Below are positions 1 through 64,000 of a stretch of DNA of 64,000 bases, in pieces. The stretch spans positions 57,429-121,428 of the IMG/VR virus record IMGVR_UViG_3300032282_006516; one strand, given 5' to 3'. The stretch is from a virus. A model generated the notes under the pieces. The model did not search any database. It was not told where the DNA came from and saw nothing but the letters and a program-made list of their open reading frames with translations. Each line of letters begins with the position of its first letter. Within the stretch, counting starts at the first letter, position 1. Both the position numbers and the translations under genes were made by a program.

Positions 1-171
1 AAAGGGCCGCCCGATAATGTCGAACGGCCCACTCGGAGATTCGCTGCGCTGAACGGCGAACGTGTAATCGAGAATGTCCTCGCTCGTATCAACCAGACGC
101 CACGACAGTTCGTTGAAATCAATGTCCAACGAACGGACGCGAAAGTCTTTGACCTCAAGCGAGACACCCAT
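1..171 (-). CDS. Partial gene (N-terminus only, runs off window); beta-rich, FN3-like virion protein candidate
   Basis: ATG at 171 just after the stop of 174..2015; open to the window edge; translates MGVSLEVKDFRVRSLDIDFNELSWRLVDTSEDILDYTFAVQRSESPSGPFDIIGRPF (L-S-W...Y-x-V-x-R pattern resembles FN3). Not in the ORF track. Confidence 0.55.
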   Translation of the reverse strand, partial: MGVSLEVKDFRVRSLDIDFNELSWRLVDTSEDILDYTFAVQRSESPSGPFDIIGRPF

Positions 172-173
172 GA

Positions 174-2015
174 TTAGCTCGTTGCCGCCGGAAGAAGTTT
201 TCCAGCCGAAGGCGAGGGAAGTTCACGTACTTGAATTTGAGGCTCTGGAATAAGGGTTTCAGCCGAATGCGCAGGAAGTTTCGGCGCTTGAGCTTTCGGC
301 ATGCCCTTAAACAGAGGTTCTCCTGAAACGCCACGACGAACCATGTTCACGCCAGACTGCGCGGTATTACCAACCGCCTTTCGGAATGTCTGTCCAGCGT
401 ACATGCGACCCCCGATTCCGCCCGCGGCACCACCAAGCGCGGCTCCCGCAAGTCCGCCCTTCAGCGCACCAGAAAAACCATGCCCGGACTCTGCGCTTGC
501 CGCTCCTCCAGCCGCACCGACGGCCGCACCACCGAGCGCGCCAGCCGTACCGGGGTTCTTCATCGCCCACGCACCGAAACGCTGAAGTCCCTTGGTGACA
601 TCCACTGAGCCAAGTGCCTTCTTCTCCATCTGCGCACGCAGGGCCGCATGCTCTGCCATCGCCTGCTTAATCAAGCGCGCCGACCCCGTAACAATCTTTC
701 CGAGCGAAGGGTCGCCTTGGTTGATAAGCTGCCCCCGCCAGTTCCTTTGAGCCGGCTGGTACAGCATGGCTTCGTTCGCGGCTGGGTCAAAAACCGGTGT
801 TCGATGCGACATGCCATACTCCAGGTCAATCGGCGCTGCCGACCCCGGTGTATGCCCAAATGACGCCGGCGTTGCTGGCTCTTGCAGCGGTGCGCTAAAT
901 CGAGATTTTGTGGGTGACGGCGCATGCTCTGGGTCCACCAACATGTTGTGGACATCCACCAGATTCTTCTGGTTCTCCTTTGCCTCACGCACCTGCTCTG
1001 GCGTCAGCACGGCAGGACGAGGCGCAGGAGCGGCAGGAGCGGGGTGAGGTGCAGCGACGCCACCGGCAGGCGGCGCGGGTGCGCGCCCGACAGGCGCCGC
1101 CGGCACACCCGTTACCGATTGATGCTGAAGGTTTTTCAGGTCGGAAAGGCTCTCATCAATCACGCCCTTTGCCGCCGCACTGTTTGTGAGGTGCTGACTC
1201 ATGCCGCCCGCGAGTCCACCGACGGCGGCGCCACCCAGACCCCCCTTCACTGCCCCCGAGAGACGATTCCCCGGACCTCCGGCCACCGCGCCGCCGACGG
1301 CACCCGCCGCACCGCCCACCAACGCGCCTGCGGCGGCACGATTCTTCATCGCCCATCCGCCAAAGTTTTTCAACGCATCCGCTGCGGGCACCCCGCCCAA
1401 GGCAGTTTTCGCCATCATCGTGCCGGCCTGCGTCCCGTACGACGTCAGCGCCTGAACGTGGGCCGCTTTCTGCATGTCCTGCCGCGCCAGCATCCGACCG
1501 AAGTTGTCCGCAAACGCCACCTTTGCGACACCGCCGCCAAGCCCCTGCGCAGCATCTTGCGCTCCTTCAGCGGGCACCGGACCCGGAGCCCCCGCACCCT
1601 GGGCGGGCATGTCGGGCGCCTCGGGCATCGCAGGGGGCGCACCTTGCATTTTTGCAAGTTCAAGCTCCAACATGCGCTTCTTGAGCTGGATCTTGCTGCG
1701 AAGCTCCCAAGGGTCCCCCGCCGCACGCTGCTCTTCGCGGCGCTGCTGGTCGAGGATGTCGGCCTGAAGCTCTTCCTGCTCCAGTCCGAGAGCCTGCTCA
1801 AAAAGCGGCGTACCCCGGAACCGCTCCAGGAACACCGAACCGCTCTCTTCCGGGTAGGCGAGCTTGAGGTGCCCGTACAAAGTCTCCACCGGAGTACCGC
1901 TCGCCAGAGCGCGCAGCTCATTTTCCGGAAGGCCGCTAAGAAGCGACGTCAGCTCGGCCTGTCCTTGCTTGGCCAACTCCGCGGTGTATGCGACTTTGAG
2001 GAATTCGTTGAGCAT
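174..2015 (-). CDS. Putative internal virion protein with two glycine-zipper repeat domains and K-x-A motifs (613 aa)
   Basis: Overlaps the upstream gene's stop; duplicated (F)G(G/A)WAMKN...GALxGxA domain; KVAY, KLAY, KVAF, KTAL, KQAM motifs. Confidence 0.75.
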   Translation of the reverse strand: MLNEFLKVAYTAELAKQGQAELTSLLSGLPENELRALASGTPVETLYGHLKLAYPEESGSVFLERFRGTPLFEQALGLEQEELQADILDQQRREEQRAAGDPWELRSKIQLKKRMLELELAKMQGAPPAMPEAPDMPAQGAGAPGPVPAEGAQDAAQGLGGGVAKVAFADNFGRMLARQDMQKAAHVQALTSYGTQAGTMMAKTALGGVPAADALKNFGGWAMKNRAAAGALVGGAAGAVGGAVAGGPGNRLSGAVKGGLGGAAVGGLAGGMSQHLTNSAAAKGVIDESLSDLKNLQHQSVTGVPAAPVGRAPAPPAGGVAAPHPAPAAPAPRPAVLTPEQVREAKENQKNLVDVHNMLVDPEHAPSPTKSRFSAPLQEPATPASFGHTPGSAAPIDLEYGMSHRTPVFDPAANEAMLYQPAQRNWRGQLINQGDPSLGKIVTGSARLIKQAMAEHAALRAQMEKKALGSVDVTKGLQRFGAWAMKNPGTAGALGGAAVGAAGGAASAESGHGFSGALKGGLAGAALGGAAGGIGGRMYAGQTFRKAVGNTAQSGVNMVRRGVSGEPLFKGMPKAQAPKLPAHSAETLIPEPQIQVRELPSPSAGKLLPAATS

Positions 2016-4201
2016 CAGCCTGCCCTCTTGCTGAGAATGTCCTTGAGATTGCGAGCAATCGAACCGACGTGCTCACCTGACCGTTTCAGCGACCCCACAA
2101 CTTGCGGGCCATTTGACGCACCAAGCAGCGCACCGCCGAGAGCCCCCATCCCTGCCGATACGCCGGGGTGTTCGTTCGCGAACTCACCCATCGTCAGTCG
2201 TGCACGCGACTGCGCGAGGTTAAGCGCATCGCGATAACCTCGGTCCGGCTTCGCCTCCAGCTCTTGGACCTTTTGCCGAAGCGGGTCGTAATCCGCACGA
2301 GATTCTAGGTAGCCGAGACCCCCACCCATGGCTGCACCAGCAGCGGCATGCGGAAGAACTGAAACGGCTTTTCCAGCCTGCATGGTGAGGTAGTTTTTGA
2401 GGGACGCCTGCTTACCGGCGACGCCAAAAGGGAGGAAGTGCGACAAGACCTCCTTGCCCGGCGTCTGCCCCTGCTGGTCCTTCTGGTTCATCGACGTCGC
2501 CGGATTCGCGTTCGCGAACATCGGTTCCGTGCCCGCAGCCGGTGCGTTGTTCTGGTCCTCTCCCATCGGGGCAACCGAGTTCGGTGCCGCACCGGGGCTC
2601 GCCGCCTGACCCGCAGGTCCCGAAGTCGGCTCGGGCGCACTGCTCGGCGCCGCAGCCTGGCTCGCCGCTTGGGCCGCGGCATCCATGCCCGTCAACGACG
2701 GAGGCTCTTGCGATGCCGCCTGAAGCAGCGTCCCACGAAGCTGCTGGTACGCCATGCGCATCGCAGCAGCGGCTTGCTGCTGCTGGAGAATCTGGTCTTG
2801 CGCTGCCATGGCTTTTTGCGTCGACGAGGCGACCTGCGCTTGGTACGCCGCCGTCTGCTGCTCGTTCAGCGCCTGTTGTTGCTGCGCCTGCTGAACTTGC
2901 TGCTGAAGCTGCTGTGCCTCTTGCTGCTGTTGCTCCTGAGCCTGCTGCGCCTGCTGGAGCTTCTGGCGGAGGAAGTCGATGTGATTGTTCTCCGCACCCT
3001 GCTGCGCCTGTTGCTGGAGGGCGAGGTACTGCTGAACCTCCGGGGCAAGCATGGGCTCAATCGGCGCGCCCGGCATGGGCTGCGGAGCCGCTTCCTGCTC
3101 CGGCTGCATGCCCATCTCGTCCAGAGCAAACTTGAACGCCGATGCCGCCTTTTGATATGCCGCCGCCGTCTTCCATTCCTCCGGCAGCGCGCCCGTTTGG
3201 TTAAAGTGGATAACACTCGGCGTAGACTGCTGCGCGTCTATATGGGCCGCAATGCCACGCGCAGCGCGTTCACGCGCCAAAACACGGGCATGCTCCTGCG
3301 CGTATCGCTTACCCCCACGCACAGCACCACCCAGAGTGCCCAAAGTGGCGCCAGCTAGAGCACCACCAAAGGCTCCGTGACTGAGTGGCTTTTTCGCAAG
3401 ATGTGCTAACAAGCTACCGCCGGCAGCGCCGCCCAAAGCACCAAGCAGTTGTCCGCCCCGCACGTTTTGACGGTACGTAGGGACTGCTTCTCTGTTTGCC
3501 GCTTGATGCGCCGCTACTTCGTTTGGGCTAACTACGTGCATCAGGAAGGCATTCCTGCGTGCGATGTCGCGGTCTAGTGGTTGACCGTTGTGCATCGTCG
3601 CGTAGGAATCCACCAACTGACGTAGCTGGTCATTCGCAGTCTTCTCGTGCCGATGACGGTCCATCGACCCGCCCACTTCACGGCCCGCCTTGCCACCCAT
3701 GTGCTGACCGAGCCAAGCACCACCCAACGTCGCCATCGGGTTGCCCTTACCGTAGTGGTGCATGAGCGCTGCGCCGGCAGCGGCCCCAGCTCCACGCCCA
3801 GCCAGCTCACCGTGCCGCTCGCTGCGATGCGCGTGCTCTTTCGCGAACTCCGCACTGAGCGAAGCACGAGCGCGTTCGTGCCCCGTCTCTTCCGGCGACT
3901 TGGACGCCGCCGTTTTTGCAGGGGGCACAGCGTGCTGCCCTTGAGCAGCGGGAGGAAGGGACACAGGGGGCGCGGCCTGCATGTTCTGACCCTGCGCCGT
4001 AGGCGGCAGTGTCATGGGCGCGCCCATTCCCATCGCCTCGGCCTGCTTCAGCAGGGCGTACTGCTCCTGCACGGAGAGTGACTCAAACGCCGCGTCTAGG
4101 TCCGCAACGGTGGCTTGCTTCTCCACACCGCGAACCTGGATGAAGAACGCAGCGGCCTCGGCTTGAGGGATGCCCTTGAGCAAAAAGTCGTCGAAGTTCA
4201 T
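2015..4201 (-). CDS. Putative internal virion protein; glycine zippers, Gln-rich coiled coil, K-x-A motifs (728 aa)
   Basis: Long ORF in the head operon; GAAAGAA and GALGGAAGG segments; poly-Q heptad stretch; EKQAT, KTAAS, KQASL. Confidence 0.75.
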   Translation of the reverse strand: MNFDDFLLKGIPQAEAAAFFIQVRGVEKQATVADLDAAFESLSVQEQYALLKQAEAMGMGAPMTLPPTAQGQNMQAAPPVSLPPAAQGQHAVPPAKTAASKSPEETGHERARASLSAEFAKEHAHRSERHGELAGRGAGAAAGAALMHHYGKGNPMATLGGAWLGQHMGGKAGREVGGSMDRHRHEKTANDQLRQLVDSYATMHNGQPLDRDIARRNAFLMHVVSPNEVAAHQAANREAVPTYRQNVRGGQLLGALGGAAGGSLLAHLAKKPLSHGAFGGALAGATLGTLGGAVRGGKRYAQEHARVLARERAARGIAAHIDAQQSTPSVIHFNQTGALPEEWKTAAAYQKAASAFKFALDEMGMQPEQEAAPQPMPGAPIEPMLAPEVQQYLALQQQAQQGAENNHIDFLRQKLQQAQQAQEQQQQEAQQLQQQVQQAQQQQALNEQQTAAYQAQVASSTQKAMAAQDQILQQQQAAAAMRMAYQQLRGTLLQAASQEPPSLTGMDAAAQAASQAAAPSSAPEPTSGPAGQAASPGAAPNSVAPMGEDQNNAPAAGTEPMFANANPATSMNQKDQQGQTPGKEVLSHFLPFGVAGKQASLKNYLTMQAGKAVSVLPHAAAGAAMGGGLGYLESRADYDPLRQKVQELEAKPDRGYRDALNLAQSRARLTMGEFANEHPGVSAGMGALGGALLGASNGPQVVGSLKRSGEHVGSIARNLKDILSKRAG

Positions 4202-4205
4202 CCCA

Positions 4206-4727
4206 TCACTCCCAGGTGTAGACGTTGTGCATGTTGTCGTTGCCGCTGTACGACCACGTCCAACACGGCGCGGTGTTGTTCACCGCCGAGGGCTTGTAGA
4301 GCTTTCCGACCGTGTCGCGGTCGTCATCAAACCCGAGCAGGCTGTTCGACGTGCCACTCTTCTCAACCGTCACGCCGCTGCTCGGGGTAGCCTCAATGAG
4401 AACCAGACGCTGCTCCGCGTCCAGAAGGGCCAAGACAGAGGGCACTGCCGCCTCAATCTGTGCCTTGATGTCCTTGAAGAGCAGCGTGTATGGGTCTGGG
4501 TTGGTGCCCGGCGGCGTGGCGCTCGCTGCAACCCCAAACGTAACCGTGGCCACGACCGGCGACGTGAACTTAAGGGTGCGCCCCACCAGCCCGTTGATAC
4601 CGGCGGTGAGATTTGCCGGCGTACCGCCGCCCTGCGCGCGGTTCACGCTTCCGCCCGTAACGCCCCCGTTGAGGAACGCGGTCACGTCTTCGATGCGACG
4701 GAATTTGTAGAGACGATTGACGGCCAT
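4206..4727 (-). CDS. Hypothetical virion structural protein (173 aa)
   Basis: RBS (GGAGAGG) upstream; tight packing in the structural operon; G/T/V-rich beta character. Confidence 0.65.
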   Translation of the reverse strand: MAVNRLYKFRRIEDVTAFLNGGVTGGSVNRAQGGGTPANLTAGINGLVGRTLKFTSPVVATVTFGVAASATPPGTNPDPYTLLFKDIKAQIEAAVPSVLALLDAEQRLVLIEATPSSGVTVEKSGTSNSLLGFDDDRDTVGKLYKPSAVNNTAPCWTWSYSGNDNMHNVYTWE

Positions 4728-4778
4728 TAGCCCTCTCCAGGTTCTTCTGAGACGAAAGAACGAGGCAACTCGTGCCTT

Positions 4779-5276
4779 TTAGTAGGCGGCGTACGTAGCG
4801 TTGACCGCCCAGAGTTCCGAGTGAACTCCGCTGTTGCTCGGACCAAGAATGCCTTGGATGTTGATGGCGACCTTCACCCGTTGCTTCATCTGGTCCGTGA
4901 ACGCTTTGTAGTACTGGAGCCAGTTCATGAGCATCGGCGTCTTGTCGTTGACGCCGACGTTGATGCCGCCGTTTGAGTAGTTGATGTGGTTTCGCGTCTG
5001 CAGCAGGCCCACGGACTCGATGAGCGAGATGGTCGTCATCCGTAGTAGCAGCGCGTGCTGGTTCAACTGCAGCAAGTCTTCAAGACCAAGCGCGGTGAAG
5101 TGCGGCGTACCGTTGAAGTCGGCGAGCGCATCGTACACCGCCCACGCAATCTGCCGGTCGCTCGACTCTTCGCCCGAAACAATCCGGTTCAGCTCAGGGA
5201 AATCCCGATGATAGAGACGTACCATCTGGACAAAGTCCCGAAAGGTCGGACTCATCGTCGGGATTCCCTGCAGCAT
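4779..5276 (-). CDS. Putative head-tail adaptor/neck protein (165 aa)
   Basis: Position three genes downstream of the capsid gene; helical N-terminus and size typical of adaptors. Function is inferred from position. Confidence 0.45.
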   Translation of the reverse strand: MLQGIPTMSPTFRDFVQMVRLYHRDFPELNRIVSGEESSDRQIAWAVYDALADFNGTPHFTALGLEDLLQLNQHALLLRMTTISLIESVGLLQTRNHINYSNGGINVGVNDKTPMLMNWLQYYKAFTDQMKQRVKVAINIQGILGPSNSGVHSELWAVNATYAAY

Positions 5277-5279
5277 GAA

Positions 5280-5558
5280 TCAGCCGCCCTTCTTCTTCGA
5301 CGGCGCAGCAGGAGCAGGAGCGCTTTGCGCCCGATCCTTCTGAAGCACGTACGAAGCCGGGGGCTGGTCACCGAGCGCCAGCGCACCCACCGAAACGAGC
5401 TGCTGAAGACCCGGGCGCAGCGCGCGAATCTGCTCCTCGCTGACTTCCTGGCTCGCGCCCGGCGCCAGAAGAAACGAACCCACCGCGATGGTGTGATTGC
5501 TGAGGCCGCGCTGCGCGAGCGCCGGCGTCTCCATATCCGTAAGGTTGAAAACCTTCAT
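5280..5558 (-). CDS. Hypothetical protein (92 aa)
   Basis: ATGA overlap with the upstream gene; RBS AGGAGGAA. Confidence 0.65.
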   Translation of the reverse strand: MKVFNLTDMETPALAQRGLSNHTIAVGSFLLAPGASQEVSEEQIRALRPGLQQLVSVGALALGDQPPASYVLQKDRAQSAPAPAAPSKKKGG

Positions 5559-6142
5559 CGACGATTCCTCCTACCCGAGCGGAAATCCTTACCCGAGGAT
5601 ACTGCGTCCGACGTCATAGGAGCAGAGGGGTCTGCGGAGTTTTGTGCTGCTTCAAGAGCCGCATCAAGTTCTGCATCCGCGTCCGGCGCCGCCGACGTCG
5701 CGACTTCTTCACCGTACTCCAGCGCCGCCTGCGCCAGAAGTGCGGGGCGCTGTCCGGGCGCCATCGTTTGCGGCATGACACCGTCGTCACCCGCGTAGGG
5801 CGGGATGTACTGACCGACCTGCACGTCGTCTGCGACCGAGTCCAAACGCGGACGAGGAAGCGGGGGAATCGGAGCACCGGGCAGTGCCTCGAACGTATCG
5901 AGGTTCACAAGACGGCCGTCTACCGTGCGCACTTCCAAAATGTGCTGCGCGGCCTTCTGTCGAATCTCTTCGAGGTTCTGCTTCAGCATGTCTTCGCTGA
6001 TGAGCAGCCGGCGTTCCGGAACCAGGCGCAGCGTACCGTTGACCAGGTAGTGCTTCCGCGCCATGTGCTCCGGAAGACCTGCGCGGTGAAAGCGGAAATC
6101 CTTCTTCCGCACCACGCTGTGCAATGCGTAGTGAACAGTCAT
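5555..6142 (-). CDS. Hypothetical protein (~195 aa; start reassigned to MTVHYAL at 6142)
   Basis: GGAGG RBS before ATG 6142; the track's longer start (6187) lies inside a hairpin. Confidence 0.65.
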   Translation of the reverse strand: MTVHYALHSVVRKKDFRFHRAGLPEHMARKHYLVNGTLRLVPERRLLISEDMLKQNLEEIRQKAAQHILEVRTVDGRLVNLDTFEALPGAPIPPLPRPRLDSVADDVQVGQYIPPYAGDDGVMPQTMAPGQRPALLAQAALEYGEEVATSAAPDADAELDAALEAAQNSADPSAPMTSDAVSSGKDFRSGRRNRR

Positions 6143-6161
6143 TACAAATCCTCCAAACGCC

Positions 6162-6197
6162 ACGGGCGCCGGCACCTTTACCGGCACCGACGCCCGT
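6162..6197 (-). terminator. 15-bp stem-loop downstream of the major capsid gene (terminator or mRNA stabiliser)
   Basis: Minus strand ACGGGCGTCGGTGCC-GGTAAA-GGTGCCGGCGCCCGT, fully paired with G-U wobble; no clear U-tract. Confidence 0.5.
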
Positions 6198-6224
6198 TAG
6201 CCTCGCAGATGCGAGAGCGTGTGG

Positions 6225-7349
6225 CTAGTACTGCTGGACGTTCGGGAACTTCAGGCCGGCGTCGACCTTGTTGTTCGGAGCGCCGAGCGCGTCCTCGGAG
6301 ACCGGGACGAAGTTCGAGATGAGCGCGTCCGCGTTCGTCGTCGGGTTCGCGTCCGCCGAGTACAGCTCCAGCTTACGCACCGCGGCGATGTTGATGATCG
6401 CCATCGCGATGTCTTCCCAAGCCTGGAAGGTGATGACGTTCGCGATCTTGTCGATGTAGAACTTGGTGTTGTTCAGGACGTAGAACTTCCCGAAGAACTC
6501 CGGCTTGGTGAAGCAGTACACGTTGCCCGGACGGAGGATGTCCGACTTCACGGTACGGATGTACGAACGCCCGAAGAGCGTGTTGTACTTGTAGCCGTCG
6601 ACGGCCGTCTCCGACTGGAGCCGGTCACCGAAGTCCTCAAGCGTCCACTGAAGGATGTCGTCCCAGTCGACCTCCGTCATGAGGAGCCGCTCCGAACGAA
6701 GGCGGTTGCCGTCGAGGAGCTTGAAGAGGTTGATGACGTCCGGGCGCTGAATCGGGCGCACCGTCGCGTCGTTCGAGGTCGCCGTACGAGCCAGCTCACC
6801 CTTGCGGATGGAGAACTCGACCACGCCCGCGCCCTGGATCTGCGAAGCGTTGAGCGGCGTAGCCACGCCACCGTTCGCCTGAAGCTGAAGCGCCTGGCAG
6901 GCGGCCTCGATGTTGATCGTGAACTCGCGGTCCTCGACCTCCTGGATGTCCTTCACCGAGTTCTCCTCGATGATCTTGGTGATGGGCATCTCGTAGGCGA
7001 GAAGCTCCTGCTCCGTCTTCTGGAAGATTTCCGACGAGACGGTGTAGAAGCCGACCTCGGCCTTGGCGCCGCGAATCATGCGCGCCGTGGGCGAACCACG
7101 AAACGTCATGGTGAGCGCGCGGCTCTGCGGCTCGACGTCAACGATCTTGACCAGCGTGTCGTGGTTGACCGAGCGCTGGCAGTCGCTGCGCGTCACCTGC
7201 TCCGGGGGGAGCACCTTACGCGCGTACGACACCTCACGGAGACGGTCGCGGATGTAGGACCCGCCGTACTCCGCCATCTTCTCCTTGCCCTCACCCGAGC
7301 CGAGCTTCTGCGTGAAAAGCTCGTTCAGAACGCGTGCCGGAACACTCAT
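6225..7349 (-). CDS. Major capsid protein (HK97-fold candidate, 374 aa; start MSVPARV at 7349)
   Basis: Strong RBS GGAAGGAGAGG; very high C/G-ending codon bias; follows protease, scaffold-like and decoration genes; size typical of an MCP. Confidence 0.75.
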   Translation of the reverse strand: MSVPARVLNELFTQKLGSGEGKEKMAEYGGSYIRDRLREVSYARKVLPPEQVTRSDCQRSVNHDTLVKIVDVEPQSRALTMTFRGSPTARMIRGAKAEVGFYTVSSEIFQKTEQELLAYEMPITKIIEENSVKDIQEVEDREFTINIEAACQALQLQANGGVATPLNASQIQGAGVVEFSIRKGELARTATSNDATVRPIQRPDVINLFKLLDGNRLRSERLLMTEVDWDDILQWTLEDFGDRLQSETAVDGYKYNTLFGRSYIRTVKSDILRPGNVYCFTKPEFFGKFYVLNNTKFYIDKIANVITFQAWEDIAMAIINIAAVRKLELYSADANPTTNADALISNFVPVSEDALGAPNNKVDAGLKFPNVQQY

Positions 7350-7378
7350 GATGCCTCTCCTTCCTTTCCTGTTCCGGC

Positions 7379-7930
7379 CTACTTGCGACCGCCGGAGACG
7401 AAGCGCAGCTGGCCGCCGTTGCTCGCCGGAAGGCGAGTCACGTAGCCGACAATGGGGTCGACGTCGCCGCCACCAAGGGCGCCCGCACCAACGAGGCCCG
7501 AGAAGTTGCGACCGCCGAACGAAATGGTAGCCACCTTGAGCGGCTGACCGACGTAGCTGATGGCAGCGCCACCGTGAACAGCCGCCGTCGCGTCGAAGAT
7601 GCGCGTGTCGAACTCGTACTCGCCGCGCCAGAGCACCGGCATCTTCGTCTGCGAAAGCGCCTGCACGTCGTAACGACCACGCTCCGCGAAGAGCGGAACG
7701 AGGATACCCGTCGGGTTCGACGCGCCCGCCGGCCGGTACGAACCCACCGACGTGATGTCGGTGGCGCGCACGAGCTGGTAGCTGTTGTTGAGGGTCATCC
7801 ACTCGCCGTCGACGAGCGCGACCGCGTTGAGCGGCTGCGCGAGCGTCGGGTCGCCGAGAGCGAAGTCACGGCGCTGCACCGGCAGGATGTCCGAAACGGG
7901 CGTGAAGTTGATCTTCTGAAGAGTCGACAT
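7379..7930 (-). CDS. Putative capsid decoration/cement protein (183 aa)
   Basis: Immediately upstream of the MCP; beta-rich; strong codon bias; position typical of decoration proteins. Confidence 0.5.
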   Translation of the reverse strand: MSTLQKINFTPVSDILPVQRRDFALGDPTLAQPLNAVALVDGEWMTLNNSYQLVRATDITSVGSYRPAGASNPTGILVPLFAERGRYDVQALSQTKMPVLWRGEYEFDTRIFDATAAVHGGAAISYVGQPLKVATISFGGRNFSGLVGAGALGGGDVDPIVGYVTRLPASNGGQLRFVSGGRK

Positions 7931-7967
7931 GTCCTAGTTCCTCCAGTTCCTTCGTTGGTCGGAGCGG

Positions 7968-8336
7968 TCAGCCCACGCCTCCGACGATGTACCGCTCCAA
8001 GTCCGACGAGGCGAAGGAAGTAGACCTCGGCTCGTCATTCGTGAGCTGTGCCAGCTTCGTGCTCATGTCGGGACCGACGAGGTCCACGGCATGCTCAACG
8101 GCCTCAAGTTTGCCCGCCGCAGCCGCCTTCTCCAGACGGTCTGCGAGCGTCTCCACCTGAGTGTCCAGTTCGAGCCCTTTCCGGTGCATCTCCGAAGCGA
8201 GCTTCTCCACCCGCTCACGGCGCTCCTTCGATGCGAGCTTCTCCGCAAGCTCATTGATGTGAACCTGCTGCGCTCGAAGAGCGGCAGACGCGTCGGTGAG
8301 CACCTCCGCAATCTGCGCGTTGCTGAGCTTGTTCAT
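7968..8336 (-). CDS. Putative scaffold-like coiled-coil protein (122 aa; start MNKLSNA)
   Basis: RBS GAGGAG; charged helical sequence with EKLAS twice. Confidence 0.55.
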   Translation of the reverse strand: MNKLSNAQIAEVLTDASAALRAQQVHINELAEKLASKERRERVEKLASEMHRKGLELDTQVETLADRLEKAAAAGKLEAVEHAVDLVGPDMSTKLAQLTNDEPRSTSFASSDLERYIVGGVG

Positions 8337-8346
8337 CGTACGCTCC

Positions 8347-9876
8347 TCACATCCCCTTGTTGTTCTCATCAATGCTCGACGCGAGCTTCGAGAGAAGCGC
8401 GCGTGCGGCAGCCGTCTTCACACTGGCCGAAGCGATCTTCGGACCGGCGTTGGACGTATTGTCAAACGCCACCTGCAGCGTCTTGTCGTGAGCCGCCTGC
8501 AGCGCGGGCTCGGCAAAGTACTGCGCGAGGTCCTGCTTGCGGTTCGCGTACGCCTGGCCCTTGGAGTACGCACGCGCCGCATCGGCGCTGCCCACGAGGT
8601 GGGTCGGACCCTGCGGGGCACCACCGACCGGCGTACCGCCCGGCTCACCCGCCATGTTCGTGTCCGGAGGAACCGCAGGCCCCGCCGAAATCTGCGCCGG
8701 GTTGATAGCGTCTTCAGCCTGCTTCACACGCGCCGTCATGTACGCCACGAGGTCGTGCACGCCCGCCGCCTTGGATTCCTCCGACGACTCCGACGTGTGC
8801 GACTTCTTCTTATCGTAGAGCTTCTTGGCTCCGTAGGCAGCACCGACAAGTCCTGCCCCGGCGCCGCCAGCAATCAGCGCCTTCACAGCCGGGCGAAGAC
8901 CCGCGGGAACCGGACCCGGAAGGCGTTTCGGGGCACTGCCTTCCTTCTTGCCGTGGTTTTCCGGCTCGCTGGCGTGCGCGTGCTCGAAGTGCTCCAGGCC
9001 CTTACGAACCTGCTTGATACCCTCGTCCTCTTCCTTCTCCGCCTTCTCAACAGCCTCCGCTGCGAGCTTCTGACGGATGAGGCTGAGTGCGCTCGCCTTC
9101 TTGCCGTAGTTCGACTCCATCATCTCCTGATGAAGCTGCGGAGCATCGTCGATGGTGTTCGCCATCAGCGTGCCGCCATGCTCCTGGGGCATCGCCTTCT
9201 GCGTACCCGGGTGCATCGTAACGACATGAACGCCCTGGCCCTTGTGGTCCGGGAGCGGCGTCGACGACGTTGCCTGCATCACGCCCGGGGGCGATTCCTG
9301 CAGGTGCTCCGTCAGGTTGTACGGCCCCGCCATATCGGCAGCCGACTTCGACAGCTCAACCGCGATGAAATCAAGAGCGCTCGCGAGCTTCTCGACGTGC
9401 GCCGACTTCATGCCCATGCCGCAGGAGCACTTCTCCTTGCCGCACTTCTCGCACTTCTTGTCCTCGTCCTTCTCGTCATCGGACGCGAGCTTCGCGCGCT
9501 GAAAGCGGGCCTCATCCGAAACGCGGACGCGTGCGGCGGACTCCACCATTGCGGCTTTCACCAGGTCCTGCAGTACCGGACGACCTGCCAACTTTCCCAT
9601 GAGCTTCTCTCCTACAGCGGCGCTCTTCGGCAACATCTGAGCGCCCATCGGGGGCAACGATTTCTGTTCGGTAGCCCCCGCATCGGCTTGAGGCGGGGCT
9701 CCTGTGTTCACTCGGGAGTAGTTCTGCCGCGGAGACATTCCATTCGGCCCGCGCCTCCCTGGTGCGCGTGTGGGTTCAATGCTGGGAGTCGGAACCGGGG
9801 CAGGGGCGGTTGCACCTGTGGAAGACATCCCCACGTCATCCGCGGCGAGCTTCCAATTCAGTGCAACCGACCCCAT
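8347..9876 (-). CDS. Putative scaffold/internal head protein rich in K-x-A motifs (509 aa)
   Basis: RBS GAGGAG; low-complexity charged segments; many KLAS/KSAA/KTAA/KQAE/KIAS motifs. Confidence 0.65.
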   Translation of the reverse strand: MGSVALNWKLAADDVGMSSTGATAPAPVPTPSIEPTRAPGRRGPNGMSPRQNYSRVNTGAPPQADAGATEQKSLPPMGAQMLPKSAAVGEKLMGKLAGRPVLQDLVKAAMVESAARVRVSDEARFQRAKLASDDEKDEDKKCEKCGKEKCSCGMGMKSAHVEKLASALDFIAVELSKSAADMAGPYNLTEHLQESPPGVMQATSSTPLPDHKGQGVHVVTMHPGTQKAMPQEHGGTLMANTIDDAPQLHQEMMESNYGKKASALSLIRQKLAAEAVEKAEKEEDEGIKQVRKGLEHFEHAHASEPENHGKKEGSAPKRLPGPVPAGLRPAVKALIAGGAGAGLVGAAYGAKKLYDKKKSHTSESSEESKAAGVHDLVAYMTARVKQAEDAINPAQISAGPAVPPDTNMAGEPGGTPVGGAPQGPTHLVGSADAARAYSKGQAYANRKQDLAQYFAEPALQAAHDKTLQVAFDNTSNAGPKIASASVKTAAARALLSKLASSIDENNKGM

Positions 9877-9891
9877 GCTCCTATCGACTCC

Positions 9892-10827
9892 TCAGGCCCA
9901 CTGAACCGGATAACCGGCCAGCTCCAGAAGCTCCAGCGCGCGAACACCGACCGCCGTATCGAGGTCGGCCGCCGCTGCGACCTTCTCGCTCTCGCCGGGG
10001 CCGAGCGTCAATACCGCCGCGATCTTCGACGCTGCCTCATCGGGGTCAAAACCGCCCTCGTAGGCCACGTAGACCGCGTTCTCCGCAGCCAGCGCGTCGA
10101 TGGCGGAAGACTTCTTCTCCTTCTCATCCTCGAACGTACCGGAGTGTACAGAATGGTGAGCGCCGGCCATTCCCTTGGTGTAGCCCTGCTGGACTTTACC
10201 CTTCAAAGCGCCGTATCCGGCGCCCAGCGCTCCACCCACGGCCGCGCCACGCGCGCCGTGCCGAAGCGCGCTTTGGATGGCGGCTTCGGGGTTCGCGTGG
10301 GCCTTGTGCATCTCCTTCAGAGCGCCCAGTGCCATACCCGTCATAGCACCACCCACGCCCGAACGAAGTGCCTCAATCTTGGTGTGATGGCGCCCAAGAC
10401 GCTCGCCCACACGGTGCAGCAGCGGGGCCTTGTGCTCTTCGTGCGACTCGCTCTCTTCCGCGATCTTGCGCATCTCCTGCACGTACGAGTGGGCCATCAC
10501 GCGACCAAGGAAATCGGCCTCGGCGACCTTCTCGGCCTTCTCCGCCTTTTCCTGTTTGGCCGACTCGTGCTCCTTCTTGGCCTCCTCGACGACGGCCTCG
10601 CGGCGCTCCTCTTCCTTCTCGTCCTCGTGGCCCTCGGCCGCCGCCTTGACCCAGGTGTCGTAAAGACCCTGAACCTGCGCGTCCGGAAGCGCATTCAGGT
10701 CGATGCCCTCCTCGCTCGCGAGCTTGAGGAAAAGCTCAACCGACGCCTGCTTCTCGTAATCCTCCTGCGCAGAGGAGGCGGTCTTCGTGGTGCCGTAGTA
10801 CTCGGCAAGAAACTGGTCCATGGCCAT
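9892..10827 (-). CDS. Putative internal head protein with glycine zipper and K-x-A motifs (~311 aa)
   Basis: GGAGG RBS before MAMDQF; KTASS, KQAS, KLAS, KVAE, KIAE; GAAVGGALGAG. Confidence 0.7.
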   Translation of the reverse strand: MAMDQFLAEYYGTTKTASSAQEDYEKQASVELFLKLASEEGIDLNALPDAQVQGLYDTWVKAAAEGHEDEKEEERREAVVEEAKKEHESAKQEKAEKAEKVAEADFLGRVMAHSYVQEMRKIAEESESHEEHKAPLLHRVGERLGRHHTKIEALRSGVGGAMTGMALGALKEMHKAHANPEAAIQSALRHGARGAAVGGALGAGYGALKGKVQQGYTKGMAGAHHSVHSGTFEDEKEKKSSAIDALAAENAVYVAYEGGFDPDEAASKIAAVLTLGPGESEKVAAAADLDTAVGVRALELLELAGYPVQWA

Positions 10828-10856
10828 GTGAATGTCCTCCAGCAATCCTTGGTTCT

Positions 10857-12587
10857 CTAAGCCGGCGTGTTCCCCGAGAGGAAGCCTCTCTGCACGATGG
10901 CGTTTGGTGACGTCACGCCGACTTCATCCCAAAAGGCCTGCTTGAAGTAGCACACCGAAAGCGGGGTGAAGACGGAGTCAACTGAGGCCGAAGCAATCTT
11001 GTGCAGATGCCCGCTGGGTTCGGGCGCTGCCGAAGCTACCAAATCTTGGGCGTGAGCAACAAGGTTCATTAGGTCGGCACGGTAAGCGTTGTACGCAGCC
11101 CCTATCTTATGCAGCAGCCCAGAAGAATGGGAAGAAGATGCTGCGCTCTTTTCGGTTGGCGTTGCCGAGATAATGACGACCCGTTTCTCAATCGACGGGC
11201 CGAAACCCGACCGAGCGCCCATCATCGGAGCCAGCATGCGGGCAAGAAGTGGCGAGAAGAACTGTGGTCCCATCGGCAGAGGCAAGGAGTCTTCAACCCG
11301 AGGGAATACCATGTTCTCCGCATCCAGTCGGTCTGCGAGCGGACGCTGCCCCATCTGAATGAGGATGACGCGCTGGAACTCACGGGGGCGAAGAACCATA
11401 CCCAGCGCTGACGGAGTCGAAAGCGCGCTCTCTAGCGGAGAGGCCCCAAGAGCATCAAGCAAGCTGTCGGGAAGATCGGGTTCATTACGCGTCAGCGCGG
11501 GAACCGCCTTCCCCGCAAACTGCGAAGGCACTACATCCTTCGTAATCTCACTGCTCTTCGACTTGGCGTCTTTACCGAAGAACGCCAGCTTCAAGGCTTC
11601 CTCCGATACCGACGCAACCTTCTCGTACGTACCTTCGGGTGCAAGAGCCGAGAACAGCTCTGAGTCGCCCTCTGCGTACCCGAGCTTCTCTGCCAGCTCC
11701 GCACTCGGCAGGCTCCACATCCGCCCATCGCCTGCAATCTTCATCATGGTCTTCGCCGTCTTGTCGGCGCCGATGAAGACGAAGCTGATGTCGAAAAACT
11801 TGGGGTAGTCGTTGTAGACGAACACTTTCCGCCCATCGGGAAGGATGCGGTTCATCTGCTTCTTGGCGTGGTCACAGTAATCCGCCCGCGTGATGGACAC
11901 GCCGCGAATACCCTTGCCGTTCTTCTTCTGAAGTTCTTTGTGGTAGCGAAGAACCGCGTCGCCCGGAGTCTTGTCTTTACCCGGAACGAACATGGCCTGG
12001 GCCTTACGGTAGGTGTCCCAGTCGAGGCAGATAGAGCAGGTGTCGTAGGGGACTTTGCAGCCCATGCTGACATCGGGATACTGCCCAGCCTTCAGCTTGT
12101 CCCAAACACCCGTGCCACCGAACTTCTGGCACTTGTCTTCGTCGACACGCGCAACCAGCTCAACCCGCTTCATGCGCGGGTTCCAGGCAGCCAGCTCTAC
12201 TTCACCGAAAGCCCGCGTCGCGTCCTTGTTGCGGTGGTGCGCGTACGGGTGAGCGAAGTAGAACGTCGGAAAGCCGTAGCCCCAGTTCTCGGCCTTCGGC
12301 TTGTCGAGAAGAGGATTGCCCGTCCAGTCATTAGGGCAGTGAATCAGCGAGGCTTCCGGAAAGTGGTCACCGTTGATGTTCGAGCCCCAGTACTCTCCAG
12401 CGCCCATGGCGTTGAGAAGAACGTACTGAGCATCCGGGCGAGGACGGAGCGCCGAGATGTAACGAGACACCTCGGGCAAGAGAAGCGGGGCTGCCGTCTT
12501 CTCGAACTCGCGGTCTGCAGGACCGAACAGGGGAAACGCGTGCGTCCCCTGTTCGTCCTCGCCCTGGAAGAAAGCAACTTTGAGCAC
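10857..12587 (-). CDS. Prohead (capsid maturation) protease, HK97/herpes-assemblin-like fold, with Cys-rich insert and long C-terminal extension (576 aa)
   Basis: Motif order matches Caudovirales prohead proteases: N-x-NGDxF, His in AHHRNK, GEV, VSMG (candidate catalytic Ser), DISFV..GAD; CSIC...CDH insert; located in the head operon. Confidence 0.75.
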   Translation of the reverse strand: MLKVAFFQGEDEQGTHAFPLFGPADREFEKTAAPLLLPEVSRYISALRPRPDAQYVLLNAMGAGEYWGSNINGDHFPEASLIHCPNDWTGNPLLDKPKAENWGYGFPTFYFAHPYAHHRNKDATRAFGEVELAAWNPRMKRVELVARVDEDKCQKFGGTGVWDKLKAGQYPDVSMGCKVPYDTCSICLDWDTYRKAQAMFVPGKDKTPGDAVLRYHKELQKKNGKGIRGVSITRADYCDHAKKQMNRILPDGRKVFVYNDYPKFFDISFVFIGADKTAKTMMKIAGDGRMWSLPSAELAEKLGYAEGDSELFSALAPEGTYEKVASVSEEALKLAFFGKDAKSKSSEITKDVVPSQFAGKAVPALTRNEPDLPDSLLDALGASPLESALSTPSALGMVLRPREFQRVILIQMGQRPLADRLDAENMVFPRVEDSLPLPMGPQFFSPLLARMLAPMMGARSGFGPSIEKRVVIISATPTEKSAASSSHSSGLLHKIGAAYNAYRADLMNLVAHAQDLVASAAPEPSGHLHKIASASVDSVFTPLSVCYFKQAFWDEVGVTSPNAIVQRGFLSGNTPA

Positions 12588-12595
12588 GATGCCTC

Positions 12596-13108
12596 TTACG
12601 GCCTGCGGCCACTGCTACCGCCACCGCGCGCAGCGCTGAAGGCTCCACGAAGAACTTCCATGCCCAAGGGATCGCGCGCCTTGTCCCGATAGTTCAACGC
12701 CTCTACCGCGCGGTAGCCCGCGTGTTGCGGCTCGGAGACCATCTGGCGCAGATACCCACCAGCAACTATGGGGTCACGAGAGAAAGCCGGGTTCAACGTG
12801 CGCAACGTCGAAAACATCTGGTTGAACGAACGCGGGTCTTCCTGGTGCTTCTCAGCAAGGTCAGGGTTGAACGCGAGCATGTTCTTGAAGTCGCGTGTCT
12901 TGGTCGCGGCATCGTAGAGCTTTTGCGCTCCAAGCGCGGCCAGTGCCACCCCCGCCGTGCCGGCAATACCCAACGCCGCGTTCGCAGCGCGCGAGCCCAG
13001 AACTTCCGGGTCCATGCCTTTACCGAGACCGGCGAGGAATCCCGTTCCAAAACCGGCGGCCTGCTTCTCCGTCAGGTACGCTTCCAGCGGGTTCTTCTCA
13101 GTAGCCAT
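12596..13108 (-). CDS. Putative virion protein with one hydrophobic Gly/Ala helix (170 aa; start MATEKNP)
   Basis: ATG overlaps the end of the upstream gene; EKQAA motif; LGIAGTAGVALAALG helix. Confidence 0.65.
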   Translation of the reverse strand: MATEKNPLEAYLTEKQAAGFGTGFLAGLGKGMDPEVLGSRAANAALGIAGTAGVALAALGAQKLYDAATKTRDFKNMLAFNPDLAEKHQEDPRSFNQMFSTLRTLNPAFSRDPIVAGGYLRQMVSEPQHAGYRAVEALNYRDKARDPLGMEVLRGAFSAARGGGSSGRRP

Positions 13109-14327
13109 ACTCACCGCCCATCTGCGGATTCGCCGCCATGTAGTCGGCTTCGAGGTTCTGCTGTGTGCCCGGCACGTTGCGAAGAAAAAGATTGCCAGCG
13201 CCGCGAATGGCACGCGCCGGAAGACTTGGGCTGTGTTTCAGGTAACGGTAGCCCTCAAGACCCGCCAATCCGAGTGCGATGTTGGGCGCGTGCGTGATGA
13301 GGCCCTTGGCGACGCTACCCGCGCCTTCACCCAAGGCCTTAGCGACTAAAGGGCCGGTGGCTTCTCCCGCGCGCGAGCTGAGACGGGTAACCCCCCGGTA
13401 AGCACGACCGGCAAGACTCGGCGATGCCGCCGTCTTGAGGTACTCCTGAAGATGACCAGCCTGCTCCATCAGCTCCGCACGAACCTCGCGGGCCTCGGCC
13501 AGTTTGGACAGCGTGTCGCAGAAGTCGCCAAACTCCACAACCAACGGATGTGCCGGATTGACGACCTTGGCCGACGCCGTCTTGTCCACCGATGAAGTCA
13601 TGTGCTCGACGTTGTAAAACACCCCGTCTTGAAGAAGGCGCGGCGTAACAAGCGAGAAAGCAACCTTCACATGGTCTTCGCTCGGAGCGACCGACTCCCA
13701 CGCCTGCATGACCTCGCCGAGCGTGACGCCCGACAGAGCAGCCTGCTTCACCTGGTGGTACACGCGGTCCGACAGGTCGGAGTAGAGAATCTCCAGCCCG
13801 CTGATTTCTGACCGAAGGTGCTCTGCTGCCCCGGCCAGCTTGTCCTTGAGGTCCATGACCTCGCTGTGCGGGTTCTCGAAAGGGAGGTCGGCTTCAGCGG
13901 TCTTGTCGAGCAGCTCGAAAAGCTCTTGCTCGGCCTTGCTCGAAGAAACCTTGGCCTCGGGCGGAGGGGCGTCGTAGTCCCCCGTACCGCGGTCGTACAC
14001 CGACCCGCCACCGCCGTCGTTTAGGTCCTGCAGAATGGCGCTGGGGTCCGCCGGGCCACCCGGAAAGTCGACCACGTGATGCGGCGCGCCTTCCTTGCGG
14101 AACTCGTCGAGGTAGGCCGAGGTGTTGGCAAACTCCACCACCCGCCGAACTTGCTCCGGCGAGAGCTGCGCCTGCTTGACCGTCGACGTCACCGCATCCG
14201 TCAGCGTCTTGAAGTCGCCTTCACTCCAACGCGCCGCAGCGCGCTTGCCGAGCACCTCAAGGTACTCCCCAGAGTGTGCGTGCGAATTCATTTGCTGCAG
14301 CATGTTCTGCAGAGGAAGGTCCGACAT
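13098..14327 (-). CDS. Putative internal head protein with K-x-A motifs (409 aa)
   Basis: First gene of the head operon; RBS AAGGAG; KQAQ, KTAE, KQAA, KVAF, KTAS, KTAA. Confidence 0.7.
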   Translation of the reverse strand: MSDLPLQNMLQQMNSHAHSGEYLEVLGKRAAARWSEGDFKTLTDAVTSTVKQAQLSPEQVRRVVEFANTSAYLDEFRKEGAPHHVVDFPGGPADPSAILQDLNDGGGGSVYDRGTGDYDAPPPEAKVSSSKAEQELFELLDKTAEADLPFENPHSEVMDLKDKLAGAAEHLRSEISGLEILYSDLSDRVYHQVKQAALSGVTLGEVMQAWESVAPSEDHVKVAFSLVTPRLLQDGVFYNVEHMTSSVDKTASAKVVNPAHPLVVEFGDFCDTLSKLAEAREVRAELMEQAGHLQEYLKTAASPSLAGRAYRGVTRLSSRAGEATGPLVAKALGEGAGSVAKGLITHAPNIALGLAGLEGYRYLKHSPSLPARAIRGAGNLFLRNVPGTQQNLEADYMAANPQMGGEYGY

Positions 14328-14369
14328 CAGGCGCTCCTTTGCCTAAAAAAGTAACAGGAAGGCAAAACC

Positions 14370-15059
14370 ATGGGAAGAGAACTACCCCCCGGCTACGTCA
14401 CGAGGAGCGAAGCGGCCCACGAACTCAGCATCAGTGTCAGCACCCTTGCTCGCCTGGTGCAACGCGGCCTTCTGTCGCCGAAGCGGCTGGCAGGAGTGCG
14501 TGTCCCGGTGTTCAAGCTGGAAGAGGTGCATGCCGTAAAGAATCGAGGAAACCGAAGTGACTGGAACGAAGTGCAGAGTGTAGCACTCGCGGCCCTGTCG
14601 ACCGCAAAACGCGCCGAAGCACGTCTCAACGAAGTCTACGAGCACCGTGGGCTAGACGTCGAGCCTCTTGCGCGTACTCCCGATGCGATTCGCGCCCTCT
14701 ACACCGAGGTGCAGCTCCCTCTGGACTCGAAAGACCTCTGGGCGCCTGGTTGGCTCCGTCGTTGGGGTGGGGTGCTTTTCGCCCTCGATGAGCACTACCT
14801 AGAACTGGTTGAGCACCTCACCAACAACTCCGAACCGTGGAAGCCGTACCTGGACTTTGCCGCGAGTGTCATGCGCCTCGTACACGCCGAACAAGATGAA
14901 GCGTTGTCGCGTGCCGCCGCACGTTTTCGCGCCGGGCAGCGGCACCTCTACCATGTTGGTTACATGTACTGCCGACGCACGCAGGGAGTGCGCGTAGCCG
15001 GTGTTGTATTTGATGGCCGAGCCGGCGCTGTGGATGAGCTACTGGCCATTTTGGATTAG
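14370..15059 (+). CDS. Helix-turn-helix DNA-binding protein (excisionase/MerR-like N-terminus, 229 aa)
   Basis: YVTRSEAAHELSISVSTLARLVQRGLL...FKLEEV is an HTH_17-type pattern; divergent from the head operon. Confidence 0.7.
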   Translation: MGRELPPGYVTRSEAAHELSISVSTLARLVQRGLLSPKRLAGVRVPVFKLEEVHAVKNRGNRSDWNEVQSVALAALSTAKRAEARLNEVYEHRGLDVEPLARTPDAIRALYTEVQLPLDSKDLWAPGWLRRWGGVLFALDEHYLELVEHLTNNSEPWKPYLDFAASVMRLVHAEQDEALSRAAARFRAGQRHLYHVGYMYCRRTQGVRVAGVVFDGRAGAVDELLAILD

Positions 15060-15060
15060 G

Positions 15061-15087
15061 CAATTTTTGTCACTATTCGGAGATAAG
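15061..15087 (+). promoter_or_regulatory. Candidate phage promoter CAA-N19-ATAAG (copy 1)
   Basis: CAA 15061-63, ATAAG 15083-87; AT-rich; directly upstream of a + strand gene. Confidence 0.55.
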
Positions 15088-15091
15088 AATA

Positions 15092-15685
15092 GTGATGCAC
15101 AACATCCAAAACCCCTCGACCTCCACCTCCACCCTCACGGCCGTGCAGTACGACGCGGCGCTCGCGCTCGCGCTCGCGCACGGCCACAACTGGGCCCGAT
15201 GGGCCCATCCCGGCGCGGCCGCGTACGACGAGGCGATGGCGCCCGCGCTGGCGCGCGTCCAGTCTGAGCGCGCCGCGGGCGCGGTAACGCTCGCCGCCAT
15301 TAACGCGTGCGCCTGGAAGGCGCAAGACCTCGGCCTGGCGCTGCCCGGCATCGACGGGCCCTCGTTCGAGGGCCCGGCCGTCGCGCACACGACGGGAACC
15401 GGGCGCCTATACTGGCGCGTAGAGCCCCCGGGCACCGTCCTGATCCACGTGTGGAGGCCGGGCGGTGAGACCCCCTGCCTCGCCGCCATGGTGGTCGAGG
15501 GGCGCATGTTCCGATTCACACTCGGAACGGGCGCCGAAGGGCGCCACGTCGTGGCGCTCGACGTCGCGCTCCGCGCGCTCGGGGTGGCCGAAAAGGTCCG
15601 GCGAGCGCTGTACATGCTTGTTCGGGATGGGGGCGCGGTGCTGGCGGAGGCGGACGCCTACGCGGAGAATGGGGGTGCTCAATGA
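15092..15685 (+). CDS. Hypothetical early protein (197 aa)
   Basis: ORF follows the promoter-like element; ATGA overlap with the next gene. Confidence 0.6.
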   Translation: MMHNIQNPSTSTSTLTAVQYDAALALALAHGHNWARWAHPGAAAYDEAMAPALARVQSERAAGAVTLAAINACAWKAQDLGLALPGIDGPSFEGPAVAHTTGTGRLYWRVEPPGTVLIHVWRPGGETPCLAAMVVEGRMFRFTLGTGAEGRHVVALDVALRALGVAEKVRRALYMLVRDGGAVLAEADAYAENGGAQ

Positions 15686-15894
15686 GCCCCCCCACCAGCA
15701 AGAAAAACACGGCGTTCATTTTGGTGCGGGGGGACGAGCGCGCCCTCGTCTCCCGGGATGAGAAGGGATGGACCGTCCTGGCCTGGGACGAGGACGGTCA
15801 GGGCCGACGCACCACGGTGCTCGGCCCGAACGACGAGGACGCGCGGGCTGCAATTTGGAAGCTGCTGGAGCAAGGCTTCCGAAACGGCCTGTGA
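15682..15894 (+). CDS. Hypothetical protein (70 aa)
   Basis: ATGA coupling; globular composition. Confidence 0.6.
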   Translation: MSPPTSKKNTAFILVRGDERALVSRDEKGWTVLAWDEDGQGRRTTVLGPNDEDARAAIWKLLEQGFRNGL

Positions 15895-15901
15895 CCGACG
15901 C

Positions 15902-15930
15902 GAGAAGGGGGAGTCATTCTCTCCCTTCTC
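15902..15930 (+). terminator. Stem-loop after 15682..15894
   Basis: GAGAAGGGGGAG-TCATT-CTCTCCCTTCTC inverted repeat. Confidence 0.45.
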
Positions 15931-15936
15931 GCTAGG

Positions 15937-15963
15937 CAACTTTTTTCATTATTCGTGGATAAG
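15937..15963 (+). promoter_or_regulatory. Candidate phage promoter CAA-N19-ATAAG (copy 2)
   Basis: 15933-15966 matches 15057-15090 at 29 of 34 positions, without gaps. Confidence 0.55.
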
Positions 15964-15979
15964 AATGATGGAGGTAATC

Positions 15980-16144
15980 ATGTCTCAAAAAGATGAGCGG
16001 CCTGTGGTCGTAGAAGTAACCAGCGATGCGGAAGAGAAAGAACAACTGAAGGGATGGGTCTGTTCTTGCGGTTGCGGCTGCAAGCGCAGGCACTGGTCTC
16101 CGACGAGCGGTTACTGCGGGCACTGCCGCGCAGGAGACTGCTGA
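15980..16144 (+). CDS. Small Cys-rich protein (54 aa)
   Basis: GGAGG RBS; MSQKDERP...CSCGCGC...CGHC...C. Confidence 0.55.
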   Translation: MSQKDERPVVVEVTSDAEEKEQLKGWVCSCGCGCKRRHWSPTSGYCGHCRAGDC

Positions 16145-16164
16145 AAGTCCTCCCGAAAGGGGGC

Positions 16165-16194
16165 ACGCGGCCAACGCCGCGTTTCTTAGCCTCT
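16165..16194 (+). terminator. Intrinsic terminator with TTAGCCTCT tail
   Basis: ACGCGGC-CAAC-GCCGCGT then TTC-TTAGCCTCT; at the convergence of + early genes and the terminase gene. Confidence 0.6.
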
Positions 16195-16196
16195 AA

Positions 16197-18041
16197 TTAA
16201 CCCTGGTCTACCGGCCCTCGATAGCCCGTACGCAGCGGGCCCTGCCCCGGCATTTCCCGAATCGGGGAGATGATGTCCGGACGCGGAGTAAGAATCATCG
16301 AGACTAGGAAACAGTACAGGATGGAATGAAACGCATCGTCAGGACGGTCCGGACGATGGGTGTACTGAATCATCCGCAACGACTCATTGTACTCACTGAA
16401 GATGTTGAGAATGTCGTTTGCGTACGGGTCTTCAAACTCTTCCCATCGAGGAAAGTCGAGCTGCTTACGCTTCACGGCGTTGAAGAGGTCGCTCATCACC
16501 TCCGTGCGAACCATCTGCCAACGGCGGAACTGTGGGTTCCACTGGAGCTTCTTTTTGCCCCTCGGCATGTACTGATACTTGTGAATGCGCTTGGGGCCGA
16601 ACTTCCGCGTCAGGAAGTCGTTGCGGTCAAAACCGCCGCCGTAGTCGGCCCCGACCAAACGCACATTGAAGTACTGGAGCATCTCGCTGATTTTTGCGAG
16701 CTGCGGCTCTGGGTCGACATCCTCACCGACAAAGCGGTGCACGTAGAAGATGCGGAACTTCTGGTTGATGTACGTGCCCAGGGAGAGAACCGTGTACGTG
16801 TTTTCTCCTGTGCCCCAGTCGATTCCCGCGAAGACAGGCTGACCCGCACCGAGCGAATGGTATGCCTCCAACGCCTTCGGGTGCATCGTCACATCGGGGT
16901 TACAACACTCGCGAACTTGTTGCCGCGTTAGTGGACGAAGACCGGAGTCGTAAGAAACTCCCAGCACCTCGTTGTAGAACTTGGCGCGGTCGTAACGCCC
17001 GTAGTCGAGCATGATTTCATCCCACGACCGCCAGGGCACCATGAGCTGCGGAATCCGGTAGCTCTCAAAAATGCCGCCCTCCTGCATCATCGCCCACTGC
17101 GCATCAGGGTGCATGGGGTTGATGAGGTTGTGACAACGCTCGCAAGAGAGACCGCGCTTTTGAATGTTCTTCTCGCCAAGGACATTCCAGAAACGACCTG
17201 CACCTGCAGAGGAACCGCAGCGGTCACAAGGCACCACCCACTCCCCCATGGTGCTCATCGGACGGCCTTTTGACGTACCGCTGCGGTAATACTCGATGAC
17301 GTTATCGAGACCCTTGGGAGTTCCGGCGTAGATGAACCGGCGCCAGCGTTCCGGCGCGTGGCTCGACGACTGCTCGATAACCGGAATGTTGTCCGCGAGA
17401 ATGTCCTGCAACTCGTCGAGCGCGATGCACCAAGACGGGATACCGCGGGTACGGTCCGCGTTCAGGAAGGCGTAGCGAAGTGTCACCTTCGAGCGGTTGA
17501 CGAACTGCTTTTCGAGAATGTTCTGCTGCAGCAGTGTCGTTGTGTAGGACCGCAAGACCTCACTGGTCTCCAACGGCTCCTTGATGCGGTCCGCCGAGAA
17601 CGTCTTCGTCTGTGTCGCAGACGGCGAGACGTAGAGTGTACGAAAGTCCGGCACCATGCACGAGTACGTGATGATGCGGTTGCCGAGCAGCGTGGACTTC
17701 TCGACCTGGCGACCACAGAAGAGCAGAAGGCGCTTGGCTTCTGTGTCGTAGATGCGCCGCATGTGACGACGCCCTTCAAACGAGAAAGGTTCACGACCCT
17801 GTCCATCCGCTCTCGGCATCCGGAAGGCGAACTCCGTGAACTGCGACGGCAGGATGGCAGGAATCTGAAAAGCAGCTTTGGGCGGCGACCCTGAGAACGA
17901 GAAGTCGCCGAAGGGCTCCGGCTCCGCACACCAAGGATGCCCATACTCGTCGTCGAACAAAGACTCGTCCAAGTCTTCGACGCTCGCATCGGCGTCAAAG
18001 ATTTGCGGGGGACGGGCGTTTGGTAGATACACGGTAGACAT
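16197..18041 (-). CDS. terL: Terminase large subunit (lambda GpA-like)
   Basis: GRQVEKST Walker A, LDELQD Walker B, AGTPK coupling motif, CxxC...CxxC, GIDWG and PDDAFHS nuclease motifs; start is ATG 18041 or TTG 18062. Confidence 0.9.
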   Translation of the reverse strand: MSTVYLPNARPPQIFDADASVEDLDESLFDDEYGHPWCAEPEPFGDFSFSGSPPKAAFQIPAILPSQFTEFAFRMPRADGQGREPFSFEGRRHMRRIYDTEAKRLLLFCGRQVEKSTLLGNRIITYSCMVPDFRTLYVSPSATQTKTFSADRIKEPLETSEVLRSYTTTLLQQNILEKQFVNRSKVTLRYAFLNADRTRGIPSWCIALDELQDILADNIPVIEQSSSHAPERWRRFIYAGTPKGLDNVIEYYRSGTSKGRPMSTMGEWVVPCDRCGSSAGAGRFWNVLGEKNIQKRGLSCERCHNLINPMHPDAQWAMMQEGGIFESYRIPQLMVPWRSWDEIMLDYGRYDRAKFYNEVLGVSYDSGLRPLTRQQVRECCNPDVTMHPKALEAYHSLGAGQPVFAGIDWGTGENTYTVLSLGTYINQKFRIFYVHRFVGEDVDPEPQLAKISEMLQYFNVRLVGADYGGGFDRNDFLTRKFGPKRIHKYQYMPRGKKKLQWNPQFRRWQMVRTEVMSDLFNAVKRKQLDFPRWEEFEDPYANDILNIFSEYNESLRMIQYTHRPDRPDDAFHSILYCFLVSMILTPRPDIISPIREMPGQGPLRTGYRGPVDQG

Positions 18042-18046
18042 CCGAG

Positions 18047-18367
18047 ATGAAACGTACTGCAAGACCCGATGTATTTGTGGGAGAACTTGTCTCTAGTGTG
18101 CAGCGCGCTGGTCCGGTTCTCACGGGCCAAACGACACTACAACCAGAGGCAGAGGGTGACGGATACTGCGGAACAATGCAGCTCGTGCCGAACGCTTTTC
18201 ACGCCAACGACTTAGGGCGGCGGGTCAAAGACGCTTTCGTCACGTTTGTTCGCGCGTACTGCCGTACCCAGGGATGGAGGCTTCGGGAGTTTCGCGTGAA
18301 GAAGAACTACGTCGAGTTCGCCATCGCCGCTTCAAGACCCCGGTCGAGTTCCAGCAAGAACCGCTGA
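18047..18367 (+). CDS. Hypothetical protein (106 aa), isolated on the + strand
   Basis: Fills a gap of about 245 bp between minus-strand genes; plausible globular sequence; overlaps a neighbour. Confidence 0.35.
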   Translation: MKRTARPDVFVGELVSSVQRAGPVLTGQTTLQPEAEGDGYCGTMQLVPNAFHANDLGRRVKDAFVTFVRAYCRTQGWRLREFRVKKNYVEFAIAASRPRSSSSKNR

Positions 18368-18732
18368 GTGAACGCCTCCGGGTCAAGCAGGTGCGAGAAC
18401 CCGTACGCACGGAGCCACCAGCTCGCCTGCTCTTCGGTGTACGCCGCCTTGAGGCGCGGGTAATCGACCCGGAAGTAGTCCTTCGCGACGCGCTCCAGAA
18501 TCGCGGGGAACGTCTCCAACCAGTACGCGCGTGCCTGCGGCAGTTTCTTTACTTCCTCCGTGGGGAAGAAGTGGAAAACAATGTCGCCGTTGGTCAGAGC
18601 AAACTCGGCCAAGAACGTCGTGTAATCCGGAACCTGCGTGAACTCAATCGCAAGAACCGGAAGCTCGGACTCACTCTCAAGCGCCGTCGTGGCTTGAGTC
18701 GGGTCCATCGTCGTCGAGTTCGTCGTCGTCAT
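18307..18732 (-). CDS. Hypothetical protein (141 aa)
   Basis: RBS AAGGA; ordered sequence with coding-like codon usage. Confidence 0.6.
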   Translation of the reverse strand: MTTTNSTTMDPTQATTALESESELPVLAIEFTQVPDYTTFLAEFALTNGDIVFHFFPTEEVKKLPQARAYWLETFPAILERVAKDYFRVDYPRLKAAYTEEQASWWLRAYGFSHLLDPEAFTQRFLLELDRGLEAAMANST

Positions 18733-19645
18733 GGTCGAGGTCCTTCGTCGGTGCGAGGTCCACCGTGTGGTGCCCCGCGCTCAGTGTGTGAATGGAGGGC
18801 ACCTCACGAGTGTCCATCCGTAGCGCAATCGCGCGAAGCTGCTCCTGCATCTGGTCTTCCGGCTTAACGACCATCTGCAGCATCTCTTCAAAGAGCCGGC
18901 TTCCGTTGGCGTAGTTCAGGAACTTCTGGCTGTCGCCCGGGCCGTCCTGGTGAACCGCTTCCGTCGCACGGAGCGCGGCCATGTCTCGTGCCTCAAGCAT
19001 GCGCAGCGCAAGCTCTTGCCGCCCCGGGCGAATGCCAAGACGCATCTGCGCCAGCGTTGCCGCCATCGGCGAGTGGGGCAGGTCCGCACCAATCTTCCGA
19101 GCGTCCTTGTAGTACGCCGCTTTGAGAACGGCCTGCTTCCCCTGCAGCTCGGGAACGTGGTCAGCCAGCGTGTCGATGCGCAGCTGAATCAGCACACGCA
19201 TCTGCGAGCTGTCGAGCAGGTTCACATTCCAGAAGTAGTGCCGGTACAGCTCCAGCGCCTCGGTCGTGCAGAACACGCCGAGATGCCGAGTTAGGTACGC
19301 CGAGATGGCGGGCAGCGGCACCTGCACGAGCACCATCGCCTCAACGAACTCCTTGGCCCGGGGAAGGCTAAGAATCTCAAGGGCCGTCCGCACCGCAAGT
19401 TCGCGGTGGAACAGCCCATTGATACGTTCGTTGATGAGGAAATGAAACGACGGCGCGTGGTCCCGGTCGTTCGGGTAGAACGGCGTCGGCGGCTTGAGCT
19501 TGCTGCGGAGCCGGTCGATGTAGGCCTCGGAGATGAAATCGAGGCCTTCGTCGAGCAGTCTCTCTTTGATGTCCCGCGTCAGGTACTTGTCCGGATGAAG
19601 GATCAAGTACTTGATGTAGAACTCCGCCGGACTCCGCAGCCGCAT
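18677..19645 (-). CDS. Hypothetical helical protein upstream of terL (terminase small subunit is possible, 322 aa)
   Basis: ATG directly after the upstream stop; helical with an acidic tail. TerS assignment is positional only. Confidence 0.6.
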   Translation of the reverse strand: MRLRSPAEFYIKYLILHPDKYLTRDIKERLLDEGLDFISEAYIDRLRSKLKPPTPFYPNDRDHAPSFHFLINERINGLFHRELAVRTALEILSLPRAKEFVEAMVLVQVPLPAISAYLTRHLGVFCTTEALELYRHYFWNVNLLDSSQMRVLIQLRIDTLADHVPELQGKQAVLKAAYYKDARKIGADLPHSPMAATLAQMRLGIRPGRQELALRMLEARDMAALRATEAVHQDGPGDSQKFLNYANGSRLFEEMLQMVVKPEDQMQEQLRAIALRMDTREVPSIHTLSAGHHTVDLAPTKDLDHDDDELDDDGPDSSHDGA

Positions 19646-19646
19646 C

Positions 19647-21905
19647 TCATGCCTTCTGGAACGCCAACACCTTCAGTCCTTCAAGCACATCCTCTGTCGT
19701 GCGAACAGCTTTTTCAAGAGCTGAGACGGGCACGTCGCGAAGACCAAGGCGCGCCGCGAGCAAAAGCTCGCACATCTTGAGCTGCGCTTCGTCGATGGCC
19801 GGCATGTACGAGATGAACATGCCGACGTTTTCGGGGTTGAGGAAACCCAACGAAAGCACGGTGTCGACAGCCATCGGGTCCGGAATGACCGCCGCTTCCT
19901 TGACGAGGTCGACCTTGAAAAGCGGCATGTCACGAAGAACACCGGCCGCCGCCGTCTTCGCTTCGTCGAGACGCGCGCTGGCCGTCTTGATGTGACGACC
20001 AACACGAACCAAGACAGGCGCGCTGAACGCGCTCGCATGGCCGAGCTTCTGCTGCGCGTAGCCCATGTCGACGCCGAGCGCGCCGAGCATGAACATCGTG
20101 TCGTCGAGCGACAGGAAGTGCTTCTCCGCGCTCGCGAGCTTCTCCACAGGAAACCCGTCGATGGAAAAGCTGTCCACGCCGCCCGAGCGAATCTGCACCG
20201 TCGCCAAAGAAAGCGCTGCCTGCGCCTCCTTGTCGAAGCCGCCCGGGTCGCTCACCAGCGACGTCGGCTCCGCGTCCCCCAACGGAAGCCACGAGAACGA
20301 ATCCGGGATGAGCATGTGGTCGCCTTCCGGCGACGGAAGGATGCGCTGGATGTTGGGCTGCACGATGACCTGCACCTCGCGCCCGTCGAACGTATCCGCA
20401 TGCAGGATGACACCCCCCTGTTCCGGGGACGCCATCGTCGCCTTGATGTTCATCGGGATGGTGGCTTCGGCCCGACCATTCGGCAGCAGGTGGTAGAACA
20501 CACCCATCCCGCGAGGACGACTCTCAAAAAGACCGGCACCGTCGCCCACGCTAACGCCGACAATGTCACCCTGGACCGCCATCTGGCTGCCGTTGGTGAA
20601 CAACGACATCGGGAGCGCCTGTCCGTCCACGTCGATGAGATTCGTGAACACGTACCCCACGAGCTGCTTTCCGTGGTCGTCCTTCACCTTGTAGAGACCG
20701 AACTGACTAATCAGCTCCGGCATGTCCTTCTCAGGACTTTGTGCCTCGGGCACACCGTCGTGGCCGACGACCCCATCACCAAGAGTCATGGTCGCCGCGC
20801 CCGTAAGGTCGGCCGCAAGAACCACCTTCTCCCCAAGAAGCCGAAGTGCCTCCCCACGGTCCAGGGCCTTTGTCTCCGGCAGCCAGCAGTTGTGCGCCGC
20901 CGTCTTCAGCGAGTAACCCGAGGCTTCCTTACGAAGCTGGGCCACCGTGGGCTTGAGGTTTTGCAGAGTGGCACTCGCGAGTTTGTGCGGACTCGCGGGC
21001 TCGTAAGCCGAAAGAATCTTCAGCGCATCGCCCGTGGCAAACCCGTTGACGACGTATTGGGCTTGGAGCCCAAGGTCGCTGGCGACCTTCTGAAAGAAGG
21101 CGCTGTAATCCGACTCATTGATGGTCGGAAGAATGGCTGAGAGAACAGAGGACAGCTTCGTTGCCTTGGAAAAGGAGCTCATCTTCCCCATGCTGGAGGC
21201 CGCATCGAGAAGACCCTTCACCTTCGAGCCGATTCCGCTGGAAGGGCCACGACCGCCGAGGGTGTTCTTGCGGGAATTCGCCTCGTAGTTGTCGCCATCC
21301 GTCATCGCTCCGAAGGGGGTTGGGGACTTCCCCGGAGCGAACGCCTTCTTCTCGGCAGCTTTATACGCCAGGATTGCTGAGCCCTGCTTGCCCATGCCGA
21401 CGTTCATCGTCGCGCCGCCACCGCCGAAGCCGTAGTTCTGGCGGTACGGGGGGTAGAGCTGCCCAATCATCGACATGTCGCCGGGGCCACGACCCGTGAT
21501 GTCGAAAGCCTGCGGACGAAACACGGCTTGACGAAGCCGCGCCTCGGTCAGCGGAAGAACGTGCGAGTCGTCCGTAACCAGAAGGTCGAGCGGCTGGAGC
21601 TTCCGGTCTTTGATGACAATCGGAATACGCGCCGACTTAACGCCCGCCGCGCGCATCGCGTCTTCCGGCGCCCCGTGCTGAATCTCCGTCTTGTTCTGAA
21701 TCTCGATGTGCCCGAAGCCGAAGCCGCGCTCCGCATCCACGCGGTCCATCACCACATGGGGCTCGAAGTCCGCGATGTAAGGAACCTGCTTGAAAAGCTC
21801 CTGCATCAGCTCGTTCGGCCACTGATTCGCGTCCTCGGGCATGGTCACCTCGGCGGCGACCTTCTCGAACTGCACCTGGGGCTCGAAGAACAGCGATTCG
21901 GACAT
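19647..21905 (-). CDS. Putative virion protein with many K-x-A motifs (752 aa)
   Basis: RBS GAGGAG; EKVAA, QKVAS, HKLAS, LKTAA, EKLAS, IKTAS, AKTAA, VKEAA. Confidence 0.75.
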   Translation of the reverse strand: MSESLFFEPQVQFEKVAAEVTMPEDANQWPNELMQELFKQVPYIADFEPHVVMDRVDAERGFGFGHIEIQNKTEIQHGAPEDAMRAAGVKSARIPIVIKDRKLQPLDLLVTDDSHVLPLTEARLRQAVFRPQAFDITGRGPGDMSMIGQLYPPYRQNYGFGGGGATMNVGMGKQGSAILAYKAAEKKAFAPGKSPTPFGAMTDGDNYEANSRKNTLGGRGPSSGIGSKVKGLLDAASSMGKMSSFSKATKLSSVLSAILPTINESDYSAFFQKVASDLGLQAQYVVNGFATGDALKILSAYEPASPHKLASATLQNLKPTVAQLRKEASGYSLKTAAHNCWLPETKALDRGEALRLLGEKVVLAADLTGAATMTLGDGVVGHDGVPEAQSPEKDMPELISQFGLYKVKDDHGKQLVGYVFTNLIDVDGQALPMSLFTNGSQMAVQGDIVGVSVGDGAGLFESRPRGMGVFYHLLPNGRAEATIPMNIKATMASPEQGGVILHADTFDGREVQVIVQPNIQRILPSPEGDHMLIPDSFSWLPLGDAEPTSLVSDPGGFDKEAQAALSLATVQIRSGGVDSFSIDGFPVEKLASAEKHFLSLDDTMFMLGALGVDMGYAQQKLGHASAFSAPVLVRVGRHIKTASARLDEAKTAAAGVLRDMPLFKVDLVKEAAVIPDPMAVDTVLSLGFLNPENVGMFISYMPAIDEAQLKMCELLLAARLGLRDVPVSALEKAVRTTEDVLEGLKVLAFQKA

Positions 21906-21917
21906 GGGACATCTCCT

Positions 21918-22574
21918 CTAGGAAGTCTTGATGATAGCTGACATCGCGATTGAGGCAGAAGGGACCTTCGTCAGCATGATGACGCCCCAAACCTGTTCGC
22001 CTGGATTGATGCCGCCGAGATTAGCCGCCGTCAGCGCCTGGTATTGGTTCCCTGACTCCGCCAGCGTCGTGGCGTTGTCAAACCCGATGCTAAGAAGCAC
22101 GCAGGGGCCTGCGCTGAGATTCGCCGTCAAGCTGGCCATCAAATCCACGACCGGAAGTTTGATGGCCAACGCCGCCTTGATGAGGAAGTTGATTCCTCCG
22201 AGTTTGAGCGCGAGTGTTGCGCTAATGGACGCTGCGGCGGAAAGACTTGCGCTAAGAGAGACGGAAATCGCTGGAAGTCCTATGGACAACCCTAACGATA
22301 AAGCGGCTTGAATTGACGCTTGTATCTGCGCAATCGCCGTCAGCTGGAGCTTCAGCGAGGCAAAGGGGTTTGAGATCGAAATCCCAAACGACAGCTGCAG
22401 GTTGATGGCCGCGTTTAGCTGCGCCGAAAGGTCGACGAGCAGCGACCCAAGGCCGAACTGCCCCATCAACATAAGGTCGAACTGCACGAGCAACGGAACG
22501 ACCAAGGACACCGCGCCGTTAAGGCCGATGTTGATACCTCCCAGGGGAAGGCTTCCAACAACGACCGTGCTCAC
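21918..22574 (-). CDS. Highly hydrophobic Ala/Leu/Ser/Ile-rich protein coupled to the spike gene (218 aa)
   Basis: GTGA overlap with the spike stop; almost no charged residues. Confidence 0.6.
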   Translation of the reverse strand: MSTVVVGSLPLGGINIGLNGAVSLVVPLLVQFDLMLMGQFGLGSLLVDLSAQLNAAINLQLSFGISISNPFASLKLQLTAIAQIQASIQAALSLGLSIGLPAISVSLSASLSAAASISATLALKLGGINFLIKAALAIKLPVVDLMASLTANLSAGPCVLLSIGFDNATTLAESGNQYQALTAANLGGINPGEQVWGVIMLTKVPSASIAMSAIIKTS

Positions 22575-23809
22575 GCGAGAACCTGTGGGTTCGCCGTGGT
22601 GATGCTACCGACGAGCGGAGCCACCGTAGTCACCGTACAGGCAATCGGTGCGTTCGGAACAGGCGGCGAGGAGAACGTAATCAAGGCCGGGGCGGCGATG
22701 AGGTTCATTGAAACAATGTCCCCCAAACGCGCCACTCCAGACTGCCCCGTCCCAAGGCGCACGATGTCGCCCTTCACGTGCGTGTAGTTTCCACCTGAGA
22801 TGTCGAAACCATTCTTCGCGACGAAGTTGATGGTGTCGTCCGTCTTCAGCGTGATGGCTTCCGTTACTTCGATGTTGAGCTTCTTCTTCACCCGCACGAA
22901 GAAGTTTCCCTCGGTGCGCAACACCGTGTTGCCCTTACGGTCGAACACAAACTTCAGCACGGACGTATCGCCGGTCGAGCTTGAAGCCATGTCACCGTTC
23001 TGCGCGACGAAGCCCTTGGGGCTGACGGTCACCTCGTAGACGATGGGGTTGCTCCCCTGCCCGTCATCTCCTTCGGCAACACCCGCAGCAACGAGAAGTG
23101 CCGGGTCCGGCTCCGGGATGGGGTTGTAGACCTTGCCGACCGCTACACGAATGTCCGCGTACTGGTCGGTCGCGAAAACCCGAAACGTCTGCAGGTACTG
23201 GCTCGGGTACTGGTCGAGAGACGGCCCGTCCTGCAGCCCCCACACAATCGACCCGTTCGAGTTGTGGTGCTCGTAGTTTTCGCTGATGTCCGTCATCAAG
23301 TTCCGAAGCGGGATGAACAGACGCTGCGACAGCTCCGTGGCACCAATCTGAAGAACTCCGCCACGATGAAGAATGACGAAGTTATTGTCCCGCGTGCGCA
23401 GGACAATGTCTCCCGCTTTTACCCGAGGACGATTTCCCGCGAACGACGCATCCGTGGGATGAAGCGGCTGGCTACCGTGAGGACTGGTTCCGGACGGCGC
23501 ATCCGGCGACGAGTCATTTACCGTCTGCACAGGCATGAGGAACGCCATAACAAACGGCGCCGTGCTGTCGGACGGGATGCAGACCATGCACGTCGACCCG
23601 ATTTCAGGCACGACGTAGAGCCCCTCCCCGTTGTTCGGGTTCTGATACGGGGACGCTACCTGGACCTGGAAGTACTTCTTCCGGTCGAACTGCGCCACGA
23701 CGTCGACCGTCCACTTCACCAAGTTCACGCCTACAACGCGCCCCTGGACCACCTCGGCCGGGTCTGCCCCGGCCTTGTGCGTGAACGAGTTCCGGAACTT
23801 GGTCGTCAT
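22571..23809 (-). CDS. Baseplate central spike/hub protein (gpV/Gp5/Gp138-like, 412 aa)
   Basis: N-terminal OB-fold pattern (GRVVGV...VDV...PEIGSTCMV), beta-strand repeats, C-terminal GVARLGD motif. Confidence 0.7.
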   Translation of the reverse strand: MTTKFRNSFTHKAGADPAEVVQGRVVGVNLVKWTVDVVAQFDRKKYFQVQVASPYQNPNNGEGLYVVPEIGSTCMVCIPSDSTAPFVMAFLMPVQTVNDSSPDAPSGTSPHGSQPLHPTDASFAGNRPRVKAGDIVLRTRDNNFVILHRGGVLQIGATELSQRLFIPLRNLMTDISENYEHHNSNGSIVWGLQDGPSLDQYPSQYLQTFRVFATDQYADIRVAVGKVYNPIPEPDPALLVAAGVAEGDDGQGSNPIVYEVTVSPKGFVAQNGDMASSSTGDTSVLKFVFDRKGNTVLRTEGNFFVRVKKKLNIEVTEAITLKTDDTINFVAKNGFDISGGNYTHVKGDIVRLGTGQSGVARLGDIVSMNLIAAPALITFSSPPVPNAPIACTVTTVAPLVGSITTANPQVLA

Positions 23810-23812
23810 GGC

Positions 23813-26800
23813 TCAGTAGTGATGTCCCGGTACATTCTTCAGATGCTCGCGTCCAGGCTGAAGTGATTGCTTCTGCGTCAGGCCAAACTCAGCGCCGAAC
23901 ACAACACCCGGAATGGGGTGCGTACCGTGGATGTGGGAAACCTCGCCAAGAGCAGCCGCATCCGCCAGGGTGGTGCGCAGCCTTTGATGCTGCAACTTCG
24001 CCATCCAGTCCTCTTGCAGCTCTAGTGGCATTACCGAAATACCCTTAAGCACCGGCTTGTGCTCGATGGGCTGAAGCCCCTGCTTAACAAGGTTCTGATT
24101 CATCCGATTCACAACGGACAGCGGACGGTACTCACCGCGAAGAACGCTGTCGTGGTCACCGGGATGCACGATCTCGGTCAGGTTACCCATGGCCTTGATA
24201 ACCGTCTCCACGTGCCGGCGCTTGATGCCTTCCTTCTCATAAAGACCGTAAATCTCGTTCGCCAGATGGTGCTGAACCTTGTCCATCGAACCCGTCGCTT
24301 CGTACAGGCGGTGCGGGTTCAGGATTGTTCGATTCGGGTCCGACAGGTGGTCGCCGGCCTCGACCTTGGCGCCAACCACGGGCGGGTTCCAGTGCGTGTA
24401 CCCCGCCACGGCTTCGGCGTTCGGCAGATTCTGGTGAAGCGGAAGACCGCCAGCGTCCTTACCGACGTGGTGTTTGCGGTTTCCGATAAACACGTCCACG
24501 CCAGTCGTCGTCGGCTCAATCTTGGTGATGGTGCCGCTCGTCATCGCAAGAGACGACTCGTTCGGGAGCTTTTGTGGCAGCGACATGAGCTGCTCAAACC
24601 GTGCGAACGAGTTCAGAATCTTCGAGCCGTGCTGCTCTCCGACGCCGCCGGTGTGGAAGCTCTTGAGCGTGAGCTGGATGGCGCGTTCGCCAACGGCATG
24701 CGCCGAGTGGACACCGATGTTCGTACCGAGGGCATACGGGTGCCCGCCCGAGTCCAAGCCCGAGCACTTCTGGCAGATGCCCTTCTCGCTCTCGCACTTG
24801 AGCGGGGAGCGCACCACGATTTTCGCGTCCTTCTTTGCCGCCCGAATCTTTCCCACAACGTCGGGGGTAAGAAGTGTGCCGGCCGGAAGATGAAGGCTAC
24901 CGTGCGTGAAATCTTGCTGCAGATGCCGGTCATGCACGTCGCGCTCGTTGATGTGTAGCGCGATGCCCTTGTCCGTGCCGCAGTCGTGTTCGTTCACCGT
25001 CAAGTGCATCATGTTGTTCATGAGCAGCTTGGACATGTACCCCGGCTCCTGAACCTCCTGCACCTTCATGACCGAGCCGCGACGAGCGCCGTGCATCTGC
25101 GTCCAGTACCCGCCGACATCAAGCCCTTCGGCGTAGCTCTTGGTGACCGGAGTGGGAATCTTCCGGTCCATCGAGTCTTTGTAAATCATCGGAGCGAGAA
25201 CCATCTGCTTGTACTGGTCCCACCCCGGCTTCACACCGGCCTTGTACATGGTGAAGAGGTTCGTCGGATTCTTCTCCAGCTTGGCCTCGTGCAGCGCACG
25301 CATGTCGCGTTCCGCCTTCTCGTAAACCGTCACGGCCTGGTGATCCTTCTCCGACTGCGACAGCCCCGGTTTGGCGTAAATCGCCGTCACCTTTTTGTGT
25401 GCTTCGTCGAGAGCCTGTGCCCGCGCTTGGCGGTCAGGAGTAAAGTCCTCCAACGACAACGTGTGTGCACCGACCGGAACAAAGACACCCTTTGTTTCGG
25501 TTGCAACGGGTGTCTTACCCACGGTCTTGGTCAAATCAAACGGATGCCCTGCGCTCGCAGACCGAGGGAGAGAGACCGAGCCGAACGCCATGCCGTTGCC
25601 CAGGTCTTTCAGCTGATTGACCGCAGTTCCGTACTCCGGAGTGTGGTCCTTCGCGATACGCGTGAGCAGGTTGTTGAGACCTGACTTGTCGATATGATAG
25701 TCCATCTTGTGCAGCACATCCTGCTGCATCCCGCTCGGCACGGCGCTCGCCATGAGAATACGACCCGCTGTGGTCGGCTTTCCGTTGAGATGCACGATGT
25801 CGTTGACGTGCAGGGTGCCCTTGCGTACCGCCTCAACGGCTTCGCCAGGATGCTTGACGGACTTACCTGAATCCTTCCCAACCAACGACAACTTATAGAG
25901 CCCGAGTGCGCTTTCCAAGGTCGGCTGGTACATGACCTGCCCCGTCGCTTCGCTGAACAGGTTGTTCGACGGAAACATTTTGTGTGCCTCCGCCACAGCC
26001 TCACGCGTGATCGGGACGTACGCGCTCATCGTGTCGCCGTCGAAATCGGCGTTGAAGCCACCCGTGACGAGCGGGTGAATCTTGATGGCGTTGCCTTCGA
26101 CTGGCTTCGGCTTAAACGCCTGGACACTGTACTTGTGCAGCGCCGGGTCGCGCTTGAGCAGCACCGGGCGCTCTTCCATCACCTTATCGAGCGCACGCCA
26201 CACCGCAGGCGTTTGTTTTGAGATGAGCGCAGGACCCTGAAGCTCATTTTGAATAGCACCCATGTCCTTGAGCTTCCTCACGACAAACGGGCGGTACAGG
26301 TCAAGCGCCGCATTCTTGGGCAAGCCCACTTCGTCCAGACCCAATGCCGGCTCAGGGACAATCGTAGACCGCATGGTCATGTCCTGACGCCGGTTAACGA
26401 GTACATCCTGGAAGTAGCCGTTCTTCGGAGAACTACCGGCAACCTGATGCAGCAAGCCCTTGTGCTTGGCGTCGGCGTACGACGTTCCCAAGCCAATAAT
26501 CGCCTTCACACCGTCGTAGTAATCCTGGCGCAGAGATTTCTTGTTCTCGTCCAGGGTGTGCCGGGCCAGAGTCGGATTCTTCAGTTGATCGTTGACCTTG
26601 GCGAAGTCCGAATACAACTGGTTGATGTCCGCGAACTTCAACGCGCCGCTCGGCATCGTCGACACCGGGCGCATGACCGGCGGAATGACCGGGATATTGT
26701 GAAGGATGTAGGCTTCGCTCGGCTTCATGTCGAGATCCTTCAAGGCGCGAAGGTACTTCACCTTCTTGAGCGTCTTGTCGATCTCTTGCGTCTTCGCCGT

Positions 26801-29800
26801 TTGCAGCGCCTTCTCCGCTTTGGGCAGTTCCTTTGCTACGTCGATGCGGTCCAGGAGGAGCTTGATACCGGCACCACCCGTCACCCCGGCCTTAGTGTCC
26901 GTAAGACCGCCATTCGCGGCAACGCCCTTTTCGCCGTGAATGACCGCCGTGAAGTCTTTAGCGGACAGACCCGTTAGATGCCGAATCGGCGCCTCAAACA
27001 AAGGATTCGGAAGCGGCTCGGCAAGCCCAATCCGCGTCCACTGACGACCGCCGTGCCCACCGGTCAGGTGCTCATCGAACAAGCCGCCCGGCTTCGGCAT
27101 GGGGTCGCCGTTCTTGTCCGTCTTCGACAGCAGCAAATCGGCCGGATTAGGCAACTCTTTCTTTGCCAGCTGTTTGATGTGCGCGTCCGTCAGAGGAGAA
27201 AGAACAAGGTCATGCCCCTTCTTCTCGATGTTGATTCCAGACCCTTTCAGCATGTCGGTGAACTTCTGAAAGGCAAATGTCGGCTTGGGCGTCGGTAGAG
27301 GCCCACCCGTTTGAATCGCTGCCCAAATCTTGTCGTGGTCCGAAGGCCAGCGTTTTGCCGGATTCGTTTGTGCGTCCGGGCCTTCCGCCTTGTACGTCTG
27401 CATCTCGCGGATGTTCGCCGTCGCACCGTGCGCCAACAGCGCGTAGAGGCCGAGCGTACCCATCGACTGTCCGCCCGTTCCCGAGCCACTAGCCGGCTGA
27501 AGGTTCAGGTCGTACGTCTCGTGCGCCCCGCCCGGCAAGTTCATACCAGACCGCACCGAGAGCTTCTTCTCAACCTGATGCACGAGCTTGAGGTGGTGCT
27601 GCGGCCCCACCATGACCTTGCCGAGGGGCTGCTTCGTCACCGGGTCGAACAGTTCCTCTGTATCCGTCAAACCGTGCGCTTTGAGGTCCGCGCGCACCTT
27701 TCCCAACGCATCCGTGTTTGGCTCAAAGTTCTTGACGATGTAGGGCTTGCCCGTCTTCTCGACGATTTTCCCCGCAGCAGTTTCAAGCAACTGACCGACG
27801 TTCATACGGCCCGGAACACCCGAAGGGTTGAGCGCAACCTCGATGTGCTTACCGTCTTTCGTGTGCGGCATCTCCTGGTCCGGGAGGATCATCGTGACGA
27901 TGCCCTTGTTGCCGTACCGACCCGCCATCTTGTCGCCGACCTGCATCGGCTCGATGGTCCGTACGTGCACCGCGAGACCGTCCTTGCCCTTATGTACCCC
28001 GACAACCTCTCCGGGGAACTCACTGTCCCAACGAAGGCTCTTGTCCGTGTGCGCTCCGCTCATGCTGCGGCGGATGGCGGCCAAACCAGTGCGGTCTTTG
28101 ATGTTGTACGGCTTCATGGCCGCGATCAAAGGGTCACCCGGATGAACCGTCTGTCCGATTCTCACCACGCCCGAATCGTCGAGCTTTTCCAGCTGTTCCT
28201 TCTTGAATACTCCTGGATGTTCAAGATGAAACTTCTTCTTGTTTAGAACAAGGTCATCATCAAGCGGGATAGCGTTCTTCTGAAGGTGTGCGCTGGAGAG
28301 CTTCTGCGCCGCGCTTTCCGAGATGACGATTCCGTCCTCAAAGTTGTAGCCCTTGAACGGGATGTACGCCGTGCGGAGGTTGGTTCCGAGGGCCAATACG
28401 CCGTTCCGCGCGTAGTTCGTGTCCGCGATAACCTGGCCGCTTGTCACCTTGTCGCCAACCTTGACCAGAGGCGTCGAGTGCAACACGCCCTTGGCATCGT
28501 TGAGCGGGTAGTTGTTGTAGAGCTGCACTTCGTGGTGCTGGCCCTTGGCGTCTTGAAGAACGACCGCGTCTTTCTTCAGTTCAACCACTTTTCCGCTCAC
28601 GGGTGCTTGGTGCGATGCCTGCTTACCGAGCAGCGCCTCGAACGTAGGCGTGCTTTGCATCCCCGTGCCCACCTGCACCAGCGGGGCTTGCCGGTGTACG
28701 AGCGAAATCGCCTGTTCCATCTGGCGGCTCGCCATTGATGCACGACCGCCGCTCGTGTTCCCAAGGAACGGAACGAGGTTCGAGGTCATATTGAAAAGCT
28801 GCCAAGCGTGGGGCATCGCGTACTGCGCATCCGACACCTTGCCGTCACGAATCGCCGTACCGGCGCTCATGCGAACGGTGTCGTGTAGGGGCTTTGGCGT
28901 GCCGCCTTCCCAGCGAATCTGGTCCGGGAGAATGATGTTGGAAGTCGCGAACTTGGTTGGCGACACCATCTCCATCGCATTCGTCTTGAGGTTGTAAAGG
29001 CGAATCTTTGCCTCGTTTCCCTCTTTACGAACCCCAAGCGGCAGCCGCAGCGTCACGCCCGTCTTCGCACCCTCAGGCGTATTGATGGGGTCGAGATACC
29101 CGAGATGGCTCGGGTTGACGAACTTCGCCTCGTCTTCGATGCTGCGCTCGCTCTTAATGCCGCCCGTACCCATGATGGTCGTCTGCATCGCGGACGAGAC
29201 CATTTCGACGGGATTGATTTGCGTAGCAACGCGTGCCGCGCTGTTCTTATGAAACACGTCCCTGACGGGCGTGTTGAACATGTCGAACTTGATGATTTCG
29301 CGAATGTCTTTCGCTCCATCAATTTTACGTGCCGTCTTTGCTCGAACCGTTCGTCCGGCCTCGCGCAGCTTGTCGAAGGCGTAGTCACCCGTCGTACGCA
29401 AGTCCTTGAACACGAGCGAGTCCCGGTCATCTTCGGGATGACCGACGCTGACTTTCAAAAGTTTTTCTGTGGCGAGCTTCAACGTGTCTCCCGTCACATG
29501 AGAGAACGGCTTGCCGAGTGTAATCTCCGTCGCATCCGGACGAAGGTTTGACGCGCCCATGACCTGATGGAAATGCGCTGCCGCTTCTTCTTTGCTCGGT
29601 GCAGCGGTCTTCTTGGAGGTCTTGTAGAACGCCTCCAGGGCCGTGTTGACGCCACGTGCGTTCTTATTGGCGTCGAGGACTTCTTTTCCCCACGCCTTTT
29701 CCAGCTCACCGTCACTAACGCCGAGCGTCTTCAAAAACGGGTACAGCGGCAGCGACGCCTTGCTCGACCCATACTGCATCGAGAAGGTCTTTTTGGCCGG

Positions 29801-30247
29801 GTCGAACACCGTATCAAACGCACGCGCGCCCTTGCCCGTGACGTTGAAGTGGTTCTCCAGCTCACCGTTCGGCCGGCGCCGCGAATAGACACCGGACTTG
29901 AGCTGCCACTGGTTATCGACCTGATACTCCTGCCCATCAAGAATGTAACTGTACCGACTCGTCGTCAGCGGCAGCTCGGCGATGCGCACGCGGCGTTGGT
30001 CCACAGCCGCGCCGGTGTTTTTGTCCTTAAGCGTGAGGTGCGCGTAAACCGGCGCCGCCCATGAGTCACCGGCTACTTTTGCTGCATGTTGCCCGCGAAG
30101 GTCGTCAGGGTGCTTGAGCTTCGACACCTCTAGCTTGTCCAAATGAAGCGTCTGCGTTTTCCCTTCGAGCGGGAAATGCGCACGAATTCCCTCCAAGACA
30201 CGGTCCTGGAGATGCTGGGCGGCTTCGTTGGGGTCGAGGTAGGCCAT
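23813..30247 (-). CDS. rpoBC: DNA-directed RNA polymerase, beta and beta' subunits fused (2144 aa)
   Basis: beta motifs DPINTPEG, GYNFEDG, GDKMAGRYGNKG, LNPSGVPGRMNVGQ, followed in frame by beta' motifs GGLFDE, LKRDPALH, FNADFDGDTM (26033-26053) and QLTLKSFHTGG. Confidence 0.95.
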   Translation of the reverse strand: MAYLDPNEAAQHLQDRVLEGIRAHFPLEGKTQTLHLDKLEVSKLKHPDDLRGQHAAKVAGDSWAAPVYAHLTLKDKNTGAAVDQRRVRIAELPLTTSRYSYILDGQEYQVDNQWQLKSGVYSRRRPNGELENHFNVTGKGARAFDTVFDPAKKTFSMQYGSSKASLPLYPFLKTLGVSDGELEKAWGKEVLDANKNARGVNTALEAFYKTSKKTAAPSKEEAAAHFHQVMGASNLRPDATEITLGKPFSHVTGDTLKLATEKLLKVSVGHPEDDRDSLVFKDLRTTGDYAFDKLREAGRTVRAKTARKIDGAKDIREIIKFDMFNTPVRDVFHKNSAARVATQINPVEMVSSAMQTTIMGTGGIKSERSIEDEAKFVNPSHLGYLDPINTPEGAKTGVTLRLPLGVRKEGNEAKIRLYNLKTNAMEMVSPTKFATSNIILPDQIRWEGGTPKPLHDTVRMSAGTAIRDGKVSDAQYAMPHAWQLFNMTSNLVPFLGNTSGGRASMASRQMEQAISLVHRQAPLVQVGTGMQSTPTFEALLGKQASHQAPVSGKVVELKKDAVVLQDAKGQHHEVQLYNNYPLNDAKGVLHSTPLVKVGDKVTSGQVIADTNYARNGVLALGTNLRTAYIPFKGYNFEDGIVISESAAQKLSSAHLQKNAIPLDDDLVLNKKKFHLEHPGVFKKEQLEKLDDSGVVRIGQTVHPGDPLIAAMKPYNIKDRTGLAAIRRSMSGAHTDKSLRWDSEFPGEVVGVHKGKDGLAVHVRTIEPMQVGDKMAGRYGNKGIVTMILPDQEMPHTKDGKHIEVALNPSGVPGRMNVGQLLETAAGKIVEKTGKPYIVKNFEPNTDALGKVRADLKAHGLTDTEELFDPVTKQPLGKVMVGPQHHLKLVHQVEKKLSVRSGMNLPGGAHETYDLNLQPASGSGTGGQSMGTLGLYALLAHGATANIREMQTYKAEGPDAQTNPAKRWPSDHDKIWAAIQTGGPLPTPKPTFAFQKFTDMLKGSGINIEKKGHDLVLSPLTDAHIKQLAKKELPNPADLLLSKTDKNGDPMPKPGGLFDEHLTGGHGGRQWTRIGLAEPLPNPLFEAPIRHLTGLSAKDFTAVIHGEKGVAANGGLTDTKAGVTGGAGIKLLLDRIDVAKELPKAEKALQTAKTQEIDKTLKKVKYLRALKDLDMKPSEAYILHNIPVIPPVMRPVSTMPSGALKFADINQLYSDFAKVNDQLKNPTLARHTLDENKKSLRQDYYDGVKAIIGLGTSYADAKHKGLLHQVAGSSPKNGYFQDVLVNRRQDMTMRSTIVPEPALGLDEVGLPKNAALDLYRPFVVRKLKDMGAIQNELQGPALISKQTPAVWRALDKVMEERPVLLKRDPALHKYSVQAFKPKPVEGNAIKIHPLVTGGFNADFDGDTMSAYVPITREAVAEAHKMFPSNNLFSEATGQVMYQPTLESALGLYKLSLVGKDSGKSVKHPGEAVEAVRKGTLHVNDIVHLNGKPTTAGRILMASAVPSGMQQDVLHKMDYHIDKSGLNNLLTRIAKDHTPEYGTAVNQLKDLGNGMAFGSVSLPRSASAGHPFDLTKTVGKTPVATETKGVFVPVGAHTLSLEDFTPDRQARAQALDEAHKKVTAIYAKPGLSQSEKDHQAVTVYEKAERDMRALHEAKLEKNPTNLFTMYKAGVKPGWDQYKQMVLAPMIYKDSMDRKIPTPVTKSYAEGLDVGGYWTQMHGARRGSVMKVQEVQEPGYMSKLLMNNMMHLTVNEHDCGTDKGIALHINERDVHDRHLQQDFTHGSLHLPAGTLLTPDVVGKIRAAKKDAKIVVRSPLKCESEKGICQKCSGLDSGGHPYALGTNIGVHSAHAVGERAIQLTLKSFHTGGVGEQHGSKILNSFARFEQLMSLPQKLPNESSLAMTSGTITKIEPTTTGVDVFIGNRKHHVGKDAGGLPLHQNLPNAEAVAGYTHWNPPVVGAKVEAGDHLSDPNRTILNPHRLYEATGSMDKVQHHLANEIYGLYEKEGIKRRHVETVIKAMGNLTEIVHPGDHDSVLRGEYRPLSVVNRMNQNLVKQGLQPIEHKPVLKGISVMPLELQEDWMAKLQHQRLRTTLADAAALGEVSHIHGTHPIPGVVFGAEFGLTQKQSLQPGREHLKNVPGHHY

Positions 30248-30284
30248 GGGCGTTTGCAGCGTACCGCGCCCACTAGAACACGTG

Positions 30285-30311
30285 CAAGGTTCCGCCCAAG
30301 TCGGGGATAAG
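30285..30311 (+). promoter_or_regulatory. Candidate phage promoter CAA-N19-ATAAG (copy 3), divergent from the RNAP gene
   Basis: CAA 30285-87, ATAAG 30307-11. Confidence 0.5.
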
Positions 30312-30350
30312 AACTATGAGGCGCCGCATTTGCGCCTCAAGGAGACGACT

Positions 30351-30452
30351 ATGAGCGAAGAAGAAAACCAAGGAAATCGTTTTCAGGGTGACATCGACGA
30401 CCTCTTCGAATTTGACGCCCCGTTCTTCGACGAAGAACCGGATAGCGAATGA
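30351..30452 (+). CDS. Highly acidic 33-aa peptide
   Basis: AAGGAG RBS; MSEEENQGNRFQGDIDDLFEFDAPFFDEEPDSE; stop overlaps the next ATG. Confidence 0.55.
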   Translation: MSEEENQGNRFQGDIDDLFEFDAPFFDEEPDSE

Positions 30453-30556
30453 AAACATTCTGGTTGTTTTTCGTAGCAGGTGCCTTGAACGGCATTCTGC
30501 TCTGGATTCGAGAACACATGAGCACGAGGAATGATCCTCAACCCGTATCGGGATAG
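30449..30556 (+). CDS. 35-aa single-TM micro-protein
   Basis: ATGA coupling; MKTFWLFFVAGALNGILLWIREHMSTRNDPQPVSG; below the ORF-track cutoff. Confidence 0.45.
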   Translation: MKTFWLFFVAGALNGILLWIREHMSTRNDPQPVSG

Positions 30557-31121
30557 GGTCACGGCACTCCCAGGGACTCGGATACTGGAAGCCCTCACCG
30601 GGGTGGAAGGTGTCCGGGTCCCGGACCCTCAGAACATGTTTCGCATGTGGGAGGTGCAGACGCTGTATCTGCCCATCGCGGGACGCGCGCTCGGAGGAAT
30701 CCGAGCCAAACTGGTTGACCAGAAAGGTTTTGTTACCTTCTGCAATCAAAGGGATTTGGAAGTTCTTCTGGGATTCGGAACACCGGGCAGTTTCTGCCCG
30801 TGGTCCGGAACAAGATACGTGAGTCCCGACGACTCAGAATGGTTTGGGTTCTGCTGCGATGAAGAGGATCTTCGCGACGACTTGTTCGAGCGCGAGATGT
30901 TTCTCCGAGCGCAGACACCAGGCGGAGTGCTCATCTCCGCGCCGGGGTTTGACCTGACGCGGCGCATCCACATCAGCGCCACGTACGACGCGGAGGAAGT
31001 CTTCGTCTTTCTCCAGGACATGGACCCCGAGACGGGCTTCTTCCCGGACACCCGTTTCGAGACGCTCGAAAGGAGGTGGGCACGCTCAGAAAGGGAGCGT
31101 ATTCGATGGGAACGTATTTGA
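30531..31121 (+). CDS. Hypothetical protein (196 aa)
   Basis: ORF in the + strand early cassette. Confidence 0.6.
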   Translation: MILNPYRDRVTALPGTRILEALTGVEGVRVPDPQNMFRMWEVQTLYLPIAGRALGGIRAKLVDQKGFVTFCNQRDLEVLLGFGTPGSFCPWSGTRYVSPDDSEWFGFCCDEEDLRDDLFEREMFLRAQTPGGVLISAPGFDLTRRIHISATYDAEEVFVFLQDMDPETGFFPDTRFETLERRWARSERERIRWERI

Positions 31122-31678
31122 GTGCGCTCGACGAGACACAGCCCAGCGGCCACGTTTGCGCCGACTGCGGAGAGCCGCTGGGTCTCACCGATGAGGTTTG
31201 GATGGTGGGGGTTGCGCAGCCCCACCACCTGAACAACAAGGTGTTCTACTACCCAGTCCTGGACGAGGAAGACGGAGGGTTCATGTTTGAGCCTTTTTTC
31301 TTCTGCTTCGACTGCTGGGAAGGACATTACGCCGCGCTGCGCGAAGAGGTTTCGGATGACTTGCCCGTTGAAGACGCGGCGAGCGCATCGGAATGCCTCT
31401 GCTGCGGCAGCGGAATCCGAGACTGGGAATACGCCGGAGTGTTCACCCTCGGCGAATTCCGCTCTTCGCGTCGATCTCCTAACGGAGTCCGCGGCGCGAA
31501 GTTCGTGGAGATCCAAAAGACGGAGGCGCTCTGCCTCTACTGTCTGGTTCTCATCAACACAGGGCACATCGAGATGTGGGACGACGTCTCGCAATTCGAT
31601 GAGTGCGCTGATTGCATTCAGATGCGCTGCTGGAGATACGGCAGCTGCGACTGTTACTGCCACACCGACCAAGGATAG
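31106..31678 (+). CDS. Multi-CxxC (zinc-binding) hypothetical protein (~190 aa)
   Basis: CADC, CFDC, CLCC, CLYC, CADC..C..CDC..C; RBS AAGGGAG before ATG 31106. Confidence 0.65.
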   Translation: MGTYLSALDETQPSGHVCADCGEPLGLTDEVWMVGVAQPHHLNNKVFYYPVLDEEDGGFMFEPFFFCFDCWEGHYAALREEVSDDLPVEDAASASECLCCGSGIRDWEYAGVFTLGEFRSSRRSPNGVRGAKFVEIQKTEALCLYCLVLINTGHIEMWDDVSQFDECADCIQMRCWRYGSCDCYCHTDQG

Positions 31679-31682
31679 AAAA

Positions 31683-32837
31683 ATGCTCGAAGATGTACTT
31701 TCGGTTGTTCTCCTCACTCCCATGGACGACCCCGCGGATCCCACCTGCCGGTGGGGCGCACCCACGCTCTTCTGGGGTCCACCCGGCATCGGCAAGTCCG
31801 GACGGGTCGAGGCCGCCGGGGCGGCCGTCGACCTGCCCGTCGAGACCCTCTACCTCAGCACTCTCCAGCCCGAGGACCTCTCGGGCATCCCGATGCCGAC
31901 CAAGAAGGGTGAAGTCGAAAACGTCTGCTCGTTGCCCCAGGTCCGGGGCCTCACCGCCGCCGGCAAGGGCATCCTATTCCTAGACGAGCTGACCACGGCG
32001 CGCCCCGCAGTGCAGGGTGCCGGTCTCGGTGTCGTCTACAACAGGGTCGTCGCCGGCAAGCGGCTCCCGGGCCGCGTCCGTGTCATCGCCGCGGCTAACC
32101 CGCCGGAGGAGGCCGCAGGCGGGTGGGGGCTCGCCCCGCCCATGGCAAACCGGCTCCTGCACCTCGACATTACGCCCCCTACCGGCGAAGAGTGGGCGGC
32201 ATGGCTGCTGTCGGGAAGCGAGAAAACGCCTCCCATCGAAGCGGGAGAAAAGAAGGTCATTGAAGGTTGGGGGTCGGCGTGGCCCAAATACCAGGGGCTT
32301 GGCGCCGGTTTTGCCCGGCGTAACGCGAGCGCGCTCTACAAGCTGCCCCCCGAGGGTAGCAAGAACCGGGGAAAGGCATGGCCCAGCCCTCGGTCGTGGG
32401 AGGTGGCGCTCCGCGCCATGGCCACCGCCGAAGCGCTCGGCAAGCGCCCGCTTCAGCTCCGGCTCCTCGCCGCTTCGTGTGGTGAGGCCGTGACCAAGGA
32501 GTGGGCCGAGTGGGTGGCTTACGCCAACCTCCCGGACCCGGAGGACGCACTCAAGAACAACTGGAAGCCGGACCCGCGTCGGCTGGACGTCGCGTTCGCG
32601 GTCTACGGCGCTGCCATCGCCTTCGCGCTGGGCAAGAAAGACAAGAACTACGCAATCATGGCGTGGAAGCTCCTCCAGGGGGGCATCGACGCCGGGCTGC
32701 CGGACCTGGCACTGGCGCCGGCAACGGCGCTCGTTCGCGGCGGATGGGGCACAAAAGACCCCGCGGTGGCGGCGGTGTGCAGGCCCGTCATCGCGTTGTT
32801 CGGCGAGACGGGCCTCGCCAACTTCGTGGGGCGATGA
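31683..32837 (+). CDS. MoxR-like AAA+ ATPase (384 aa; start MLEDVL)
   Basis: GPPGIGKS Walker A, LFLDE Walker B, AAANP, ANRLLH arginine finger, PSPRSW. Confidence 0.85.
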   Translation: MLEDVLSVVLLTPMDDPADPTCRWGAPTLFWGPPGIGKSGRVEAAGAAVDLPVETLYLSTLQPEDLSGIPMPTKKGEVENVCSLPQVRGLTAAGKGILFLDELTTARPAVQGAGLGVVYNRVVAGKRLPGRVRVIAAANPPEEAAGGWGLAPPMANRLLHLDITPPTGEEWAAWLLSGSEKTPPIEAGEKKVIEGWGSAWPKYQGLGAGFARRNASALYKLPPEGSKNRGKAWPSPRSWEVALRAMATAEALGKRPLQLRLLAASCGEAVTKEWAEWVAYANLPDPEDALKNNWKPDPRRLDVAFAVYGAAIAFALGKKDKNYAIMAWKLLQGGIDAGLPDLALAPATALVRGGWGTKDPAVAAVCRPVIALFGETGLANFVGR

Positions 32838-34141
32838 GTCACCATGTGAAGATGGCCTCTGCACGGGCGTACGTCCTGCAGAAGGCGCCGTACTTTTCCA
32901 GCGCGGTCTACGCGCTGGTCCCCAAACCCATGCCGGGAATCAAGACGATGCTCGTGACCAAGCAACTGGTCATGGGCTACGACCCGGCCTGGGCGGAGCG
33001 GGCAACAGTGGAGGAACTCGGCGCCGACATCGCGCATGAGGTCAACCACTTCTTGCGCCACCATTTCGAGCGGGCCGGGAAGTGCGACCCATCGCTGTGG
33101 AACATCGCGGGCGACCTCGCCATCAACCCCAACCTGCGCAACGCGGGTTGGCAGTTGGCGAAGGACGCCATCTTTCCGGAGAGTTTCAACCTTCCGGAGG
33201 GCAAGTCCGCGGAGGAGTATTACCAGCTCCTCCGCAACGCGCAACTGCAACAGCCTCAGTTGCAGGACGCCCCCAAACAGGGCGAAAAGCCGCAACCGCC
33301 GCAACCCGAAGGAGGCCCCGAGGAACAGGACGGCGGAGGGCAACCCATGTCCCCACCACCTCCCGCGGTGCCGAAACCAGGCACCGGTCGGTGCGGTTCC
33401 ATCGGGGGACACAGCGACCCCGAAATCGAAAAAGCACTGGAGAAGGAAGAAGGCCTCGGGCGCGACCCCGCAGAAATGCAGGGCATCGCCCAGAGGACAC
33501 TTCACGACGTCAAAGAGCACGCGGCAAAACACGGCCGCGGGTCGGTTCCGGGAGACCTCCTGGAGCACCTCAAAGCGTTTGAGGAAGTGAGCAAGGTTCA
33601 CTGGAAGGACCTGCTCGCGCACATCATTCGCGACGCAACGGGACGCTTCCAAGCAGGCGGGGATGATTTCTCGCTACGCCGACCATCGAAGCGTTCCTGC
33701 ACACGCGGCTTCTTACGGCCTGGGCTCATCGAGCACCTGCCGGAAGTTGCCATTGTCCGGGACACGTCCGGGAGCATGGGGCAGAAACAACTCGCGGATG
33801 CAACGCGCGAGGCGTACGCCATCATGCAGGCGCTCAGTATCGAGGAGGTCTGGTTCGCCGATGCGGACACCGCCCTCGCGATGCCGTGGCGCCGAGTCGG
33901 CGGACAGTTCTTCAAGACGCTTACCGAAGCCAAGGGACGAGGCGGAACAGACTTCCAGCCCGCAATCGACAGCGCGCTGACACTTCAGCCGCGTCCCAAC
34001 GTGATTGTGTACGTGACCGACGGCGACGGCTCGGTGGCGGAGTTTCCGCCGCCTGATGTCGAAGTCGTCTGGGTCATCGTGCCCAGCTACTACAAGAAGC
34101 CCCCTGCTACGTGGGGGAAAACGGTCTTCGTAGAAGACTAA
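32834..34141 (+). CDS. HExxH metallopeptidase-like + vWA domain protein (DUF2201-like; start MSHHVK)
   Basis: HEVNH; Pro/Gln linker; MIDAS DTSGS, GGTDF, VTDG; ATGA coupling to the AAA gene. Confidence 0.85.
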   Translation: MSHHVKMASARAYVLQKAPYFSSAVYALVPKPMPGIKTMLVTKQLVMGYDPAWAERATVEELGADIAHEVNHFLRHHFERAGKCDPSLWNIAGDLAINPNLRNAGWQLAKDAIFPESFNLPEGKSAEEYYQLLRNAQLQQPQLQDAPKQGEKPQPPQPEGGPEEQDGGGQPMSPPPPAVPKPGTGRCGSIGGHSDPEIEKALEKEEGLGRDPAEMQGIAQRTLHDVKEHAAKHGRGSVPGDLLEHLKAFEEVSKVHWKDLLAHIIRDATGRFQAGGDDFSLRRPSKRSCTRGFLRPGLIEHLPEVAIVRDTSGSMGQKQLADATREAYAIMQALSIEEVWFADADTALAMPWRRVGGQFFKTLTEAKGRGGTDFQPAIDSALTLQPRPNVIVYVTDGDGSVAEFPPPDVEVVWVIVPSYYKKPPATWGKTVFVED

Positions 34142-34148
34142 GAGAGAC

Positions 34149-34170
34149 GGGCGCCTCTTCGGGGGCGCCC
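34149..34170 (+). terminator. GC-rich hairpin with UUCG loop
   Basis: GGGCGCCTC-TTCG-GGGGCGCCC just after the vWA gene. Confidence 0.55.
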
Positions 34171-34176
34171 ACTCAT

Positions 34177-34203
34177 CAATTAGCTCCTCATTCTAGGAAT
34201 AAG
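34177..34203 (+). promoter_or_regulatory. Candidate phage promoter CAA-N19-ATAAG (copy 4)
   Basis: CAA 34177-79, ATAAG 34199-203; lies between a terminator and the next + gene. Confidence 0.5.
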
Positions 34204-34221
34204 AAAGATGAGGAGGCCACT

Positions 34222-34671
34222 GTGGAAATTTTGTCATGGTACTTGGTGCAGCTAGGGTGGTGGATGGTTTGTGTTTTGGCGAGTGACCCCGGGCGGGCCC
34301 TCGCTATTGCCGAACGGCAAGTCCCGGACGGCGCGCCCGCACGGGGCACTTGGAAAGTGACCTGGTACGCGGCGGGGTCCGCGTACGACCGGGTCCTTCA
34401 AAAAATCCCGATGAGTTTCGAGAGTACTGACGCGGAGGAAAGTCGCCTGGCGGTGACCGCCAGCGCAGCAACAGCCTGCGTCCGGGGACTCTTGATTGAG
34501 GGTGTAAATGCCCGTCAGATCGGGTCGTACGTCTGGGTAGAGGGGATGAGCATCGCCCGAGTCTTCGCTGATGGCGAAGAGTTCTGGGTTGAAACGGATG
34601 TGTACCGGTGCGAACTGCATGCACAGGTATGGCAGCAGCCTCTCAAGAAGCTGCTGCGCCCAAGATGCTAA
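34222..34671 (+). CDS. Hypothetical protein (~149 aa, GTG start)
   Basis: GAGGAGG RBS before GTG 34222. Confidence 0.6.
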   Translation: MEILSWYLVQLGWWMVCVLASDPGRALAIAERQVPDGAPARGTWKVTWYAAGSAYDRVLQKIPMSFESTDAEESRLAVTASAATACVRGLLIEGVNARQIGSYVWVEGMSIARVFADGEEFWVETDVYRCELHAQVWQQPLKKLLRPRC

Positions 34672-34697
34672 AAGAGCGCGTCTGCACGACGCGCTCG

Positions 34698-34724
34698 CAG
34701 GGCACACGCCCTGTTTTAGCCTCT
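34698..34724 (+). terminator. Intrinsic terminator with TTAGCCTCT tail
   Basis: CAGGGC-ACAC-GCCCTG-TT-TTAGCCTCT. Confidence 0.6.
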
Positions 34725-34726
34725 AG

Positions 34727-36772
34727 TTACACTGGAGAGTTTGTTCGACGCGGCGCACGCTGCTCAGGCAGTGGACGCATGTCCACACCCGTCTGCTCAC
34801 CCCCTTGAGGCTGCCGAGCCGCCAACATCTGGCGCACAAGGTCAGCAAGCTCTGGACTCTGCAGCTCAAGGTTCTGAAGAGCCTGCTCCTGTTGTTGCGG
34901 AGGGAGAGTGGCAAGCATCTGTGCTTGCGCCATCGCGAGCGAAGGCAGGTCGACGTTCTGGCCCTCACCCATGCGCTGCTGTCCCGTGAGTTGGCTAGAC
35001 ACCTGACTCAAGAAGTCCTGCGGAGACGACGCTGCAGGAGGAAGCTGCGCGGGCGCTTGCGCCGGGGGTTGTTGGGCGGGCTGCACCTGTTGCGGGACAC
35101 CCTGCCCCTGTTCCACCGCTTCTGCGCCCGGCGCCCCACCAGCCGCTTGCTGCTCCGGGCCACCCGGTTCACCCGGAGCCTGCGGAGCCTGCATGGCCTG
35201 CTGCTGCGCCTGCTGCGCCTTGGCTTGGAACTTCATCATAATGAGCTGAGACTCGCCTTGAATCTCGGCCATGGCGAGCTGCTGTTTCTTCGTAGCCGCA
35301 AGGCGCGTGTCCGTCTCACGAATCATGATGTCGTTCTCTTCATCCTGAGACAGGTCGCTGTCCGCCAGAAGCGTCGTATCCGAAACCTTGTTGGCCTGAT
35401 TCAGCTGCAGCAAGTATGCCTTGCGTTGAATGTCATCCGCCATCTTGAACGGCTTGAAACGGATGCTCGCCTCGGGCCAACCAAGATATGCAGACACTTG
35501 CTTCATGATGAACTTCGCAAGCGCCTTGTGCCGCAGGATGTAGCCGAGGAACATGTTCTCCATCATGCGCATGGAGACGTTGGTTCCGGCGTAACTCATG
35601 CCGCCCACCAAGAACTCGCGGGGCACGCCCATGCCGGTCATGATTTGCTCAGACCACTGCTGAATCTCACCCGTCAGCAGCAGTGCCTTGCCGTCCCCGC
35701 CAATCGTCTGGTTGCCGACCGGCAGCGGCAGAATCGGGATGTAGTTGCTGTCGTAGCGCCAACGTGCGATCTCCGCCGCAATCTGGTCGCGCCAGTCCAC
35801 CAAATTGATGGTGGTATATGGGTCACTGGAACCCGAGCCCGCCTGCGGGAATAGAACGCGGAGAGGAACGATGTGCTCCAGGAGAATGGCCTCCTGCGCC
35901 TTCTTCATCACCTGCAGGTAGAAGGTGTCCTTCAAAACCGGCAAGAGCAACGGCGTGCCCCAACCACGGTCCTGCGTCGCCAGCGTAGGCCGACGCATGT
36001 GAAAGAAGTTGTCCTTCGAGAAGATGACACCCTTCTGCTCCCGCATGGCCTGGATGAATACCTGCGGTACACCTTCGACGATGTCTTTCCGGCCAATGAC
36101 AACGTCATTTCGAACTACGGCCGGGATCGTGTAGAAGTAGGTGTAATCACCCGTGATGTCGTTGTAGGTGATTTCAATGTCTTCGGGGTTCCAGCGAATG
36201 GTTTTGATGCCGCTCGCGTTCTTGTAGTAGACGTCCTGCGCCTGCGCGTCTCCAACGTACTGACAACGAGGGCAGGTCAGACGGAACTGGAAGCTCGTGA
36301 AGATCCACTGCGCACGAATCTTCGAGGCCTCGTCCCGGAAATCGCACTGGCTGCAGTAGAGGTACTTCTTGAACGGAAAGCCGAGGCTGACGCAGCCGTT
36401 GCCGTAGGCGTGGTAATCGAGACCGGTTTCGATCTGAAACGCGCGGTAGCGCAAGTGGTCGTGGAAATACTCCATCCACCGATTGCGGACTTCAGGTGAC
36501 TCGTGGTCGATGATGAGATCCGTGACGGGATACTCACTGAGTTTGAAGACCGTCGCGTTGATGAGCGGGTTCGTGAGGAAGTAGTAACGACACCACTTGA
36601 ACAGCTGCTTGACCGTAACGGGCAAGTACGTGTGCGCGACATCAAAGAACGGCGAAGGGTAGTTGACGCCCTGTACCGGCGAACCCTGAATTCGACCCCG
36701 TGTTGACGCGAAGCGCAGACCGGAAGCCGGTCCGCTCGCCACACCCATTCCACCGCCACCAATGAAGCTCAT
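34727..36772 (-). CDS. Portal protein with CxxC..CxxC insert and Gln/Pro/Ala-rich C-terminal extension (681 aa)
   Basis: Portal-like pattern (YFLTNPLINA, DYHAYGNG, RGWGTPLLLP, GMGVPREF) with a coiled/low-complexity tail; co-occurs with terminase and capsid genes. Confidence 0.8.
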   Translation of the reverse strand: MSFIGGGGMGVASGPASGLRFASTRGRIQGSPVQGVNYPSPFFDVAHTYLPVTVKQLFKWCRYYFLTNPLINATVFKLSEYPVTDLIIDHESPEVRNRWMEYFHDHLRYRAFQIETGLDYHAYGNGCVSLGFPFKKYLYCSQCDFRDEASKIRAQWIFTSFQFRLTCPRCQYVGDAQAQDVYYKNASGIKTIRWNPEDIEITYNDITGDYTYFYTIPAVVRNDVVIGRKDIVEGVPQVFIQAMREQKGVIFSKDNFFHMRRPTLATQDRGWGTPLLLPVLKDTFYLQVMKKAQEAILLEHIVPLRVLFPQAGSGSSDPYTTINLVDWRDQIAAEIARWRYDSNYIPILPLPVGNQTIGGDGKALLLTGEIQQWSEQIMTGMGVPREFLVGGMSYAGTNVSMRMMENMFLGYILRHKALAKFIMKQVSAYLGWPEASIRFKPFKMADDIQRKAYLLQLNQANKVSDTTLLADSDLSQDEENDIMIRETDTRLAATKKQQLAMAEIQGESQLIMMKFQAKAQQAQQQAMQAPQAPGEPGGPEQQAAGGAPGAEAVEQGQGVPQQVQPAQQPPAQAPAQLPPAASSPQDFLSQVSSQLTGQQRMGEGQNVDLPSLAMAQAQMLATLPPQQQEQALQNLELQSPELADLVRQMLAARQPQGGEQTGVDMRPLPEQRAPRRTNSPV

Positions 36773-36796
36773 GCTGTTCTCCGCCTCAACGGGGCA

Positions 36797-37912
36797 TCAA
36801 AGACCAATGTCCGGCTGCTGCCCGGCGGCTGCAGGGCTCATGATGCGTTCGCTCGGCACGTTCTGGCTTTCCGCGGGCTCAAGCGTACTGGGAGTCATTC
36901 CGGGATTCATTCCCGGAGCCCGTACACCACGCAGCCGGTCGACGCCACGCCCAACAAGGCGCCCCGCTGTACCAAGCGTGCCGCCTAGCACGGACTGTCC
37001 GACAATCGGCAAGAAACTACCCGCCACGGCACCCGCCGTTTCGCCGAGGTTCTGGCCGATGTCTTCTCCCTTACCCACCGGACGCTGCCCATCGGCTTGT
37101 GTTGTTTCTTCACGTCGAGCCAACGTGGCAAGTGTACTCAATCCGGCCGGCACCAGTGTCATCGCGCCAGTCAGACTGAGGGGGCTTCCTTGCAATCCCG
37201 CCCTCAGCACCTTTCCAGCACCATGCTGCCGTGCAGCACTCGCTATACCTGGAAGGCTCGTCAAATCCATCTGGCCTCCCGTGTATGCCCGGGCTTCACT
37301 CAAAGCCTTTTCAGCCGACTGCACGTTTTTCGCAAGGTTGGCGTGTTGAGCGGCGTCGGCCGCGGCAACGGACTGACCGCGAACACGTCGCCACGCCTCG
37401 CCCATTAGACCACGAGGAGCCGGATTGGCTGCCGCTTGCTGTGCGGCGTGCAACGCCGCTTGAGCGTCGTACGCGCCACCACGGACAGCCATAAGTTCTG
37501 CGGGAGAGAGCATCCCCGTCAAGCCATGAACCTGCCTTTGGCCAAAACGCGCAGTTGCCCCCAACGCACCCCCGCGCTGCGCTAGACCTGAAATGTCGCC
37601 GCGCGCCAGCAGTCCCGCACCAGCGCCTAAGCCGGCACCGAGCAAAGCGCCCTTTTTTGCACCAGACACCGCTCCGCCAAAACCGTGCAATACGGACTGC
37701 CCGGCGCTTGCACCTTGCCGGCGGGCTTCTCGGTAATCGCGCACGACACCCAAGCCGGCACCGCCGAGCGTTCCAGCCGCCGTTCCAATACTCATCAGCG
37801 TGCCGACATTTTTTAGCTGCGGCGCAAAACGAGCCACCACGTCCGAGTAACCGGCCGTCTTCTGAAGTTCGTCACGAAAAGCGCCCAGAGCGTGTTCACT
37901 TATCTTAGACAT
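36797..37912 (-). CDS. Putative internal virion protein with multiple glycine zippers (start MSKISEH)
   Basis: QKTAG near the N-terminus; GTAAGTLGGAGLG, GALLGAGLGAGAG, GETAGAVAG, GGTLGTAG. Confidence 0.7.
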   Translation of the reverse strand: MSKISEHALGAFRDELQKTAGYSDVVARFAPQLKNVGTLMSIGTAAGTLGGAGLGVVRDYREARRQGASAGQSVLHGFGGAVSGAKKGALLGAGLGAGAGLLARGDISGLAQRGGALGATARFGQRQVHGLTGMLSPAELMAVRGGAYDAQAALHAAQQAAANPAPRGLMGEAWRRVRGQSVAAADAAQHANLAKNVQSAEKALSEARAYTGGQMDLTSLPGIASAARQHGAGKVLRAGLQGSPLSLTGAMTLVPAGLSTLATLARREETTQADGQRPVGKGEDIGQNLGETAGAVAGSFLPIVGQSVLGGTLGTAGRLVGRGVDRLRGVRAPGMNPGMTPSTLEPAESQNVPSERIMSPAAAGQQPDIGL

Positions 37913-38681
37913 GAAGGCGCTCCTGCTGCCGTAGCCGTTCACGGCTCTCTTCAAGATAACCGTTCACTGTCAGCAGCCGGCGAAGCTGCTCGTCAACGAA
38001 CGTGTCTCCCTTAGGTGGACGACCTGCTTGACGCACGGCGGGCCACTTCTGCGCGAGTTCCTTCTCGTCGATTTCTTCAGGAACATCGAGCTGGACGAAG
38101 TCGAGCGGAGGCAGCGGCAAGAACACTCCATCGTGGTGGTAAACCGTTTTGAAGTACGCCTTCATCTCGCTTGACCACTCCACGTCTTCGCGGATTCGGT
38201 TGGCGATGTCAGCCGCCACCAAGCACTGAGCGACCGTGGGCGCGTGCATGACGCGGAAGTCCGGAAACTCCCCGTTGAACGGAAGCAGGCAGGCGACAAA
38301 CACCTCCCAGCGCTCCCAGAACGAATCCACAAGATGAAGCGTTCGGCACGCTTGAATCTTCGCGATGTTCAGTTCGCTAACGGAGGGTGTCTTGAACTCA
38401 AGCGGAATGCGGTGGCGAAGCGTCGCGGCCTCCCACCCCAACCATTCCGGCCCGTAACGCCGCAGCAACGCAAGATCGAGAACCAACGGATGTGCATCCG
38501 GGTGTCGCCAAAGATTCGCTGCGGTAACGGTCGACGGCGGTGCGGGAAGCTCCGCCGTGTACGTCTCCTCCTTGGGAACCTGTGTCTCGACCTTGTCGGA
38601 CTCCGGACTAAGCGGCTCAGGCGTTCGTGCCGTTATCGTCTGGAGCGCCTCCAAAAAGGCCCGCTCATGGTCCGGCTGCAT
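37905..38681 (-). CDS. Hypothetical protein (258 aa)
   Basis: Tight packing in the portal operon. Confidence 0.7.
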   Translation of the reverse strand: MQPDHERAFLEALQTITARTPEPLSPESDKVETQVPKEETYTAELPAPPSTVTAANLWRHPDAHPLVLDLALLRRYGPEWLGWEAATLRHRIPLEFKTPSVSELNIAKIQACRTLHLVDSFWERWEVFVACLLPFNGEFPDFRVMHAPTVAQCLVAADIANRIREDVEWSSEMKAYFKTVYHHDGVFLPLPPLDFVQLDVPEEIDEKELAQKWPAVRQAGRPPKGDTFVDEQLRRLLTVNGYLEESRERLRQQERLHV

Positions 38682-38683
38682 GG

Positions 38684-40174
38684 TCAGTAGTACGTGCGCT
38701 CAGCGCCCGGTTGCGTGCTGTTCGCAATCCGCATGATCATCTTCTTCTGGTCGAGCGGGAGACTCTTGAAGATGCCCACCGGGTCCTTCAAGAACTCTTC
38801 CTGAAAGTCCCCACCAAACGTCAGCTTCACCGTGTGGGCCGCAATACGCGAAAGGCGCTTGAGGTCGGCTTCCGTCACCAGCTCGTTGCCGATGACTTCA
38901 CTGAACTCCGGCTCCTGCGCCTCTTTCTCAAACCCGTAGACGGAGTAGTACGGGTCCGGGATGGTGCGGTCGTAGTGGTGGTCAAGACCCGCTACCTTAT
39001 CGAACTCGGCGAGCATGCCCGCGACCTCAGCCGCGGTGAACGACTGAACCTGCTGCGCGCTCGCTTCTTTCCACATGCGGAAACGAGCGACCTTCTCAAC
39101 CTCACCCAGCAGCGCGAGCGCGTCGGCGTTGTGCGCCACCTCAAGACGGCGCGCATCGAACGCCGCTTTGATTTCGTGCTCCGGGGCAAAGTCATCGGCG
39201 CCGTACTTCTGCGCGACGTCGCTCACGGGAAGGGCGAGAGCGCTCGCCGACTTCACCAGATTGACGGCAAACTCACGGCGCATCTCCGGCACCATGTGCC
39301 GAACATACGTATCGAAGTACGCGCTGGCAGCCTTGACCTGCGCATAGCTGTCGAGCGGGTACTTCTGCAGTGTCGGCAGCGCGTACCTCGACGCCTTCTT
39401 CTCCACGACGACCTTGGGGGGTTCCTTGTTGGAAACGTCCACCGTCGGGCGAAGCGACTGCGCCTGCGGATGCGACCCGGCCTGCTCCTTCGTCGGCGGC
39501 TGCACAAGGTCCGGCGGCACATCCGTGTCCCCCTTCGACGCCGAGATGAGCCGACCAATCGAAGCCGTCTTATTCACGACGGTCTTGGATTTCAGTGCAG
39601 CGCTTGGGTCGCTCGGCGGCTGGGAGGGCATCAAAGTCGTGCCGCTGGCTTCGGCCATCTTGCGCCCAAGAAACTCGTTACGCATCTGCGGCGTTACCAG
39701 GGCGTTTCCCTGAGCCTGAAGCGCCTTCTGCGCGGTGCGGTTTTCCTTGATGGTGTTCGCCGTCCCTTGAATCGTCGGAATCGCCGTCAACGCCGTCAGT
39801 GCCGTGCCAACGCCCAGCGCAATCTTCTCCAGCGGCTCTGGTGGCGTAAGGTCGTACCACGCGCACGCCGTCTTCAGATTTTCCGCCGCAATCTGCTGCG
39901 CTTCCACCGGCAGCTTGTGGGCGTTCTTCAAGAAGTACTCGACCGACAAGGCTGTGTTGCCCGCGTCGATGCACGCGTACTTGCGGAGCTTCTCACCGTT
40001 GTTCAGCATGACGAGCGCGAACACGTCGTCAGGAAGCTGCTGCCGGTCCTCGGCCGTCACGACGTGCGCCTGCTTCACGTGACCAGGAATCTGGTCGAAA
40101 CGCGGGTACAGCTCACGCAGCGTCGCGCCGTTGAAGTCGTCGTAGACATCCAAAACAAGTCCGCTCGTCTGCAT
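38684..40174 (-). CDS. Putative virion protein with K-x-A motifs and an internal repeated domain (496 aa)
   Basis: EKIAL, RKMAE, NKTAS, KKAS, VKSAS, WKEAS; the segments KYACIDAGNTALSVEYF and KYPLDSYAQVKAASAYF resemble each other. Confidence 0.7.
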   Translation of the reverse strand: MQTSGLVLDVYDDFNGATLRELYPRFDQIPGHVKQAHVVTAEDRQQLPDDVFALVMLNNGEKLRKYACIDAGNTALSVEYFLKNAHKLPVEAQQIAAENLKTACAWYDLTPPEPLEKIALGVGTALTALTAIPTIQGTANTIKENRTAQKALQAQGNALVTPQMRNEFLGRKMAEASGTTLMPSQPPSDPSAALKSKTVVNKTASIGRLISASKGDTDVPPDLVQPPTKEQAGSHPQAQSLRPTVDVSNKEPPKVVVEKKASRYALPTLQKYPLDSYAQVKAASAYFDTYVRHMVPEMRREFAVNLVKSASALALPVSDVAQKYGADDFAPEHEIKAAFDARRLEVAHNADALALLGEVEKVARFRMWKEASAQQVQSFTAAEVAGMLAEFDKVAGLDHHYDRTIPDPYYSVYGFEKEAQEPEFSEVIGNELVTEADLKRLSRIAAHTVKLTFGGDFQEEFLKDPVGIFKSLPLDQKKMIMRIANSTQPGAERTYY

Positions 40175-40197
40175 GTGGGCATCCTATCTCGTCTAGG

Positions 40198-40224
40198 AAA
40201 ATAGCGGTAGTCCGCGGGCATAAG
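40198..40224 (+). promoter_or_regulatory. Candidate phage promoter AAA-N19-ATAAG (copy 5), head of the replication region
   Basis: AAA 40198-200, ATAAG 40220-24; TAGG at the same offset as in copies 1-2. Confidence 0.5.
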
Positions 40225-40261
40225 GTAGGTGAGCGCTCTCCAACTAGAGCGCCGGAGCACT

Positions 40262-40891
40262 ATGACAACGCACCTTCAACAGCAAACCGCTCCTAGTTGT
40301 TTCGGTCAGGAGTGGGACCGCAACGAACCGGAATGTGCTGGTGGCCCTGACGCCGCGTACATCCATCCCAAGACCGGACAACACATTCGAGACCAGTGCA
40401 ACTTCTTTCAGTCCTGCGGTGCCCGAACGCAAGTCAAAAAGATGCAAGCGCCTGCACTTGTCGCCCCGCAGCAGCTCGTGCGCCCGCCGGTCATCCCGAC
40501 CGTACAGGCTGCCGCTGTACCGGCCAAACCACCAACGCCCCAAACGCCTGCAGCGCAACCACAAAACTTCTCCGATTTCCTGAGACATCAGCAGGCGGCG
40601 CACATCGAGGCGCAACGCCAGGCCGCCCTTACAGCGTCTCGTCCACAAGCACCGGCACCCTACCAACCACCGCAACATCAACAACAACAACAACCAGCAC
40701 AGTTCGCGCAGTATCCTGCGCCGGCATACCAGCTGAACTACATGATGCCGGGCTATCTCTCCGCGCCGGAAGTAAGGCATGAAGGCGAAGGACTATTGCC
40801 TGTGCTGGGGCGTGAGGTTATTCGGTCCGTGTTCAAGGCGCTCGGCCATTCGGTGTCGCACTTCTTCGACGTACGGGTGATGAAGCCGTGA
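40262..40891 (+). CDS. Hypothetical protein; Cys/His N-terminus, Gln/Pro-rich linker (~209 aa)
   Basis: GGAG RBS; CFG...C...C..C; GTGA overlap with the helicase. Confidence 0.6.
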   Translation: MTTHLQQQTAPSCFGQEWDRNEPECAGGPDAAYIHPKTGQHIRDQCNFFQSCGARTQVKKMQAPALVAPQQLVRPPVIPTVQAAAVPAKPPTPQTPAAQPQNFSDFLRHQQAAHIEAQRQAALTASRPQAPAPYQPPQHQQQQQPAQFAQYPAPAYQLNYMMPGYLSAPEVRHEGEGLLPVLGREVIRSVFKALGHSVSHFFDVRVMKP

Positions 40892-42612
40892 GACTGCTCG
40901 TACGCCGGCCCGATACCGGCTACCTCGATTCCATGCTCTGGGTCCCCAAGGCGGCAGTGAACGCCGAGGGGACCAAGCGCGCGTTGACGTTTCAGTTTTC
41001 CGACGCGCAGAAGGTAACGCTACTCACGCTCTACAAGGAGACGGAGCACCATCTTCTCGTACCGCGCGAGTTCTGGCGACCGGAAGACTTCACCTTCCCC
41101 GTCGTCGACTGCCGCCCGCAGCAGTATCCCCGTGTCTCGATTCGGAGTCGAATCCATCTCGACCACCGATACGAGAACGGTGTCCCCTCCCCAACGGGAA
41201 CCACGGTTCAGCAGGAAGCGATGACAGCGCTTCTACAGTCGCGGGGCGGCGTGCTGCAACTAGCCTGCGGTCTCGGCAAGACGGTCGTGGCGCTCGATTA
41301 CATCGCGCGCCGCGGCGTCCCCGCACTCATCGTGCTCGACACGACGCAGCTGATGAAGCAGTGGCGTGAGGAAATCGAGCAACATCTGGAAGTGCCAGAC
41401 GGCGTCGGCTTGATTCAGGGCGAGACGTTCGACTGGAAGAAACCGGTGGTACTTGCCACGTACCACTCACTCGCTGCGCGAGCCGGAACAATGCCGGAAG
41501 AAGTACGTCGGTGGTTCGGCACCGTGGTGTGGGACGAGGCACATCACGTTGGAGCCCCGATGTTTTCACGCAGCGCCGACTTGTTCTACGGCGTCCGCCT
41601 TGGCCTTACAGCAACACCCGACCGAGATGACGGGTTGCACGTCGTCTACAACTTTCATCTCGGTCCCGTCATCTACAAGAACCTTACCCAAGACCTGAAG
41701 CCGCGCATCTACTTCATGTGGACCGGCCTGAGTCTGGATAAGACCGACCCACACGTCCTAGCCGCCGTGAACGATAAGAACGGCGAGCTGCACATCAACA
41801 AGGTTGCGGGCTTCCTTGGTGGGTGGAAGCCGCGCATCGACTTCGTCATCGACCAAATACGACAAGCCGTAGCGAACGGCCGCAAGGTCATCGTGCTCTC
41901 CAAGAGCGTCGATTCGCTCATCAACATGCTCGGCGCTTGGAACAACGCGACGCAGCTCGTCTCCGACATTCCCTTCCCAACCGCTCAAGACGTAGGCGAA
42001 ACAACACCACCCGCAGAGCTTTCGGAACACGACGAACGCCGGTTGACGCGGAAGCTACATGCGACCATCGCCGCTATCCAGCGTAAACCCGCCAATCTAC
42101 AAACCGAGCTTGTCGCAAAAGCGAACATCGAGCAGGCGCTTGAGGCGCACCGCGTCTACAAGAAATGTCTTGCTTTGTGGAACAAGAAACGTGCAAGCCA
42201 CCTCAAGCAACTGCTTGCACAACCGAGCAGCGCCGGGTTGATGATTTACAAAGTCGACCCCGAAGAACGCAGCCGCATGCTGCGCGAGAAACAGGTGACG
42301 TTTGCCATCGCGAAGTACGGCCGCGAAGGGCTAAATGAACGAAGCCTGGACACTATCATCGTTAACGAGCCTTTAAGCAGCCGTAACGCACTACAGCAAC
42401 TAATGGGGCGTGTACTGCGTCACAAGGTTGGCAAGAAAGAGCCGGTAGTTGTCTTTCTCGAAGACGACATTGGCCCTTTCATTGGCATGTGCCGCAAGTT
42501 AAGACAGCACCTACGCGAATGGCCCACCGATGAGGGCGGGCCGTTTGAATACGACAACGTCGGACATCCCAACAACGTAAGGAAGAACAAATGGAAAACG
42601 GTCTTTGGGTGA
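40888..42612 (+). CDS. Superfamily 2 DNA helicase (UvsW/XPB-like, 574 aa)
   Basis: LACGLGKT, DEAHH, GLTATP, GREGLN, QLMGRVLR. Confidence 0.9.
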   Translation: MRLLVRRPDTGYLDSMLWVPKAAVNAEGTKRALTFQFSDAQKVTLLTLYKETEHHLLVPREFWRPEDFTFPVVDCRPQQYPRVSIRSRIHLDHRYENGVPSPTGTTVQQEAMTALLQSRGGVLQLACGLGKTVVALDYIARRGVPALIVLDTTQLMKQWREEIEQHLEVPDGVGLIQGETFDWKKPVVLATYHSLAARAGTMPEEVRRWFGTVVWDEAHHVGAPMFSRSADLFYGVRLGLTATPDRDDGLHVVYNFHLGPVIYKNLTQDLKPRIYFMWTGLSLDKTDPHVLAAVNDKNGELHINKVAGFLGGWKPRIDFVIDQIRQAVANGRKVIVLSKSVDSLINMLGAWNNATQLVSDIPFPTAQDVGETTPPAELSEHDERRLTRKLHATIAAIQRKPANLQTELVAKANIEQALEAHRVYKKCLALWNKKRASHLKQLLAQPSSAGLMIYKVDPEERSRMLREKQVTFAIAKYGREGLNERSLDTIIVNEPLSSRNALQQLMGRVLRHKVGKKEPVVVFLEDDIGPFIGMCRKLRQHLREWPTDEGGPFEYDNVGHPNNVRKNKWKTVFG

Positions 42613-43028
42613 TCATCACCACCACCAGCGGAGCGCGTGTGCTCGGTCAAATCGCCGCACTGAACTTCAACAAGGAGCTGCCGAGCATCGACCCCTCAGA
42701 CGTACTGGCCGCCGAGGTCGTCACGCTCATGCCGGCGTTCGACTTCTTCGCGCCGCTGCGCCCCGTCCCGGTCACGGGGCCGAACGGTCAGCAGCAAATG
42801 GCCATGGCCCGCGACCCCATCGTCACGGGCCGCGACTTCGCGCTGAAGCCGTACCCGGTGCACATCACGGTCGGCGGCAACATGCAGTTCGACTTCATCC
42901 ACGAGATGGAGCCGACCGACCAGCGCACCTACCGCAACTTCATCGAGTCGGCGCAGCAGGCGACCGACGCCGAGTCGGCGCGCAAGGCCGGGGTCATTCT
43001 GCCCACAGGGCCGCGTGTCCACGCCTGA
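42591..43028 (+). CDS. Hypothetical protein (145 aa)
   Basis: Strong codon bias; operon packing. Confidence 0.7.
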   Translation: MENGLWVIITTTSGARVLGQIAALNFNKELPSIDPSDVLAAEVVTLMPAFDFFAPLRPVPVTGPNGQQQMAMARDPIVTGRDFALKPYPVHITVGGNMQFDFIHEMEPTDQRTYRNFIESAQQATDAESARKAGVILPTGPRVHA

Positions 43029-43881
43029 GCTAGTACCGAACATCCGTAAGCCCCTCCCCCAGCTTCGCGCTGAGTGGGAGGGGTGCACGGCATGTAACCT
43101 CGGTCACAGCCGCCAAGAGCGCCAAGGACATTTCGTGTTTGGCGCCGGAACAACTGGCGGCGTGATGTTCATCGGCGAAGGGCCGGGGCTGGAAGAGGAG
43201 CAGACGGGTGACCCTGCGGTCGGCGCCAGCGGCGCTCTTCTCCGGCAGGTTCTCGCAAAGCTCGGGCTTGAGTCCTACTACATCACCAACATCGTCGCCT
43301 GCCGGTCTTGCGCCGTGCAGCTGGACGAGAAGCAACAGCCGATTTTCCGCAAGAACTGGCAGACGAAGCAGATGGGACTTGTCTACAAAGACGAGCCTCC
43401 GACACCGCCGCAATACAACGCCTGCCTCGCTCGGCTCTACGAAGAAATCTACCTCGTCGACCCAACCGTCATCGTCGGCTTGGGCGGCAAGGTCGTCGAG
43501 GCCCTCACGAGGCGCCCTGCCACGATTACCCGAGATCGGGGTGAGCCCACTCAGATTGAGATTCCCGGCGCAAGCTGGCGAGCCAAGCTGACGGACAAGA
43601 AACAAAGCTGGCTACGACGCAGCAAAGAAGGGACGTTCGCACCGGTCGAGCAAAACACCGTCCGGTACTACTTCCTACCTACGTTGCCTCCGTCGTACGT
43701 GATTCGCAAGTTTGCGGACCGTGCGCCGGACAGCCCGTTCTATCTGTTCCTCAACGACTTGAGGACCGCCATTCGCACGCACGAAGTCCACCAGGAGCTA
43801 GTCCACGGCGTCCTCCCGACGACCGAGATGCGCACCGACGACCAAATCATCCACAACGAGCTGCAGTTCCAAGGAGAATAA
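43015..43881 (+). CDS. Uracil-DNA glycosylase family 4 with insertions (288 aa)
   Basis: CTAC-x-L, IGEGPG, GASG, YITNIVAC, C..RL..EI..VDP..IVGLG. Confidence 0.8.
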   Translation: MSTPELVPNIRKPLPQLRAEWEGCTACNLGHSRQERQGHFVFGAGTTGGVMFIGEGPGLEEEQTGDPAVGASGALLRQVLAKLGLESYYITNIVACRSCAVQLDEKQQPIFRKNWQTKQMGLVYKDEPPTPPQYNACLARLYEEIYLVDPTVIVGLGGKVVEALTRRPATITRDRGEPTQIEIPGASWRAKLTDKKQSWLRRSKEGTFAPVEQNTVRYYFLPTLPPSYVIRKFADRAPDSPFYLFLNDLRTAIRTHEVHQELVHGVLPTTEMRTDDQIIHNELQFQGE

Positions 43882-43883
43882 CC

Positions 43884-44321
43884 GTGAAGAAGAAAACCGC
43901 CGCGAAGGTCAGCCCGGCAGAGATGCCGGCCGTCATCGAGTTCCTCGACGCGCAGGCCGCACTGGAGGAGTTCCGGCAGGAGCACGCCGTCGTGTTCGAG
44001 CAGCTCGCGCAGCTGACCGAGCGGTACAACTCGTGTCTGGAGCAGGCGGAGAAGTCCTGCCGCCAGGCATCCGTGACGTGCGGCCCGTTCCAGCTCTACC
44101 AGTTCACAACGAAGTACGACCCGGAGGCCCTCTACAACGCCGTGGGTCGTGAGGCGTTCCTGGAACTCGGCGGCAGCGTCGGCACGAAGGTCAGCTACGA
44201 GGTCGACCGCGGCCGCCTGGAGGCAGCTATCGCACAGGGCAAGCTGCCCGAGGAGACCGTGACGGTGGTGCGTAAGGAAACCCCTTGCTACCGCAAGCCG
44301 GAGAAGCTGGTGCTTCCGTGA
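43884..44321 (+). CDS. Hypothetical protein (145 aa), coiled N-terminus
   Basis: GGAG RBS, GTG start, strong codon bias. Confidence 0.65.
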   Translation: MKKKTAAKVSPAEMPAVIEFLDAQAALEEFRQEHAVVFEQLAQLTERYNSCLEQAEKSCRQASVTCGPFQLYQFTTKYDPEALYNAVGREAFLELGGSVGTKVSYEVDRGRLEAAIAQGKLPEETVTVVRKETPCYRKPEKLVLP

Positions 44322-44611
44322 ACACCGCGCAGGTGGACTACACCGGGCCGAACGGTACGCGCTCACGCCGTGAACCGCTCGACCCGATTGCGGGACTCTG
44401 CAGCCCGAACACACCGAAGGCCCGCGTAAGCATTTCGGTGGGCACGCAGCACGACTACGGGCGCATCAAGGTAGCTGCCACGGTGAGCTACGAATGTGAC
44501 CAAACGCAGGGCCGGGTGGATGAGGCCGGTGTCCTGGCGTTTACAAAGGCCGTCGAGTTCATGACCGACAGCCTCGACCTGCTCCTGAACGAGCAAGAGA
44601 AGACGCCATGA
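44318..44611 (+). CDS. Hypothetical protein (~97 aa, GTG start)
   Basis: GTGA and ATGA overlaps on both sides. Confidence 0.6.
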   Translation: MNTAQVDYTGPNGTRSRREPLDPIAGLCSPNTPKARVSISVGTQHDYGRIKVAATVSYECDQTQGRVDEAGVLAFTKAVEFMTDSLDLLLNEQEKTP

Positions 44612-44937
44612 TTCGAGGTCATGCCAAGTTCGACGGTATGGCGCTGGGTGAAGGCACGTTCAGCTTCCTCGGCGCAACCGTGCATCTCGAAGCTAAGGCG
44701 GCGTTCATCAACACCAAAACGGGGGACACGCATGGGTGGACGAAGAACACCCAGTGGTCCCCCGCGGTGATTGAGAAGCTCCAAGAGCTGCGTGCGCTGA
44801 TGGAGGCGGATCTCGGACGCATCCATCTCCAGGAGGGCGGCGAGGTTCTCGTCGCCGGGGCGCCGACCCGGACCCCGCGCATCGTCGAAGCCGGAGGCCT
44901 CGGCGAGCACCTCCGAGACCCGACGCCCCAGGTCTGA
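44608..44937 (+). CDS. Hypothetical protein (109 aa)
   Basis: ATGA coupling; followed by a terminator. Confidence 0.65.
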   Translation: MIRGHAKFDGMALGEGTFSFLGATVHLEAKAAFINTKTGDTHGWTKNTQWSPAVIEKLQELRALMEADLGRIHLQEGGEVLVAGAPTRTPRIVEAGGLGEHLRDPTPQV

Positions 44938-44947
44938 AACGACCCAC

Positions 44948-45000
44948 CACAACCCCTAGTGGTACGCCGCGCTGTGTACCGCTAGGGGTTGTGTGCTTTT
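44948..45000 (+). terminator. Long hairpin terminator
   Basis: CACAACCCCTAG-T-GGTAC...GTACC-G-CTAGGGGTTGTG then TGCTTTT. Confidence 0.65.
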
Positions 45001-45052
45001 GGCATGCGTTGACGCTGCTCCTTGAGCGGGGGCAAGGTCGCGCGCTCGCGCA

Positions 45053-45079
45053 CAACTTTAGCCCCCCGACCGGCATAAG
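45053..45079 (+). promoter_or_regulatory. Candidate phage promoter CAA-N19-ATAAG (copy 6)
   Basis: CAA 45053-55, ATAAG 45075-79; between a terminator and the helicase gene. Confidence 0.5.
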
Positions 45080-45112
45080 ACCGGTGCCTGCCGCTCTACT
45101 TCCGGAGGAAGA

Positions 45113-46555
45113 ATGTCGTATCAGCTCGCTCTATGCTCCCGTGTCGTTCGCACGGGAAACATCGCCCCCGTACTCAATTTCGGAATCACCATCGACGACT
45201 TTACGACCAACGAAGCCCGCGCCTTTTGGAACCTCATTCTCGCGTATTACACCCAGCACGAAAGCCGTGGGTCGATTGTGGCCCCCACGATGCTGCAGGG
45301 CTGGTTCAAAGACCTCATCCTGCACGACGACATCCCCTCGATGACCATCGAGGCCCTCTGCTACGAAGTCCGCCGCGAACGCGTCATCGTTGAAGGCAAT
45401 CGCGCGCTGGTGGCTTACTCGGAGGAAGTCTCCCTCCCCACAGCAAACCCAGCCGCGGCCCTATCGCGGCTGCAGAAGAGCGTCTCCGACCTCATCGCAC
45501 TCGGCACGGTCGCCAACTCTGACGTGCCCCTCTCGGCTGGACTCTCGAACATCATGCAGCAAGTTCAGCTGGCCAAGACCGGCGTGAACCGTGCTCGCAT
45601 GGACTGGCCGTGGGAGGCGCTGAACGACGCCACGTTCGGCCTGCAGCCGGACGACTACATCATCTTCTACGGGCGCCCGAAGTCCATGAAGACGTGGGTG
45701 CTCGTCTACCTAATCGCGTGGGCCTACGAGCACGAGAAGCGCATCCTGGTCTACACGAAGGAGATGACTCCCGACAACGTCTACCATCGGGTCATCTCCT
45801 GCATCGCGCGCCTGCCCTATGACGACGTTCGCGGAGCGCTTTCGGGTTACGCCCGAAACGACCCAGCACGCACGGCAAGCATCGAACACGCCGAGAAGGT
45901 GCTGTCCGAGCTGCACACATTCGTGAAGAGCGCGCCAGGTGAAGGCGAACGCTTGCAGGTGTTGAGCGGTCGTGACGTATCGGCGGGCGGCGACACCGTT
46001 TCGTGGCTGAAGAGCAAAGTCGAGCAGTACAAGCCGGACATTCTGTTCGTGGACGGGTTGTACCTCCTCAGCGACCAGCGCAAGGCCACCAGCGACCATG
46101 TCCGCGTGATGAACATCTCGCGTGACCTTCGGAACCTGGTTCTCCACACGGGTGTGCCGCTCGTCGCGACCATGCAGGCCAACCGCAAAGCTGCGGCTCA
46201 TGGCGACGCAAACCTCGACGAGATTGCTTACTCCGATGCAATCTCCCAGGACGCCACCATCGCGGCGCGTGTCATCAACGACAAGAACGCACCGACCATC
46301 AGCATCCTCATTGGCGGCAGCCGTGAGTTCAAACTCCACGGGTTCCGCATCAACGGCGTGCCGTCGACGGACTTTACCTTCCACTCCCAACTGACGGAAC
46401 AAGACGCGCTCAAGGCACGTGAAGGAGATCAAGAGCCGAGCGAAAAGAAACCGAAGAAAGACAGCATTCGACGCCCCGCCACCACTCCCGACCTGAGCGC
46501 TTCGGGCGTATCGGACGCGGAGCTGGGGCAGCGAATAGCTGCGGCGCGGCCGTGA
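45113..46555 (+). CDS. dnaB: DnaB-like replicative helicase (480 aa)
   Basis: GRPKSMKT Walker A variant, YTKEM, LFVDGLYL, MQANR, IAYSDAISQDA. Confidence 0.85.
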   Translation: MSYQLALCSRVVRTGNIAPVLNFGITIDDFTTNEARAFWNLILAYYTQHESRGSIVAPTMLQGWFKDLILHDDIPSMTIEALCYEVRRERVIVEGNRALVAYSEEVSLPTANPAAALSRLQKSVSDLIALGTVANSDVPLSAGLSNIMQQVQLAKTGVNRARMDWPWEALNDATFGLQPDDYIIFYGRPKSMKTWVLVYLIAWAYEHEKRILVYTKEMTPDNVYHRVISCIARLPYDDVRGALSGYARNDPARTASIEHAEKVLSELHTFVKSAPGEGERLQVLSGRDVSAGGDTVSWLKSKVEQYKPDILFVDGLYLLSDQRKATSDHVRVMNISRDLRNLVLHTGVPLVATMQANRKAAAHGDANLDEIAYSDAISQDATIAARVINDKNAPTISILIGGSREFKLHGFRINGVPSTDFTFHSQLTEQDALKAREGDQEPSEKKPKKDSIRRPATTPDLSASGVSDAELGQRIAAARP

Positions 46556-47550
46556 CCGACGATATTCTCACCCTCGCCCAGAAGTATCTGGAGCGGGTAA
46601 AGCGGTCGGGGGCGGACGACATCATGTCCGTCTGTCCCTTTCACCGAAAGTCAGACGGAACAACAGAGCGAACGCCGTCGTTTGCGATGAGCATTCGCAG
46701 CGGGCTCTGGTACTGCCACTCGTGCCACGCACGCGGCAATCTGCACTCGTTCCTGAAAAACGTCGGGGTGCCGCACGCCGAAATCGAGCTGCGTTACAAG
46801 CCGCTACTCGACGACGCAACGAGGCACGTTCCGGCGAAGACAAACCCACTCGTTCCCCTCGAAGCCGTCAAAGAACCTCTTCCAGAGAGTCTTTTGGCAC
46901 GGTTTGAGACTTGCCCGACGATGCTGCTGGAAGAGGGATTTCCCGAAGACCTCTTACGGCGCTTTGACGTTGGGTTCGACCCAATCCACAACCGGATCAC
47001 CTTCCCGCTGCGTAACGCACGCGGGCAGCTCATCGGAATCAGCGGAAGAGCGGTCGACGGACAACACCCTCGGTACAAGGTGTACGACTGGGAGTACCGC
47101 GACTTTGAGCTTCCCGAAAGAAAGACCGAGAAGCGGGCGATTGTGTGGAATCTGCACAACGTCCTCATCGAAGGTCTCTTCACAAAACAACAACCTGACC
47201 GGTTCGTCGTTGTCGTAGAGGGCTTCAAGGCCGTCATGCGCGTTGCCCAGGCGGGAATAAGCAACGTGGTAGGACTGCTTGGTTCCTTCCTTTCCGAAGA
47301 GCAACAAGGGGTACTCTGCCGACTCGGCTGCCCCATCCTGCTCATGCTGGACAGCAACGACGCCGGACAAGCCGGTCAGTTTGACGCCGGGGTCCGTCTC
47401 AACCGTGACGTCCCGAATCTTTACGTCGTCCACTACAACGCACCGCAGCCCAGCGACCTACAGCCTGCCGAAATACACACAGCACTGCTACAAGCACAGC
47501 GGTTTCAGACGTGGGCGGTCAACGTCCCACTCCAACAGCTACGCCACTAA
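46552..47550 (+). CDS. dnaG: DNA primase (CHC2 zinc finger + Toprim, 332 aa)
   Basis: CPFH...WYCHSC, RITFPL, ISGRA, VVEG, LDSNDAG. Confidence 0.9.
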   Translation: MTDDILTLAQKYLERVKRSGADDIMSVCPFHRKSDGTTERTPSFAMSIRSGLWYCHSCHARGNLHSFLKNVGVPHAEIELRYKPLLDDATRHVPAKTNPLVPLEAVKEPLPESLLARFETCPTMLLEEGFPEDLLRRFDVGFDPIHNRITFPLRNARGQLIGISGRAVDGQHPRYKVYDWEYRDFELPERKTEKRAIVWNLHNVLIEGLFTKQQPDRFVVVVEGFKAVMRVAQAGISNVVGLLGSFLSEEQQGVLCRLGCPILLMLDSNDAGQAGQFDAGVRLNRDVPNLYVVHYNAPQPSDLQPAEIHTALLQAQRFQTWAVNVPLQQLRH

Positions 47551-47565
47551 GAAAGGTGATTCTTC

Positions 47566-48720
47566 ATGTCGTACGGTAAATCCCAGAACGCCCTCAACAA
47601 CGTCGGTTCGTTTCGCCAAATCAGCGGGAAGGCTACGCAGCAGCTCACGCAGAAGAAGCCCAAGGGAGGCGTTCCCTACTTCGTGGACATGTACCAGCCG
47701 AGCACGAGCGACATCGACCTCGTTCGCTTGGTGCCGGGCGAGTACATCCAAGACCAGCTGCAGGGAGAGGGCAACGACGTGACGGCAGTGCCGCAGGTCA
47801 TGCCGTTCATCAAGTTCGTCGAGCACTACGACGGCGCGAAGAAGACCGGACTCATCTGCAGCGCCGGCCCGTTCGCGAACTTCAAGGACAAGCGGGAGCC
47901 GTGCCACGGCTGCGACATCTTCTGGGAAACGGCGGTGCGCACTCCCGAAGGGCGTCTCCAGTCCCCGCGCATGAGCCGCCAGAACAAGTACGCCTTCAGC
48001 GTCTTTGACTACGGCGTCTACCACAAGATGGAGCAGTACGACCGTGACGGCCGCGTCAAGATCAACCAGGTCACGAAGGAGCCGTATTTCAACTGGGTGA
48101 AGTGCCAAGGCCAGGGCTGCGATGCGTGCCGTGCGCGCAAGGAAGCCAAAACCGGAGACATGCGCCACTGGCCGATGAGCTACACGCAGCTCCAGGTTCT
48201 CCGCAGCGCCGAGACGGACATCGGAAAGTCGTGCGCCGCGTGCGGTACGGCCGACAGCATCATCAGCCACGGCTGGATGTGCGCGTCGTGCGGTGAGTGC
48301 GCTATCGACATGGAGAGCACGCAGCTGAAGAAGGACGAAATCCTTCGCACTACGGACAACGAGTACCACTGCCCCTGCTGCAACTACCGTGGGTTTCTGG
48401 TCGAGGTTTTCGAGTGCCGCGTCTGCTCGCAGCGCGGTCAGACGGGCGTGCGCGCGTCGCTCTTCGACGTCGACCTGCGCGTCAAGCTGATCGAGACCCC
48501 AGGCCAGAAGGGCAAGGTGCTCCAAATCATGGGCTGGTCGTCTCCGCACCCGGTCGACACCCAGTACACGTCGCTCGTGAAGCCGGTCGACCTCGTGGCG
48601 CGCTACGCGCCGGATTCGATGGAACGCCAGGCGGCCAAGCTCGGCATCACCAACTTGCCGGGACCGCGCCGTGAACCGCAGACGAGTCCAAACCCGTCTG
48701 TGCCCTACGGCAACCGCTAG
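47566..48720 (+). CDS. Putative single-stranded DNA-binding protein (gp32-like) with Cys-rich insert (384 aa)
   Basis: Between primase and polymerase; C..C.GC motif as in zinc-binding phage SSBs; several extra CxxC pairs. Confidence 0.5.
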   Translation: MSYGKSQNALNNVGSFRQISGKATQQLTQKKPKGGVPYFVDMYQPSTSDIDLVRLVPGEYIQDQLQGEGNDVTAVPQVMPFIKFVEHYDGAKKTGLICSAGPFANFKDKREPCHGCDIFWETAVRTPEGRLQSPRMSRQNKYAFSVFDYGVYHKMEQYDRDGRVKINQVTKEPYFNWVKCQGQGCDACRARKEAKTGDMRHWPMSYTQLQVLRSAETDIGKSCAACGTADSIISHGWMCASCGECAIDMESTQLKKDEILRTTDNEYHCPCCNYRGFLVEVFECRVCSQRGQTGVRASLFDVDLRVKLIETPGQKGKVLQIMGWSSPHPVDTQYTSLVKPVDLVARYAPDSMERQAAKLGITNLPGPRREPQTSPNPSVPYGNR

Positions 48721-48732
48721 TCAACGTGTAAG

Positions 48733-48769
48733 CGCCGCCGGTCTGTACAACCGGCGGCGTTTGCCTTTT
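48733..48769 (+). terminator. Hairpin terminator between the SSB-like gene and the polymerase
   Basis: CGCCGCCGG-TCTGTACAA-CCGGCGGCG then TTTGCCTTTT. Confidence 0.6.
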
Positions 48770-48779
48770 CAGAGGACCT

Positions 48780-50843
48780 ATGGGCTGGAATATCCGACTT
48801 CCGGATGCCGAGTGGTACGACCTCGGTGATCCGCGCCTTCCTGCACTCATCGACGAAGTCTGCGACCAAGACGTCGTCGCTATCGACACCGAGACCACAG
48901 GTCTCAAAATCTGGTTCGACAAGGTGCTGTTCTGGTCTCTTGCTTGGGGACCGCACCGCCGTGTGTGCATGCCCGCGCGCACCCTACCATTGTTCCAAGA
49001 CGCGTTCGCCGATGCGGGGAAGCGTTGGGTATTCGCGAACGCGAAGTACGACCTGCACATGCTCGCCAACTCTGGCGTGAACATCACGGGCGACGCGGTG
49101 GACACCGCCGTGATGCACGCGTTGCTCTACGAAGAAGAGAGCCACGCTCTCAAGGACATGGCGAAGCAGGTTCTCGGCTGGCGTTGGACCGACTTCTTCG
49201 ACACGTTCCAGGCGCAGAACGTCGACGACCTGTCGAAGTCGCCGAAGCGATTGCCAAGCGGGCTGTTCGTTCAGCCCACGCGCAAGGAAACCATCGAGGA
49301 GATGCTTCTGCGCTGCGCGCACGAAGACCTCCCACGCCTCGTCGACTACGCCTCCAACGACGCCTACGGCACGCTCCGGCTGTACGAGAAGCTACGGCAA
49401 GAGCTGCAAGACACGGCGATTTACTCGCTGTACCCGGACTGGCTTCCCGACATGGAAGCTCTGTTCTTCAAAACCGAGGTTCCGTTCACCCGCGTCCTCT
49501 GGGAGTGCGAGCGCAACGGCGTCTTCGTGAACCAAGAGTACCTACAACAACTGCGCGGTCCGATGTGGGCCGAGCACGAACAACTCAGCCGCGAAGCAGC
49601 TCGTCTCTGGCATGCCGCCGGATTCACCGAGGCGTTCAACCCGAACTCCACCGACCAGCTTCGTCGCTACTTCTTCGAGCATCTGCACCTCAAGCCGCTG
49701 ATGTTCACCAAGGGTGGCAAGAGCGGTGTTCGGACTCCCTCCGTGGATAAGGGATTCCTGGAGCGCTACGAGCACGAAAGCCCCATGGCGGCGCACCTGC
49801 TTCGTGACCGAAAGCTGACCAAGCTCATCGGCACGTACATCGACGGCGCCAACGAACACATCGACCCGAACGGGCGAATCCACACGCGGTTCAACCAAGA
49901 CGTAGCGCGGACGGGCCGCCTCTCATCAAGCAGCCCCAACTTGCAGAACATCCCCACGCCTGAGAAGGATAAGTTTCAACTGCGCGGTGCGTTCCAAGCG
50001 ACACCCAACTCGGGCAACACGCTGATCGTCGGCGACTACTCGCAGCTCGAAATGCGGTTGCTGGCGTGCGCTACCGTCACGCAGGCCAATCCCCGAGGCG
50101 CCGAGGAGATGATTCAAATCTTCCTCGACGGCAAGGACATCCACATGGGCAACGCCGCGATGGTCTTCGGCCCCATGGTCAAGCGCCAATATGGATGGGA
50201 CCTGACCTACGACTTCATCAAGGAGGCCAAGAAGGTCGACGGCAAGGTGAAGTCGGGCGAACTTCCTGAGAGCGCGCTCACCGACCAGCACCGCCTCGCT
50301 CTCGAAAAGCGAGTCCACATCAAGTCCGTAGGCTTCGGCCTGAACTACGGCATGAAGGAAAACAAGCTCGCTCGGCAGCTCGGCATCACGAAGGAAGAAG
50401 CGGCCAGCATCATCGAGGCGTACCTCGGAACCTACCCGGCGGTGAACGACTTCTACGCGGCGGCTATCGAAGAGACTCAAACTACTGGGTTTTCCTTCAC
50501 CCTGCTCGGACGCCGCCGGTTTCACCCCGGCATCGCAAGCCCGAACGCCCTCGACCGCTGGAGCGAGGAGCGCAAGGCCGTGAACAATCAGATCCAGGGA
50601 ACGGCTGCCGACGCTGTTCGTCTGGCGATGATTCGCATCGCGCAAGCGCGCCTCGACCGCAAGTACGGCTGCAAGATGCTGTTGCAGGTACACGACGAGT
50701 TGATGTTCGAGTGCCCGCAGGAAACTGCGGAGGAAGCTCGGGCTGAGATTCAACGCATCATGGAGCACCCGTTCCCGACCGACCTCGCCGTTCCGCTCGA
50801 TGTAAGCATCGGCATCGGCCCGTCCTGGAACAAAGCAAAATGA
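48780..50843 (+). CDS. polA: Family A DNA polymerase (3'-5' exonuclease + polymerase, no 5' nuclease; 687 aa)
   Basis: IDTET, ANAKYD, TGRLSSSSPNLQNIP, DYSQLEMR, KSVGFGLNYG, NNQIQGTAAD, QVHDEL. Confidence 0.95.
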   Translation: MGWNIRLPDAEWYDLGDPRLPALIDEVCDQDVVAIDTETTGLKIWFDKVLFWSLAWGPHRRVCMPARTLPLFQDAFADAGKRWVFANAKYDLHMLANSGVNITGDAVDTAVMHALLYEEESHALKDMAKQVLGWRWTDFFDTFQAQNVDDLSKSPKRLPSGLFVQPTRKETIEEMLLRCAHEDLPRLVDYASNDAYGTLRLYEKLRQELQDTAIYSLYPDWLPDMEALFFKTEVPFTRVLWECERNGVFVNQEYLQQLRGPMWAEHEQLSREAARLWHAAGFTEAFNPNSTDQLRRYFFEHLHLKPLMFTKGGKSGVRTPSVDKGFLERYEHESPMAAHLLRDRKLTKLIGTYIDGANEHIDPNGRIHTRFNQDVARTGRLSSSSPNLQNIPTPEKDKFQLRGAFQATPNSGNTLIVGDYSQLEMRLLACATVTQANPRGAEEMIQIFLDGKDIHMGNAAMVFGPMVKRQYGWDLTYDFIKEAKKVDGKVKSGELPESALTDQHRLALEKRVHIKSVGFGLNYGMKENKLARQLGITKEEAASIIEAYLGTYPAVNDFYAAAIEETQTTGFSFTLLGRRRFHPGIASPNALDRWSEERKAVNNQIQGTAADAVRLAMIRIAQARLDRKYGCKMLLQVHDELMFECPQETAEEARAEIQRIMEHPFPTDLAVPLDVSIGIGPSWNKAK

Positions 50844-51328
50844 CCGACGCCGCCGTCAAGAAAATACACATCGACGAAGAGGTGGCCGACATCCTTGGAA
50901 AGAAACCCCGAGAGGTGTCGGTCATCACAACCGCTTTTTTCGACGAGGTCGTTCGCGCCCTCGCCGATAAAGGTAGCGTTCACATCCCGCAGCTGGGCAC
51001 GCTCAAAGTCGTTGCCCGGCACGGCGTGGTCACCCCACGAACACAGCTCACGTCCTTTGACGGGAAAAAGCGCGTCGTTCGCGTCCCGCTAAAGTACTAC
51101 GTCACGCTGAGTAAATCGGCGAAACTACGGAGTGCGCTAAATCGTTGGTGCACTCCCCCTCGAAAGGAAACGGTCATGGAGAAGTACGGTGTCGATGAGT
51201 CCGCCGACGAGCGGCTGGAAAAGCAAGCGTCGGACGGCTGCCCCAAGTGCGGCAAGAAACCGCTCGTGCACGGTCGCGTGCTGATGTGTCCGACCCACGG
51301 GTCGGAGCCGTTCGAGACGAAGAAGTAG
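50840..51328 (+). CDS. HU/IHF-like DNA-binding protein with C-terminal zinc-ribbon module (162 aa)
   Basis: HU-like helices plus VHIPQLGTLKV arm; C-terminal CPKC...CPTH; internal ATG 51176 with a possible RBS. Confidence 0.65.
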   Translation: MTDAAVKKIHIDEEVADILGKKPREVSVITTAFFDEVVRALADKGSVHIPQLGTLKVVARHGVVTPRTQLTSFDGKKRVVRVPLKYYVTLSKSAKLRSALNRWCTPPRKETVMEKYGVDESADERLEKQASDGCPKCGKKPLVHGRVLMCPTHGSEPFETKK

Positions 51329-51359
51329 TTTTCTCCCCAACCCCAGGAGCCATACCAAC

Positions 51360-52649
51360 ATGCCGCGCACTCCGGTCAACGAACTCAACAAGAAGCTCGC
51401 CCAACTCGAAGCCAAGCTCAATCGCAGCCCTGAAGCCAAGGGCGCGAAGGTGATGACGGACATCGACCAATCGCCAAACACTTACTTCCTGCGTCGCCCC
51501 TCCGGCATCATGCCGCTCGACCTCGACACGGGTGGCGGCTTGCCCGCCGGAGGGCTGACGTACCTGTCCGGACCGGACGGCGCGGGTAAGACGTTCCTGC
51601 TCTACAAGTACATCGCGATGAACCAGAAGCTCTACGGAGAGCGTTCTGCCGTCGCGCTCGCCGTCAGCGAGGCGGCTCCCGACCACTTCTTCATGCGGAA
51701 GTGCGGGGTGCAGATTGCGATCCCGGAAACGATGCTGGAGGAGCGCATCAACGAGCGGAAGGAGCGTGGGCTCCCGAGCTTCACCAAGGAACAGCTTCGG
51801 GAGTTCCGGTCGAAGACGGTCGGCACCGTCAAGCTCCTGCGTGGTGCTCATGGCGAGGAGCTGCTCGGAGCCGTGCTGGAGTGCTTCGACGCCGGCATCT
51901 TCGACATCATCGCTCTCGACTCGGTGTCGGCTGTGCTGCCTGAAGCCGATGCGGGCAAGGACCTGGATGAGCCCGGAAAGCGCGCCGCCGCGGCAGGCAT
52001 GCTGACGAAGTTCTTCCAGCACTACCTCAACGGGACGACCGGCTACTACGGCCTGAACCCGACGACGGTCATCTTCACGTCGCAGGTCCGGTCGAACAGC
52101 AAGAAGGCCGAAGCCCCGGCCCACATCCAGAAGTACCTGCCCGACTACGCTCCGCAAGGCGCGTGGGCGGCGAAGCACGGCAAGCTCATCGACATCCTCG
52201 TCAAAGGCGGCGCCAAGGAGAAGGAAGAGGTCAAGGTTGCCCCCAGCAGCCTTGGAGAGCTTGCGGCGCAGCAACGCAACAAGCGCGTTCAGGTCGGCAA
52301 GACCGTTCAGTACGAAGTGCTGAAGGGTAAGGCGGGCGTTCACGAGGGCATCACGGGGGAGTTCGAGTTCCACTTCCCCGCCAGCGCCACCGAGATGAAC
52401 GACCCCTCGAAGCTGCTGACGGAGGACCAGCGCATGGTGCTCGTCTCCGCTATGCAGCGCGGCATCCTCTTCGAGCGCGAGGGCTTGGTGACGGTCTACG
52501 ACCTCGCTACGCAGCAGCCTTACCCGAACCTGAAGGACATCGCCGGTATCAACCGGCTGGTCGACATGATGCGCGCCGACTTCGAGTTGGAACTCATGCT
52601 CCGCCGCGCGGTACTCAGCGCCGCGGCAATCGAATGCGCGTATCGCTGA
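51360..52649 (+). CDS. recA: RecA/UvsX-like recombinase (429 aa)
   Basis: LDLDTGGGLPAGG, SGPDGAGKT, IIALDSV, FTSQVR, VLKGK. Confidence 0.85.
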   Translation: MPRTPVNELNKKLAQLEAKLNRSPEAKGAKVMTDIDQSPNTYFLRRPSGIMPLDLDTGGGLPAGGLTYLSGPDGAGKTFLLYKYIAMNQKLYGERSAVALAVSEAAPDHFFMRKCGVQIAIPETMLEERINERKERGLPSFTKEQLREFRSKTVGTVKLLRGAHGEELLGAVLECFDAGIFDIIALDSVSAVLPEADAGKDLDEPGKRAAAAGMLTKFFQHYLNGTTGYYGLNPTTVIFTSQVRSNSKKAEAPAHIQKYLPDYAPQGAWAAKHGKLIDILVKGGAKEKEEVKVAPSSLGELAAQQRNKRVQVGKTVQYEVLKGKAGVHEGITGEFEFHFPASATEMNDPSKLLTEDQRMVLVSAMQRGILFEREGLVTVYDLATQQPYPNLKDIAGINRLVDMMRADFELELMLRRAVLSAAAIECAYR

Positions 52650-53182
52650 GTGTTGAGGCTCGGCTCGGGACCTGCGCCAAGTGCGCGGGTTCCGGGCCGG
52701 TCATCCCCTTCACACTCATCGCAGACGACCAAGCAGGAGAGGCCGAAGCGCTCTGCGCCGCGTGCCTCTTCACGCCGAATGGTCTGCGTGTCGACGTGCC
52801 CATGGAACCGCTCGTTTCGGGACCGGTCAGTCGACGGAAGGGCCTGCGTAAGGCCAAGAAGACCTCACAACGCCAAGAGGTCGACATCGCCGAAGAACTC
52901 GGTGGACGCACGCAACCCGGCTCCGGGAACCAACCCGGAGCCAAGGGCGACATCCGGAAAAAGGGAGAGCTTCGAGTCGAAGCGAAGTTCACCTCCGCCA
53001 ACTCCTTCAGCCTCAAGCTCGACGAACTCTACAAAATCGCCGGAGAGTGTGGAGTCGGTGAGAAGCCCGTCTTTGTCATCGACTTCCTCGAACCGGGTAC
53101 AAGAAAACCGAAGGACCGCTTTGCGGTCATCCACTTCCACGACCTGAAGGAGCTACTAAATGCCGCTGGCGAGCATCGCTGA
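52634..53182 (+). CDS. PD-(D/E)xK nuclease / resolvase-like protein (start uncertain, 52634 or 52802)
   Basis: SGNQPGAKGDI...VEAK; N-terminal CxxC pair if the longer start is used. Confidence 0.65.
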   Translation: MRVSLSVEARLGTCAKCAGSGPVIPFTLIADDQAGEAEALCAACLFTPNGLRVDVPMEPLVSGPVSRRKGLRKAKKTSQRQEVDIAEELGGRTQPGSGNQPGAKGDIRKKGELRVEAKFTSANSFSLKLDELYKIAGECGVGEKPVFVIDFLEPGTRKPKDRFAVIHFHDLKELLNAAGEHR

Positions 53183-54038
53183 TCTAAACGGACCGACCGA
53201 AGAAGTCATTCGCTGCGTGGAAATGGCGAAGGAACTGTCCAGCCTCTACGACGACTACATCGTCCTCGACCAAGACGACGGCGGACACCGGGCTCCTGGC
53301 ATCCATGCCTCCGAGCTTTACCCCTGCCTTCGCAAGTCCGTGTACTCCGTGCTCGGGACGCCGAAGAAGCCGCACGTAGCCAAGTTCTGGAAGCAGCGCT
53401 TCAAGGTCGGAACGGCCGTGCACACGATGATGCAGGAAGACTTCCACAAAATGGCGAAGCGCTCTCAACAGGGCAAAGCCATGCGGGTCGCGGAAGACGC
53501 GGCAAACAAGATGAACTGCATCCTGGAGTTTGAGGATGAGGTTCGAGTTCACCCGAGCAAGCAAGCGATTGCAGCACGCTACAAGCTGCACTCTAGCTGC
53601 GATGGTGTGTTCACCTTCCGTGACAAGACCACGAACGAAGTGGTTCTGCGTGTGGGCCTCGAAATCAAGACGGAGGCCCCTGACGGCTACGAAAAGCTGA
53701 AGGAGCCGAAGAAGGAGCACGTCCGGCAGGCGCACATCTACATGGCTTGCCTGGACCTACCCCTCATGTGGTTCCTCTACATGAACAAGGGAAACCAGAA
53801 CAACACGGGCTCTGCCGCCCCGTGGCTTGTCACTTGGCAGCCGCAGGTGTGGGCTGAACTGGAGGAGCGCTGCAAGACCGTCCTCGACTTCGCGGAACGG
53901 AACGAGCTTCCCGACCGCACCGAGACGATGGTCTGCGAGTTCTGCCCATGGAGCTACACCTGCCAGCCAAGCAACATGACACGAGCGTTCCAGCGCCCAA
54001 ACAACCGTCGCGAATCCATCCGCAAACCAGGAACCTGA
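53160..54038 (+). CDS. Cas4-like / PD-(D/E)xK exonuclease (292 aa)
   Basis: HASELYPC, CDG, LEIKT, QAHIY, C-terminal CEFC..SYTC. Confidence 0.8.
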   Translation: MPLASIADLNGPTEEVIRCVEMAKELSSLYDDYIVLDQDDGGHRAPGIHASELYPCLRKSVYSVLGTPKKPHVAKFWKQRFKVGTAVHTMMQEDFHKMAKRSQQGKAMRVAEDAANKMNCILEFEDEVRVHPSKQAIAARYKLHSSCDGVFTFRDKTTNEVVLRVGLEIKTEAPDGYEKLKEPKKEHVRQAHIYMACLDLPLMWFLYMNKGNQNNTGSAAPWLVTWQPQVWAELEERCKTVLDFAERNELPDRTETMVCEFCPWSYTCQPSNMTRAFQRPNNRRESIRKPGT

Positions 54039-54039
54039 C

Positions 54040-54660
54040 ATGCGCAACCCACACATCGGGGGACTTTCGCTCCCCAAAGACATCGGCATCTCCGCCAGCA
54101 CTGCGCAAGCTATCGAAAGCCAGTGGAGCACGATCTCGGACGTGGACGCACAACTGGCAAAGCAAGGTATCCACGCAAACCAGGAGCCGGATGTCGAGTG
54201 CCCTGACGTCACGGCCGAAGCGCTACTCACGCCGGACGTGGCAGCCTACACGCGCGTCTTCTCCGCCCAGCTGCGCTGGTACAACTACGTCACCCGTCTC
54301 CTGGCGGACGTGCGCGCTCTGCTGCTGCAAGTCGACAACGAGATGGACGACATCGCCGCGGCGAAGCGCACACACTTCCGGCAGCTCAACGAGGGACGTA
54401 CCAAGACCGACCGCATGAGCGTCGGCGAGATGGACGACCTCATCCTTCAAGACCCGCACTACCGCGACTTGAAGCTGCAGCGGCAAAAGCTGGAGCAGCA
54501 GCGCATGAAGCTCGACGCCTGGGAGTCGACGCTCGACAAGAACCTCAAGACGGTCTCTCGCCAAATCGAGAACCGCAAGGCCGAGGTTACGGGCGGCAGC
54601 CGCGAGAACAACATGCCCGGCCACGCCGCCGGTCGGTGGGAGCAGCGGTTCGCTCGATGA
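54040..54660 (+). CDS. Coiled-coil protein, UvsY-like recombination mediator candidate (206 aa)
   Basis: Helical; ILQDPHYRDL pattern; located near the recA-like gene. Confidence 0.45.
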   Translation: MRNPHIGGLSLPKDIGISASTAQAIESQWSTISDVDAQLAKQGIHANQEPDVECPDVTAEALLTPDVAAYTRVFSAQLRWYNYVTRLLADVRALLLQVDNEMDDIAAAKRTHFRQLNEGRTKTDRMSVGEMDDLILQDPHYRDLKLQRQKLEQQRMKLDAWESTLDKNLKTVSRQIENRKAEVTGGSRENNMPGHAAGRWEQRFAR

Positions 54661-55103
54661 TTCGACTGGAACTGCCGTGGTTGCCCCCCAGCACCAACCA
54701 CGCCTACATCAACAACGGATTCGGGGGACGCTCGCTTTCAAAAGAAGGGCGGGCGTTCCTCACCAAGACCAAGGCGCATTTTGCACAGCGCTACCCGCGC
54801 GAGATGACTGTCTTTCGACCGGACAAGCCGTACCTGATTGTCATCCGCTTCTTCTTCGAGGACATCGAGACGAAGGGGTTCCGGACAGGAAAAGCAAAGA
54901 ACCGGTATAAGACGTTTGACGGCGGCAACCGCACCAAGCTGCTCGAAGACGCACTCAAAGACGCGGGCGGCATCGACGACTCGCAGACCATGACGTCCGT
55001 CTGGCAGAAGGTGCAGGGGCGGCCTGAGCGCACGGTCCTCTGGGCATGGAGCTTGGAGGAAGAAGGAACCCCATTCGATGAGCTACTCCAGCAGCTCACC
55101 TGA
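54657..55103 (+). CDS. rusA: RusA-like Holliday junction resolvase (148 aa)
   Basis: LPWLPPSTN, DGGNRTKLLEDAL, IDDSQ. Confidence 0.75.
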   Translation: MIRLELPWLPPSTNHAYINNGFGGRSLSKEGRAFLTKTKAHFAQRYPREMTVFRPDKPYLIVIRFFFEDIETKGFRTGKAKNRYKTFDGGNRTKLLEDALKDAGGIDDSQTMTSVWQKVQGRPERTVLWAWSLEEEGTPFDELLQQLT

Positions 55104-55455
55104 CGAGTATCGAGCACTATTCGAGGCCTGCAACCGAACGGAGCTGTATCAAATCGCCCGGGCCGCAGGGTTTCCTGTTCCGCCCGGGAGCACCCGAAGC
55201 GAACTCATCTCCATCATCATCTACGAGAAGGAATGCCTCAACGTCCCGCCCGACATCGACGAGTGGCGGCGCGCAATCATGCGGTTTCTCATCGACCACC
55301 GCCGGGTGCTGGAGACGCAAATCACCTGCCCCGCCAAGTCGTTTGAAGAGGACGCATGCTTCACCTGCATTGATACGCAGGTGGTTCACTGCCTGAGCAG
55401 CAACGGTACTGAGAACTTCAAACTCATCGAACTCCGAAAGAAGAAGAAGCCATGA
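55078..55455 (+). CDS. Hypothetical protein (125 aa)
   Basis: Operon packing; C-terminal Cys cluster. Confidence 0.6.
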   Translation: MSYSSSSPDEYRALFEACNRTELYQIARAAGFPVPPGSTRSELISIIIYEKECLNVPPDIDEWRRAIMRFLIDHRRVLETQITCPAKSFEEDACFTCIDTQVVHCLSSNGTENFKLIELRKKKKP

Positions 55456-56171
55456 GCGCAGAACCGAACGTCCCCGTCGCCGCAGCCCCCCGCAACATCG
55501 ACGGCCTCGTCAAAATCACGCCCTTCAAGCTGCGCATCCTCGCGCAGAGCCTGGGCGGGTTGGAGAGCCCCGAGCAGAAGCATGCGTGGCACACCACGCT
55601 TTCGACCCAGGAGGCACGAGCGGGGTACGTGCTTGACCTGCTGACCGAGCATGACCGGAAGAACGGTGGGCCGCCCGCACCTCCGCCGCCGCCGGTCGTG
55701 CAGCCCATGGCCATGCCGGCACCTGCCGAAGTGGCTCCTGCCGCACTGGCTGCGGCTGCCGCGGCTGCGGTGGAAAAGCCGCGTGCCCGCCGCTCGCCGG
55801 CAACCGCTACCGCAGACGCTGCTCCGGCCGTTCCGCCTCCGCCTGCGGACCTGGGGACCGACATCCTCAACCTGCTGGCGAAGGTCGCGGCAGGAACGGA
55901 GGCCAACACGAACGCGCTCGGGGCGTTCGACCGCCGCGTGGTGAACGTGCTGAACGAGCAGGCCGAGCGCATCGCGCGGCTAGAGGCGCTCACCATGGAC
56001 CTGGCGGAGAAGCTGAAGGCGTCGCAGCAGCTGCAGACGTGGACGCTGACCGCGTTCCTCACCTTCATGCAGGAGAGCATGCAGGCCAGCACGGCGGACC
56101 TCGTCTCGGCGGCTATCGCTGACTCGGCGCAGCTCGAAGCGCTGGTCAAGCAGGCCACGGGAAAAGGATAG
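55452..56171 (+). CDS. Hypothetical protein (239 aa) ending in a slippery heptamer
   Basis: ATGA coupling; Pro/Ala linker plus coiled C-terminus; G-GGA-AAA at 56159-65, one codon before TAG. Confidence 0.7.
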   Translation: MSAEPNVPVAAAPRNIDGLVKITPFKLRILAQSLGGLESPEQKHAWHTTLSTQEARAGYVLDLLTEHDRKNGGPPAPPPPPVVQPMAMPAPAEVAPAALAAAAAAAVEKPRARRSPATATADAAPAVPPPPADLGTDILNLLAKVAAGTEANTNALGAFDRRVVNVLNEQAERIARLEALTMDLAEKLKASQQLQTWTLTAFLTFMQESMQASTADLVSAAIADSAQLEALVKQATGKG

Positions 56172-56368
56172 ACGCCGTACTCGATGACTGCTGGCCGGGG
56201 TGCTCCAGGGCGTTCAACGTCGACGTACTCGTCTTCGACAACTCCCTGGACACCCTGAGCGACGCATCCGTCATCGACCTCGCGCACCGAGTCGGGGTCC
56301 TGGTAGACGAAGAAGCCAGGTTCCCCGACTTGGTGCGGGTACGGCTCAAACGAAACGAGGCTCCATGA
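56159..56368 (+). CDS. Start-less 69-codon ORF in the -1 frame (putative frameshift extension)
   Basis: Reads GKRIDAVLDDCWPGCSRAFNVDVLVFDNSLDTLSDASVIDLAHRVGVLVDEEARFPDLVRVRLKRNEAP; strong C/G third-position bias; TGA overlaps the next ATG. Confidence 0.55.
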   Translation, partial: GKRIDAVLDDCWPGCSRAFNVDVLVFDNSLDTLSDASVIDLAHRVGVLVDEEARFPDLVRVRLKRNEAP

Positions 56369-56700
56369 AACGCTATGTAGTTCTCGCCCTGGCCTTGGCC
56401 GGGTGCGACCATGCCCCGAAATGCCAAGAACTCGACGCGGGCGTCATGGCCTGCGCCACGGCGACCATCGTGCGGTGGGAGTACAAGACCATCGCGGTCG
56501 AGGCCCCGTTCGACCAGTACATCACGCTAGATGAGGGGCGCCTCGACGCCCTTGGAATGGAGGGCTGGGAACTGGTCTCGACGTGGGTCGAGCCGGAAAG
56601 CTCCGTGCTCGGATTCAGCGATGTCGAGTACACGACAGGTGTTGCCCCGCGGGTTCGTCCCGTGAGGGCGACGCTGCTGTTCAAGCGACCCGTGTGGTGA
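56365..56700 (+). CDS. Lipoprotein with DUF4177-like domain (111 aa)
   Basis: MKRYVVLALALAGC lipobox; WEYKT...LDALGMEGWELVS. Confidence 0.7.
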   Translation: MKRYVVLALALAGCDHAPKCQELDAGVMACATATIVRWEYKTIAVEAPFDQYITLDEGRLDALGMEGWELVSTWVEPESSVLGFSDVEYTTGVAPRVRPVRATLLFKRPVW

Positions 56701-56708
56701 ATGAACAT

Positions 56709-56751
56709 GAACGCCGCCGGGATTCCGACGGCGTTCTGTTTTTTAGCCTCT
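56709..56751 (+). terminator. Intrinsic terminator with TTAGCCTCT tail, end of the replication operon
   Basis: GAACGCCG-C-CGG-GATT-CCG-A-CGGCGTTC then TGTTTT-TTAGCCTCT. Confidence 0.65.
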
Positions 56752-56756
56752 AACGG

Positions 56757-57059
56757 CTAGTCATCGCGGTACGTGACCTTGCGCGGCGGTCGAACGAAGA
56801 CCGGCACGGTGTTGCTGATGTTGCCGCGCACCTGCGGGCCGGGTGCGTTGGCCTTCAACACCAGCGGCGGTGGGACGTACGGCGGAAACGGCGCCGGGTC
56901 TGGAAGCCCGAGCCCGAAGCTGAGTGAGTTGCTTCCTAGCCCCACAAAACCAGCCCGGCCTAGAAACCCGCTTCGTACGGTCACGTTGCCGCACTCCGCC
57001 GTGCAGGAGCGCCGATACCCCCAACGATTGGCCCGCCCTGAGCGTCGCGAAGTTGCCAC
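56757..57059 (-). CDS. Hypothetical small virion protein (~100 aa)
   Basis: Last gene of the minus-strand tail operon; start uncertain. Confidence 0.45.
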   Translation of the reverse strand: MATSRRSGRANRWGYRRSCTAECGNVTVRSGFLGRAGFVGLGSNSLSFGLGLPDPAPFPPYVPPPLVLKANAPGPQVRGNISNTVPVFVRPPRKVTYRDD

Positions 57060-57529
57060 GTGAGGAGCGGCGTGATGCCGTCGTCATCGAAGAGAATCAG
57101 CGTACCCGGATTGCCAGGGGTCTCTTCCATGCGGTTCGTCAGCGCCTTGCGAAGCAGCACCGTATCTCCGCCGCTGCCCAGCGCCACGACCAGTAGCACG
57201 TCTTGGTCAGCACCCTTGCCGACGACCGAGTCCAGGCCGTACTCCGCCACGAACGCGTCGCCCGTGTTGGGCGTCGGCACCAGCGCGGTCATGTCCACGA
57301 GCGTCTGGTACGTCCCGCGCTCGGTCTCGCCAAGCAGTGCGTACTTCGTGGTCCAGCCGCCGGTCTTGAACTGATTGTCTGCGAAATCGAGGTAGCTATC
57401 CGGCGTCGCTGCAGACCGAAGCGCCACAACAGGCGCCTGCCCGGTCACACCGCCTACGCCCTCCTGTGTCACCGTGAGAACGAGAGGCACCGCGATGTTG
57501 GTGGCTTCTACGACGAGCGACAAACCCAT
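56981..57529 (-). CDS. Hypothetical beta-rich virion protein (~182 aa)
   Basis: Coding-like codon bias; downstream of the tail fibre gene. Confidence 0.6.
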   Translation of the reverse strand: MGLSLVVEATNIAVPLVLTVTQEGVGGVTGQAPVVALRSAATPDSYLDFADNQFKTGGWTTKYALLGETERGTYQTLVDMTALVPTPNTGDAFVAEYGLDSVVGKGADQDVLLVVALGSGGDTVLLRKALTNRMEETPGNPGTLILFDDDGITPLLTWQLRDAQGGPIVGGIGAPARRSAAT

Positions 57530-57544
57530 GCGGACATTCAAGCA

Positions 57545-57583
57545 CAACGCCGCCGAACCCCCAAGAGGAGTCCGGCGGCGTTG
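57545..57583 (-). terminator. Long stem-loop after the tail-fibre gene
   Basis: Minus strand CAACGCCGCCGGACTCC-TCTTG-GGGGTTCGGCGGCGTTG. Confidence 0.5.
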
Positions 57584-57602
57584 AGTCCGACTAGAGCCTA
57601 GC

Positions 57603-59000
57603 TCAGGCCTTACCGAAACGCTGGATCATGACGAACAGGTCGGTCGCGTTAATGGCGAAGCCGACCTGCACGACGTTGTTGCCTCCCGACGGCACCGTGG
57701 TGCCAATGCCGCCCGACGCCTGGAGGTAGTAAACGGTGCCCGCGGTCGCGCTCGAAAGAACGCCCGCGTTGTAGCCCATCGAGACGACGCGCGCGTTCCC
57801 GTTCGCGAGAACCGACGAGCTGTTGTTGAGACCACAGACGAAGCTCTTGGCGTCCGTACCGGCCTCCGCCTTGTCGAGCTTATCGTTCGTCGACGACCAG
57901 TAGACGGGGTCACCCGCGCTGAGCGCGGACGACGAGGCCGCCGTGAATACCGGACCCGACTTGTGCGAGTGCAGCGACGACGCGTCGCCCGAGGCGCCGC
58001 CCGTGAGGGTGTTGAGATTCGACGCCGTGACGTTCGTGCTGACAGCGTTGAGCGACCCGCCAATCGTGAACTGCGACGGAAGGCCGATGACGCGGAGACC
58101 GTTCGACCCAACCGCCACGGTCGGGTTGCCCGACGTGGTCGTGTCCACGCTGACCGCGAGGCCACCGCTGCCCGTCGTAAGACCGCCCGAGCTGTCGACC
58201 TTCGTGTTGAGCGTCTTGGTCGGCGAGCTGCCCGAGAGCGCGAGGCCCGCACCAATCGTCGGGAGCGAAACCTGGATGTACGTGTTCGTGCCATCCAGCG
58301 TGAGGCCGTCACCCGGATTCGCCTGGATGTCCGAGCCCGACTTCACAAGGCCATGGCTCGCCGTAATGGTGCCCGCGGTCGAGAACTGCACAAACGCGAG
58401 AGCGTCCGTGCCAATGACAGCGCTGCCCGAGTTCGTCGAGCACACCCAGCCCGAATCGGCGTACGACGTGCCCTGCTCGACAAAGCACGCCACGCCATCC
58501 GCCGTGTTGCCCGTGGCGAAGTCGTCCGGACGCGTCCAAGACCCAGACTGGACAACCCAGATGCCGTTGTTGACGTTGCTCGTTCCAATCGTCTGCTGGC
58601 TCGTGAGGAGCACGCGGTTGCCCGCAGACAGGCTGACACCGTCGATGGTCGTGGTTCCCGACAGGGAAAGCACGCGGGTCGTAGCCACGGCCGCAACCGG
58701 GGCAACCCACTTGAGGCCATTGATGGCGCTATCGACGTAGCCCTTCGTGGCCGCGTCAGTCGACGACGACGGCGTCCCAAGGCCCGTGACCTTGTAGGTG
58801 CCCATCGCAAGGTCCGCCGTGAGGGTAAGACCCGCGAGCGACGCCCCCGACTGCCCGTACGACAGCGCGTCACCGCTCGACGCGCCCGCCGCGAGGTTGA
58901 CGATCTTCCCCGTCGACTGAAGGTCGAGGTTGTCCCCCGCCGCCAGCGACTCCGCAAATCCGTAAGTCGAATTGAACGCAAGAACAACGCGATTCGCCAT
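57603..59000 (-). CDS. Tail fibre / head fibre protein (465 aa)
   Basis: DAATKGYVD, LSLSGTTTIDGVSL..GNRVLL..Q, NGIWVV.SGSWTR motifs common in phage fibres; G/S/T-rich repeats. Confidence 0.75.
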   Translation of the reverse strand: MANRVVLAFNSTYGFAESLAAGDNLDLQSTGKIVNLAAGASSGDALSYGQSGASLAGLTLTADLAMGTYKVTGLGTPSSSTDAATKGYVDSAINGLKWVAPVAAVATTRVLSLSGTTTIDGVSLSAGNRVLLTSQQTIGTSNVNNGIWVVQSGSWTRPDDFATGNTADGVACFVEQGTSYADSGWVCSTNSGSAVIGTDALAFVQFSTAGTITASHGLVKSGSDIQANPGDGLTLDGTNTYIQVSLPTIGAGLALSGSSPTKTLNTKVDSSGGLTTGSGGLAVSVDTTTSGNPTVAVGSNGLRVIGLPSQFTIGGSLNAVSTNVTASNLNTLTGGASGDASSLHSHKSGPVFTAASSSALSAGDPVYWSSTNDKLDKAEAGTDAKSFVCGLNNSSSVLANGNARVVSMGYNAGVLSSATAGTVYYLQASGGIGTTVPSGGNNVVQVGFAINATDLFVMIQRFGKA

Positions 59001-59008
59001 GATGCCTC

Positions 59009-59386
59009 CTAGCCGGGCAACTGATGGATGAGCCCGGTCTTATCGTCGTACGCAACCTTGGACCAGTCCTCGACCCCGTACTTCTTACCCAGCTCCGCCT
59101 TGAGCGTCTCAAGAGCCCCACCGGCTTGTGACTGGAGGTGCAGGAGTTTCTTGTCTTCCTGCGCACGCTCCAGTCGACGCACCTGCAACTCCAGCTGCTT
59201 GTTGTCGTTCTGAAGCGCCAGGTTCCTTACGGACAGCTCATCAACTCGATCTTCGAGTTGGAGAATCTTGTGACGAAGGGCTTGAGAAAGAAGACGCTCC
59301 TGGGCCAGTTCAAGGCGCAGGAGGTCTTCACGAGTGAGCTTCTTTTCGGCGGGGGCCGTTGTAGTCGTAGTGCGGTCGGTCTTCAT
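59009..59386 (-). CDS. Coiled-coil protein, fibre-assembly chaperone candidate (125 aa)
   Basis: Leu heptads; directly upstream of the fibre gene. Confidence 0.55.
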   Translation of the reverse strand: MKTDRTTTTTAPAEKKLTREDLLRLELAQERLLSQALRHKILQLEDRVDELSVRNLALQNDNKQLELQVRRLERAQEDKKLLHLQSQAGGALETLKAELGKKYGVEDWSKVAYDDKTGLIHQLPG

Positions 59387-59814
59387 GTGTTGAGCCTCAA
59401 TAGGTCTTTAGAAGGGGTCAACAGAAGCCGGCCTGAATCAAGTGCTTGTCCAAGTACTTGAATGATAACAGGCCGAACTGCTGGAAGGGAATCCACGGCA
59501 AATCCCGTTGAATCTAAGAAGTAGCGCGCATTCGGAGTGAGTCCGGCAAGCGCCACAACGCCAAGCCAAACGACAACACAATCGGTTGCCGAGCTTTTAC
59601 TAAGAATCATTCCGATGGCCGGCATCTTGGCCGGGTCGGTAGGGTCTGCGCAGGCGACGACGGCGACGCCACCAACGGCGTCGCCCGCAACGCACACAAA
59701 CTGATTTACTGCGTCGGTAGCCTGACAAGTAGCGGCGAAAACAAACGGGTCAATCGTCGATTCCGCCGCAACGTCAAACGTGCCCGTGAACGGGTTGAAA
59801 ACGAACCGCGTCAC
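59383..59814 (-). CDS. Hypothetical virion protein (143 aa)
   Basis: FNPFTGTFD N-terminus; its C-terminal part resembles the fibre C-terminus (Y.L...G......P....Q.G.A). Confidence 0.6.
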   Translation of the reverse strand: MTRFVFNPFTGTFDVAAESTIDPFVFAATCQATDAVNQFVCVAGDAVGGVAVVACADPTDPAKMPAIGMILSKSSATDCVVVWLGVVALAGLTPNARYFLDSTGFAVDSLPAVRPVIIQVLGQALDSGRLLLTPSKDLLRLNT

Positions 59815-59815
59815 G

Positions 59816-60079
59816 TTACGACCTCGTGACCGACGTCAAGTTGGAACCGCTGTACGTCAAGCTAAGCGTCGCCACCACCGTGCCTCCGGAACCACCCTGC
59901 TTGTAGACGACCGTCGTCAGGTCCGAGCCCGTGTAGTCGAGGCCGATGTAGTCGTACGACTCGGGAACAAGCTGAGATACATTTCGGACAAGCCACGGAG
60001 TGCCGCCCGGAGTTCCCTGCGCCGCGGTGACGGAGTCGGTCGCCTCATTCAAGGTCCGACCTAACGTAATCGTTGCCAT
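59816..60079 (-). CDS. Hypothetical small virion protein (87 aa)
   Basis: beta-hairpin-like YTGSDLTTVVY / YSGSNLTSVT repeat. Confidence 0.6.
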   Translation of the reverse strand: MATITLGRTLNEATDSVTAAQGTPGGTPWLVRNVSQLVPESYDYIGLDYTGSDLTTVVYKQGGSGGTVVATLSLTYSGSNLTSVTRS

Positions 60080-60090
60080 CCGTACGCCCT

Positions 60091-60549
60091 TTACTTGGCT
60101 GCGTTGATGAGGGCCGCCGTTCCGGCAGCGGCGGCGACGGTCACCAATACACCAATCGCCACACCGAATCCGGTGGTTTTGTACCAGGGCGGGCCTTCGG
60201 CGAGTTCTTTCTGCGCCGCGTCGAGCTTCTTCTGGAGGTCGCCCGTAACCTGCGTGTACTGCGCCCTCTCCAGCTCCAGCTGCTTCTTAGCGTAGTCCAG
60301 CTCCAGCCCGTCGTACTTCTTCTGGAACTCAACGTCCGCCTGCAGTCGGAACTTGTACTGCTGGAGGTAGTTCGCCCAACGAAGGGCCGTGGGCTGGTCA
60401 AAGAGCTGCCCCGTGAATGGCGCCGGGTCGCCCTTCTTCACCACCTCGATACGGTCTTCTCCTGACGGAACAGGAACAACCGGAACGGTGTCGCCCCAAG
60501 CGCGAGAAGGCAGAAGTGTGAGGAGCACGATGAGGGCAACGGTACGCAT
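60091..60549 (-). CDS. Secreted/membrane coiled-coil protein, spanin-like candidate (152 aa)
   Basis: N-terminal signal-like segment, central coiled coil, C-terminal TM helix. Confidence 0.55.
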   Translation of the reverse strand: MRTVALIVLLTLLPSRAWGDTVPVVPVPSGEDRIEVVKKGDPAPFTGQLFDQPTALRWANYLQQYKFRLQADVEFQKKYDGLELDYAKKQLELERAQYTQVTGDLQKKLDAAQKELAEGPPWYKTTGFGVAIGVLVTVAAAAGTAALINAAK

Positions 60550-60571
60550 GCGCGCAGTATGCCCGCGGTTC

Positions 60572-60605
60572 AGAGGCTAAGAAAAGGGATGCGTGCGCAT
60601 CCCTT
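60572..60605 (-). terminator. Intrinsic terminator with TTAGCCTCT tail (minus strand)
   Basis: Minus strand AAGGGATGC-GCAC-GCATCCCTT-TTC-TTAGCCTCT; ends the thyX unit. Confidence 0.65.
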
Positions 60606-60631
60606 CTCTGATTCTCCGACGAACTCGCGAA

Positions 60632-60907
60632 CTACTTCCCGGCCGCTTCGGCCGCGTGAAGTTCCGACTCTAGGCGGTCGAGCGTGTCCGCCAACTTCGC
60701 CCGGCTCTCACCTTCCAGCTGTCCCACCGCAAGCGCGATGATACGCGTCGCAGCGCGAAACCCTTCGGCGTAACGACGCCGACCGGCGGTCTCCACCAGA
60801 GCCAAAACCTTCTGCATCACGGGGTCTGTCGCGTCCATCGTTACTCCTTGTGCATCCAGGGCTGCGGAAAAAGGTTGGGCCAACGACGGACACACAGCCG
60901 CCGCCAA
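60632..60907 (-). CDS. Hypothetical helical protein (probably starts MDATDP near 60838)
   Basis: AAGGAG RBS before MDATD; downstream of thyX. Confidence 0.55.
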   Translation of the reverse strand: MAAAVCPSLAQPFSAALDAQGVTMDATDPVMQKVLALVETAGRRRYAEGFRAATRIIALAVGQLEGESRAKLADTLDRLESELHAAEAAGK

Positions 60908-61704
60908 GCCCGCGCGAATCGTCGAATCTCCAGGTCGGCCACCTCGTTCTCACGCTCGCGAACGAACTTGGCGATGGCCGCAGGGTTGGTCGTCCAGAGG
61001 AACGAGGTCTCGGCCTGATGCGGAAGAAAGCTCGAAGCGGCTTCGTAGATGCGCTTCCGCTCCATGCCCTTCGGGGCGCTGCCGTTTTGCTCCGTGTAGA
61101 AGCGCGTGTCGTCGAGCACCGCGTTGAGGTACGCCTCGTAACTCGTCTCCATCGCCTGCCGGAACCGCGCCTGCAGCAGCGGGCTGTCGGCGTAGCGCAG
61201 GGGCTCGACGAAGTAGCCGTAGTGATGCGTGAACCGCGTCGACTCCTGACTGGGGTTGCCCTCTTCGTCGCGGTCGGCTCCGACGTAGTTTCGGATGATT
61301 TCGTGGCTCACACGCCGTGACACGCCCGCGAAGAAGAAGGTCATCTTCGCGTGGTAGAGAATGCTGGCGTGGGCGACGTCGCCTTCTTGCGTGTGGCGGA
61401 TGTACTCCGCGTTGCTCTTCCGCCCCGCCTTCACGCCGAAGCTGTCGTAGCACTTGCGCCCAGCCAGCTCGACGAGCAGCTCGTTGGCCGTCAACTCGCG
61501 GTTCGTGTCCGCATCGACGCCCTCGTGTGGAAAGAGTGCCAGCCACCGAGGCGGGGCGAGCGGGTTCTCATCAAAAGGCGGTAGGCACTCAGGGCGATGC
61601 GACTGCACCCACTCCATCATGTCCTCGACGCCCAACGTCGAGAGCTGCATCTCGGCGATGGGAATGATGGTGGGATCGCCCCGAAGAATCGTGACGTTAC
61701 TCAT
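60841..61704 (-). CDS. thyX: FAD-dependent thymidylate synthase ThyX (287 aa)
   Basis: ELAGRKCY, GVSRRVSHEIIR, SQESTRF, EIRRFA. Confidence 0.85.
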   Translation of the reverse strand: MSNVTILRGDPTIIPIAEMQLSTLGVEDMMEWVQSHRPECLPPFDENPLAPPRWLALFPHEGVDADTNRELTANELLVELAGRKCYDSFGVKAGRKSNAEYIRHTQEGDVAHASILYHAKMTFFFAGVSRRVSHEIIRNYVGADRDEEGNPSQESTRFTHHYGYFVEPLRYADSPLLQARFRQAMETSYEAYLNAVLDDTRFYTEQNGSAPKGMERKRIYEAASSFLPHQAETSFLWTTNPAAIAKFVRERENEVADLEIRRFARAWRRLCVRRWPNLFPQPWMHKE

Positions 61705-61737
61705 GGAACCTCCGTGCGCGACAATCCGCGCATAGGC

Positions 61738-61764
61738 CTTATCCCGCGTCGAGCGCTATTTTTA
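61738..61764 (-). promoter_or_regulatory. Candidate phage promoter TAA-N19-ATAAG (copy 7) upstream of thyX
   Basis: Minus strand TAAAAATAGCGCTCGACGCGGGATAAG; shares AAAATAGCG and CGCGGG with copy 5. Confidence 0.5.
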
Positions 61765-62559
61765 GGCCGTGGGATAACGGAGGTACGTCAACACTCCGCC
61801 GCAGTTGAGCAGCGGTGCAAACAACGGATTCTGCGCAGCGTCGACAAACGGCACCGTGTCGTCGTTGATGGTGACGTTGGCCGCAATCAGGCGGATTCCG
61901 TGCGAGTAATCTGCGTACGTAATCTCGTGCGTAAGGTGCGTCGTCGGCATCGGGTTGAGCGACTGAATGGGAGCACCCGTCAGTTTATGCCAGCCGTAGA
62001 TGGCGACGCGATTGTCTTTGAACTCCGGACGCGAGAGCGTGTTCGCAAGAACAACGTCTTTCTTGTGCCCCGCGATGAGACCCGTACGACTCGCGCGAAG
62101 ATGTTCGACCTTGTCGTTCTGGTCCACGAACCAGCGCGTTGACGTCATCTCGGAGCACGGGGGCATCGTGGTCCGAAGTGCATCAATCCGAACGTCCGCT
62201 TGCCGCCAGATGGCATCCGACAGCGCCTGCGTAATCAACGAGGCGCCAAACAGGTCCGCCACCCGTTGCGCCGTCTTCGGGTTCATCGGGACGCGAACAA
62301 AGTCGTCGTCCATCCCCACGCACAGCACATCCGGCAAGACCTCTACCGTGATGCTGATGGAGCTGGCGGACAGCACAATCGTCCGCGACGCACGAAGGAA
62401 GTCCGGGATGTTGCCCGTGCTGAGTTGCTGAAAGATAGCTTCCTCGCGGTCGGGACCGAGAGGAACGTCCATGACCTGCGCAGCAAACTGGCTGCCCGTC
62501 AGGGCGTCGTCTGCCCGTGCCGGGATCGTGAACGTCGGAGCATCTTTCTCGTTCGACAT
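61762..62559 (-). CDS. Soluble enzyme-like protein in the lysis cassette; endolysin candidate (265 aa; start MSNEKD)
   Basis: Follows holin-like and spanin-like genes; conserved-looking AGHKKD, IYGWH, DYSHGIRL; no recognisable lysozyme or amidase motif. Confidence 0.5.
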   Translation of the reverse strand: MSNEKDAPTFTIPARADDALTGSQFAAQVMDVPLGPDREEAIFQQLSTGNIPDFLRASRTIVLSASSISITVEVLPDVLCVGMDDDFVRVPMNPKTAQRVADLFGASLITQALSDAIWRQADVRIDALRTTMPPCSEMTSTRWFVDQNDKVEHLRASRTGLIAGHKKDVVLANTLSRPEFKDNRVAIYGWHKLTGAPIQSLNPMPTTHLTHEITYADYSHGIRLIAANVTINDDTVPFVDAAQNPLFAPLLNCGGVLTYLRYPTA

Positions 62560-62560
62560 C

Positions 62561-62908
62561 TCAGGGCTCCCGCACCGCGTTTCCCGTCTTCTTGAGATAC
62601 TCGTTCGTCGCGTCCGGGTCATCCTCAAGCCGCGGAGTGTCTTGCTTCTGCTGCTCCACCACCGCTGCCACGCTCTGCGCGTGGTTCTCTGCTGCCGCCT
62701 GTTGCCCCGCCTGCTTATCCCCAAGCGCGGCCTGTTCGGCTGCGCCCGTGGCGTTCTCAATCGTCGTTTTCTCTGGGTTGTCGCCCTGAACGACGACAGG
62801 GCGTTTCTTGACCAGCAGGCCAAGAAGGAACCCACCAACGACCGCAGCGCCCGCTGCCAACCAGCGCCACCACTTCTTCAGCCACTCCGACACGACAAGC
62901 CAGGTCAT
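62561..62908 (-). CDS. Single N-terminal TM + coiled-coil protein (i-spanin-like, 115 aa)
   Basis: KKWWRWLAAGAAVVGGFLLGLLVKK TM followed by an Ala/Gln helix. Confidence 0.55.
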   Translation of the reverse strand: MTWLVVSEWLKKWWRWLAAGAAVVGGFLLGLLVKKRPVVVQGDNPEKTTIENATGAAEQAALGDKQAGQQAAAENHAQSVAAVVEQQKQDTPRLEDDPDATNEYLKKTGNAVREP

Positions 62909-63318
62909 GGCGCACGCTCCTCGGCCTCAACCGGCTTTTCTTCCTTTACCGGAGCGTCATCCGGAAAGGGAATGTTCCACCGTTTCTGCACGAGGGCCTT
63001 CACCACATGGTAGCCCCACGTCGCGAACCACCCCACCGAAAGGCCGTAAAGACCACGGGACACGCGGCTTCCGATGACTACGTCCGGATACGCGAACAGC
63101 GCCGGAGGACAGAGGAGGCAGAACGCCAACCCCAACGCCGGGGGCAGCGTAGGAAGGACGAACTCCTCCCACACCCGCTGACCCCGGGTAAGCGGCGTCT
63201 TGTCTCCAAGGTCCGGACGAAGCGCTTCTACCAGACGACGCAGTGCGAACGCCGTGATGTAGATGCCCAGCACCAAGAACGCCGTAGAAAGCGTGAGTAC
63301 GTCGTCTAGGCGGTTCAT
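62905..63318 (-). CDS. Holin-like membrane protein (137 aa)
   Basis: Three hydrophobic segments and a charged C-tail; ATGA coupling. Confidence 0.6.
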   Translation of the reverse strand: MNRLDDVLTLSTAFLVLGIYITAFALRRLVEALRPDLGDKTPLTRGQRVWEEFVLPTLPPALGLAFCLLCPPALFAYPDVVIGSRVSRGLYGLSVGWFATWGYHVVKALVQKRWNIPFPDDAPVKEEKPVEAEERAP

Positions 63319-63320
63319 GG

Positions 63321-64000
63321 TCAGTTCTTAGGCAAGAGGGGCTCAGTGAGATCCGGAACAGAAATGTGCGTAAGCGTGTAGGTCGTCAGGTAATCCGTCA
63401 TAAGGCCGACACCTGAGTAGAGACAGGTAAAGGTGCAAATCAACGTGTTCCCAATCCCTTGCGGGACTGCAGGGTCCCCAAGCACCGCAATGCGGAACAC
63501 CGTACCACCAATGGTCTCTGTGCGGCTGGATACCGTCACAACATCTGCCACGGAAATCGGCTGTGTGACTTCACAGAGCAGCAGGGTAAACTGCTGCCCA
63601 ACCTCGGCCTTTCTCGGAAGTTTGACCCGTGTCAGACCAATCAAACCGCCGCCGCCGTCGTACGCCTTAACCATACACGCGCCATAGCGCGGGCGAGAGT
63701 TAAGAATTGAGTCTCCATCCTGCTCCGTGCTGAAGTCGGCGGTGACGAAAATTTCAGGACCACCCAGCCCGTTTGCGGTGATGGTTTGAACACTCGGGAG
63801 CGACGTCAAGACGCTACCGGTTATGTGACCATCGCCGTAAATGAACCCAGAGTTAGCGACCGCACCACTTCCCTTGTGGGAGAAATTGATGCTGGTAACT
63901 TCCAGGCTGTTTGTCGCGGTCGGAGCGGCCCCTGTCGGGAATGTGAAAGACGTAGCGCCGACCGTAGGCGCATCAACTTTCAATGCTGTGACGTCGTTTG
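63321..64000 (-). CDS. Partial gene (C-terminus), fibre/structural protein candidate
   Basis: Open from the window edge to TAA at 63321; T/S/G-rich beta composition. Confidence 0.55.
   Translation of the reverse strand, partial: NDVTALKVDAPTVGATSFTFPTGAAPTATNSLEVTSINFSHKGSGAVANSGFIYGDGHITGSVLTSLPSVQTITANGLGGPEIFVTADFSTEQDGDSILNSRPRYGACMVKAYDGGGGLIGLTRVKLPRKAEVGQQFTLLLCEVTQPISVADVVTVSSRTETIGGTVFRIAVLGDPAVPQGIGNTLICTFTCLYSGVGLMTDYLTTYTLTHISVPDLTEPLLPKN

Follow-up and report, generated by a model that had tools for sequence, protein, structure and literature searches.

The window, a stretch of 64,000 nucleotides, belongs to the genome of an uncultured phage of about 190 kb with a GC content of 61%. 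Its head region comprises 18 minus-strand ORFs between positions 174 and 21905. The features of interest are given below; x or a dot in a motif stands for any residue, and counts are given as observed versus expected.

174-2015, minus strand: 613-aa Gly-zipper-rich protein, leader M-L-N-E-F-L-K7-V-A
2015-4201, minus strand: 728-aa protein with Gly-rich hydrophobic segments and a Gln-rich coil, leader site E-K28-Q-A
6225-7349, minus strand: major capsid protein, true start 7349 (phrog_2522 major head protein, E 1.1e-7)
7269-7280, minus strand: K24-M-A-E of the capsid protein, just ahead of its conserved N-arm
7968-8372, minus strand: small coiled-coil-like protein, 134 aa, 4 of 8 lysines in K-x-A, EKLAS twice
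8347-9876, minus strand: low-complexity head-module protein, 509 aa, 15 K-x-A with a median spacing of 13 residues
9892-10845, minus strand: acidic, helical scaffold-like protein, 317 aa, 8 K-x-A, directly downstream of the protease gene
10857-12587, minus strand: predicted prohead (capsid-maturation) serine protease precursor, 576 aa, with N-terminal leader (aa 1-31), catalytic domain (aa ~32-285), variable linker and helical C-terminal domain (aa ~357-555)
10989-11000, minus strand: conserved K530-I-A-S in the C-terminal extension of the protease
11610-11621, minus strand: E-K323-V-A-S, candidate site of self-release, located in the linker of variable length that follows the catalytic domain
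11733-12494, minus strand: catalytic domain, aa 32-285, candidate dyad His118 and Ser174
12066-12068, minus strand: candidate catalytic Ser174, within VSMG
12234-12236, minus strand: candidate catalytic His118
12489-12500, minus strand: F-E-K30-T-A-A, candidate cleavage site at the leader/catalytic-domain junction
12596-13114, minus strand: small Gly-rich protein, N-terminal leader ending in E-K17-Q-A-A
13098-14327, minus strand: scaffold/core-like protein, 409 aa (K.A 9 versus 2.2)
14235-14246, minus strand: leader site K28 of the 13098-14327 protein
16197-18062, minus strand: terminase large subunit (TerL), negative control with a single K-x-A (1 versus 1.2)
19647-21905, minus strand: 752-aa head-module protein
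21852-21863, minus strand: leader site F-E-K15-V-A-A of the 752-aa protein
34727-36772, minus strand: portal protein, negative control (K.A 3 versus 2.3)
38684-40174, minus strand: 496-aa protein near the portal gene (K.A 15 versus 4.4, z 5.3)

Ranking of 1,600 gapped dipeptides over all 18 minus-strand ORFs of 174-21905 placed K-x-A first. In this a priori test the motif was found 86 times versus 42.4 expected (z 7.4), and in the ranking for the other 112 ORFs of the genome it was not among the top patterns. Per-protein shuffles revealed enrichment in 7968-8372, 8347-9876, 9892-10845, 10857-12587, 13098-14327, 19647-21905 and 38684-40174 and, more weakly, in an eighth protein, 2015-4201 (K.A 9 versus 5.1; K.A[SA] 4 versus 1.3, z 2.5). 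Together these eight proteins contain 45 K.A[SA] versus 6.9 expected, or 7.8 with 15-residue window shuffles, a number equalled by none of 300 shuffles. The control patterns KA, K..A, A.K, R.A, R.A[SA] and the reversed [SA]A.K were all unenriched in the same eight proteins. Per-protein shuffles gave no enrichment for 174-2015 (K.A 7 versus 5.4), the capsid protein, TerL, the portal protein, the RNA polymerase and the replication genes. Between 29 and 50% of the lysines lie inside K-x-A in the enriched proteins. In TerL, the portal, the capsid protein and the RNA polymerase 4-12% do so, a share close to the Ala frequency. The motif is not avoided elsewhere, as the 15 K.A of the RNA polymerase equal the chance expectation. 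The codons of the motif follow background usage, and the signal therefore lies at the protein level. In its fuller form the motif reads hydrophobic-Glu-Lys-x-Ala, followed by Ser or Ala and then often by Ala. A K.A within the first 35 residues was found in 34 proteins, versus 21.9 +/- 4.3 expected.

An earlier sequence-only reading of this DNA had listed EKQAT, KTAAS, EKLAS (twice), KIASASVKTAAA, TKTASS, EKQAS, EKVAA, DKTAS and NKTAS as examples of the motif, and all of them were recovered in the genes named. We confirm its observation as such, but not all of its about ten proteins show enrichment. From the block 36797-40174, which it had included as a whole, 38684-40174 is enriched and 36797-38681 has no site.

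The carriers differ in how the sites are arranged. The strongest enrichment was found for the 752-aa protein (K.A[SA] 9 versus 0.8, z 9.9), which had no match among phage records, PDB or Atlas. A portal assignment for this protein was rejected, and tblastn matches assigned that function to 34727-36772 (Arash 'portal protein', 1e-78; Bacillus phage G portal gp14, 1e-11). TerL was matched by phrog_675 (6e-51) and Pfam GpA_ATPase. In 13098-14327 half of the 18 lysines belong to K-x-A, and from K142 to K298 the sites are about 21-31 residues apart. The protein 38684-40174, with a weak DUF6582 match, has 15 of its 34 lysines in the motif at a median spacing of 26 residues. K.A[SA] was counted 6 times versus 0.9 expected in 9892-10845 and 9 times versus 1.5 in 8347-9876. 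The leader of 174-2015 resembles F-x-D-E-L-x-K-I-A tags found upstream of the window.

The gene 10857-12587 sits amid scaffold-like and capsid genes. Its product had no sequence match in Pfam, PHROG or PDB, and a Pfam scan of 50 family members gave zero matches even at E<=1. An AF2 model of aa 1-315 (pLDDT 82, pTM 0.75) found T4 gp21 as top PDB match (5jbl; VIA Z 9.0, rmsd 2.6 A over 130 aa; Foldseek prob 0.99), followed by the proteases of VZV (1vzv, Z 6.7), HCMV, KSHV, HSV and PRV. Across 50 diverse homologues neither His118 nor Ser174 varies, and the cluster C184, C187, C238 and H240 in the catalytic domain is nearly invariant. Model and conservation thus support a HK97/T4-gp21/assemblin fold with His118 and Ser174 as candidate catalytic residues, in agreement with the clan and the VSMG serine proposed from the sequence. 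Clustering of the homologues at 50% identity gives over 2,700 groups, and inteins in many homologues break the profile near positions 176-187 and 231.

Several sites within the protease itself are conserved. K30 is invariant in 50 sequences (site conservation K 0.96, x 0.52, A 1.00, [SA] 0.91) and lies where the AF2 model passes from pLDDT <50 at aa 15-31 to high values from about aa 35. For K323, within a region of low pLDDT (aa 246-357), the values are K 0.87, x 0.17, A 0.96 and [SA] 0.91 with flanks at 0.36 identity, and for K530 they are K 1.00, x 0.13 and A 1.00 with flanks at 0.37. The motif lysines are more conserved than the other lysines of the protease (p 0.008); the K480 site is not conserved. 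In the homologue P0114 an insert begins at KTAS, and a second site, KKAS, is located near its end. K121 beside the catalytic His and K276/K283 in the last catalytic-domain helix are conserved K-x-A in probably folded segments.

Conservation extends to the other carriers. Across 102, 120 and 59 metagenomic homologues the enrichment was 4.8- to 8.9-fold. The 120 homologues of 19647-21905 contain on average 6.1 sites versus 0.68 expected. In this protein K15, K308, K334, K589 and K669 are conserved and K182, K186 and K650 are not; a K-x-[AGS]-S closes a hypervariable insert, and K334 and K669 lie within well-conserved, probably folded segments. The difference between motif and other lysines was not significant for this protein (p 0.19). 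The proteins around the protease gene are enriched as well in Salmonella phage Arash (53% GC) and Vibrio phage D69 (44% GC), including the counterparts of 9892-10845 downstream of the protease (Arash gp223, 6 versus 0.7; D69 10337-11146, 10 versus 1.0), and homologues of 7968-8372 in L004 and L005 are likewise enriched. K126/S129, K194/A196/A197, K221/A223 and K275/A277 of 13098-14327 are unchanged in homologues as distant as Arash gp220 (25% identity), and motif residues make up 9 of the 38 invariant columns between these two proteins. L002 and L005 have a leader akin to that of 12596-13114, with acidic/hydrophobic residues followed by K-x-A-G, and Arash gp221 has a looser version, L-L-K-A-A-G. 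K-x-A occurs at residues ~22-29 in 4 of 4 aligned capsid proteins, those of Arash and D69 included, and K24-M-A-E could mark a propeptide of about 26 residues. In the alignments K and A are kept while x and the flanks vary. These alignments support K-x-A as a conserved short linear motif restricted to products of genes near those of protease and capsid, among relatives with identities as low as 25-30%. Virion proteins of Arash were reported without peptide-level data or cleavage (PMC10585845).

We consider it likely that K-x-A-[SA] is the recognition motif of the phage's own prohead protease 10857-12587, with K-x-A at P3-P2-P1. The enzyme would require Lys at P3 and Ala at P1, accept any residue at P2 and break the bond ahead of Ser or Ala; the position of this bond is deduced by analogy. 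Within the assembling prohead it would clip N-terminal leaders of 7-34 residues off head-module proteins, perhaps shorten the capsid protein by about 26 residues, release its own catalytic domain through cuts at F-E-K30-T-A|A and E-K323-V-A|S, and trim back its C-terminal extension. The scaffold/core-like proteins 13098-14327, 9892-10845, 8347-9876, 7968-8372 and 38684-40174, and likewise the 752-aa protein, would be chopped to pieces of about 13-30 residues, which could leave the shell as with T4 gp21 acting on gp22. In favor of this reading we count that sites are found where a protease would act, namely at the junction of disordered leader and domain in the protease, in its length-variable linker and at the end of the hypervariable insert of 19647-21905. 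The proposal that sites fall at module boundaries holds for several leader ends and variable linkers, but many others lie in conserved, probably helical segments; K-x-A in folded segments need not be accessible, so that not all copies can be cut. The unconserved sites, the non-significant comparison of lysines in the 752-aa protein and the lack of depletion of the motif in other proteins also weigh against this reading. The sequence-only reading had further regarded the long genes as polyproteins releasing capsid-cargo modules. The protease fold, the conserved motif and a P3-x-P1 layout as in T4, SPN3US (PMC10052503) and herpesviruses agree with its overall interpretation, but the cargo modules are its weaker part: with leaders of 7-34 residues and sites at intervals of ~13-30 residues along acidic or helical proteins adjacent to the protease, the pattern better fits leader removal and destruction of the scaffold/core, as for T4 gp22.

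An artefact of chance or base composition in a GC-rich genome, or of mis-called shadow ORFs, is already refuted. The genome does have many long antisense ORFs at 61% GC, and a naive gene caller chose plus-strand shadow frames over 8347-10845, but the minus-strand frames are backed by a codon-usage model and homologues, z values against shuffles range from 7 to 15, and the same enrichment was found at 66%, 55%, 53% and 44% GC. It also appears very improbable that the motif reflects structure alone, for instance a sequence preference of helices or coiled coils, or shared ancestry without a common enzyme or partner. The signal survives local-composition shuffles, the helix-type spacings K..A, K...A and A..K are at or near expectation, and the motif, with x free and K and A fixed, is present in disordered linkers of the protease and in leaders of unrelated proteins, although several carriers are helical, Ala/Lys-rich and adjoining, some could be paralogues, and the ~26-residue spacing in 13098-14327 and 38684-40174 could be a repeat.

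K-x-A, especially as F-x-D-E-L-x-K-I-A, might instead be a docking or capsid-targeting peptide that is uncut or cut in leaders only, which we regard as unlikely. It would bind scaffold, capsid interior or protease, with the internal copies as multivalent sites holding the core. Longer amphipathic versions close to the N-terminus of proteins that are otherwise unrelated and encoded upstream of the window, several internal copies within conserved helical segments and the many enzymes contained in Arash virions (PMC10585845) would suit such a role. The conserved core of two residues plus a small P1' is, however, too little for a binding interface and typical of protease subsites, and the free x, the small residues flanking Ala and the presence of sites in disordered linkers and at the borders of inserts favor cutting. 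Both functions are compatible, as exemplified by the T4 capsid-targeting sequence, which is a targeting signal and is also cut. Among the motif positions Lys is conserved best, is not replaced by Arg and is often preceded by Glu, so that the lysines could be marked for another event, either cleavage behind Lys by a trypsin-like enzyme of host or phage, or a modification or cross-link in head maturation. This seems improbable to us: candidates for a modifying enzyme or second protease were not found in the head module, and the strict Ala at +2 with Ser/Ala at +3 fits the P3-x-P1|P1' layout of the encoded enzyme family.

With recognition by the phage's own protease as the preferred reading, the closest known system is that of T4, whose gp21 (MEROPS S77) is the best structural match of the catalytic domain. 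T4 has (L/I)-x-E sites, its scaffold gp22 is broken down into small peptides, and its internal proteins carry capsid-targeting leaders. It shares with this phage a P3-x-P1 motif that recurs within scaffold/core proteins, where short leaders end, and within the protease, whose gene lies amid scaffold and capsid genes. Here P1 would be Ala and not Glu and P3 Lys instead of Leu/Ile. The protease differs from gp21 by its lack of detectable sequence similarity (Pfam, PHROG, PDB), its length of 576 aa, the Cys/His cluster and a C-terminal extension of ~290 residues consisting of linker and helical domain. The HK97 gp4-type proteases (Pfam Peptidase_S78/U35) belong to the same clan, act in head maturation and carry the Ser in a small-residue motif before a strand; the present family differs in having no Pfam match (50 members, E<=1), and HK97 itself has no separate multi-site scaffold proteins. 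Herpesvirus assemblin (MEROPS S21), the second-best fold family, cuts its R and M sites at (V/L/I)-x-A|S with Ala at P1 and Ser at P1'. The likeness includes this P1/P1' pair and a probable self-release from a scaffold-like C-terminal extension, but here P3 is Lys and not aliphatic, dozens of sites replace two, and the candidate catalytic residues here are a His/Ser dyad. The proteases phiKZ gp175 and SPN3US gp245 also process many head and ejection proteins. SPN3US gp245 cleaves behind A-x-E (P3-P2-P1), preferably with Ser at P1', makes multiple cuts in propeptides and cleaves off its own C-terminal propeptide (PMC10052503), and a virion-borne RNA polymerase is common to phiKZ-like giant phages and Arash (PMC10585845). 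Their motif (A-x-E, or S/A/G-x-E) has Glu at P1, no sequence relationship was found, and enrichment is here concentrated in about eight proteins beside the protease. K-x-A most likely represents a new specificity within this well-known kind of head-maturation protease.

The window covers the final 64 kb of a 121-kb IMG/VR contig with a completeness of about 65% (CheckV). The GC content of this phage is about 61% and its relatives have genomes of 170-200 kb. Searched as nucleotides against 50,697 phage records, the head module gave no match, and at the protein level only Salmonella phage Arash (181 kb) and the Vibrio phages D69, D181 and D148 (187 kb) were matched, with about 30% identity. Gene calling relied on a model of codon usage learned from long genes of high confidence. 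When 30 proteins of the window were scanned with PHROG and Pfam, nothing emerged beyond TerL, a weak capsid-protein match and faint DUF matches. TerL, the major capsid protein and the portal served as anchors.

Anchor genes and two further genes in the window
6225-7349, minus strand: major capsid protein (phrog_2522, 1e-7)
7379-7930, minus strand: separate 183-aa gene, overlapping the extension region of the capsid ORF 6225-7802
16197-18062, minus strand: TerL (phrog_675, 6e-51)
23813-30247, minus strand: RNA polymerase, a single ORF of 2,144 aa
34727-36772, minus strand: portal (tblastn: Arash 'portal protein', 1e-78; Bacillus phage G portal gp14, 1e-11)

The true start of the capsid protein is MSVPARV at position 7349, matching the relatives. 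The longest ORF over this gene (6225-7802, minus strand) contains an extra Arg-rich N-terminal extension of 151 residues, which is probably untranslated, as both the relatives and the codon model place the start at 7349. The portal gene lies about 13 kb from TerL with the RNA polymerase gene in between. Directly downstream of the RNA polymerase gene, 22571-23809 (minus strand) shows a faint match to Pfam Phage_base_V (OB-fold spike, E 0.014). Between the head module and TerL, at 15073-15685, ORFs overlap on both strands with a very high GC3 of 0.87-0.88. The products of 174-2015 and 2015-4201 (minus strand) each have two Gly/Ala-rich hydrophobic blocks (weak Pfam Gly-zipper_YMGG match), and 2015-4201 comprises additionally a long Gln-rich coil; both could be membrane-active ejection or pilot proteins. 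The 752-aa protein encoded by 19647-21905 (minus strand) was considered as the portal on account of size and position, and this was ruled out: it matches no phage record, and the portals of Arash and phage G are matched by 34727-36772. Comparison of its family with Arash gp218 by hhalign was insignificant (probability 2.6%), a PDB profile search with the family gave nothing meaningful, and the ESM Atlas provided a poor model of the protein with no usable neighbour.

The sequence-only reading had noted that a K-x-A motif, usually followed by Ser, Ala or Phe, recurs in head-associated proteins, and had taken it for the site of a prohead protease. All of its quoted motif examples were found. In eight proteins K-x-A-[SA] occurs 45 times, compared with 6.9 expected from composition and 7.8 after shuffling within 15-residue windows, and none of 300 shuffles reached the observed count. 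For a ranking of 1,600 gapped dipeptides the ORF set was fixed a priori as all 18 minus-strand ORFs of 174-21905; here K-x-A was the most enriched pattern (86 versus 42.4, z 7.4) and E-K the top adjacent pair. In the same ranking of the other 112 ORFs, K-x-A was outside the top patterns. Shuffling protein by protein located the signal in 7968-8372, 8347-9876, 9892-10845, 10857-12587, 13098-14327, 19647-21905 and 38684-40174, with a weak enrichment in 2015-4201. The 752-aa protein is richest in the motif (9 K-x-A-[SA] versus 0.8 expected). These shuffles revealed no enrichment in 174-2015, the capsid protein, TerL, the portal and the RNA polymerase, nor in the replication genes, where the motif had already been noticed to be less evident. 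The RNA polymerase has no K-x-A within its first 35 residues. Depletion of the motif in proteins expected to survive was not found; the RNA polymerase contains a chance number.

Of all lysines in the enriched proteins, 29-50% belong to a K-x-A, at an Ala frequency of 11-19%; the corresponding value for TerL, the portal, the capsid protein and the RNA polymerase is 4-12%, which is about the Ala frequency. The control patterns KA, K-x-x-A, A-x-K, A-x-x-K, R-x-A, R-x-A-[SA] and the reversed [SA]-A-x-K were at or below expectation in the eight proteins. The signal therefore depends on the exact spacing, on the direction and on Lys, and Ala/Lys-rich helices do not explain it. The codons used for K, A and S within the motif correspond to background usage, with no dominant DNA word, which rules out an explanation at the DNA level and points to selection on the protein. 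Among 84 sites the residue after K-x-A is most often S (25) or A (20), next E (8), G (6) and F (6), and is often followed by a further Ala; L/V/A/F/Y are preferred at -2, Glu at -1, and T/L/Q/V/A/S/I at the middle position.

The enrichment extends to metagenomic relatives, Arash and D69. Three sets of 102, 120 and 59 homologues showed 4.8-, 8.9- and 6.2-fold enrichment, with 88-99% of the proteins at more than twice their own expectation. Proteins near the protease gene are enriched in contigs of 55-66% GC, and likewise in Arash (53% GC; gp220 7 versus 0.6, gp223 6 versus 0.7) and in the gene after the protease in D69 (44% GC; 10 versus 1.0). In the alignment of 13098-14327 with Arash gp220 (25% identity), motif residues account for 9 of the 38 invariant columns. 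In 4 of 4 aligned capsid proteins, a K-x-A directly precedes the conserved N-arm, at about residues 22-29.

An alignment of 24 sequences of the protease (576 aa, 10857-12587, minus strand) showed K-x-A as conserved islands amid variable surroundings. The leader site F-E-K30-T-A-A has conservation values of 0.96, 0.52 and 1.0 for K, x and A. The site E-K323-V-A-S in a linker of variable length reaches 0.87, 0.17 and 0.96 with flanks at 0.36, and K530-[LI]-A-S reaches 1.0, 0.13 and 1.0 with flanks at 0.37; L-K333-x-A-F is a further conserved site. Motif lysines of the protease are more conserved than its other lysines (0.89 versus 0.67, p 0.008). An insert in one homologue (P0114) opens with a KTAS site, and towards its end a second one, KKAS, follows. 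The family of the 752-aa protein has conserved the N-terminal F-E-K15-x-[AGS] and the sites at K308, K334, K589 and K669, and K-x-[AGS]-S closes its hypervariable insert. Some sites within hypervariable parts of this family are unconserved, and the conservation difference between motif and other lysines is insignificant (p 0.19). Conserved K-x-A also occurs in probably folded segments, namely in the catalytic domain of the protease at K121 beside His118 and, within its final helix, at K276 and K283, and at K334 and K669 in conserved segments of the 752-aa protein. It is unlikely that all of these are cut.

The assignment of 10857-12587 as a prohead protease is supported by a predicted model. 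Residues 1-315 were modelled with AF2 from 50 diverse homologues (pLDDT 82, pTM 0.75). In the model the leader (1-31) and the part after 284 are disordered, with a compact domain at about 35-280 in between. Among 48,161 PDB representatives the best match was T4 gp21 (5jbl_A; Z 9.0, rmsd 2.6 Å, 130 of 165 residues, 19% identity), followed by the VZV protease (Z 6.7); the HCMV and KSHV proteases were also listed, and the next unrelated fold, MCE domains, had Z values of at most 5.7. Foldseek placed 5jbl at ranks 1-3 (probability 0.98-0.99, E 0.015-0.024) and thereafter six herpesvirus proteases (PRV, HSV-1/2, HCMV, EBV, VZV). A model of the whole protein had low confidence (pLDDT 62) and matched gp21 with no more than Z 3.5. 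The modelled domain thus has the assemblin-type fold of HK97, T4 gp21 and assemblin (MEROPS clan SH). The gene is located within the head module beside scaffold-like and major capsid genes; the minus-strand order is TerL ... 13098-14327, 12596-13114, protease, 9892-10845, 8347-9876, 7968-8372, 7379-7930 and capsid 6225-7349, and it is identical in Arash and D69. Modelled fold, putative catalytic residues and gene position point to a protease of the capsid-maturation type.

At the sequence level the protease had no Pfam, PHROG or PDB match. Pfam searches with 50 family members (E<=1) revealed no protease family (Peptidase_S77, S78, S21 and U35 were looked for), a PDB search with a profile of 24 sequences (E<=10) gave nothing meaningful, and the best 150 matches of a profile search in 1.84 billion proteins all belonged to the same family, with no bridge to a named protease family. 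Because curated sequence models and PDB sequences are unmatched, the protease is by sequence a new family within the fold class and not S77, S78 or S21. One search returned more than 1,397 family members and another at least 2,745 clusters at 50% identity.

Across 50 homologues, the most distant at 39% identity, no more than 15 columns are invariant, among them His118, Ser174 (V-S-M-G) and Lys30. His118 and Ser174 are the putative general base and nucleophile. Relative to the catalytic residues of T4 gp21, which we take to be His85 and Ser140, they are offset by +33 and +34, values compatible with the aligned ranges 47..272 and 21..172, a comparison at the level of ranges. The domain holds a further conserved feature:

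11733-12494, minus strand: catalytic domain with the Cys/His cluster C184, C187, C238 and H240 (CSIC ... CDH), nearly invariant, right after the VSMG serine

This pattern suggests a metal cluster inside the domain, which may be a Zn site; we know of no Zn site of this kind described for gp21, HK97 gp4 or assemblin. Many homologues have 900-1,700 aa with one to three inteins (Hint or homing-endonuclease Pfam matches; e.g. P0006, P0013, P0016 and P0031). Among the matches listed, the inteins break the protease profile at about 176-187 and at 231, next to Ser174. Insertion beside catalytic sites is typical of inteins.

K-x-A is found in the first 35 residues of 34 of 133 ORFs, where 21.9 ± 4.3 would be expected; most ORFs from the capsid gene to 19647-21905 are among them, and leader sites of the form F-E-K-x-A are conserved in the protease and the 752-aa protein. 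The sequences of several head proteins thereby show short putative N-terminal leaders ending in the motif, an arrangement of the T4 type. An extended tag, [AS]-F-x-D-E-L-x-K-I-A-[AE], lies close to the N-terminus in several proteins that are unrelated to one another, one of them resembling SF2 helicases; these are encoded upstream of the window at genome positions 10203-18169 and 31081-32211. In the window, the product of 174-2015 begins with MLNEFLKVA, a weaker version of the tag. The extended tags and MLNEFLKVA may be capsid-targeting leaders.

By analogy with the known multi-site enzymes of this fold, K-x-A followed by S/A is most likely the site of the encoded protease, which would cut before S/A: the P3-x-P1 layout is the same, and it is also consistent with a middle position that varies freely and with small residues on either side of the presumed scissile bond. 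Short N-terminal leaders would be clipped off at K-x-A, and the protease would free itself from its own leader and its C-terminal extension. In the acidic, helical proteins flanking the protease the motifs are spaced by 13-30 residues, and cutting at these intervals would match the expectation for a scaffold or core that leaves the shell, as with T4 gp22. The sequence-only reading had regarded the long genes as polyproteins releasing cargo modules; the protease site in this idea remains the likeliest reading, and the site pattern fits leaders and a self-destructing scaffold or core better than released modules.

The same motif might serve for docking or targeting and remain uncut. This would be compatible with the long extended tags, but a core of only two fixed residues is not enough for binding; we consider it rather unlikely. 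A lysine-directed modification, or cleavage after the Lys, appears very unlikely. That K-x-A is a structural habit of these proteins or a consequence of paralogy is scarcely probable, as the controls with other spacings and the occurrence of sites in disordered linkers speak against it, and the probability of chance or composition is practically negligible.

In addition to the protease site, a wider reading can be put forward tentatively. K-x-A would have two uses within a lineage of ~190-kb phages that is large (its protease forms more than 2,700 clusters at 50% identity) and has hardly been studied. The extended F-x-D-E-L-x-K-I-A would bring a whole group of enzymes, among them a helicase and a sigma-like factor, into the capsid together with a virion RNA polymerase, and the minimal form would direct cuts by a new assemblin-fold, Zn-cluster-bearing protease family. 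The packaged proteome and the mature termini could then be read from sequence, and the tag could possibly be reused for loading foreign cargo. For Arash, 116 virion proteins are reported; besides the protease homologue gp222 they comprise a helicase, a sigma factor and subunits of the RNA polymerase, the last being the most abundant by spectral count (PMC10585845). The paper mentions neither protease nor cleavage; its supplement is an annotation table whose 'coverage' column cannot indicate N-termini, and peptide-level data appear in neither (PMC10585845).

Metagenomes are rich in the protease family, and two cultured phages also have it. Were the proposed code confirmed, mature termini could be predicted for thousands of genomes, and with them which proteins are processed or packaged. 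Head genes now labelled 'hypothetical' could be annotated better, and in phages with an RNA polymerase of their own the connection of cargo loading with maturation could be tested. Phage protease specificity may also bear on host immune systems that detect such proteases (compare a 2026 preprint, PMC12991175).

Systems of this kind are familiar; new are the proposed specificity and the sequence family of the protease. Literature searches on prohead-protease motifs returned only motifs ending in Glu and no K-x-A or Lys-x-Ala. In SPN3US the site is A-x-E with Ser preferred at P1', several cuts occur within propeptides, and the C-terminal propeptide is self-removed (PMC10052503). If true, Lys-x-Ala↓Ser would add a specificity that is new and herpes-like at P1/P1', in a protease family unrecognised by sequence models. 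To our knowledge, prohead-protease specificities are experimentally established only for T4, the phiKZ/SPN3US group, HK97 and staphylococcal 80alpha-type phages, and all multi-site phage examples known to us end in Glu. Herpes assemblin cuts at V/L-x-A↓S. The window motif would share its small P1/P1' residues and depart from its consensus at the presumed P3, which is aliphatic in herpes and Lys in the window, with no substitution by Arg. With T4, where the site is L/I-x-E, the window motif has the P3-x-P1 layout in common, whereas P1 is Glu in T4 and is predicted to be Ala in the window.

Follow-up and report, generated by a model that had tools for sequence, protein, structure and literature searches.

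In phage N4, a virion RNA polymerase (RNAP) transcribes the early genes and the host RNAP the late ones. The RNAPs of jumbo phages consist of split beta/beta' pieces and work without a sigma70-family factor, while single-subunit enzymes need hairpin promoters. A different arrangement is that of the phage sigma factors T4 gp55 and SPO1 gp28/gp33-34: produced early, they redirect the host core enzyme to genes expressed later. Among bacterial promoters, the sigma-28 promoter in a recent cryo-EM paper has the elements -36 TCTAAAG -30 and -15 GCCGATAA -8, with A-11 flipped out (PMC12784957). The closest cultured relatives of the phage analysed here are Salmonella phage Arash (OQ632216.1; PMC10585845) and the Vibrio phages D69, D148 and D181, whose RNAPs are 32-34% identical to that of this phage. 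The Arash virion proteome holds RNAP beta, beta' and the sigma factor gp10 (PMC10585845), the latter 37% identical to the sigma of this phage. Our literature search found no promoter or transcription studies of Arash or D69/D148/D181, and no paper describing an ATAAG promoter class.

The ATAAG motif and the units behind it

A preliminary description of the window, the whole 64,000-nt stretch of DNA that was analysed, had reported seven AA-N19-ATAAG sites with identical spacing, and all seven were found in place when the coordinates were re-read. The full motif, (G)CAA-N16-GG-N-ATAAG-N5-TG, is larger than first described: a TG lies exactly 5 nt 3' of ATAAG in all seven window sites, in which GG at -14/-13 and a G 5' of CAA are also usual (the invariant G of TG is numbered +1 throughout). 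The N5-TG box and seven copies outside the window had been overlooked. The candidate promoters are the following:

15061..15094, + strand: promoter 1, CAA (15061-63), N19, ATAAG (15083-87), N5, TG (15093-94)
15937..15970, + strand: promoter 2, CAA-N19-ATAAG-N5-TG
30285..30318, + strand: promoter 3, divergent from the RNAP gene
34177..34210, + strand: promoter 4, CAA-N19-ATAAG-N5-TG
40198..40231, + strand: promoter 5, AAA replacing CAA, divergent from the portal-side operon
45053..45086, + strand: promoter 6, heading the replication operon
61731..61764, - strand: promoter 7, TAA replacing CAA, heading thyX
Genome coordinates 3651 (- strand), 23116, 27830, 28037, 28351, 29284 and 29845: seven further copies outside the window

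The seven AA-N19-ATAAG sites of the window compare with 1.26 +/- 1.10 expected, a count that none of 100 shuffles reached. The genome record is ~65% complete, and whole-genome counts refer to its 121 kb; a scan of both strands for AA-N19-ATAAG-N5-TG gave 15 copies, a strong excess over the 0.11 expected from shuffled sequence (300 shuffles, maximum 2). When the spacings were varied across the genome, CAA-Nk-ATAAG had its sole peak at k=19 (11 copies; the five copies at k=20 are all CAAA sites) and ATAAG-Nk-TG peaked at k=5 (18 copies). Of the 15 strict copies, 14 lie in intergenic DNA or right at the border of a predicted gene, in the sense orientation claimed earlier, with a same-strand start codon 4-45 nt downstream. 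Two outcomes that the preliminary description had named as refuting did not occur: gene interiors and antisense positions do not carry the motif as often, and its spacing is conserved in related phages. The strict copy at genome 13220 (- strand), which lies inside a gene and scores below 8 bits against the site matrix, is probably a chance match. Among 14 genome sites nATAAG is invariant, with G at -7 in all 14, G at -13 in 13 and G at -14 in 12; position -12 is A, G or C, and -15 is C or G, never T. The invariant T-G, 6-7 nt 3' of nATAAG, would suit a pyrimidine at -1 and a purine at +1.

The genes behind the ATAAG sites are all non-structural, comprising thyX, the replication operon and small genes without assigned function. 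Promoter 1 precedes a 197-aa gene (15092/15095-15685; no Pfam or PHROG match), whose ATG follows directly on the TG (TGATG), and then a 70-aa gene, while promoter 2 precedes a gene of ~54 aa with its ATG at 15980 and a Shine-Dalgarno GGAGG from the predicted +1. Behind promoter 3 are a 33-aa ORF, a MoxR-type AAA ATPase (31287-32837) and a VWA/DUF2201 protein (32834-34141), and behind promoter 4 a lone 149-aa gene (34222-34671) without assigned function, with GAGGAGG from +1/+2. The promoter 5 unit encodes an SNF2/ResIII helicase (40888-42612) as well as a UDG-family protein (43015-43881) and ends at a terminator at 44948-44993. The promoter 6 operon encodes a DnaB-like helicase (45113-46555) and a primase (46552-47550) and, further along, a family A DNA polymerase (48780-50843) and a RecA-like protein (51360-52649), and the thyX behind promoter 7 (60841-61704) matches Pfam Thy1 (E 9e-26). 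In three units, the conserved G is the first base of a predicted 5' stem-loop.

No ATAAG promoter was found before the capsid, terminase, portal or RNAP genes, which bears out for this genome the earlier statement that structural operons lack the element. The statement that the sites often come right after a terminator stands for one canonical terminator, that at 44948-44993 of the window; the two further hairpins, near 15.9 kb and near 34.15 kb, lack a T-tract. Sigma70 consensus promoters were not above chance in the window between 14 and 54 kb.

Conservation in relatives, and the phage polymerase and sigma factor

The phage belongs to a group with genomes of roughly 120-220 kb, G+C contents of 44 to 66% and some members that infect Salmonella and Vibrio; more than 90 IMG/VR records would carry the transcription system proposed below. 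The motif was matched 75 times in 75 RNAP-bearing loci versus twice in the reversed control, the strand opposite the RNAP gene carrying 70 of 74 matches in the RNAP loci of relatives, and 193 times versus 15 in the control in 29 large records. Both spacings are conserved in these phages, GCAA-Nk-ATAAG having its sole peak at k=19 (45 vs 2) and G..ATAAG-Nk-TG at k=5 (85 vs 17). Of 52 distinct relatives, 28 have a counterpart of the divergent promoter 3 ahead of their RNAP gene versus none in the controls, and the spacers of these positional orthologues are only 35% identical. G or C at -7 is invariant across hundreds of sites, with G in every strict site of the relatives and C in some lineages only, and lineage variants of the motif, AAAAG and ATAAC, occur. 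In a distant clade (sigma at most 26% and RNAP at most 34% identical) the motif is down to control level.

The cultured relatives share the -10/start core on the non-structural strand. Motif core counts are 7 in Arash and 11 in D69, all on one strand, with 0 in the control, and G.TATAAG between 16 and 66 kb of Arash occurs 13 times on the minus (non-structural) strand and not once on the plus strand. The boxes of D69 and Arash read TGnTATAAG, as in D69, or GGTATAAG. Arash differs in that its RNAP gene is split by inserted genes, that a second sigma (gp196) is present and that the upstream AA/GCAA box is not kept, the last of which counts against the explanation preferred below.

Two genes of this phage are candidates for the transcription machinery:

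23813..30247, - strand: single-chain beta-beta' RNA polymerase, 2144 aa
Genome 7940-8737, outside the window, - strand: sigma70-family protein of 265 aa with three domains, orthologue of Arash gp10

The polymerase matches Pfam Rpb2_6 (4.6e-61), Rpb1_2 (1.4e-26) and Rpb1_5 (7.6e-18) and shares 34% identity with gp206, a protein detected in Arash virions. Its gene is without an ATAAG promoter and has a conserved host-like promoter of its own, TTGC-N18-TAnnnT; the TTGC of this -35-like box, read on the opposite strand, is the GCAA of promoter 3 (30284-87).

The sigma gene, which Arash gp10 matches with an E value of 2.6e-25, likewise lacks an ATAAG promoter, and it lies amid virion genes rather than behind an early promoter. 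Its product has the sigma2, sigma3 and sigma4 domains. The Pfam Sigma70_r3 score is 50 bits (cut-off 25.3), PDB sigma factors match over regions 2-3 with a region 2.2 that resembles the bacterial one, and the NCBIfam SigB/F/G model aligns to residues 43-261, the FliA/WhiG models partly. The AlphaFold model (pLDDT 84) folds into three helical domains, with a disordered linker at 165-190, and its top Foldseek matches are all full-length sigma factors. Three results count against the explanation preferred below: the protein is far below every NCBIfam subfamily cut-off, a six-frame Pfam scan of the genome for sigma regions 2 and 4 found nothing, and the conserved aromatic residues of region 2.3 are absent in the PDB alignment. 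A sigma was found in 25 of 29 RNAP-bearing records, being missing only from incomplete ones, and in 16 of 17 near-complete genomes when starting from the RNAP; starting from the sigma, the RNAP was found in 7 of 7 records at least 90% complete. This co-occurrence is compatible with a sigma that works on the phage core or on the host core.

Reading of the ATAAG promoter

That the motif is the promoter of non-structural transcription units, as proposed in the preliminary description, is strongly supported by its position, orientation and statistics and by the conservation of both spacings in relatives. The accompanying view that it does not match sigma70 promoters has to be given up: nATAAG sits in the -10 register with A-11 kept and G for T at -7, G-14 resembles an extended -10 base, and the AA box and its spacing coincide with sigma-28 promoters. 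The specificity factor is likely the phage-encoded sigma; the reading enzyme, the start site and the early or middle timing are inferred. A phage sigma had not been among the candidates considered previously.

We consider it reasonably probable that the phage sigma, most likely on the phage beta-beta' RNAP, reads a three-box, sigma70-type ATAAG promoter of the non-structural units. Sigma domain 4 would read the upstream box, (T-N2-)GCAA at -34 to -31. Within a -10 region of the form G-14 G-13 N A-11 T A A G-7, followed by a start box T-1 G+1, domain 3 would recognize G-14 and domain 2 the ATAAG, A-11 being flipped out as it is by other sigma factors. An altered -7 pocket of the phage sigma would accept G or C and not T, by which ATAAG promoters would be kept apart from host sigma70 promoters. 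Counting against such a scheme, known sigma70-family factors depend on T-7 as one of their two most important -10 bases. The phage sigma would most likely work on the single-chain enzyme, and initiation would take place at the conserved G or one base further on, giving mRNAs that are near-leaderless (TG-ATG) or that open with either a Shine-Dalgarno sequence or a stem-loop. These promoters would serve the non-structural units, with the RNAP, sigma and virion genes doing without them.

Since orthologues of both RNAP and sigma are abundant in Arash virions, the enzyme is probably particle-borne and would fire ATAAG promoters at the start of infection. A more far-reaching possibility, to which we give somewhat less than an even chance, is that the particle delivers a minimal holoenzyme of fused beta-beta' and sigma, with no alpha, that starts infection without the host RNAP, G-7 being the switch that makes viral and host promoters mutually invisible. 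Because the RNAP gene has a host-like promoter, a T7-like order, with the phage enzyme first produced by the host RNAP, also fits; virion delivery would then become unnecessary, which counts against our preferred explanation.

An alternative that we regard as unlikely is that the phage sigma reads the ATAAG promoters on the host core RNAP, the beta-beta' enzyme having another task, such as other genes or priming. The sigma is an ordinary three-domain protein of the sigma70 family with a bacterial-like region 2.2, the geometry of the promoter matches that of bacterial holoenzymes exactly, and the redirection of a host core by a phage sigma has precedents in T4 gp55 and SPO1 gp28; the gene for this sigma, however, stands among virion genes, the opposite of the known redirecting sigmas. 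Moreover, near-complete genomes never have the sigma without the fused RNAP (7/7; 16/17 from the RNAP), both proteins are packaged in Arash virions, and one motif is used across 44 to 66% G+C and in hosts as distinct as Salmonella and Vibrio.

It is still harder to accept that host RNAP with a host sigma, primary or sigma-28-like, reads the sites and that the phage machinery is uninvolved. The motif tracks phage lineage, with its variants AAAAG and ATAAC, and it is gone where the phage sigma is very divergent, although those hosts surely have a primary sigma. ATAAG does match four of the five bases of the ATAAT end of TATAAT, and the D69 box TGnTATAAG is near an extended -10, but the invariance of G or C at -7 speaks against this alternative; the register equals that of sigma-28 promoters, but their hallmark C-13 G-12 is lacking (-13 is G in 13 of 14 sites). 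Least credible of all is a non-promoter role, whether as a site bound by some phage regulator or as a signal for RNA processing or translation ahead of start codons: the sites are near start codons and the TG in several cases falls within a possible GTG or ATG, but the two boxes are 19 nt apart with a free spacer and are strand-specific, the sites are at unit heads and not before every gene, the Shine-Dalgarno is a separate downstream element, no Rfam family matches the motif, and spacer hairpins in relatives are at chance level.

Significance and comparison with known systems

If our preferred explanation is correct, a widespread phage group runs self-contained transcription built from bacterial parts: an alpha-less single-chain polymerase, a private sigma and promoters set apart from host ones mainly by position -7. 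It would be a natural experiment in how the -7 pocket of sigma sets specificity, showing how small a working sigma-dependent RNAP can be and how one base can separate viral from host genes, and it would supply an orthogonal polymerase/sigma/promoter set for engineering. The minimal holoenzyme, if real, would represent a third independent route to phage-owned transcription, besides the single-subunit T7/N4 type and the split phiKZ type. The motif can also serve in annotating these genomes, as a mark of where non-structural transcription units begin, and the cultured relatives Arash and D69 make every step testable.

The motif resembles the promoters of sigma-28 (FliA/WhiG, group 3; TAAA-N15-GCCGATAA, with TAAA near -34 to -31) in its AA at -32/-31, its ATAA at -11 to -8 and its extended -10 G near -14, and the best subfamily models of the phage sigma are those of group 3, SigB/F/G and FliA/WhiG. 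It differs in having G at -13 and a free -12 where sigma-28 promoters have C and G (GCCG before ATAA), in fixing G at -7 and TG at -1/+1, in an upstream box GCAA, not TAAA, and in a core enzyme that is probably viral. Membership of the phage sigma in the FliA/WhiG family was rejected, as it scores 33-37 bits against cut-offs of 190-326. With the extended -10 promoter (TGnTATAAT) the motif shares A-11, T-10, A-9 and A-8; in this genome 12 of 14 sites also have the G at -14, but -15 and -12 are not T, while D69 has the full TG. In place of T-7 the motif has G (C in some lineages), and it keeps an upstream box at fixed spacing.

As in the phiKZ/AR9 jumbo phages and N4, there would be a host-independent phage RNAP, probably delivered by the particle, with private promoters (PMC7598289), and late or virion genes would use another promoter class; here, in contrast, the enzyme is one fused chain of bacterial type with a true sigma and a sigma-type promoter. 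An N4-type hairpin promoter was rejected, since the spacer hairpin (best-stem z=2.6 in this phage, but 0.4 over 64 relative sites) is not conserved. Finally, as with T4 gp55 and SPO1 gp28/gp33-34, a phage-encoded sigma would define a private promoter class; this sigma differs from those in that its gene lies among the virion genes, while its promoters head non-structural genes, and in that it always travels with a viral RNAP.

Occurrence of the ATAAG motif in the phage genome

An element of the form (C)AA-N19-ATAAG had been proposed in a preliminary description to precede seven non-structural transcription units, and our scan of the window recovered all seven AA-N19-ATAAG sites (15061, 15937, 30285, 34177, 40198 and 45053 on the plus strand and 61764 on the minus strand, termed promoters 1–7), against 1.26 expected and with no shuffle reaching seven. 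A survey of every ATAAG in the genome revealed further bases shared by sites of this kind, 14 in all, as TG lies exactly 5 nt past ATAAG in every one, the two positions ahead of the variable base are G in 12 and 13 of them, respectively, and AA is preceded by C in 11/14 and by G before that in 10/14. The full word is consequently (G)CAA-N16-GG-N-ATAAG-N5-TG, hereafter the ATAAG motif. Its strict form, AA-N19-ATAAG-N5-TG, was found 15 times on the two strands of the genome, whereas 300 dinucleotide shuffles gave an expectation of 0.11 and at most 2. Genome-wide, 19 is the only peak of the upstream gap and 5 the only peak of the downstream gap.

All 14 sites, seven of which fall outside the window, are intergenic or at the extreme edge of a gene call, have the same orientation as the next gene and lie 4–45 nt from its start codon. 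The fifteenth strict match (genome 13220, minus strand) is inside a gene, has a site-matrix score of <8 bits and is probably due to chance. Five sites are tightly clustered at genome 27.8–29.9 kb before tiny ORFs, an arrangement that resembles a typical early region. Three weaker candidates that have ACAAG in place of ATAAG, with the other boxes and spacing the same, were left out of the site count; those at genome 30557 (+) and 47584 (+) are intergenic and that at window 30810 (+) is inside an ORF.

The IMG/VR virus record is 121,428 bp in length with 61% G+C and an estimated completeness of ~65%, and the window covers its bases 57429–121428. Most virion-side proteins had no match in PHROGs, and they were assigned through orthology to Salmonella phage Arash (OQ632216.1) since PHROGs was uninformative for them. 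An Rfam scan of the window identified no family.

Features of the window and the units headed by the motif
23813–30247 (-): single-chain beta-beta' RNA polymerase (RNAP), 2144 aa, strong Pfam matches
30258–30287 (-): host-like promoter of the RNAP gene, TTGCAC (30282–87), N18, TACGCT after GG (30258–65)
14370–15059 (+): 229-aa ORF, weak N-terminal helix-turn-helix (MerR/HTH_17/AbiEi-like, E ~1e-3)
Virion genes: terminase, major head protein and portal, the portal being an orthologue of Arash gp204
Headed by the motif: 197-aa gene; ~54-aa gene; lone 149-aa gene
Headed by promoter 3, divergent from the RNAP gene: 33-aa ORF, then MoxR-type AAA ATPase, then VWA/DUF2201 protein
Headed by the motif, strand opposite RNAP: SNF2 helicase/UDG unit
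Headed by the motif, strand opposite RNAP: replication operon (DnaB-like helicase, primase, family A polymerase, RecA-like protein)
Headed by the motif: thyX

The absence of the element before structural operons, noted initially for the window, extends to the entire genome, as the motif was found at no virion-side operon. The statement that sites often follow a terminator stands for one clear case, at window 44948–44993, and does not for two other upstream hairpins, which have no T-tract. The former is a very strong intrinsic terminator on the plus strand, with a 20-bp stem and then a T-rich tail, that ends the SNF2/UDG unit ~60 nt ahead of promoter 6. The ATPase and its DUF2201 metallopeptidase-like/VWA partner in the promoter 3 unit (window 31287–34141, plus strand; AAA_5 family ATPase) are a conserved pair. 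The 229-aa ORF stops 2 nt ahead of promoter 1, and the 42 bp between it and the divergent capsid-side operon contain no ATAAG promoter; it is a possible regulator.

Conservation of the motif in related phages

Among cultured phages, relatives of the RNAP are detectable only at the protein level, its gene having no Megablast match there. Using the RNAP protein, 75 related IMG/VR loci were retrieved (30–73% identity; 1.67 Mb in total), in which the strict pattern occurs 75 times versus twice in the reversed control, with the RNAP gene on the other strand at 70 of the 74 listed sites. The spacing is likewise kept, with GCAA-Nk-ATAAG peaking only at k=19 (45 versus 2 in the control) and G..ATAAG-Nk-TG only at k=5 (85 versus 17). 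Promoter 3 has positional orthologues, since the strict motif is present on the divergent strand in 28 of 52 distinct RNAP-upstream regions, and in 33 if the -10 box is relaxed (none in controls). The 19-nt spacers of these orthologues have a pairwise identity of only 35%, and therefore the boxes and their distances are under selection and the intervening sequence is not.

Across 29 large records the motif count was 193, versus 15 in the control, and it was at control level in five distant records whose RNAP is ≤34% identical. The -10 box also varies by lineage: record G005 (locus L019) has GGnAAAAG only (three sites, zero ATAAG), and records G009 (L036) and G021 (L069) use both ATAAG and ATAAC. 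Together these variants offer a ready-made system in which sigma–promoter covariation could be tested. Strict matches also occur in the cultured relatives Arash (7) and Vibrio phage D69 (11), on one strand in each (control 0), without conservation of the upstream AA box in Arash. Between 16 and 66 kb of Arash, G.TATAAG is found 13 times on the strand with nucleotide-metabolism, tRNA and small genes versus zero on the virion-gene strand.

A phage sigma factor and the enzyme expected to read the motif

Six-frame Pfam scans of the genome for Sigma70_r2 and r4 were negative, and a sigma factor was located only via Arash gp10, annotated as sigma and detected in virions according to the proteome entries of PMC10585845, which matches genome 7940–8737 on the minus strand (E 2.6e-25). 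The 265-aa product has a Pfam Sigma70_r3 match of 50 bits (cut-off 25.3) with a weak region 4, and in the PDB it matches SigA, HrdB and RpoD over regions 2–3, as well as FliA. It aligns over its full length with the SigB/F/G model and partially with FliA/WhiG, all far under the cut-offs. Its predicted structure, built from an 18-sequence alignment (pLDDT 84), has three helical domains with a disordered linker between, and its best Foldseek matches are exclusively full-length sigma factors (SigB, SigD, SigA and sigma-S). Based on these results, the protein is a divergent sigma with three domains, nearest to group 3, which agrees with a promoter architecture comprising an upstream box, a -10 box and an extended -10 base.

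Sigma was present in 25 of the 29 RNAP-bearing records, the remaining four being incomplete. In the reverse direction, with relatives retrieved by a nine-sequence alignment subset of sigma, 14 of the 17 additional records also had RNAP, as did all seven of at least 90% completeness. The motif is missing in records whose sigma is ≤26% identical. No RpoA-type alpha subunit (PF01000) was detected in the genome or four complete relatives, and from gene content the viral enzyme appears to consist of the beta-beta' chain and sigma only. The other sigma of Arash, gp196, is larger (345 aa; OQ632216.1 120656–121693, locus L087:2489–3526) and is not among the virion-proteome entries examined in PMC10585845; no homologue of it was found in the genome or five complete relatives.

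We infer the start site, the timing and the enzyme of the ATAAG promoters, and the best reading is that they are read through the phage sigma, with the phage single-chain RNAP as the most likely core. The main rival, less likely but plausible, would have the same sigma working on the host core. Against this stand the strict co-occurrence of sigma and RNAP, their packaging together and the genomic setting of the sigma gene, as no ATAAG promoter precedes it and its neighbours are orthologous to virion proteins of Arash (gp6, gp8 and helicase gp217). Because RNAP and sigma are both abundant in Arash virions (entries of PMC10585845), the phage enzyme would probably be delivered with the DNA and fire the ATAAG promoters first. 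Alternatively, a T7-like order may apply, in which host RNAP makes the phage enzyme first; such an order would fit the host-like TTGC-N18-(G)GTAnnCT box that is conserved ahead of the RNAP gene. This box pair, found in many relatives, lies 10 nt ahead of an ATG with no Shine-Dalgarno sequence, and reverse-complementing its TTGC gives the GCAA of divergent promoter 3.

As a general late promoter, TTGC-N18-GTAnnnT was rejected, having two matches versus 12 in the control, and it is not genome-wide in that form. First genes of virion-side operons have no Shine-Dalgarno sequence and a TAnnnT box (TAGGAT, GGTAAAGT, GGTATGAT) upstream of the ATG, at window 40181–40186 (minus strand) and also at genome heads 27291 and 23054. 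The gap from box to ATG is 6 nt at heads 40174 and 27291, which look like starts of leaderless mRNAs from host-type -10 boxes, and 21 nt at 23054.

Comparison with known promoters

With the invariant G set as +1, the motif has T at -1, nATAAG at -12 to -7, GG at -14/-13 and CAA at -33 to -31, and so has sigma70-family promoter geometry. RNAs predicted from this G begin with a stem-loop at nucleotide 1 in three units (starts at window 30318 and 40231, plus strand, and 61731, minus strand), lending soft support to the G as start site.

Predicted 5' stem-loops (window coordinates)
30318–30338 (+): -13.5 kcal/mol, z = -3.2
40231–40253 (+): -11.6 kcal/mol, z = -2.0
61716–61731 (-): -10.8 kcal/mol, z = -1.2

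These stem-loops, with a Shine-Dalgarno sequence after them, could be 5' stabilisers. In four genome units the ATG directly follows the TG, which would give near-leaderless mRNAs if transcription starts at the conserved G.

Other promoter types were rejected. N4-like hairpin promoters were considered as several spacers resemble palindromes, yet the best-stem signal was weak in the genome (z = 2.6) and null in relatives (z = 0.4), and a consensus scan of window 14–54 kb for host sigma70 promoters gave fewer sites than shuffles. Our literature search found nothing relevant on the ATAAG motif or the polymerase group, and we consider the motif to be a sigma-type promoter variant undescribed in the literature and tied to an unstudied viral holoenzyme. 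Its register coincides exactly with that of the sigma-28 promoter resolved by cryo-EM, which has -36 TCTAAAG -30 and -15 GCCGATAA -8 with A-11 flipped out (PMC12784957). The two differ at -13, where sigma-28 promoters have C and the ATAAG motif has G, and the motif also has G at -7, in contrast to the T of primary-sigma promoters.

Follow-up and report, generated by a model that had tools for sequence, protein, structure and literature searches.

Organization of the polymerase locus

We analyzed a 64,000-nucleotide stretch of viral DNA (the window), comprising positions 57,429 to 121,428 of the IMG/VR record IMGVR_UViG_3300032282_006516. The source is an uncultured phage with a genome of approximately 190 kb. 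A single reading frame, starting with ATG and running through 2144 codons with zero internal stops, encodes a fused beta-beta' RNA polymerase (P0001), and these phages carry one polymerase per genome (Table 1). The tail spike gene begins 3 nt past the polymerase stop codon and is retained downstream in 24 relatives (alignment A3). The AlphaFold model of the spike (pLDDT 70) was matched by Foldseek to contractile-injection spikes, VgrG, and the R2 pyocin spike with a probability of 1.0.

Table 1. Positions of the polymerase gene, its parts, and associated features (window coordinates unless stated)
Feature	Position	Strand	Basis
Fused beta-beta' RNA polymerase gene (P0001)	23813..30247	-	2144 aa + stop; ORF list, translation
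Beta moiety, residues 1-1010	27218..30247	-	BLASTP and MAFFT mapping to E. coli and Staphylococcus
Beta' moiety, residues 1011-2144	23816..27217	-	Alignment mapping to E. coli and Staphylococcus
Seamless beta/beta' junction, residues 1005-1014, GINIEKK/GHD	27206..27235	-	Alignment to E. coli and Staphylococcus
GRYGNKG, beta active-site motif, residues 776-782	27902..27922	-	Alignment
TGGHGG, site of deleted beta' zinc ribbon, residues 1062-1067	27047..27064	-	Alignment
Beta' clamp helices, residues 1210-1242	26522..26620	-	Complex-model interface; aligned to E. coli beta' 264-300
NADFDGD, catalytic motif, residues 1399-1405	26033..26053	-	Alignment
Second beta' zinc site, retained, C1756, C1818, C1825, C1828	24764..24982	-	Alignment
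VgrG/gpV-like central tail spike gene, 412 aa	22571..23809	-	AlphaFold and Foldseek
Large terminase gene, downstream, same orientation	16197..18062	-	phrog_675, E 6e-51; Arash gp1, E 8e-40
Portal protein gene, upstream, same orientation	34727..36772	-	tblastn with Arash gp204, E 2e-84
Candidate polymerase-gene promoter, sigma-70-like, TTGCAC-N18-TACGCT	30258..30287	-	Sequence; function inferred
Divergent promoter, CAA-N19-ATAAG (GCAA-N15-CGGGATAAG)	30285..30311	+	Motif search
CAA-N19-ATAAG copy	15061..15087	+	Motif search
CAA-N19-ATAAG copy	15937-15963	+	Motif search
CAA-N19-ATAAG copy	34177-34203	+	Motif search
CAA-N19-ATAAG copy	45053-45079	+	Motif search
CAA-N19-ATAAG variant	40198-40224	+	Motif search
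CAA-N19-ATAAG variant	61738-61764	-	Motif search
Sigma-70-family gene	7943-8737 of the record (G000)	-	Same record, ~49 kb before the window

Domain content of the fused polymerase

The beta domains Rpb2_3 (residues 340-402) and Rpb2_6 (562-900) preceded the beta' domains Rpb1_1 (1143-1227), Rpb1_2 (1286-1424), and Rpb1_5 (1708-2032) in the Pfam search, and NCBIfam gave the same order; the first-pass annotation of one uninterrupted frame of beta followed by beta' was thereby confirmed. The beta moiety corresponds to approximately residues 29-1340 of E. coli beta without SI1, SI2, and residues 1125-1178, and the match of the beta' moiety to E. coli beta' begins near residue 17 and includes neither the zinc ribbon nor SI3. 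No linker separates the two; the C-terminal motif of beta passes directly into the N-terminal strand of beta', and 58 family members retain the same junction.

The two active-site motifs were found as the first reading had given them: NADFDGD is intact, with A1400, D1401, D1403, G1404, and D1405 invariant across 28 sequences, and GRYGNKG replaces GRHGNKG at a Tyr/His position that varies within the fused family. P0001 falls approximately 600 aa short of the combined length of E. coli beta and beta', in line with the earlier estimate of several hundred residues, and approximately 470 aa of this shortfall are E. coli insertions that are mostly or wholly missing in Staphylococcus too. The insertions absent from P0001 are beta 225-306, 321-359, 938-1049, and 1125-1178 and beta' 945-1130. 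The four-Cys zinc ribbon, which had not been evident at first pass, is deleted; TGGHGG stands in place of E. coli beta' 64-95, and three or more Cys within 45 residues after GGxFD occurred in 0 of the 214 family members having this flanking motif. As judged by these alignments, the beta' N-terminal zinc ribbon is absent across the whole clade.

P0001 retains the Mg-binding NADFDGD and the second zinc site, and its two double-psi barrels, bridge helix, trigger loop, and clamp helices are all present; it is a near-minimal bacterial core free of lineage-specific insertions. Because the four main rifampicin-resistance positions are changed (Q513R, D516T, H526S, and S531T in E. coli numbering, by alignment), the enzyme is predicted to be insensitive to rifampicin. 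Domain content and alignment thus identify P0001 as a complete, compact single-chain catalytic core of a bacterial-type multisubunit RNA polymerase, and the initial description of an intact, streamlined, phage-encoded enzyme is supported.

Distribution and phylogeny of the fused polymerases

More than 100 full-length homologues of P0001 were found. The length was 2000-2250 aa in 108 of 119 close homologues, and the polymerase was almost always a single ORF at 75 IMG/VR loci. Among the best 150 cluster representatives (50% identity, all E<1e-144), 108 were at least 2000 aa long; the fused layout is present in at least 108 such clusters.

Separate trees, both unrooted, were built for the beta' and beta halves. 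The fused and split forms constituted one clade with a support of 100 in the beta' tree and 95 in the beta tree, and in both trees this clade included the cultured Salmonella phage Arash and Vibrio phage D69. The split forms formed a single subclade (support 92) among the fused lineages, nested with a support of 88 in the beta' tree; the nesting lacks resolution in the beta tree. These unrooted trees show fusion as the apparent shared ancestral state of the clade. In Arash and the Vibrio phages D69, D148, and D181, the beta-beta' junction was kept and beta' appears to have been split secondarily, near the cyanobacterial/archaeal split point. The clade is very large and old, and its phages have genomes of approximately 165-200 kb and contractile tails.

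Recent acquisition of a cellular rpoB-rpoC operon is extremely improbable as the origin of this gene, as is a gene pair that was misassembled or frame-shifted. P0001 does align readily to bacterial beta and beta', its beta' catalytic segment is 33-36% identical to bacterial sequences, the same closeness as to Arash, and cellular beta-beta' fusions exist, their models NF007172 and NF011417 being the top NCBIfam matches. However, the scores (482 and 458 bits) lie far under every curated cut-off (5372 and 4632 bits, respectively), and each half belongs to a clade made up of phages alone, nested in no bacterial clade, that long, fully supported branches (support 100) separate from all sampled bacteria, including two Myxococcota metagenome-assembled genomes (MAGs). 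Relatives occur in Myxococcota bins, and the rpoB and rpoC of those MAG hosts group with other bacteria. A frame of 2100-2200 aa recurs in hundreds of contigs at identities down to approximately 33%. In a re-assembly, a Logan contig of run X1 extends over 23700-29814, differs by a single substitution, contains no indel, and therefore bridges the junction near 27217, although this re-assembly is not fully independent because X1 may be the source sample.

Alpha and omega subunits

Pfam model searches for alpha (PF01193 and PF01000) and omega (PF01192) revealed neither in this record (65% complete) nor in four relatives with a completeness of 91-100%; positive controls were found in 14 of 14 genomes, and a divergent analogue could escape these models. 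Because no such gene was found in the record and the four relatives, independence of the fused enzyme from alpha and omega is plausible. The tethering of beta to beta' may replace the alpha dimer as the assembly platform, so that neither subunit would be needed, a proposal to which we give an even chance.

The fused core might instead borrow the host alpha dimer, and possibly omega, and still need them. Cellular fused beta-beta' enzymes, such as that of Helicobacter, still use alpha, and the regions alignable to bacterial beta and beta' are largely retained in P0001. We nevertheless consider such borrowing somewhat less likely than not, on indirect grounds; besides the lack of detected alpha and omega genes in the record and four relatives, the hosts of the clade are very diverse (Salmonella, Vibrio, and probably Myxococcota), and a host-alpha enzyme would therefore have to fit many different alphas. 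The alpha independence suggested at first pass thus has partial support, with a host-supplied subunit keeping some probability.

A phage sigma factor and its probable promoters

No alpha, omega, or sigma gene lies in the window, as annotated at first pass; a sigma-70-family gene is however present elsewhere in the record. Its 265-aa product has regions sigma-2, -3, and -4 and is closest to the FliA/SigB group; Sigma70_r3 matches at 50 bits, and the SigB/F/G and FliA families match weakly over nearly the full length. Its AlphaFold model (pLDDT 82.8) was matched by Foldseek to SigD, SigA, SigB, and sigma-S with a probability of 1.0. The gene is kept in three of four near-complete relatives, and 143 homologues lie on large contigs of this kind.

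The sigma factor is predicted to dock on the polymerase clamp helices. When polymerase residues 1010-1500 were modeled together with the sigma factor, the score was 0.71, compared with 0.01 for the best of three controls; the mark that it passed is attained by 58 of 80 solved complexes and by 2 of 110 mismatched pairs. At least 31% of contacts were shared among the runs, the partner pLDDT was at least 66, and the predicted interface pairs the clamp helices with sigma residues 34-77. Because sigma-core complexes have already been solved, this pass denotes likeness to them and not proof of binding.

CAA-N19-ATAAG occurred 5 times in the window, compared with 0.36 expected, and 15 times in the record. 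At the site upstream of the polymerase gene, GCAA-N15-CGGGATAAG recurs in approximately 23 relatives, pointing away from the gene, and its -35 part overlaps the -35 part of the candidate polymerase promoter. By its sequence conservation, this element is a bipartite promoter with sigma-28-like geometry and ATAAG as the -10 part. Quite probably, the fused core forms a holoenzyme with the phage's own sigma factor, which would read these promoters before small early-type and replication genes.

The host core is a frequent partner of phage sigma factors (T4 gp55 and SPO1 gp28), and this one could therefore act on the host polymerase. The fused core would then be sigma-independent, as are the phiKZ/AR9-type and crAss-type polymerases (PMC7598289, PMC7824862), a reading with which the loss of the zinc ribbon and a divergent beta flap tip, the binding site of sigma region 4, shortened by 4 residues in the alignment, would agree. 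We consider this unlikely. The sigma gene and the fused polymerase occur together in this record, three complete relatives, Arash, and a Pendulispora element; the clamp helices are retained and modeled at the canonical interface; and the promoter is bipartite with sigma-type geometry. In view of the same observations, the sigma independence proposed in the first-pass annotation is not supported.

Possible virion packaging

The sigma gene sits among structural genes, as in Arash. In the proteomics of Arash virions, Gp206 yielded the most spectra, above the major capsid protein, and the proteins detected also included Gp216, the sigma factor Gp10, and Gp217, an SNF2 helicase (PMC10585845). Together with the late-operon position of the gene, these data make packaging of the polymerase in the virion plausible. 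The polymerase gene would head a virion operon (portal ... polymerase, tail spike ... terminase); given this position and that of the sigma gene, both proteins would be made late, packaged, and injected, and phage transcription could start without the host enzyme. We hold this course of events to be slightly favored at best over an even chance.

Alternatively, host RNA polymerase may read the sigma-70-like promoter of the gene early, in which case packaging would be unnecessary, and the fused enzyme with the phage sigma factor would transcribe ATAAG-class (middle) and perhaps late genes. TTGCAC-N18-TACGCT, which lies directly before the gene, occurs once in the window, compared with 0.09 expected, and seven relatives (L008, L009, L012, L022, L027, L057, and L060) have it upstream of the gene at identical spacing. 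P0001 has no N-terminal extension or recognizable capsid-targeting tag, and the head-protease motif K-x-A(A/S) is not enriched in it (3 sites versus 2.2 expected). A sucrose gradient was the sole purification step for the Arash particles; ribonucleotide reductases and RNA ligases were among the 116 of 272 proteins detected in them, and the authors allow for carry-over of abundant proteins (PMC10585845). A polymerase that stays out of the virion nevertheless appears somewhat unlikely in view of the gene position between portal and terminase, the adjoining spike gene, the sigma gene among structural genes, and the abundance of Gp206. Overall, a complete single-chain core that probably works with the phage's own sigma factor, and that may be alpha-free and packaged, is the best explanation, with a probability of about 0.6.

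Comparison with known polymerases

The Helicobacter/Wolbachia-type fusions (NF007172 and NF011417) share the head-to-tail order of beta and beta'; their models have 2840-2890 positions and full bacterial domain content, whereas P0001 lacks the zinc ribbon and is phage-borne. Cobetia phage Carin-5 and the YerA41-like phages, which are cultured, likewise combine bacterial-type beta and beta' with a sigma gene (sigma, beta', beta cluster), but the genes are separate and their sequences highly divergent, with a terminal branch of more than 3 substitutions per site, and neither tree places them inside the fused clade.

The crAss-like gp66, YonO, and the tape-measure-fused P23-45 polymerase also hold two barrels in a single phage polypeptide, and the crAss-like enzyme is delivered with the virion. 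The P23-45 polymerase is as well (PMC10770324). These enzymes have diverged so far that COG and Pfam models miss them, and they use no sigma factor, whereas P0001 has five Pfam beta/beta' domains and is paired with a sigma-70-family protein. The phiKZ/AR9 enzymes are phage-encoded, related to the cellular multisubunit enzyme, and free of alpha and omega, and one set is packaged; they comprise two sets per genome, with beta and beta' in four or five polypeptides and no sigma factor (PMC7598289, PMC7824862), unlike the one chain, one set, and sigma factor found here.

The mReC lineage (Weinheimer and Aylward 2020, PMC7481178), which the first-pass annotation had brought in, similarly comprises uncultured tailed phages with beta and beta' outside the cellular clades, alignable to COG0085 and COG0086. 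The mReC entries covered here, low in GC, all have separate beta and beta' genes of approximately 900-1500 aa each, and the paper mentions fusion only for crAssphage; on the layout of these entries, we reject the mReC label for P0001.

Cultured relatives include Arash (Gp206 + Gp216, sigma Gp10; OQ632216) and Vibrio phages D69, D148, and D181 (OZ195729 and others), which fall in the same clade in both half-trees and share the seamless junction, a sigma homologue (37% identity to Arash gp10), the upstream portal gene, and a genome of approximately 180-190 kb. Identity is only 32-34%, and the chain is continuous here, whereas theirs is cut after the catalytic barrel of beta', with 0.6-4.7 kb carrying additional genes, homing endonucleases among them, between the pieces. 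Gp206, annotated as a plain beta subunit with the fusion unmentioned (PMC10585845), consists of beta and the first ~500 residues of beta'. The fused single-chain layout marks a very large, barely described phage lineage with its own sigma factor and matching promoters.

Polymerase gene and its phage setting

Open reading frame analysis and translation revealed that the polymerase gene consisted of a single ATG-started frame of 2144 codons free of stops, and its product, the RNA polymerase P0001, carried beta motifs followed by beta' motifs, as the first-pass annotation had described. Pfam searches identified the beta domains Rpb2_3 and Rpb2_6 (the latter with an E value of 5e-61) and then the beta' domains Rpb1_1, Rpb1_2, and Rpb1_5, in that order, with Rpb1_2 and Rpb1_5 scoring above the cut-off. 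The top NCBIfam models were those of cellular fused beta/beta' families, at approximately one-tenth of their cut-off scores. Beta and beta' were not separate polypeptides in P0001; they occupied one frame with a seamless and linker-free junction, in which the C-terminal GINIE of beta was followed by three residues and then by the first conserved beta' strand. With regard to a stop between the halves, a possibility raised in the first-pass annotation, a Logan contig re-assembled from the sequencing run X1 covered window positions 23700-29814 with one substitution and zero indels and bridged the junction near 27217; X1 is possibly the source sample of the record itself, and the support from re-assembly is thus limited.

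The catalytic motifs were located through alignment. The lysine motif of the beta double-psi barrel (GDK...GRHGNKG) was present as GDKMAGRYGNKG at residues 771-782, with the previously noted variant GRYGNKG at 776-782, and G771, D772, K773, R777, and K781 were invariant in 28 sequences. The beta' catalytic motif NADFDGD was intact at residues 1399-1405. The clamp helices, the bridge helix (residues 1712-1747, HGARRG), the trigger loop (QLTLKSFHTGG, without SI3), and the second beta' zinc site were all retained, the latter through conserved C1756, C1818, C1825, and C1828, which correspond to C814, C888, C895, and C898 of E. coli.

The window forms the last 64 kb of the 121,428-base record, for which CheckV estimated a completeness of 65%. 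The record encoded phage structural proteins (large terminase, matching phrog_675; portal; and major capsid protein, with phrog_2522 as its sole match), a DnaB-type helicase, a primase, a family A DNA polymerase, a UvsX-like recombinase, and a Cas4-like nuclease, which together mark the setting clearly as that of a phage. One polymerase copy per genome was found in the record and the relatives examined. The coordinates of the features are listed in the table.

Table. Coordinates of the polymerase, sigma, and promoter features (G000, the whole virus record; L handles, loci of relatives or of the record)
Feature	Coordinates	Strand	Description
Polymerase gene (P0001)	window 23813-30247	-	Fused beta-beta'
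Sigma gene (P0274)	G000 7943-8737	-	Outside window; identified through Sigma70_r3 and Arash gp10 homology
Divergent ATAAG element	window 30285-30311	+	Just upstream of polymerase gene, pointing away
TTGCAC-N18-TACGCT		-	Opposite strand to ATAAG element, shared -35; unique in window
Acidic 33-codon ORF	window 30352-30453	+	Very acidic; good ribosome-binding site
Apparent small-gene region	window 30350-34700	+	Appears to hold small plus-strand genes
Tandem promoter copies	G000 23094-29849 (L006:3094-9849)		Outside window; six copies of GCAA-N15-CGGGATAAG in 7 kb
Second small sigma of complete relative G403	L099:515-1069	+	185 aa; Sigma70_r2 and r4; ECF-like
Second small sigma of complete relative G405	L100:606-1082	+	159 aa; r4

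Anatomy of the fused chain

We mapped P0001 onto the enzymes of E. coli and Staphylococcus. The beta half comprised residues 1-1010 and lacked the E. coli beta stretches 3-28, 225-306 and 321-359 (SI1), 938-1049 (SI2), and 1125-1178. The beta' half comprised residues 1011-2144 and started at approximately E. coli beta' residue 17; the four-Cys zinc ribbon (64-95), SI3 (945-1130), and a few shorter stretches (10-16 residues) were missing from it. P0001 also had three small insertions of its own (962-972, 1557-1592, and 1934-1953), and its flap tip was divergent and four residues shorter. Most of the 600-residue deficit relative to E. coli reflected missing insertions, which are wholly or largely absent from Staphylococcus as well. 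The true loss is the zinc ribbon, which Staphylococcus retains and which is replaced by TG-GHGG in P0001. The absence of this N-terminal zinc finger, suspected from the sequence alone, extended to the family: 0 of 214 members had at least three Cys residues at the site.

The rifampicin pocket departed from that of E. coli at Q513, D516, H526, and S531. Changes at these positions are established resistance mutations, and P0001 is therefore predicted to be insensitive to rifampicin.

Relatives, phylogeny, and host

Close homologues of P0001 numbered 119 (57-74% identity), 108 of which were 2000-2250 aa in length. In IMG/VR, we identified 75 distinct loci with identities down to approximately 30% on contigs of up to 224 kb, and nearly all had a single ORF of 2060-2200 aa. 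When the beta' half was used as the query against 1.84 billion cluster representatives, the best 150 representatives all had E values below 1e-144, and 108 of these 150 were at least 2000 aa long. In the single-ORF representatives of approximately 2000-2200 aa, the beta' match began near residue 1060-1150, indicating that these proteins are fused. The clade thus comprises at least 108 clusters (50% identity) of full-length-sized proteins; it is a sizeable unnamed portion of the phage world and not a curiosity. Its cultured relatives were Salmonella phage Arash and the Vibrio phages D69, D148, and D181, at 32-34% identity.

The polymerase gene was also a hot spot for mobile elements. Ten of the 119 close homologues exceeded 2400 aa, and those listed carried a LAGLIDADG intein domain; many homologues of 2500-4700 aa contained such domains (PF14528), the long or intein-bearing forms including P0013, P0028, P0048, P0051, P0060, P0073, and P0077 and the loci L038, L046-L048, L050, L058, L061, and L070. 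In the representative search, matches were interrupted around the catalytic NADFDGD, residues 1555-1597, and the trigger loop.

We built one unrooted maximum-likelihood tree per half with a quick search, using 28 rows for beta' and 26 for beta. The bacterial sample was small in both trees (E. coli, Acinetobacter, Staphylococcus, a faecal contig, and the chromosomal rpoB/rpoC of two Myxococcota MAGs), and sequences of the multisubunit-RNAP-encoding Caudovirales (mReC) were left out. All fused proteins and the four split relatives formed one clade (SH-aLRT 100 and 95 in the beta' and beta trees, respectively), and the sampled bacteria, including the Myxococcota rpoB/rpoC, formed another (support 100). 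The terminal branches of the phage clade, at approximately 1 substitution per site, exceeded the distances between the sampled bacterial phyla. The first-pass annotation had proposed a phylogeny of each half as a check for recent capture of cellular genes; because both trees separated the phage clade from this small set of bacteria, with neither half nesting within one bacterial clade, recent capture is ruled out for the lineages sampled. The split forms constituted one subclade (92) among the fused lineages, nested with a support of 88 in the beta' tree; the beta tree left its position among them unresolved. Judged from these unrooted trees, the fusion is probably the ancestral state, with the fission arising later.

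Relatives had been binned into two Myxococcota MAGs (L084 and L085), and a search of 401 Myxococcota genomes revealed no copies beyond these two. The cultured myxobacterium Pendulispora rubella encoded a polymerase homologue with 61% identity (P0097, LVJ94_35230) and a homologue of the sigma protein (P0380, LVJ94_35385), with locus-tag numbers 155 apart on a 13.6-Mb chromosome. This finding suggests an integrated or co-assembled phage of the clade and a myxobacterial host range. The 60% GC of the record fits myxobacterial hosts. Taken together, these observations are weak evidence of the host.

Possible partners of the polymerase

The first-pass annotation had recognised no alpha, omega, or sigma gene in the window. 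For alpha (PF01193 and PF01000) and omega (PF01192), this absence extended to the record and to four relatives that were 91-100% complete, in which no match was obtained at E<=1; the same searches succeeded in all 14 control genomes, and two of the four near-complete relatives had terminal repeats. For sigma, the observation held for the window only, and a gene was found elsewhere in the record. Its product, P0274 (265 aa), combined sigma regions 2, 3, and 4 in one protein encoded by the same genome as P0001. Sigma70_r2 (PF04542) missed it in this record, and it was found through homology to Arash gp10 (37% identity) and a Sigma70_r3 score of 50 bits (cut-off 25.3). The SigB/F/G models gave weak matches along almost all of P0274, and the FliA/WhiG models gave partial ones in its N-terminal part. 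Its predicted structure (pLDDT 82.8) most closely matched SigD, SigA, SigB, and sigma-S in the PDB. There were 143 homologues, many on contigs sized like the polymerase contigs, and of the four near-complete relatives, three encoded the sigma. A search for a T7-like polymerase (PF00940) yielded no match, but the control genomes were equally silent.

We then modelled P0001 residues 1010-1500 in complex with P0274. The model scored 0.71, compared with 0.01 for the best of three controls. The mark that it passed was attained for 58 of 80 solved complexes and for 2 of 110 mismatched pairs; at least 31% of contacts were shared between runs, and the pLDDT of the partner was 66 or higher. The predicted interface placed the clamp helices (1210-1242) against sigma residues 34-77, which is the canonical sigma site. 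Because sigma-core complexes have already been solved, the pass indicates a preserved canonical interface and may reflect likeness to solved holoenzymes and not binding.

Two complete relatives encoded a second small sigma (table), of which no homologue was seen in the 65%-complete record. The second sigma may point to a cascade of sigma factors serving temporal classes.

Promoters

There were five copies of the bipartite pattern CAA-N19-ATAAG in the window, compared with an expectation of 0.36, and 0 of 100 shuffles reached this count. The record contained 15 copies when A/C/T-AA variants were included. Written as -35/-10 promoters, these sites read GCAA-N15-CGGGATAAG (likewise 5 against 0.36 expected), for which the phage polymerase is a candidate reader. 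Only the bipartite pattern was enriched: GATAAG alone occurred at 29 sites against 32.5 expected. A scan for the generic sigma-70 consensus around the polymerase gene, with 1 site against 2.2 expected, was uninformative. The divergent element next to the polymerase gene was found in the same place and orientation in approximately 23 related loci, including those with polymerases only 40-41% identical. The pooled consensus was GCAAg-N14-cCGGgATAAGaa. Promoters of sigma-28/SigD have the geometry TAAA-N15-GCCGATAA. By analogy, the phage consensus, read as GCAA-N15-CGGGATAA, fits this geometry and the closest families of P0274.

The TTGCAC-N18-TACGCT element, the spacing of which was the same in seven relatives, is a candidate promoter of the polymerase operon. 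Its sigma-70-like form is compatible with reading by the host enzyme.

Several further features accompanied these elements. A short ORF followed each of the six tandem promoter copies, and this part of the record looks like an early host-takeover region. The acidic 33-codon ORF began 41 nt past the divergent promoter, and the surrounding region appears to contain small plus-strand genes and not the mechanically listed minus-strand ORFs. In all copies in the record and relatives, TGa.GG was conserved 8-14 nt past ATAAG (ATAAGaa...TGa.gg); this segment may correspond to the start-site region or belong to the ribosome-binding site.

Is the enzyme carried in the virion?

The polymerase gene lay among same-strand virion genes, with the portal gene upstream and the terminase and capsid genes downstream, and the sigma gene was also located among homologues of structural genes, as in Arash. 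A conserved 412-aa gene started 3 nt past the polymerase stop, and the structural model of its product matched VgrG, gpV, and pyocin central spikes. We considered whether it encodes a hidden alpha-like or accessory subunit or a relative of the Arash helicase Gp217; the former was rejected in favour of a VgrG/gpV-like tail spike, and the latter because the proteins were unrelated. In Arash, Gp217 is a SNF2-type helicase whose gene adjoins that of the beta' C-terminal part.

Proteomics of Arash particles assigned the most spectra to the polymerase protein Gp206 and also detected the second polymerase protein Gp216, the sigma Gp10, and Gp217 (PMC10585845). Those particles were purified on a sucrose gradient and yielded 116 proteins, including ribonucleotide reductases, and the Arash authors themselves allowed for carry-over (PMC10585845). 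The evidence for packaging consists of a distant homologue in sucrose-gradient particles and of gene position in a virion operon. P0001 itself carried no extension at its N terminus. The proposed head-protease motif K-x-A(A/S) was neither enriched nor clearly depleted in it and therefore provided no packaging signal. In the alignment A1, residues 1-14 of P0274 formed a conserved NPxxxYxxxKxAA segment ending in K-x-A(A/S), which may be a capsid-targeting or processing signal; such a signal, if true, would enable sigma to bring the polymerase with it into the head.

We consider the odds that the polymerase is packaged in the virion to be about even. The complete reading, to which we assign a probability of approximately 0.3, is that of a capsid-carried, self-sufficient, minimal bacterial-type holoenzyme that would be injected with the DNA to read sigma-28-like promoters. 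It would consist of one 2144-residue chain and one sigma, without alpha, omega, or the zinc ribbon. If this is true, no known sigma-dependent polymerase of the multisubunit type would be simpler, and no bacterial-type enzyme delivered by a virion would have been known before it.

Comparison with known systems

To our knowledge, the phage relatives of the cellular polymerase known so far are either fragmented and sigma-less (phiKZ and AR9) or unalignable single chains (crAss and YonO). P0001 is best described as a phage polymerase of the multisubunit type in one chain, which can be aligned to the cellular enzyme and has a sigma alongside it. It represents a third form, which aligns residue by residue with bacterial beta/beta', keeps the sigma docking site, and brings its own sigma and promoters. 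This form makes it testable whether beta-beta' tethering can replace the alpha-dimer assembly platform and omega, and what the beta' zinc ribbon is needed for; the experiments are possible now because two members, Arash and Vibrio phage D69, are cultured. A two-gene, sigma-programmable, and probably rifampicin-insensitive polymerase could serve as an orthogonal expression tool. Our literature searches yielded no account of a bacterial-type phage polymerase that is fused and comes with sigma.

The phiKZ/AR9 enzymes comprise four to five polypeptides, with two sets per genome and no sigma, whereas the enzyme described here is a single chain in a single copy with sigma; reviews of jumbo-phage polymerases describe split, sigma-less enzymes (PMC7598289, PMC7824862). 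The crAss-like gp66 and YonO are too divergent for cellular models and lack sigma, whereas P0001 has five Pfam domains and a sigma. The record resembles mReC in being a phage contig whose beta and beta' match cellular COG and Pfam models. In the part of the mReC Supplementary Dataset 2 that we consulted, each entry has two gene identifiers and two lengths of approximately 900-1500 aa (PMC7481178), and mReC beta and beta' are, to that extent, separate genes, in contrast to the one gene found here. The mReC paper mentions fusion for crAssphage only (PMC7481178). A gp23-type capsid (PF07068) and a PF03237 terminase are further marks of mReC; in the present record, the capsid protein matched phrog_2522 only and the terminase matched phrog_675.

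Among the known systems close to P0001 are those of the Arash/D69 type, in which, as in P0001, beta is fused to N-terminal beta'. In Gp206, residues 26-1014 represent the beta half and residues 1018-1519 represent beta'; the protein (locus L003, with Gp216 and Gp217) is labelled a beta subunit in public records, and the fusion was not remarked on in the Arash paper (PMC10585845). A similar slip occurs in the public record of Cobetia phage Carin-5 (L094), where the first of the two genes that carry the label beta is in fact a beta' gene. Arash, D69, D148, and D181 share the beta-beta' junction of P0001 and fall in its clade. In these split relatives, the last third of beta' is a separate gene 0.6-4.7 kb away, the gap holds homing endonucleases in D148 and D181, and the split falls where the matches to the cyanobacterial rpoC1 and rpoC2 models meet, whereas the chain of P0001 is continuous.
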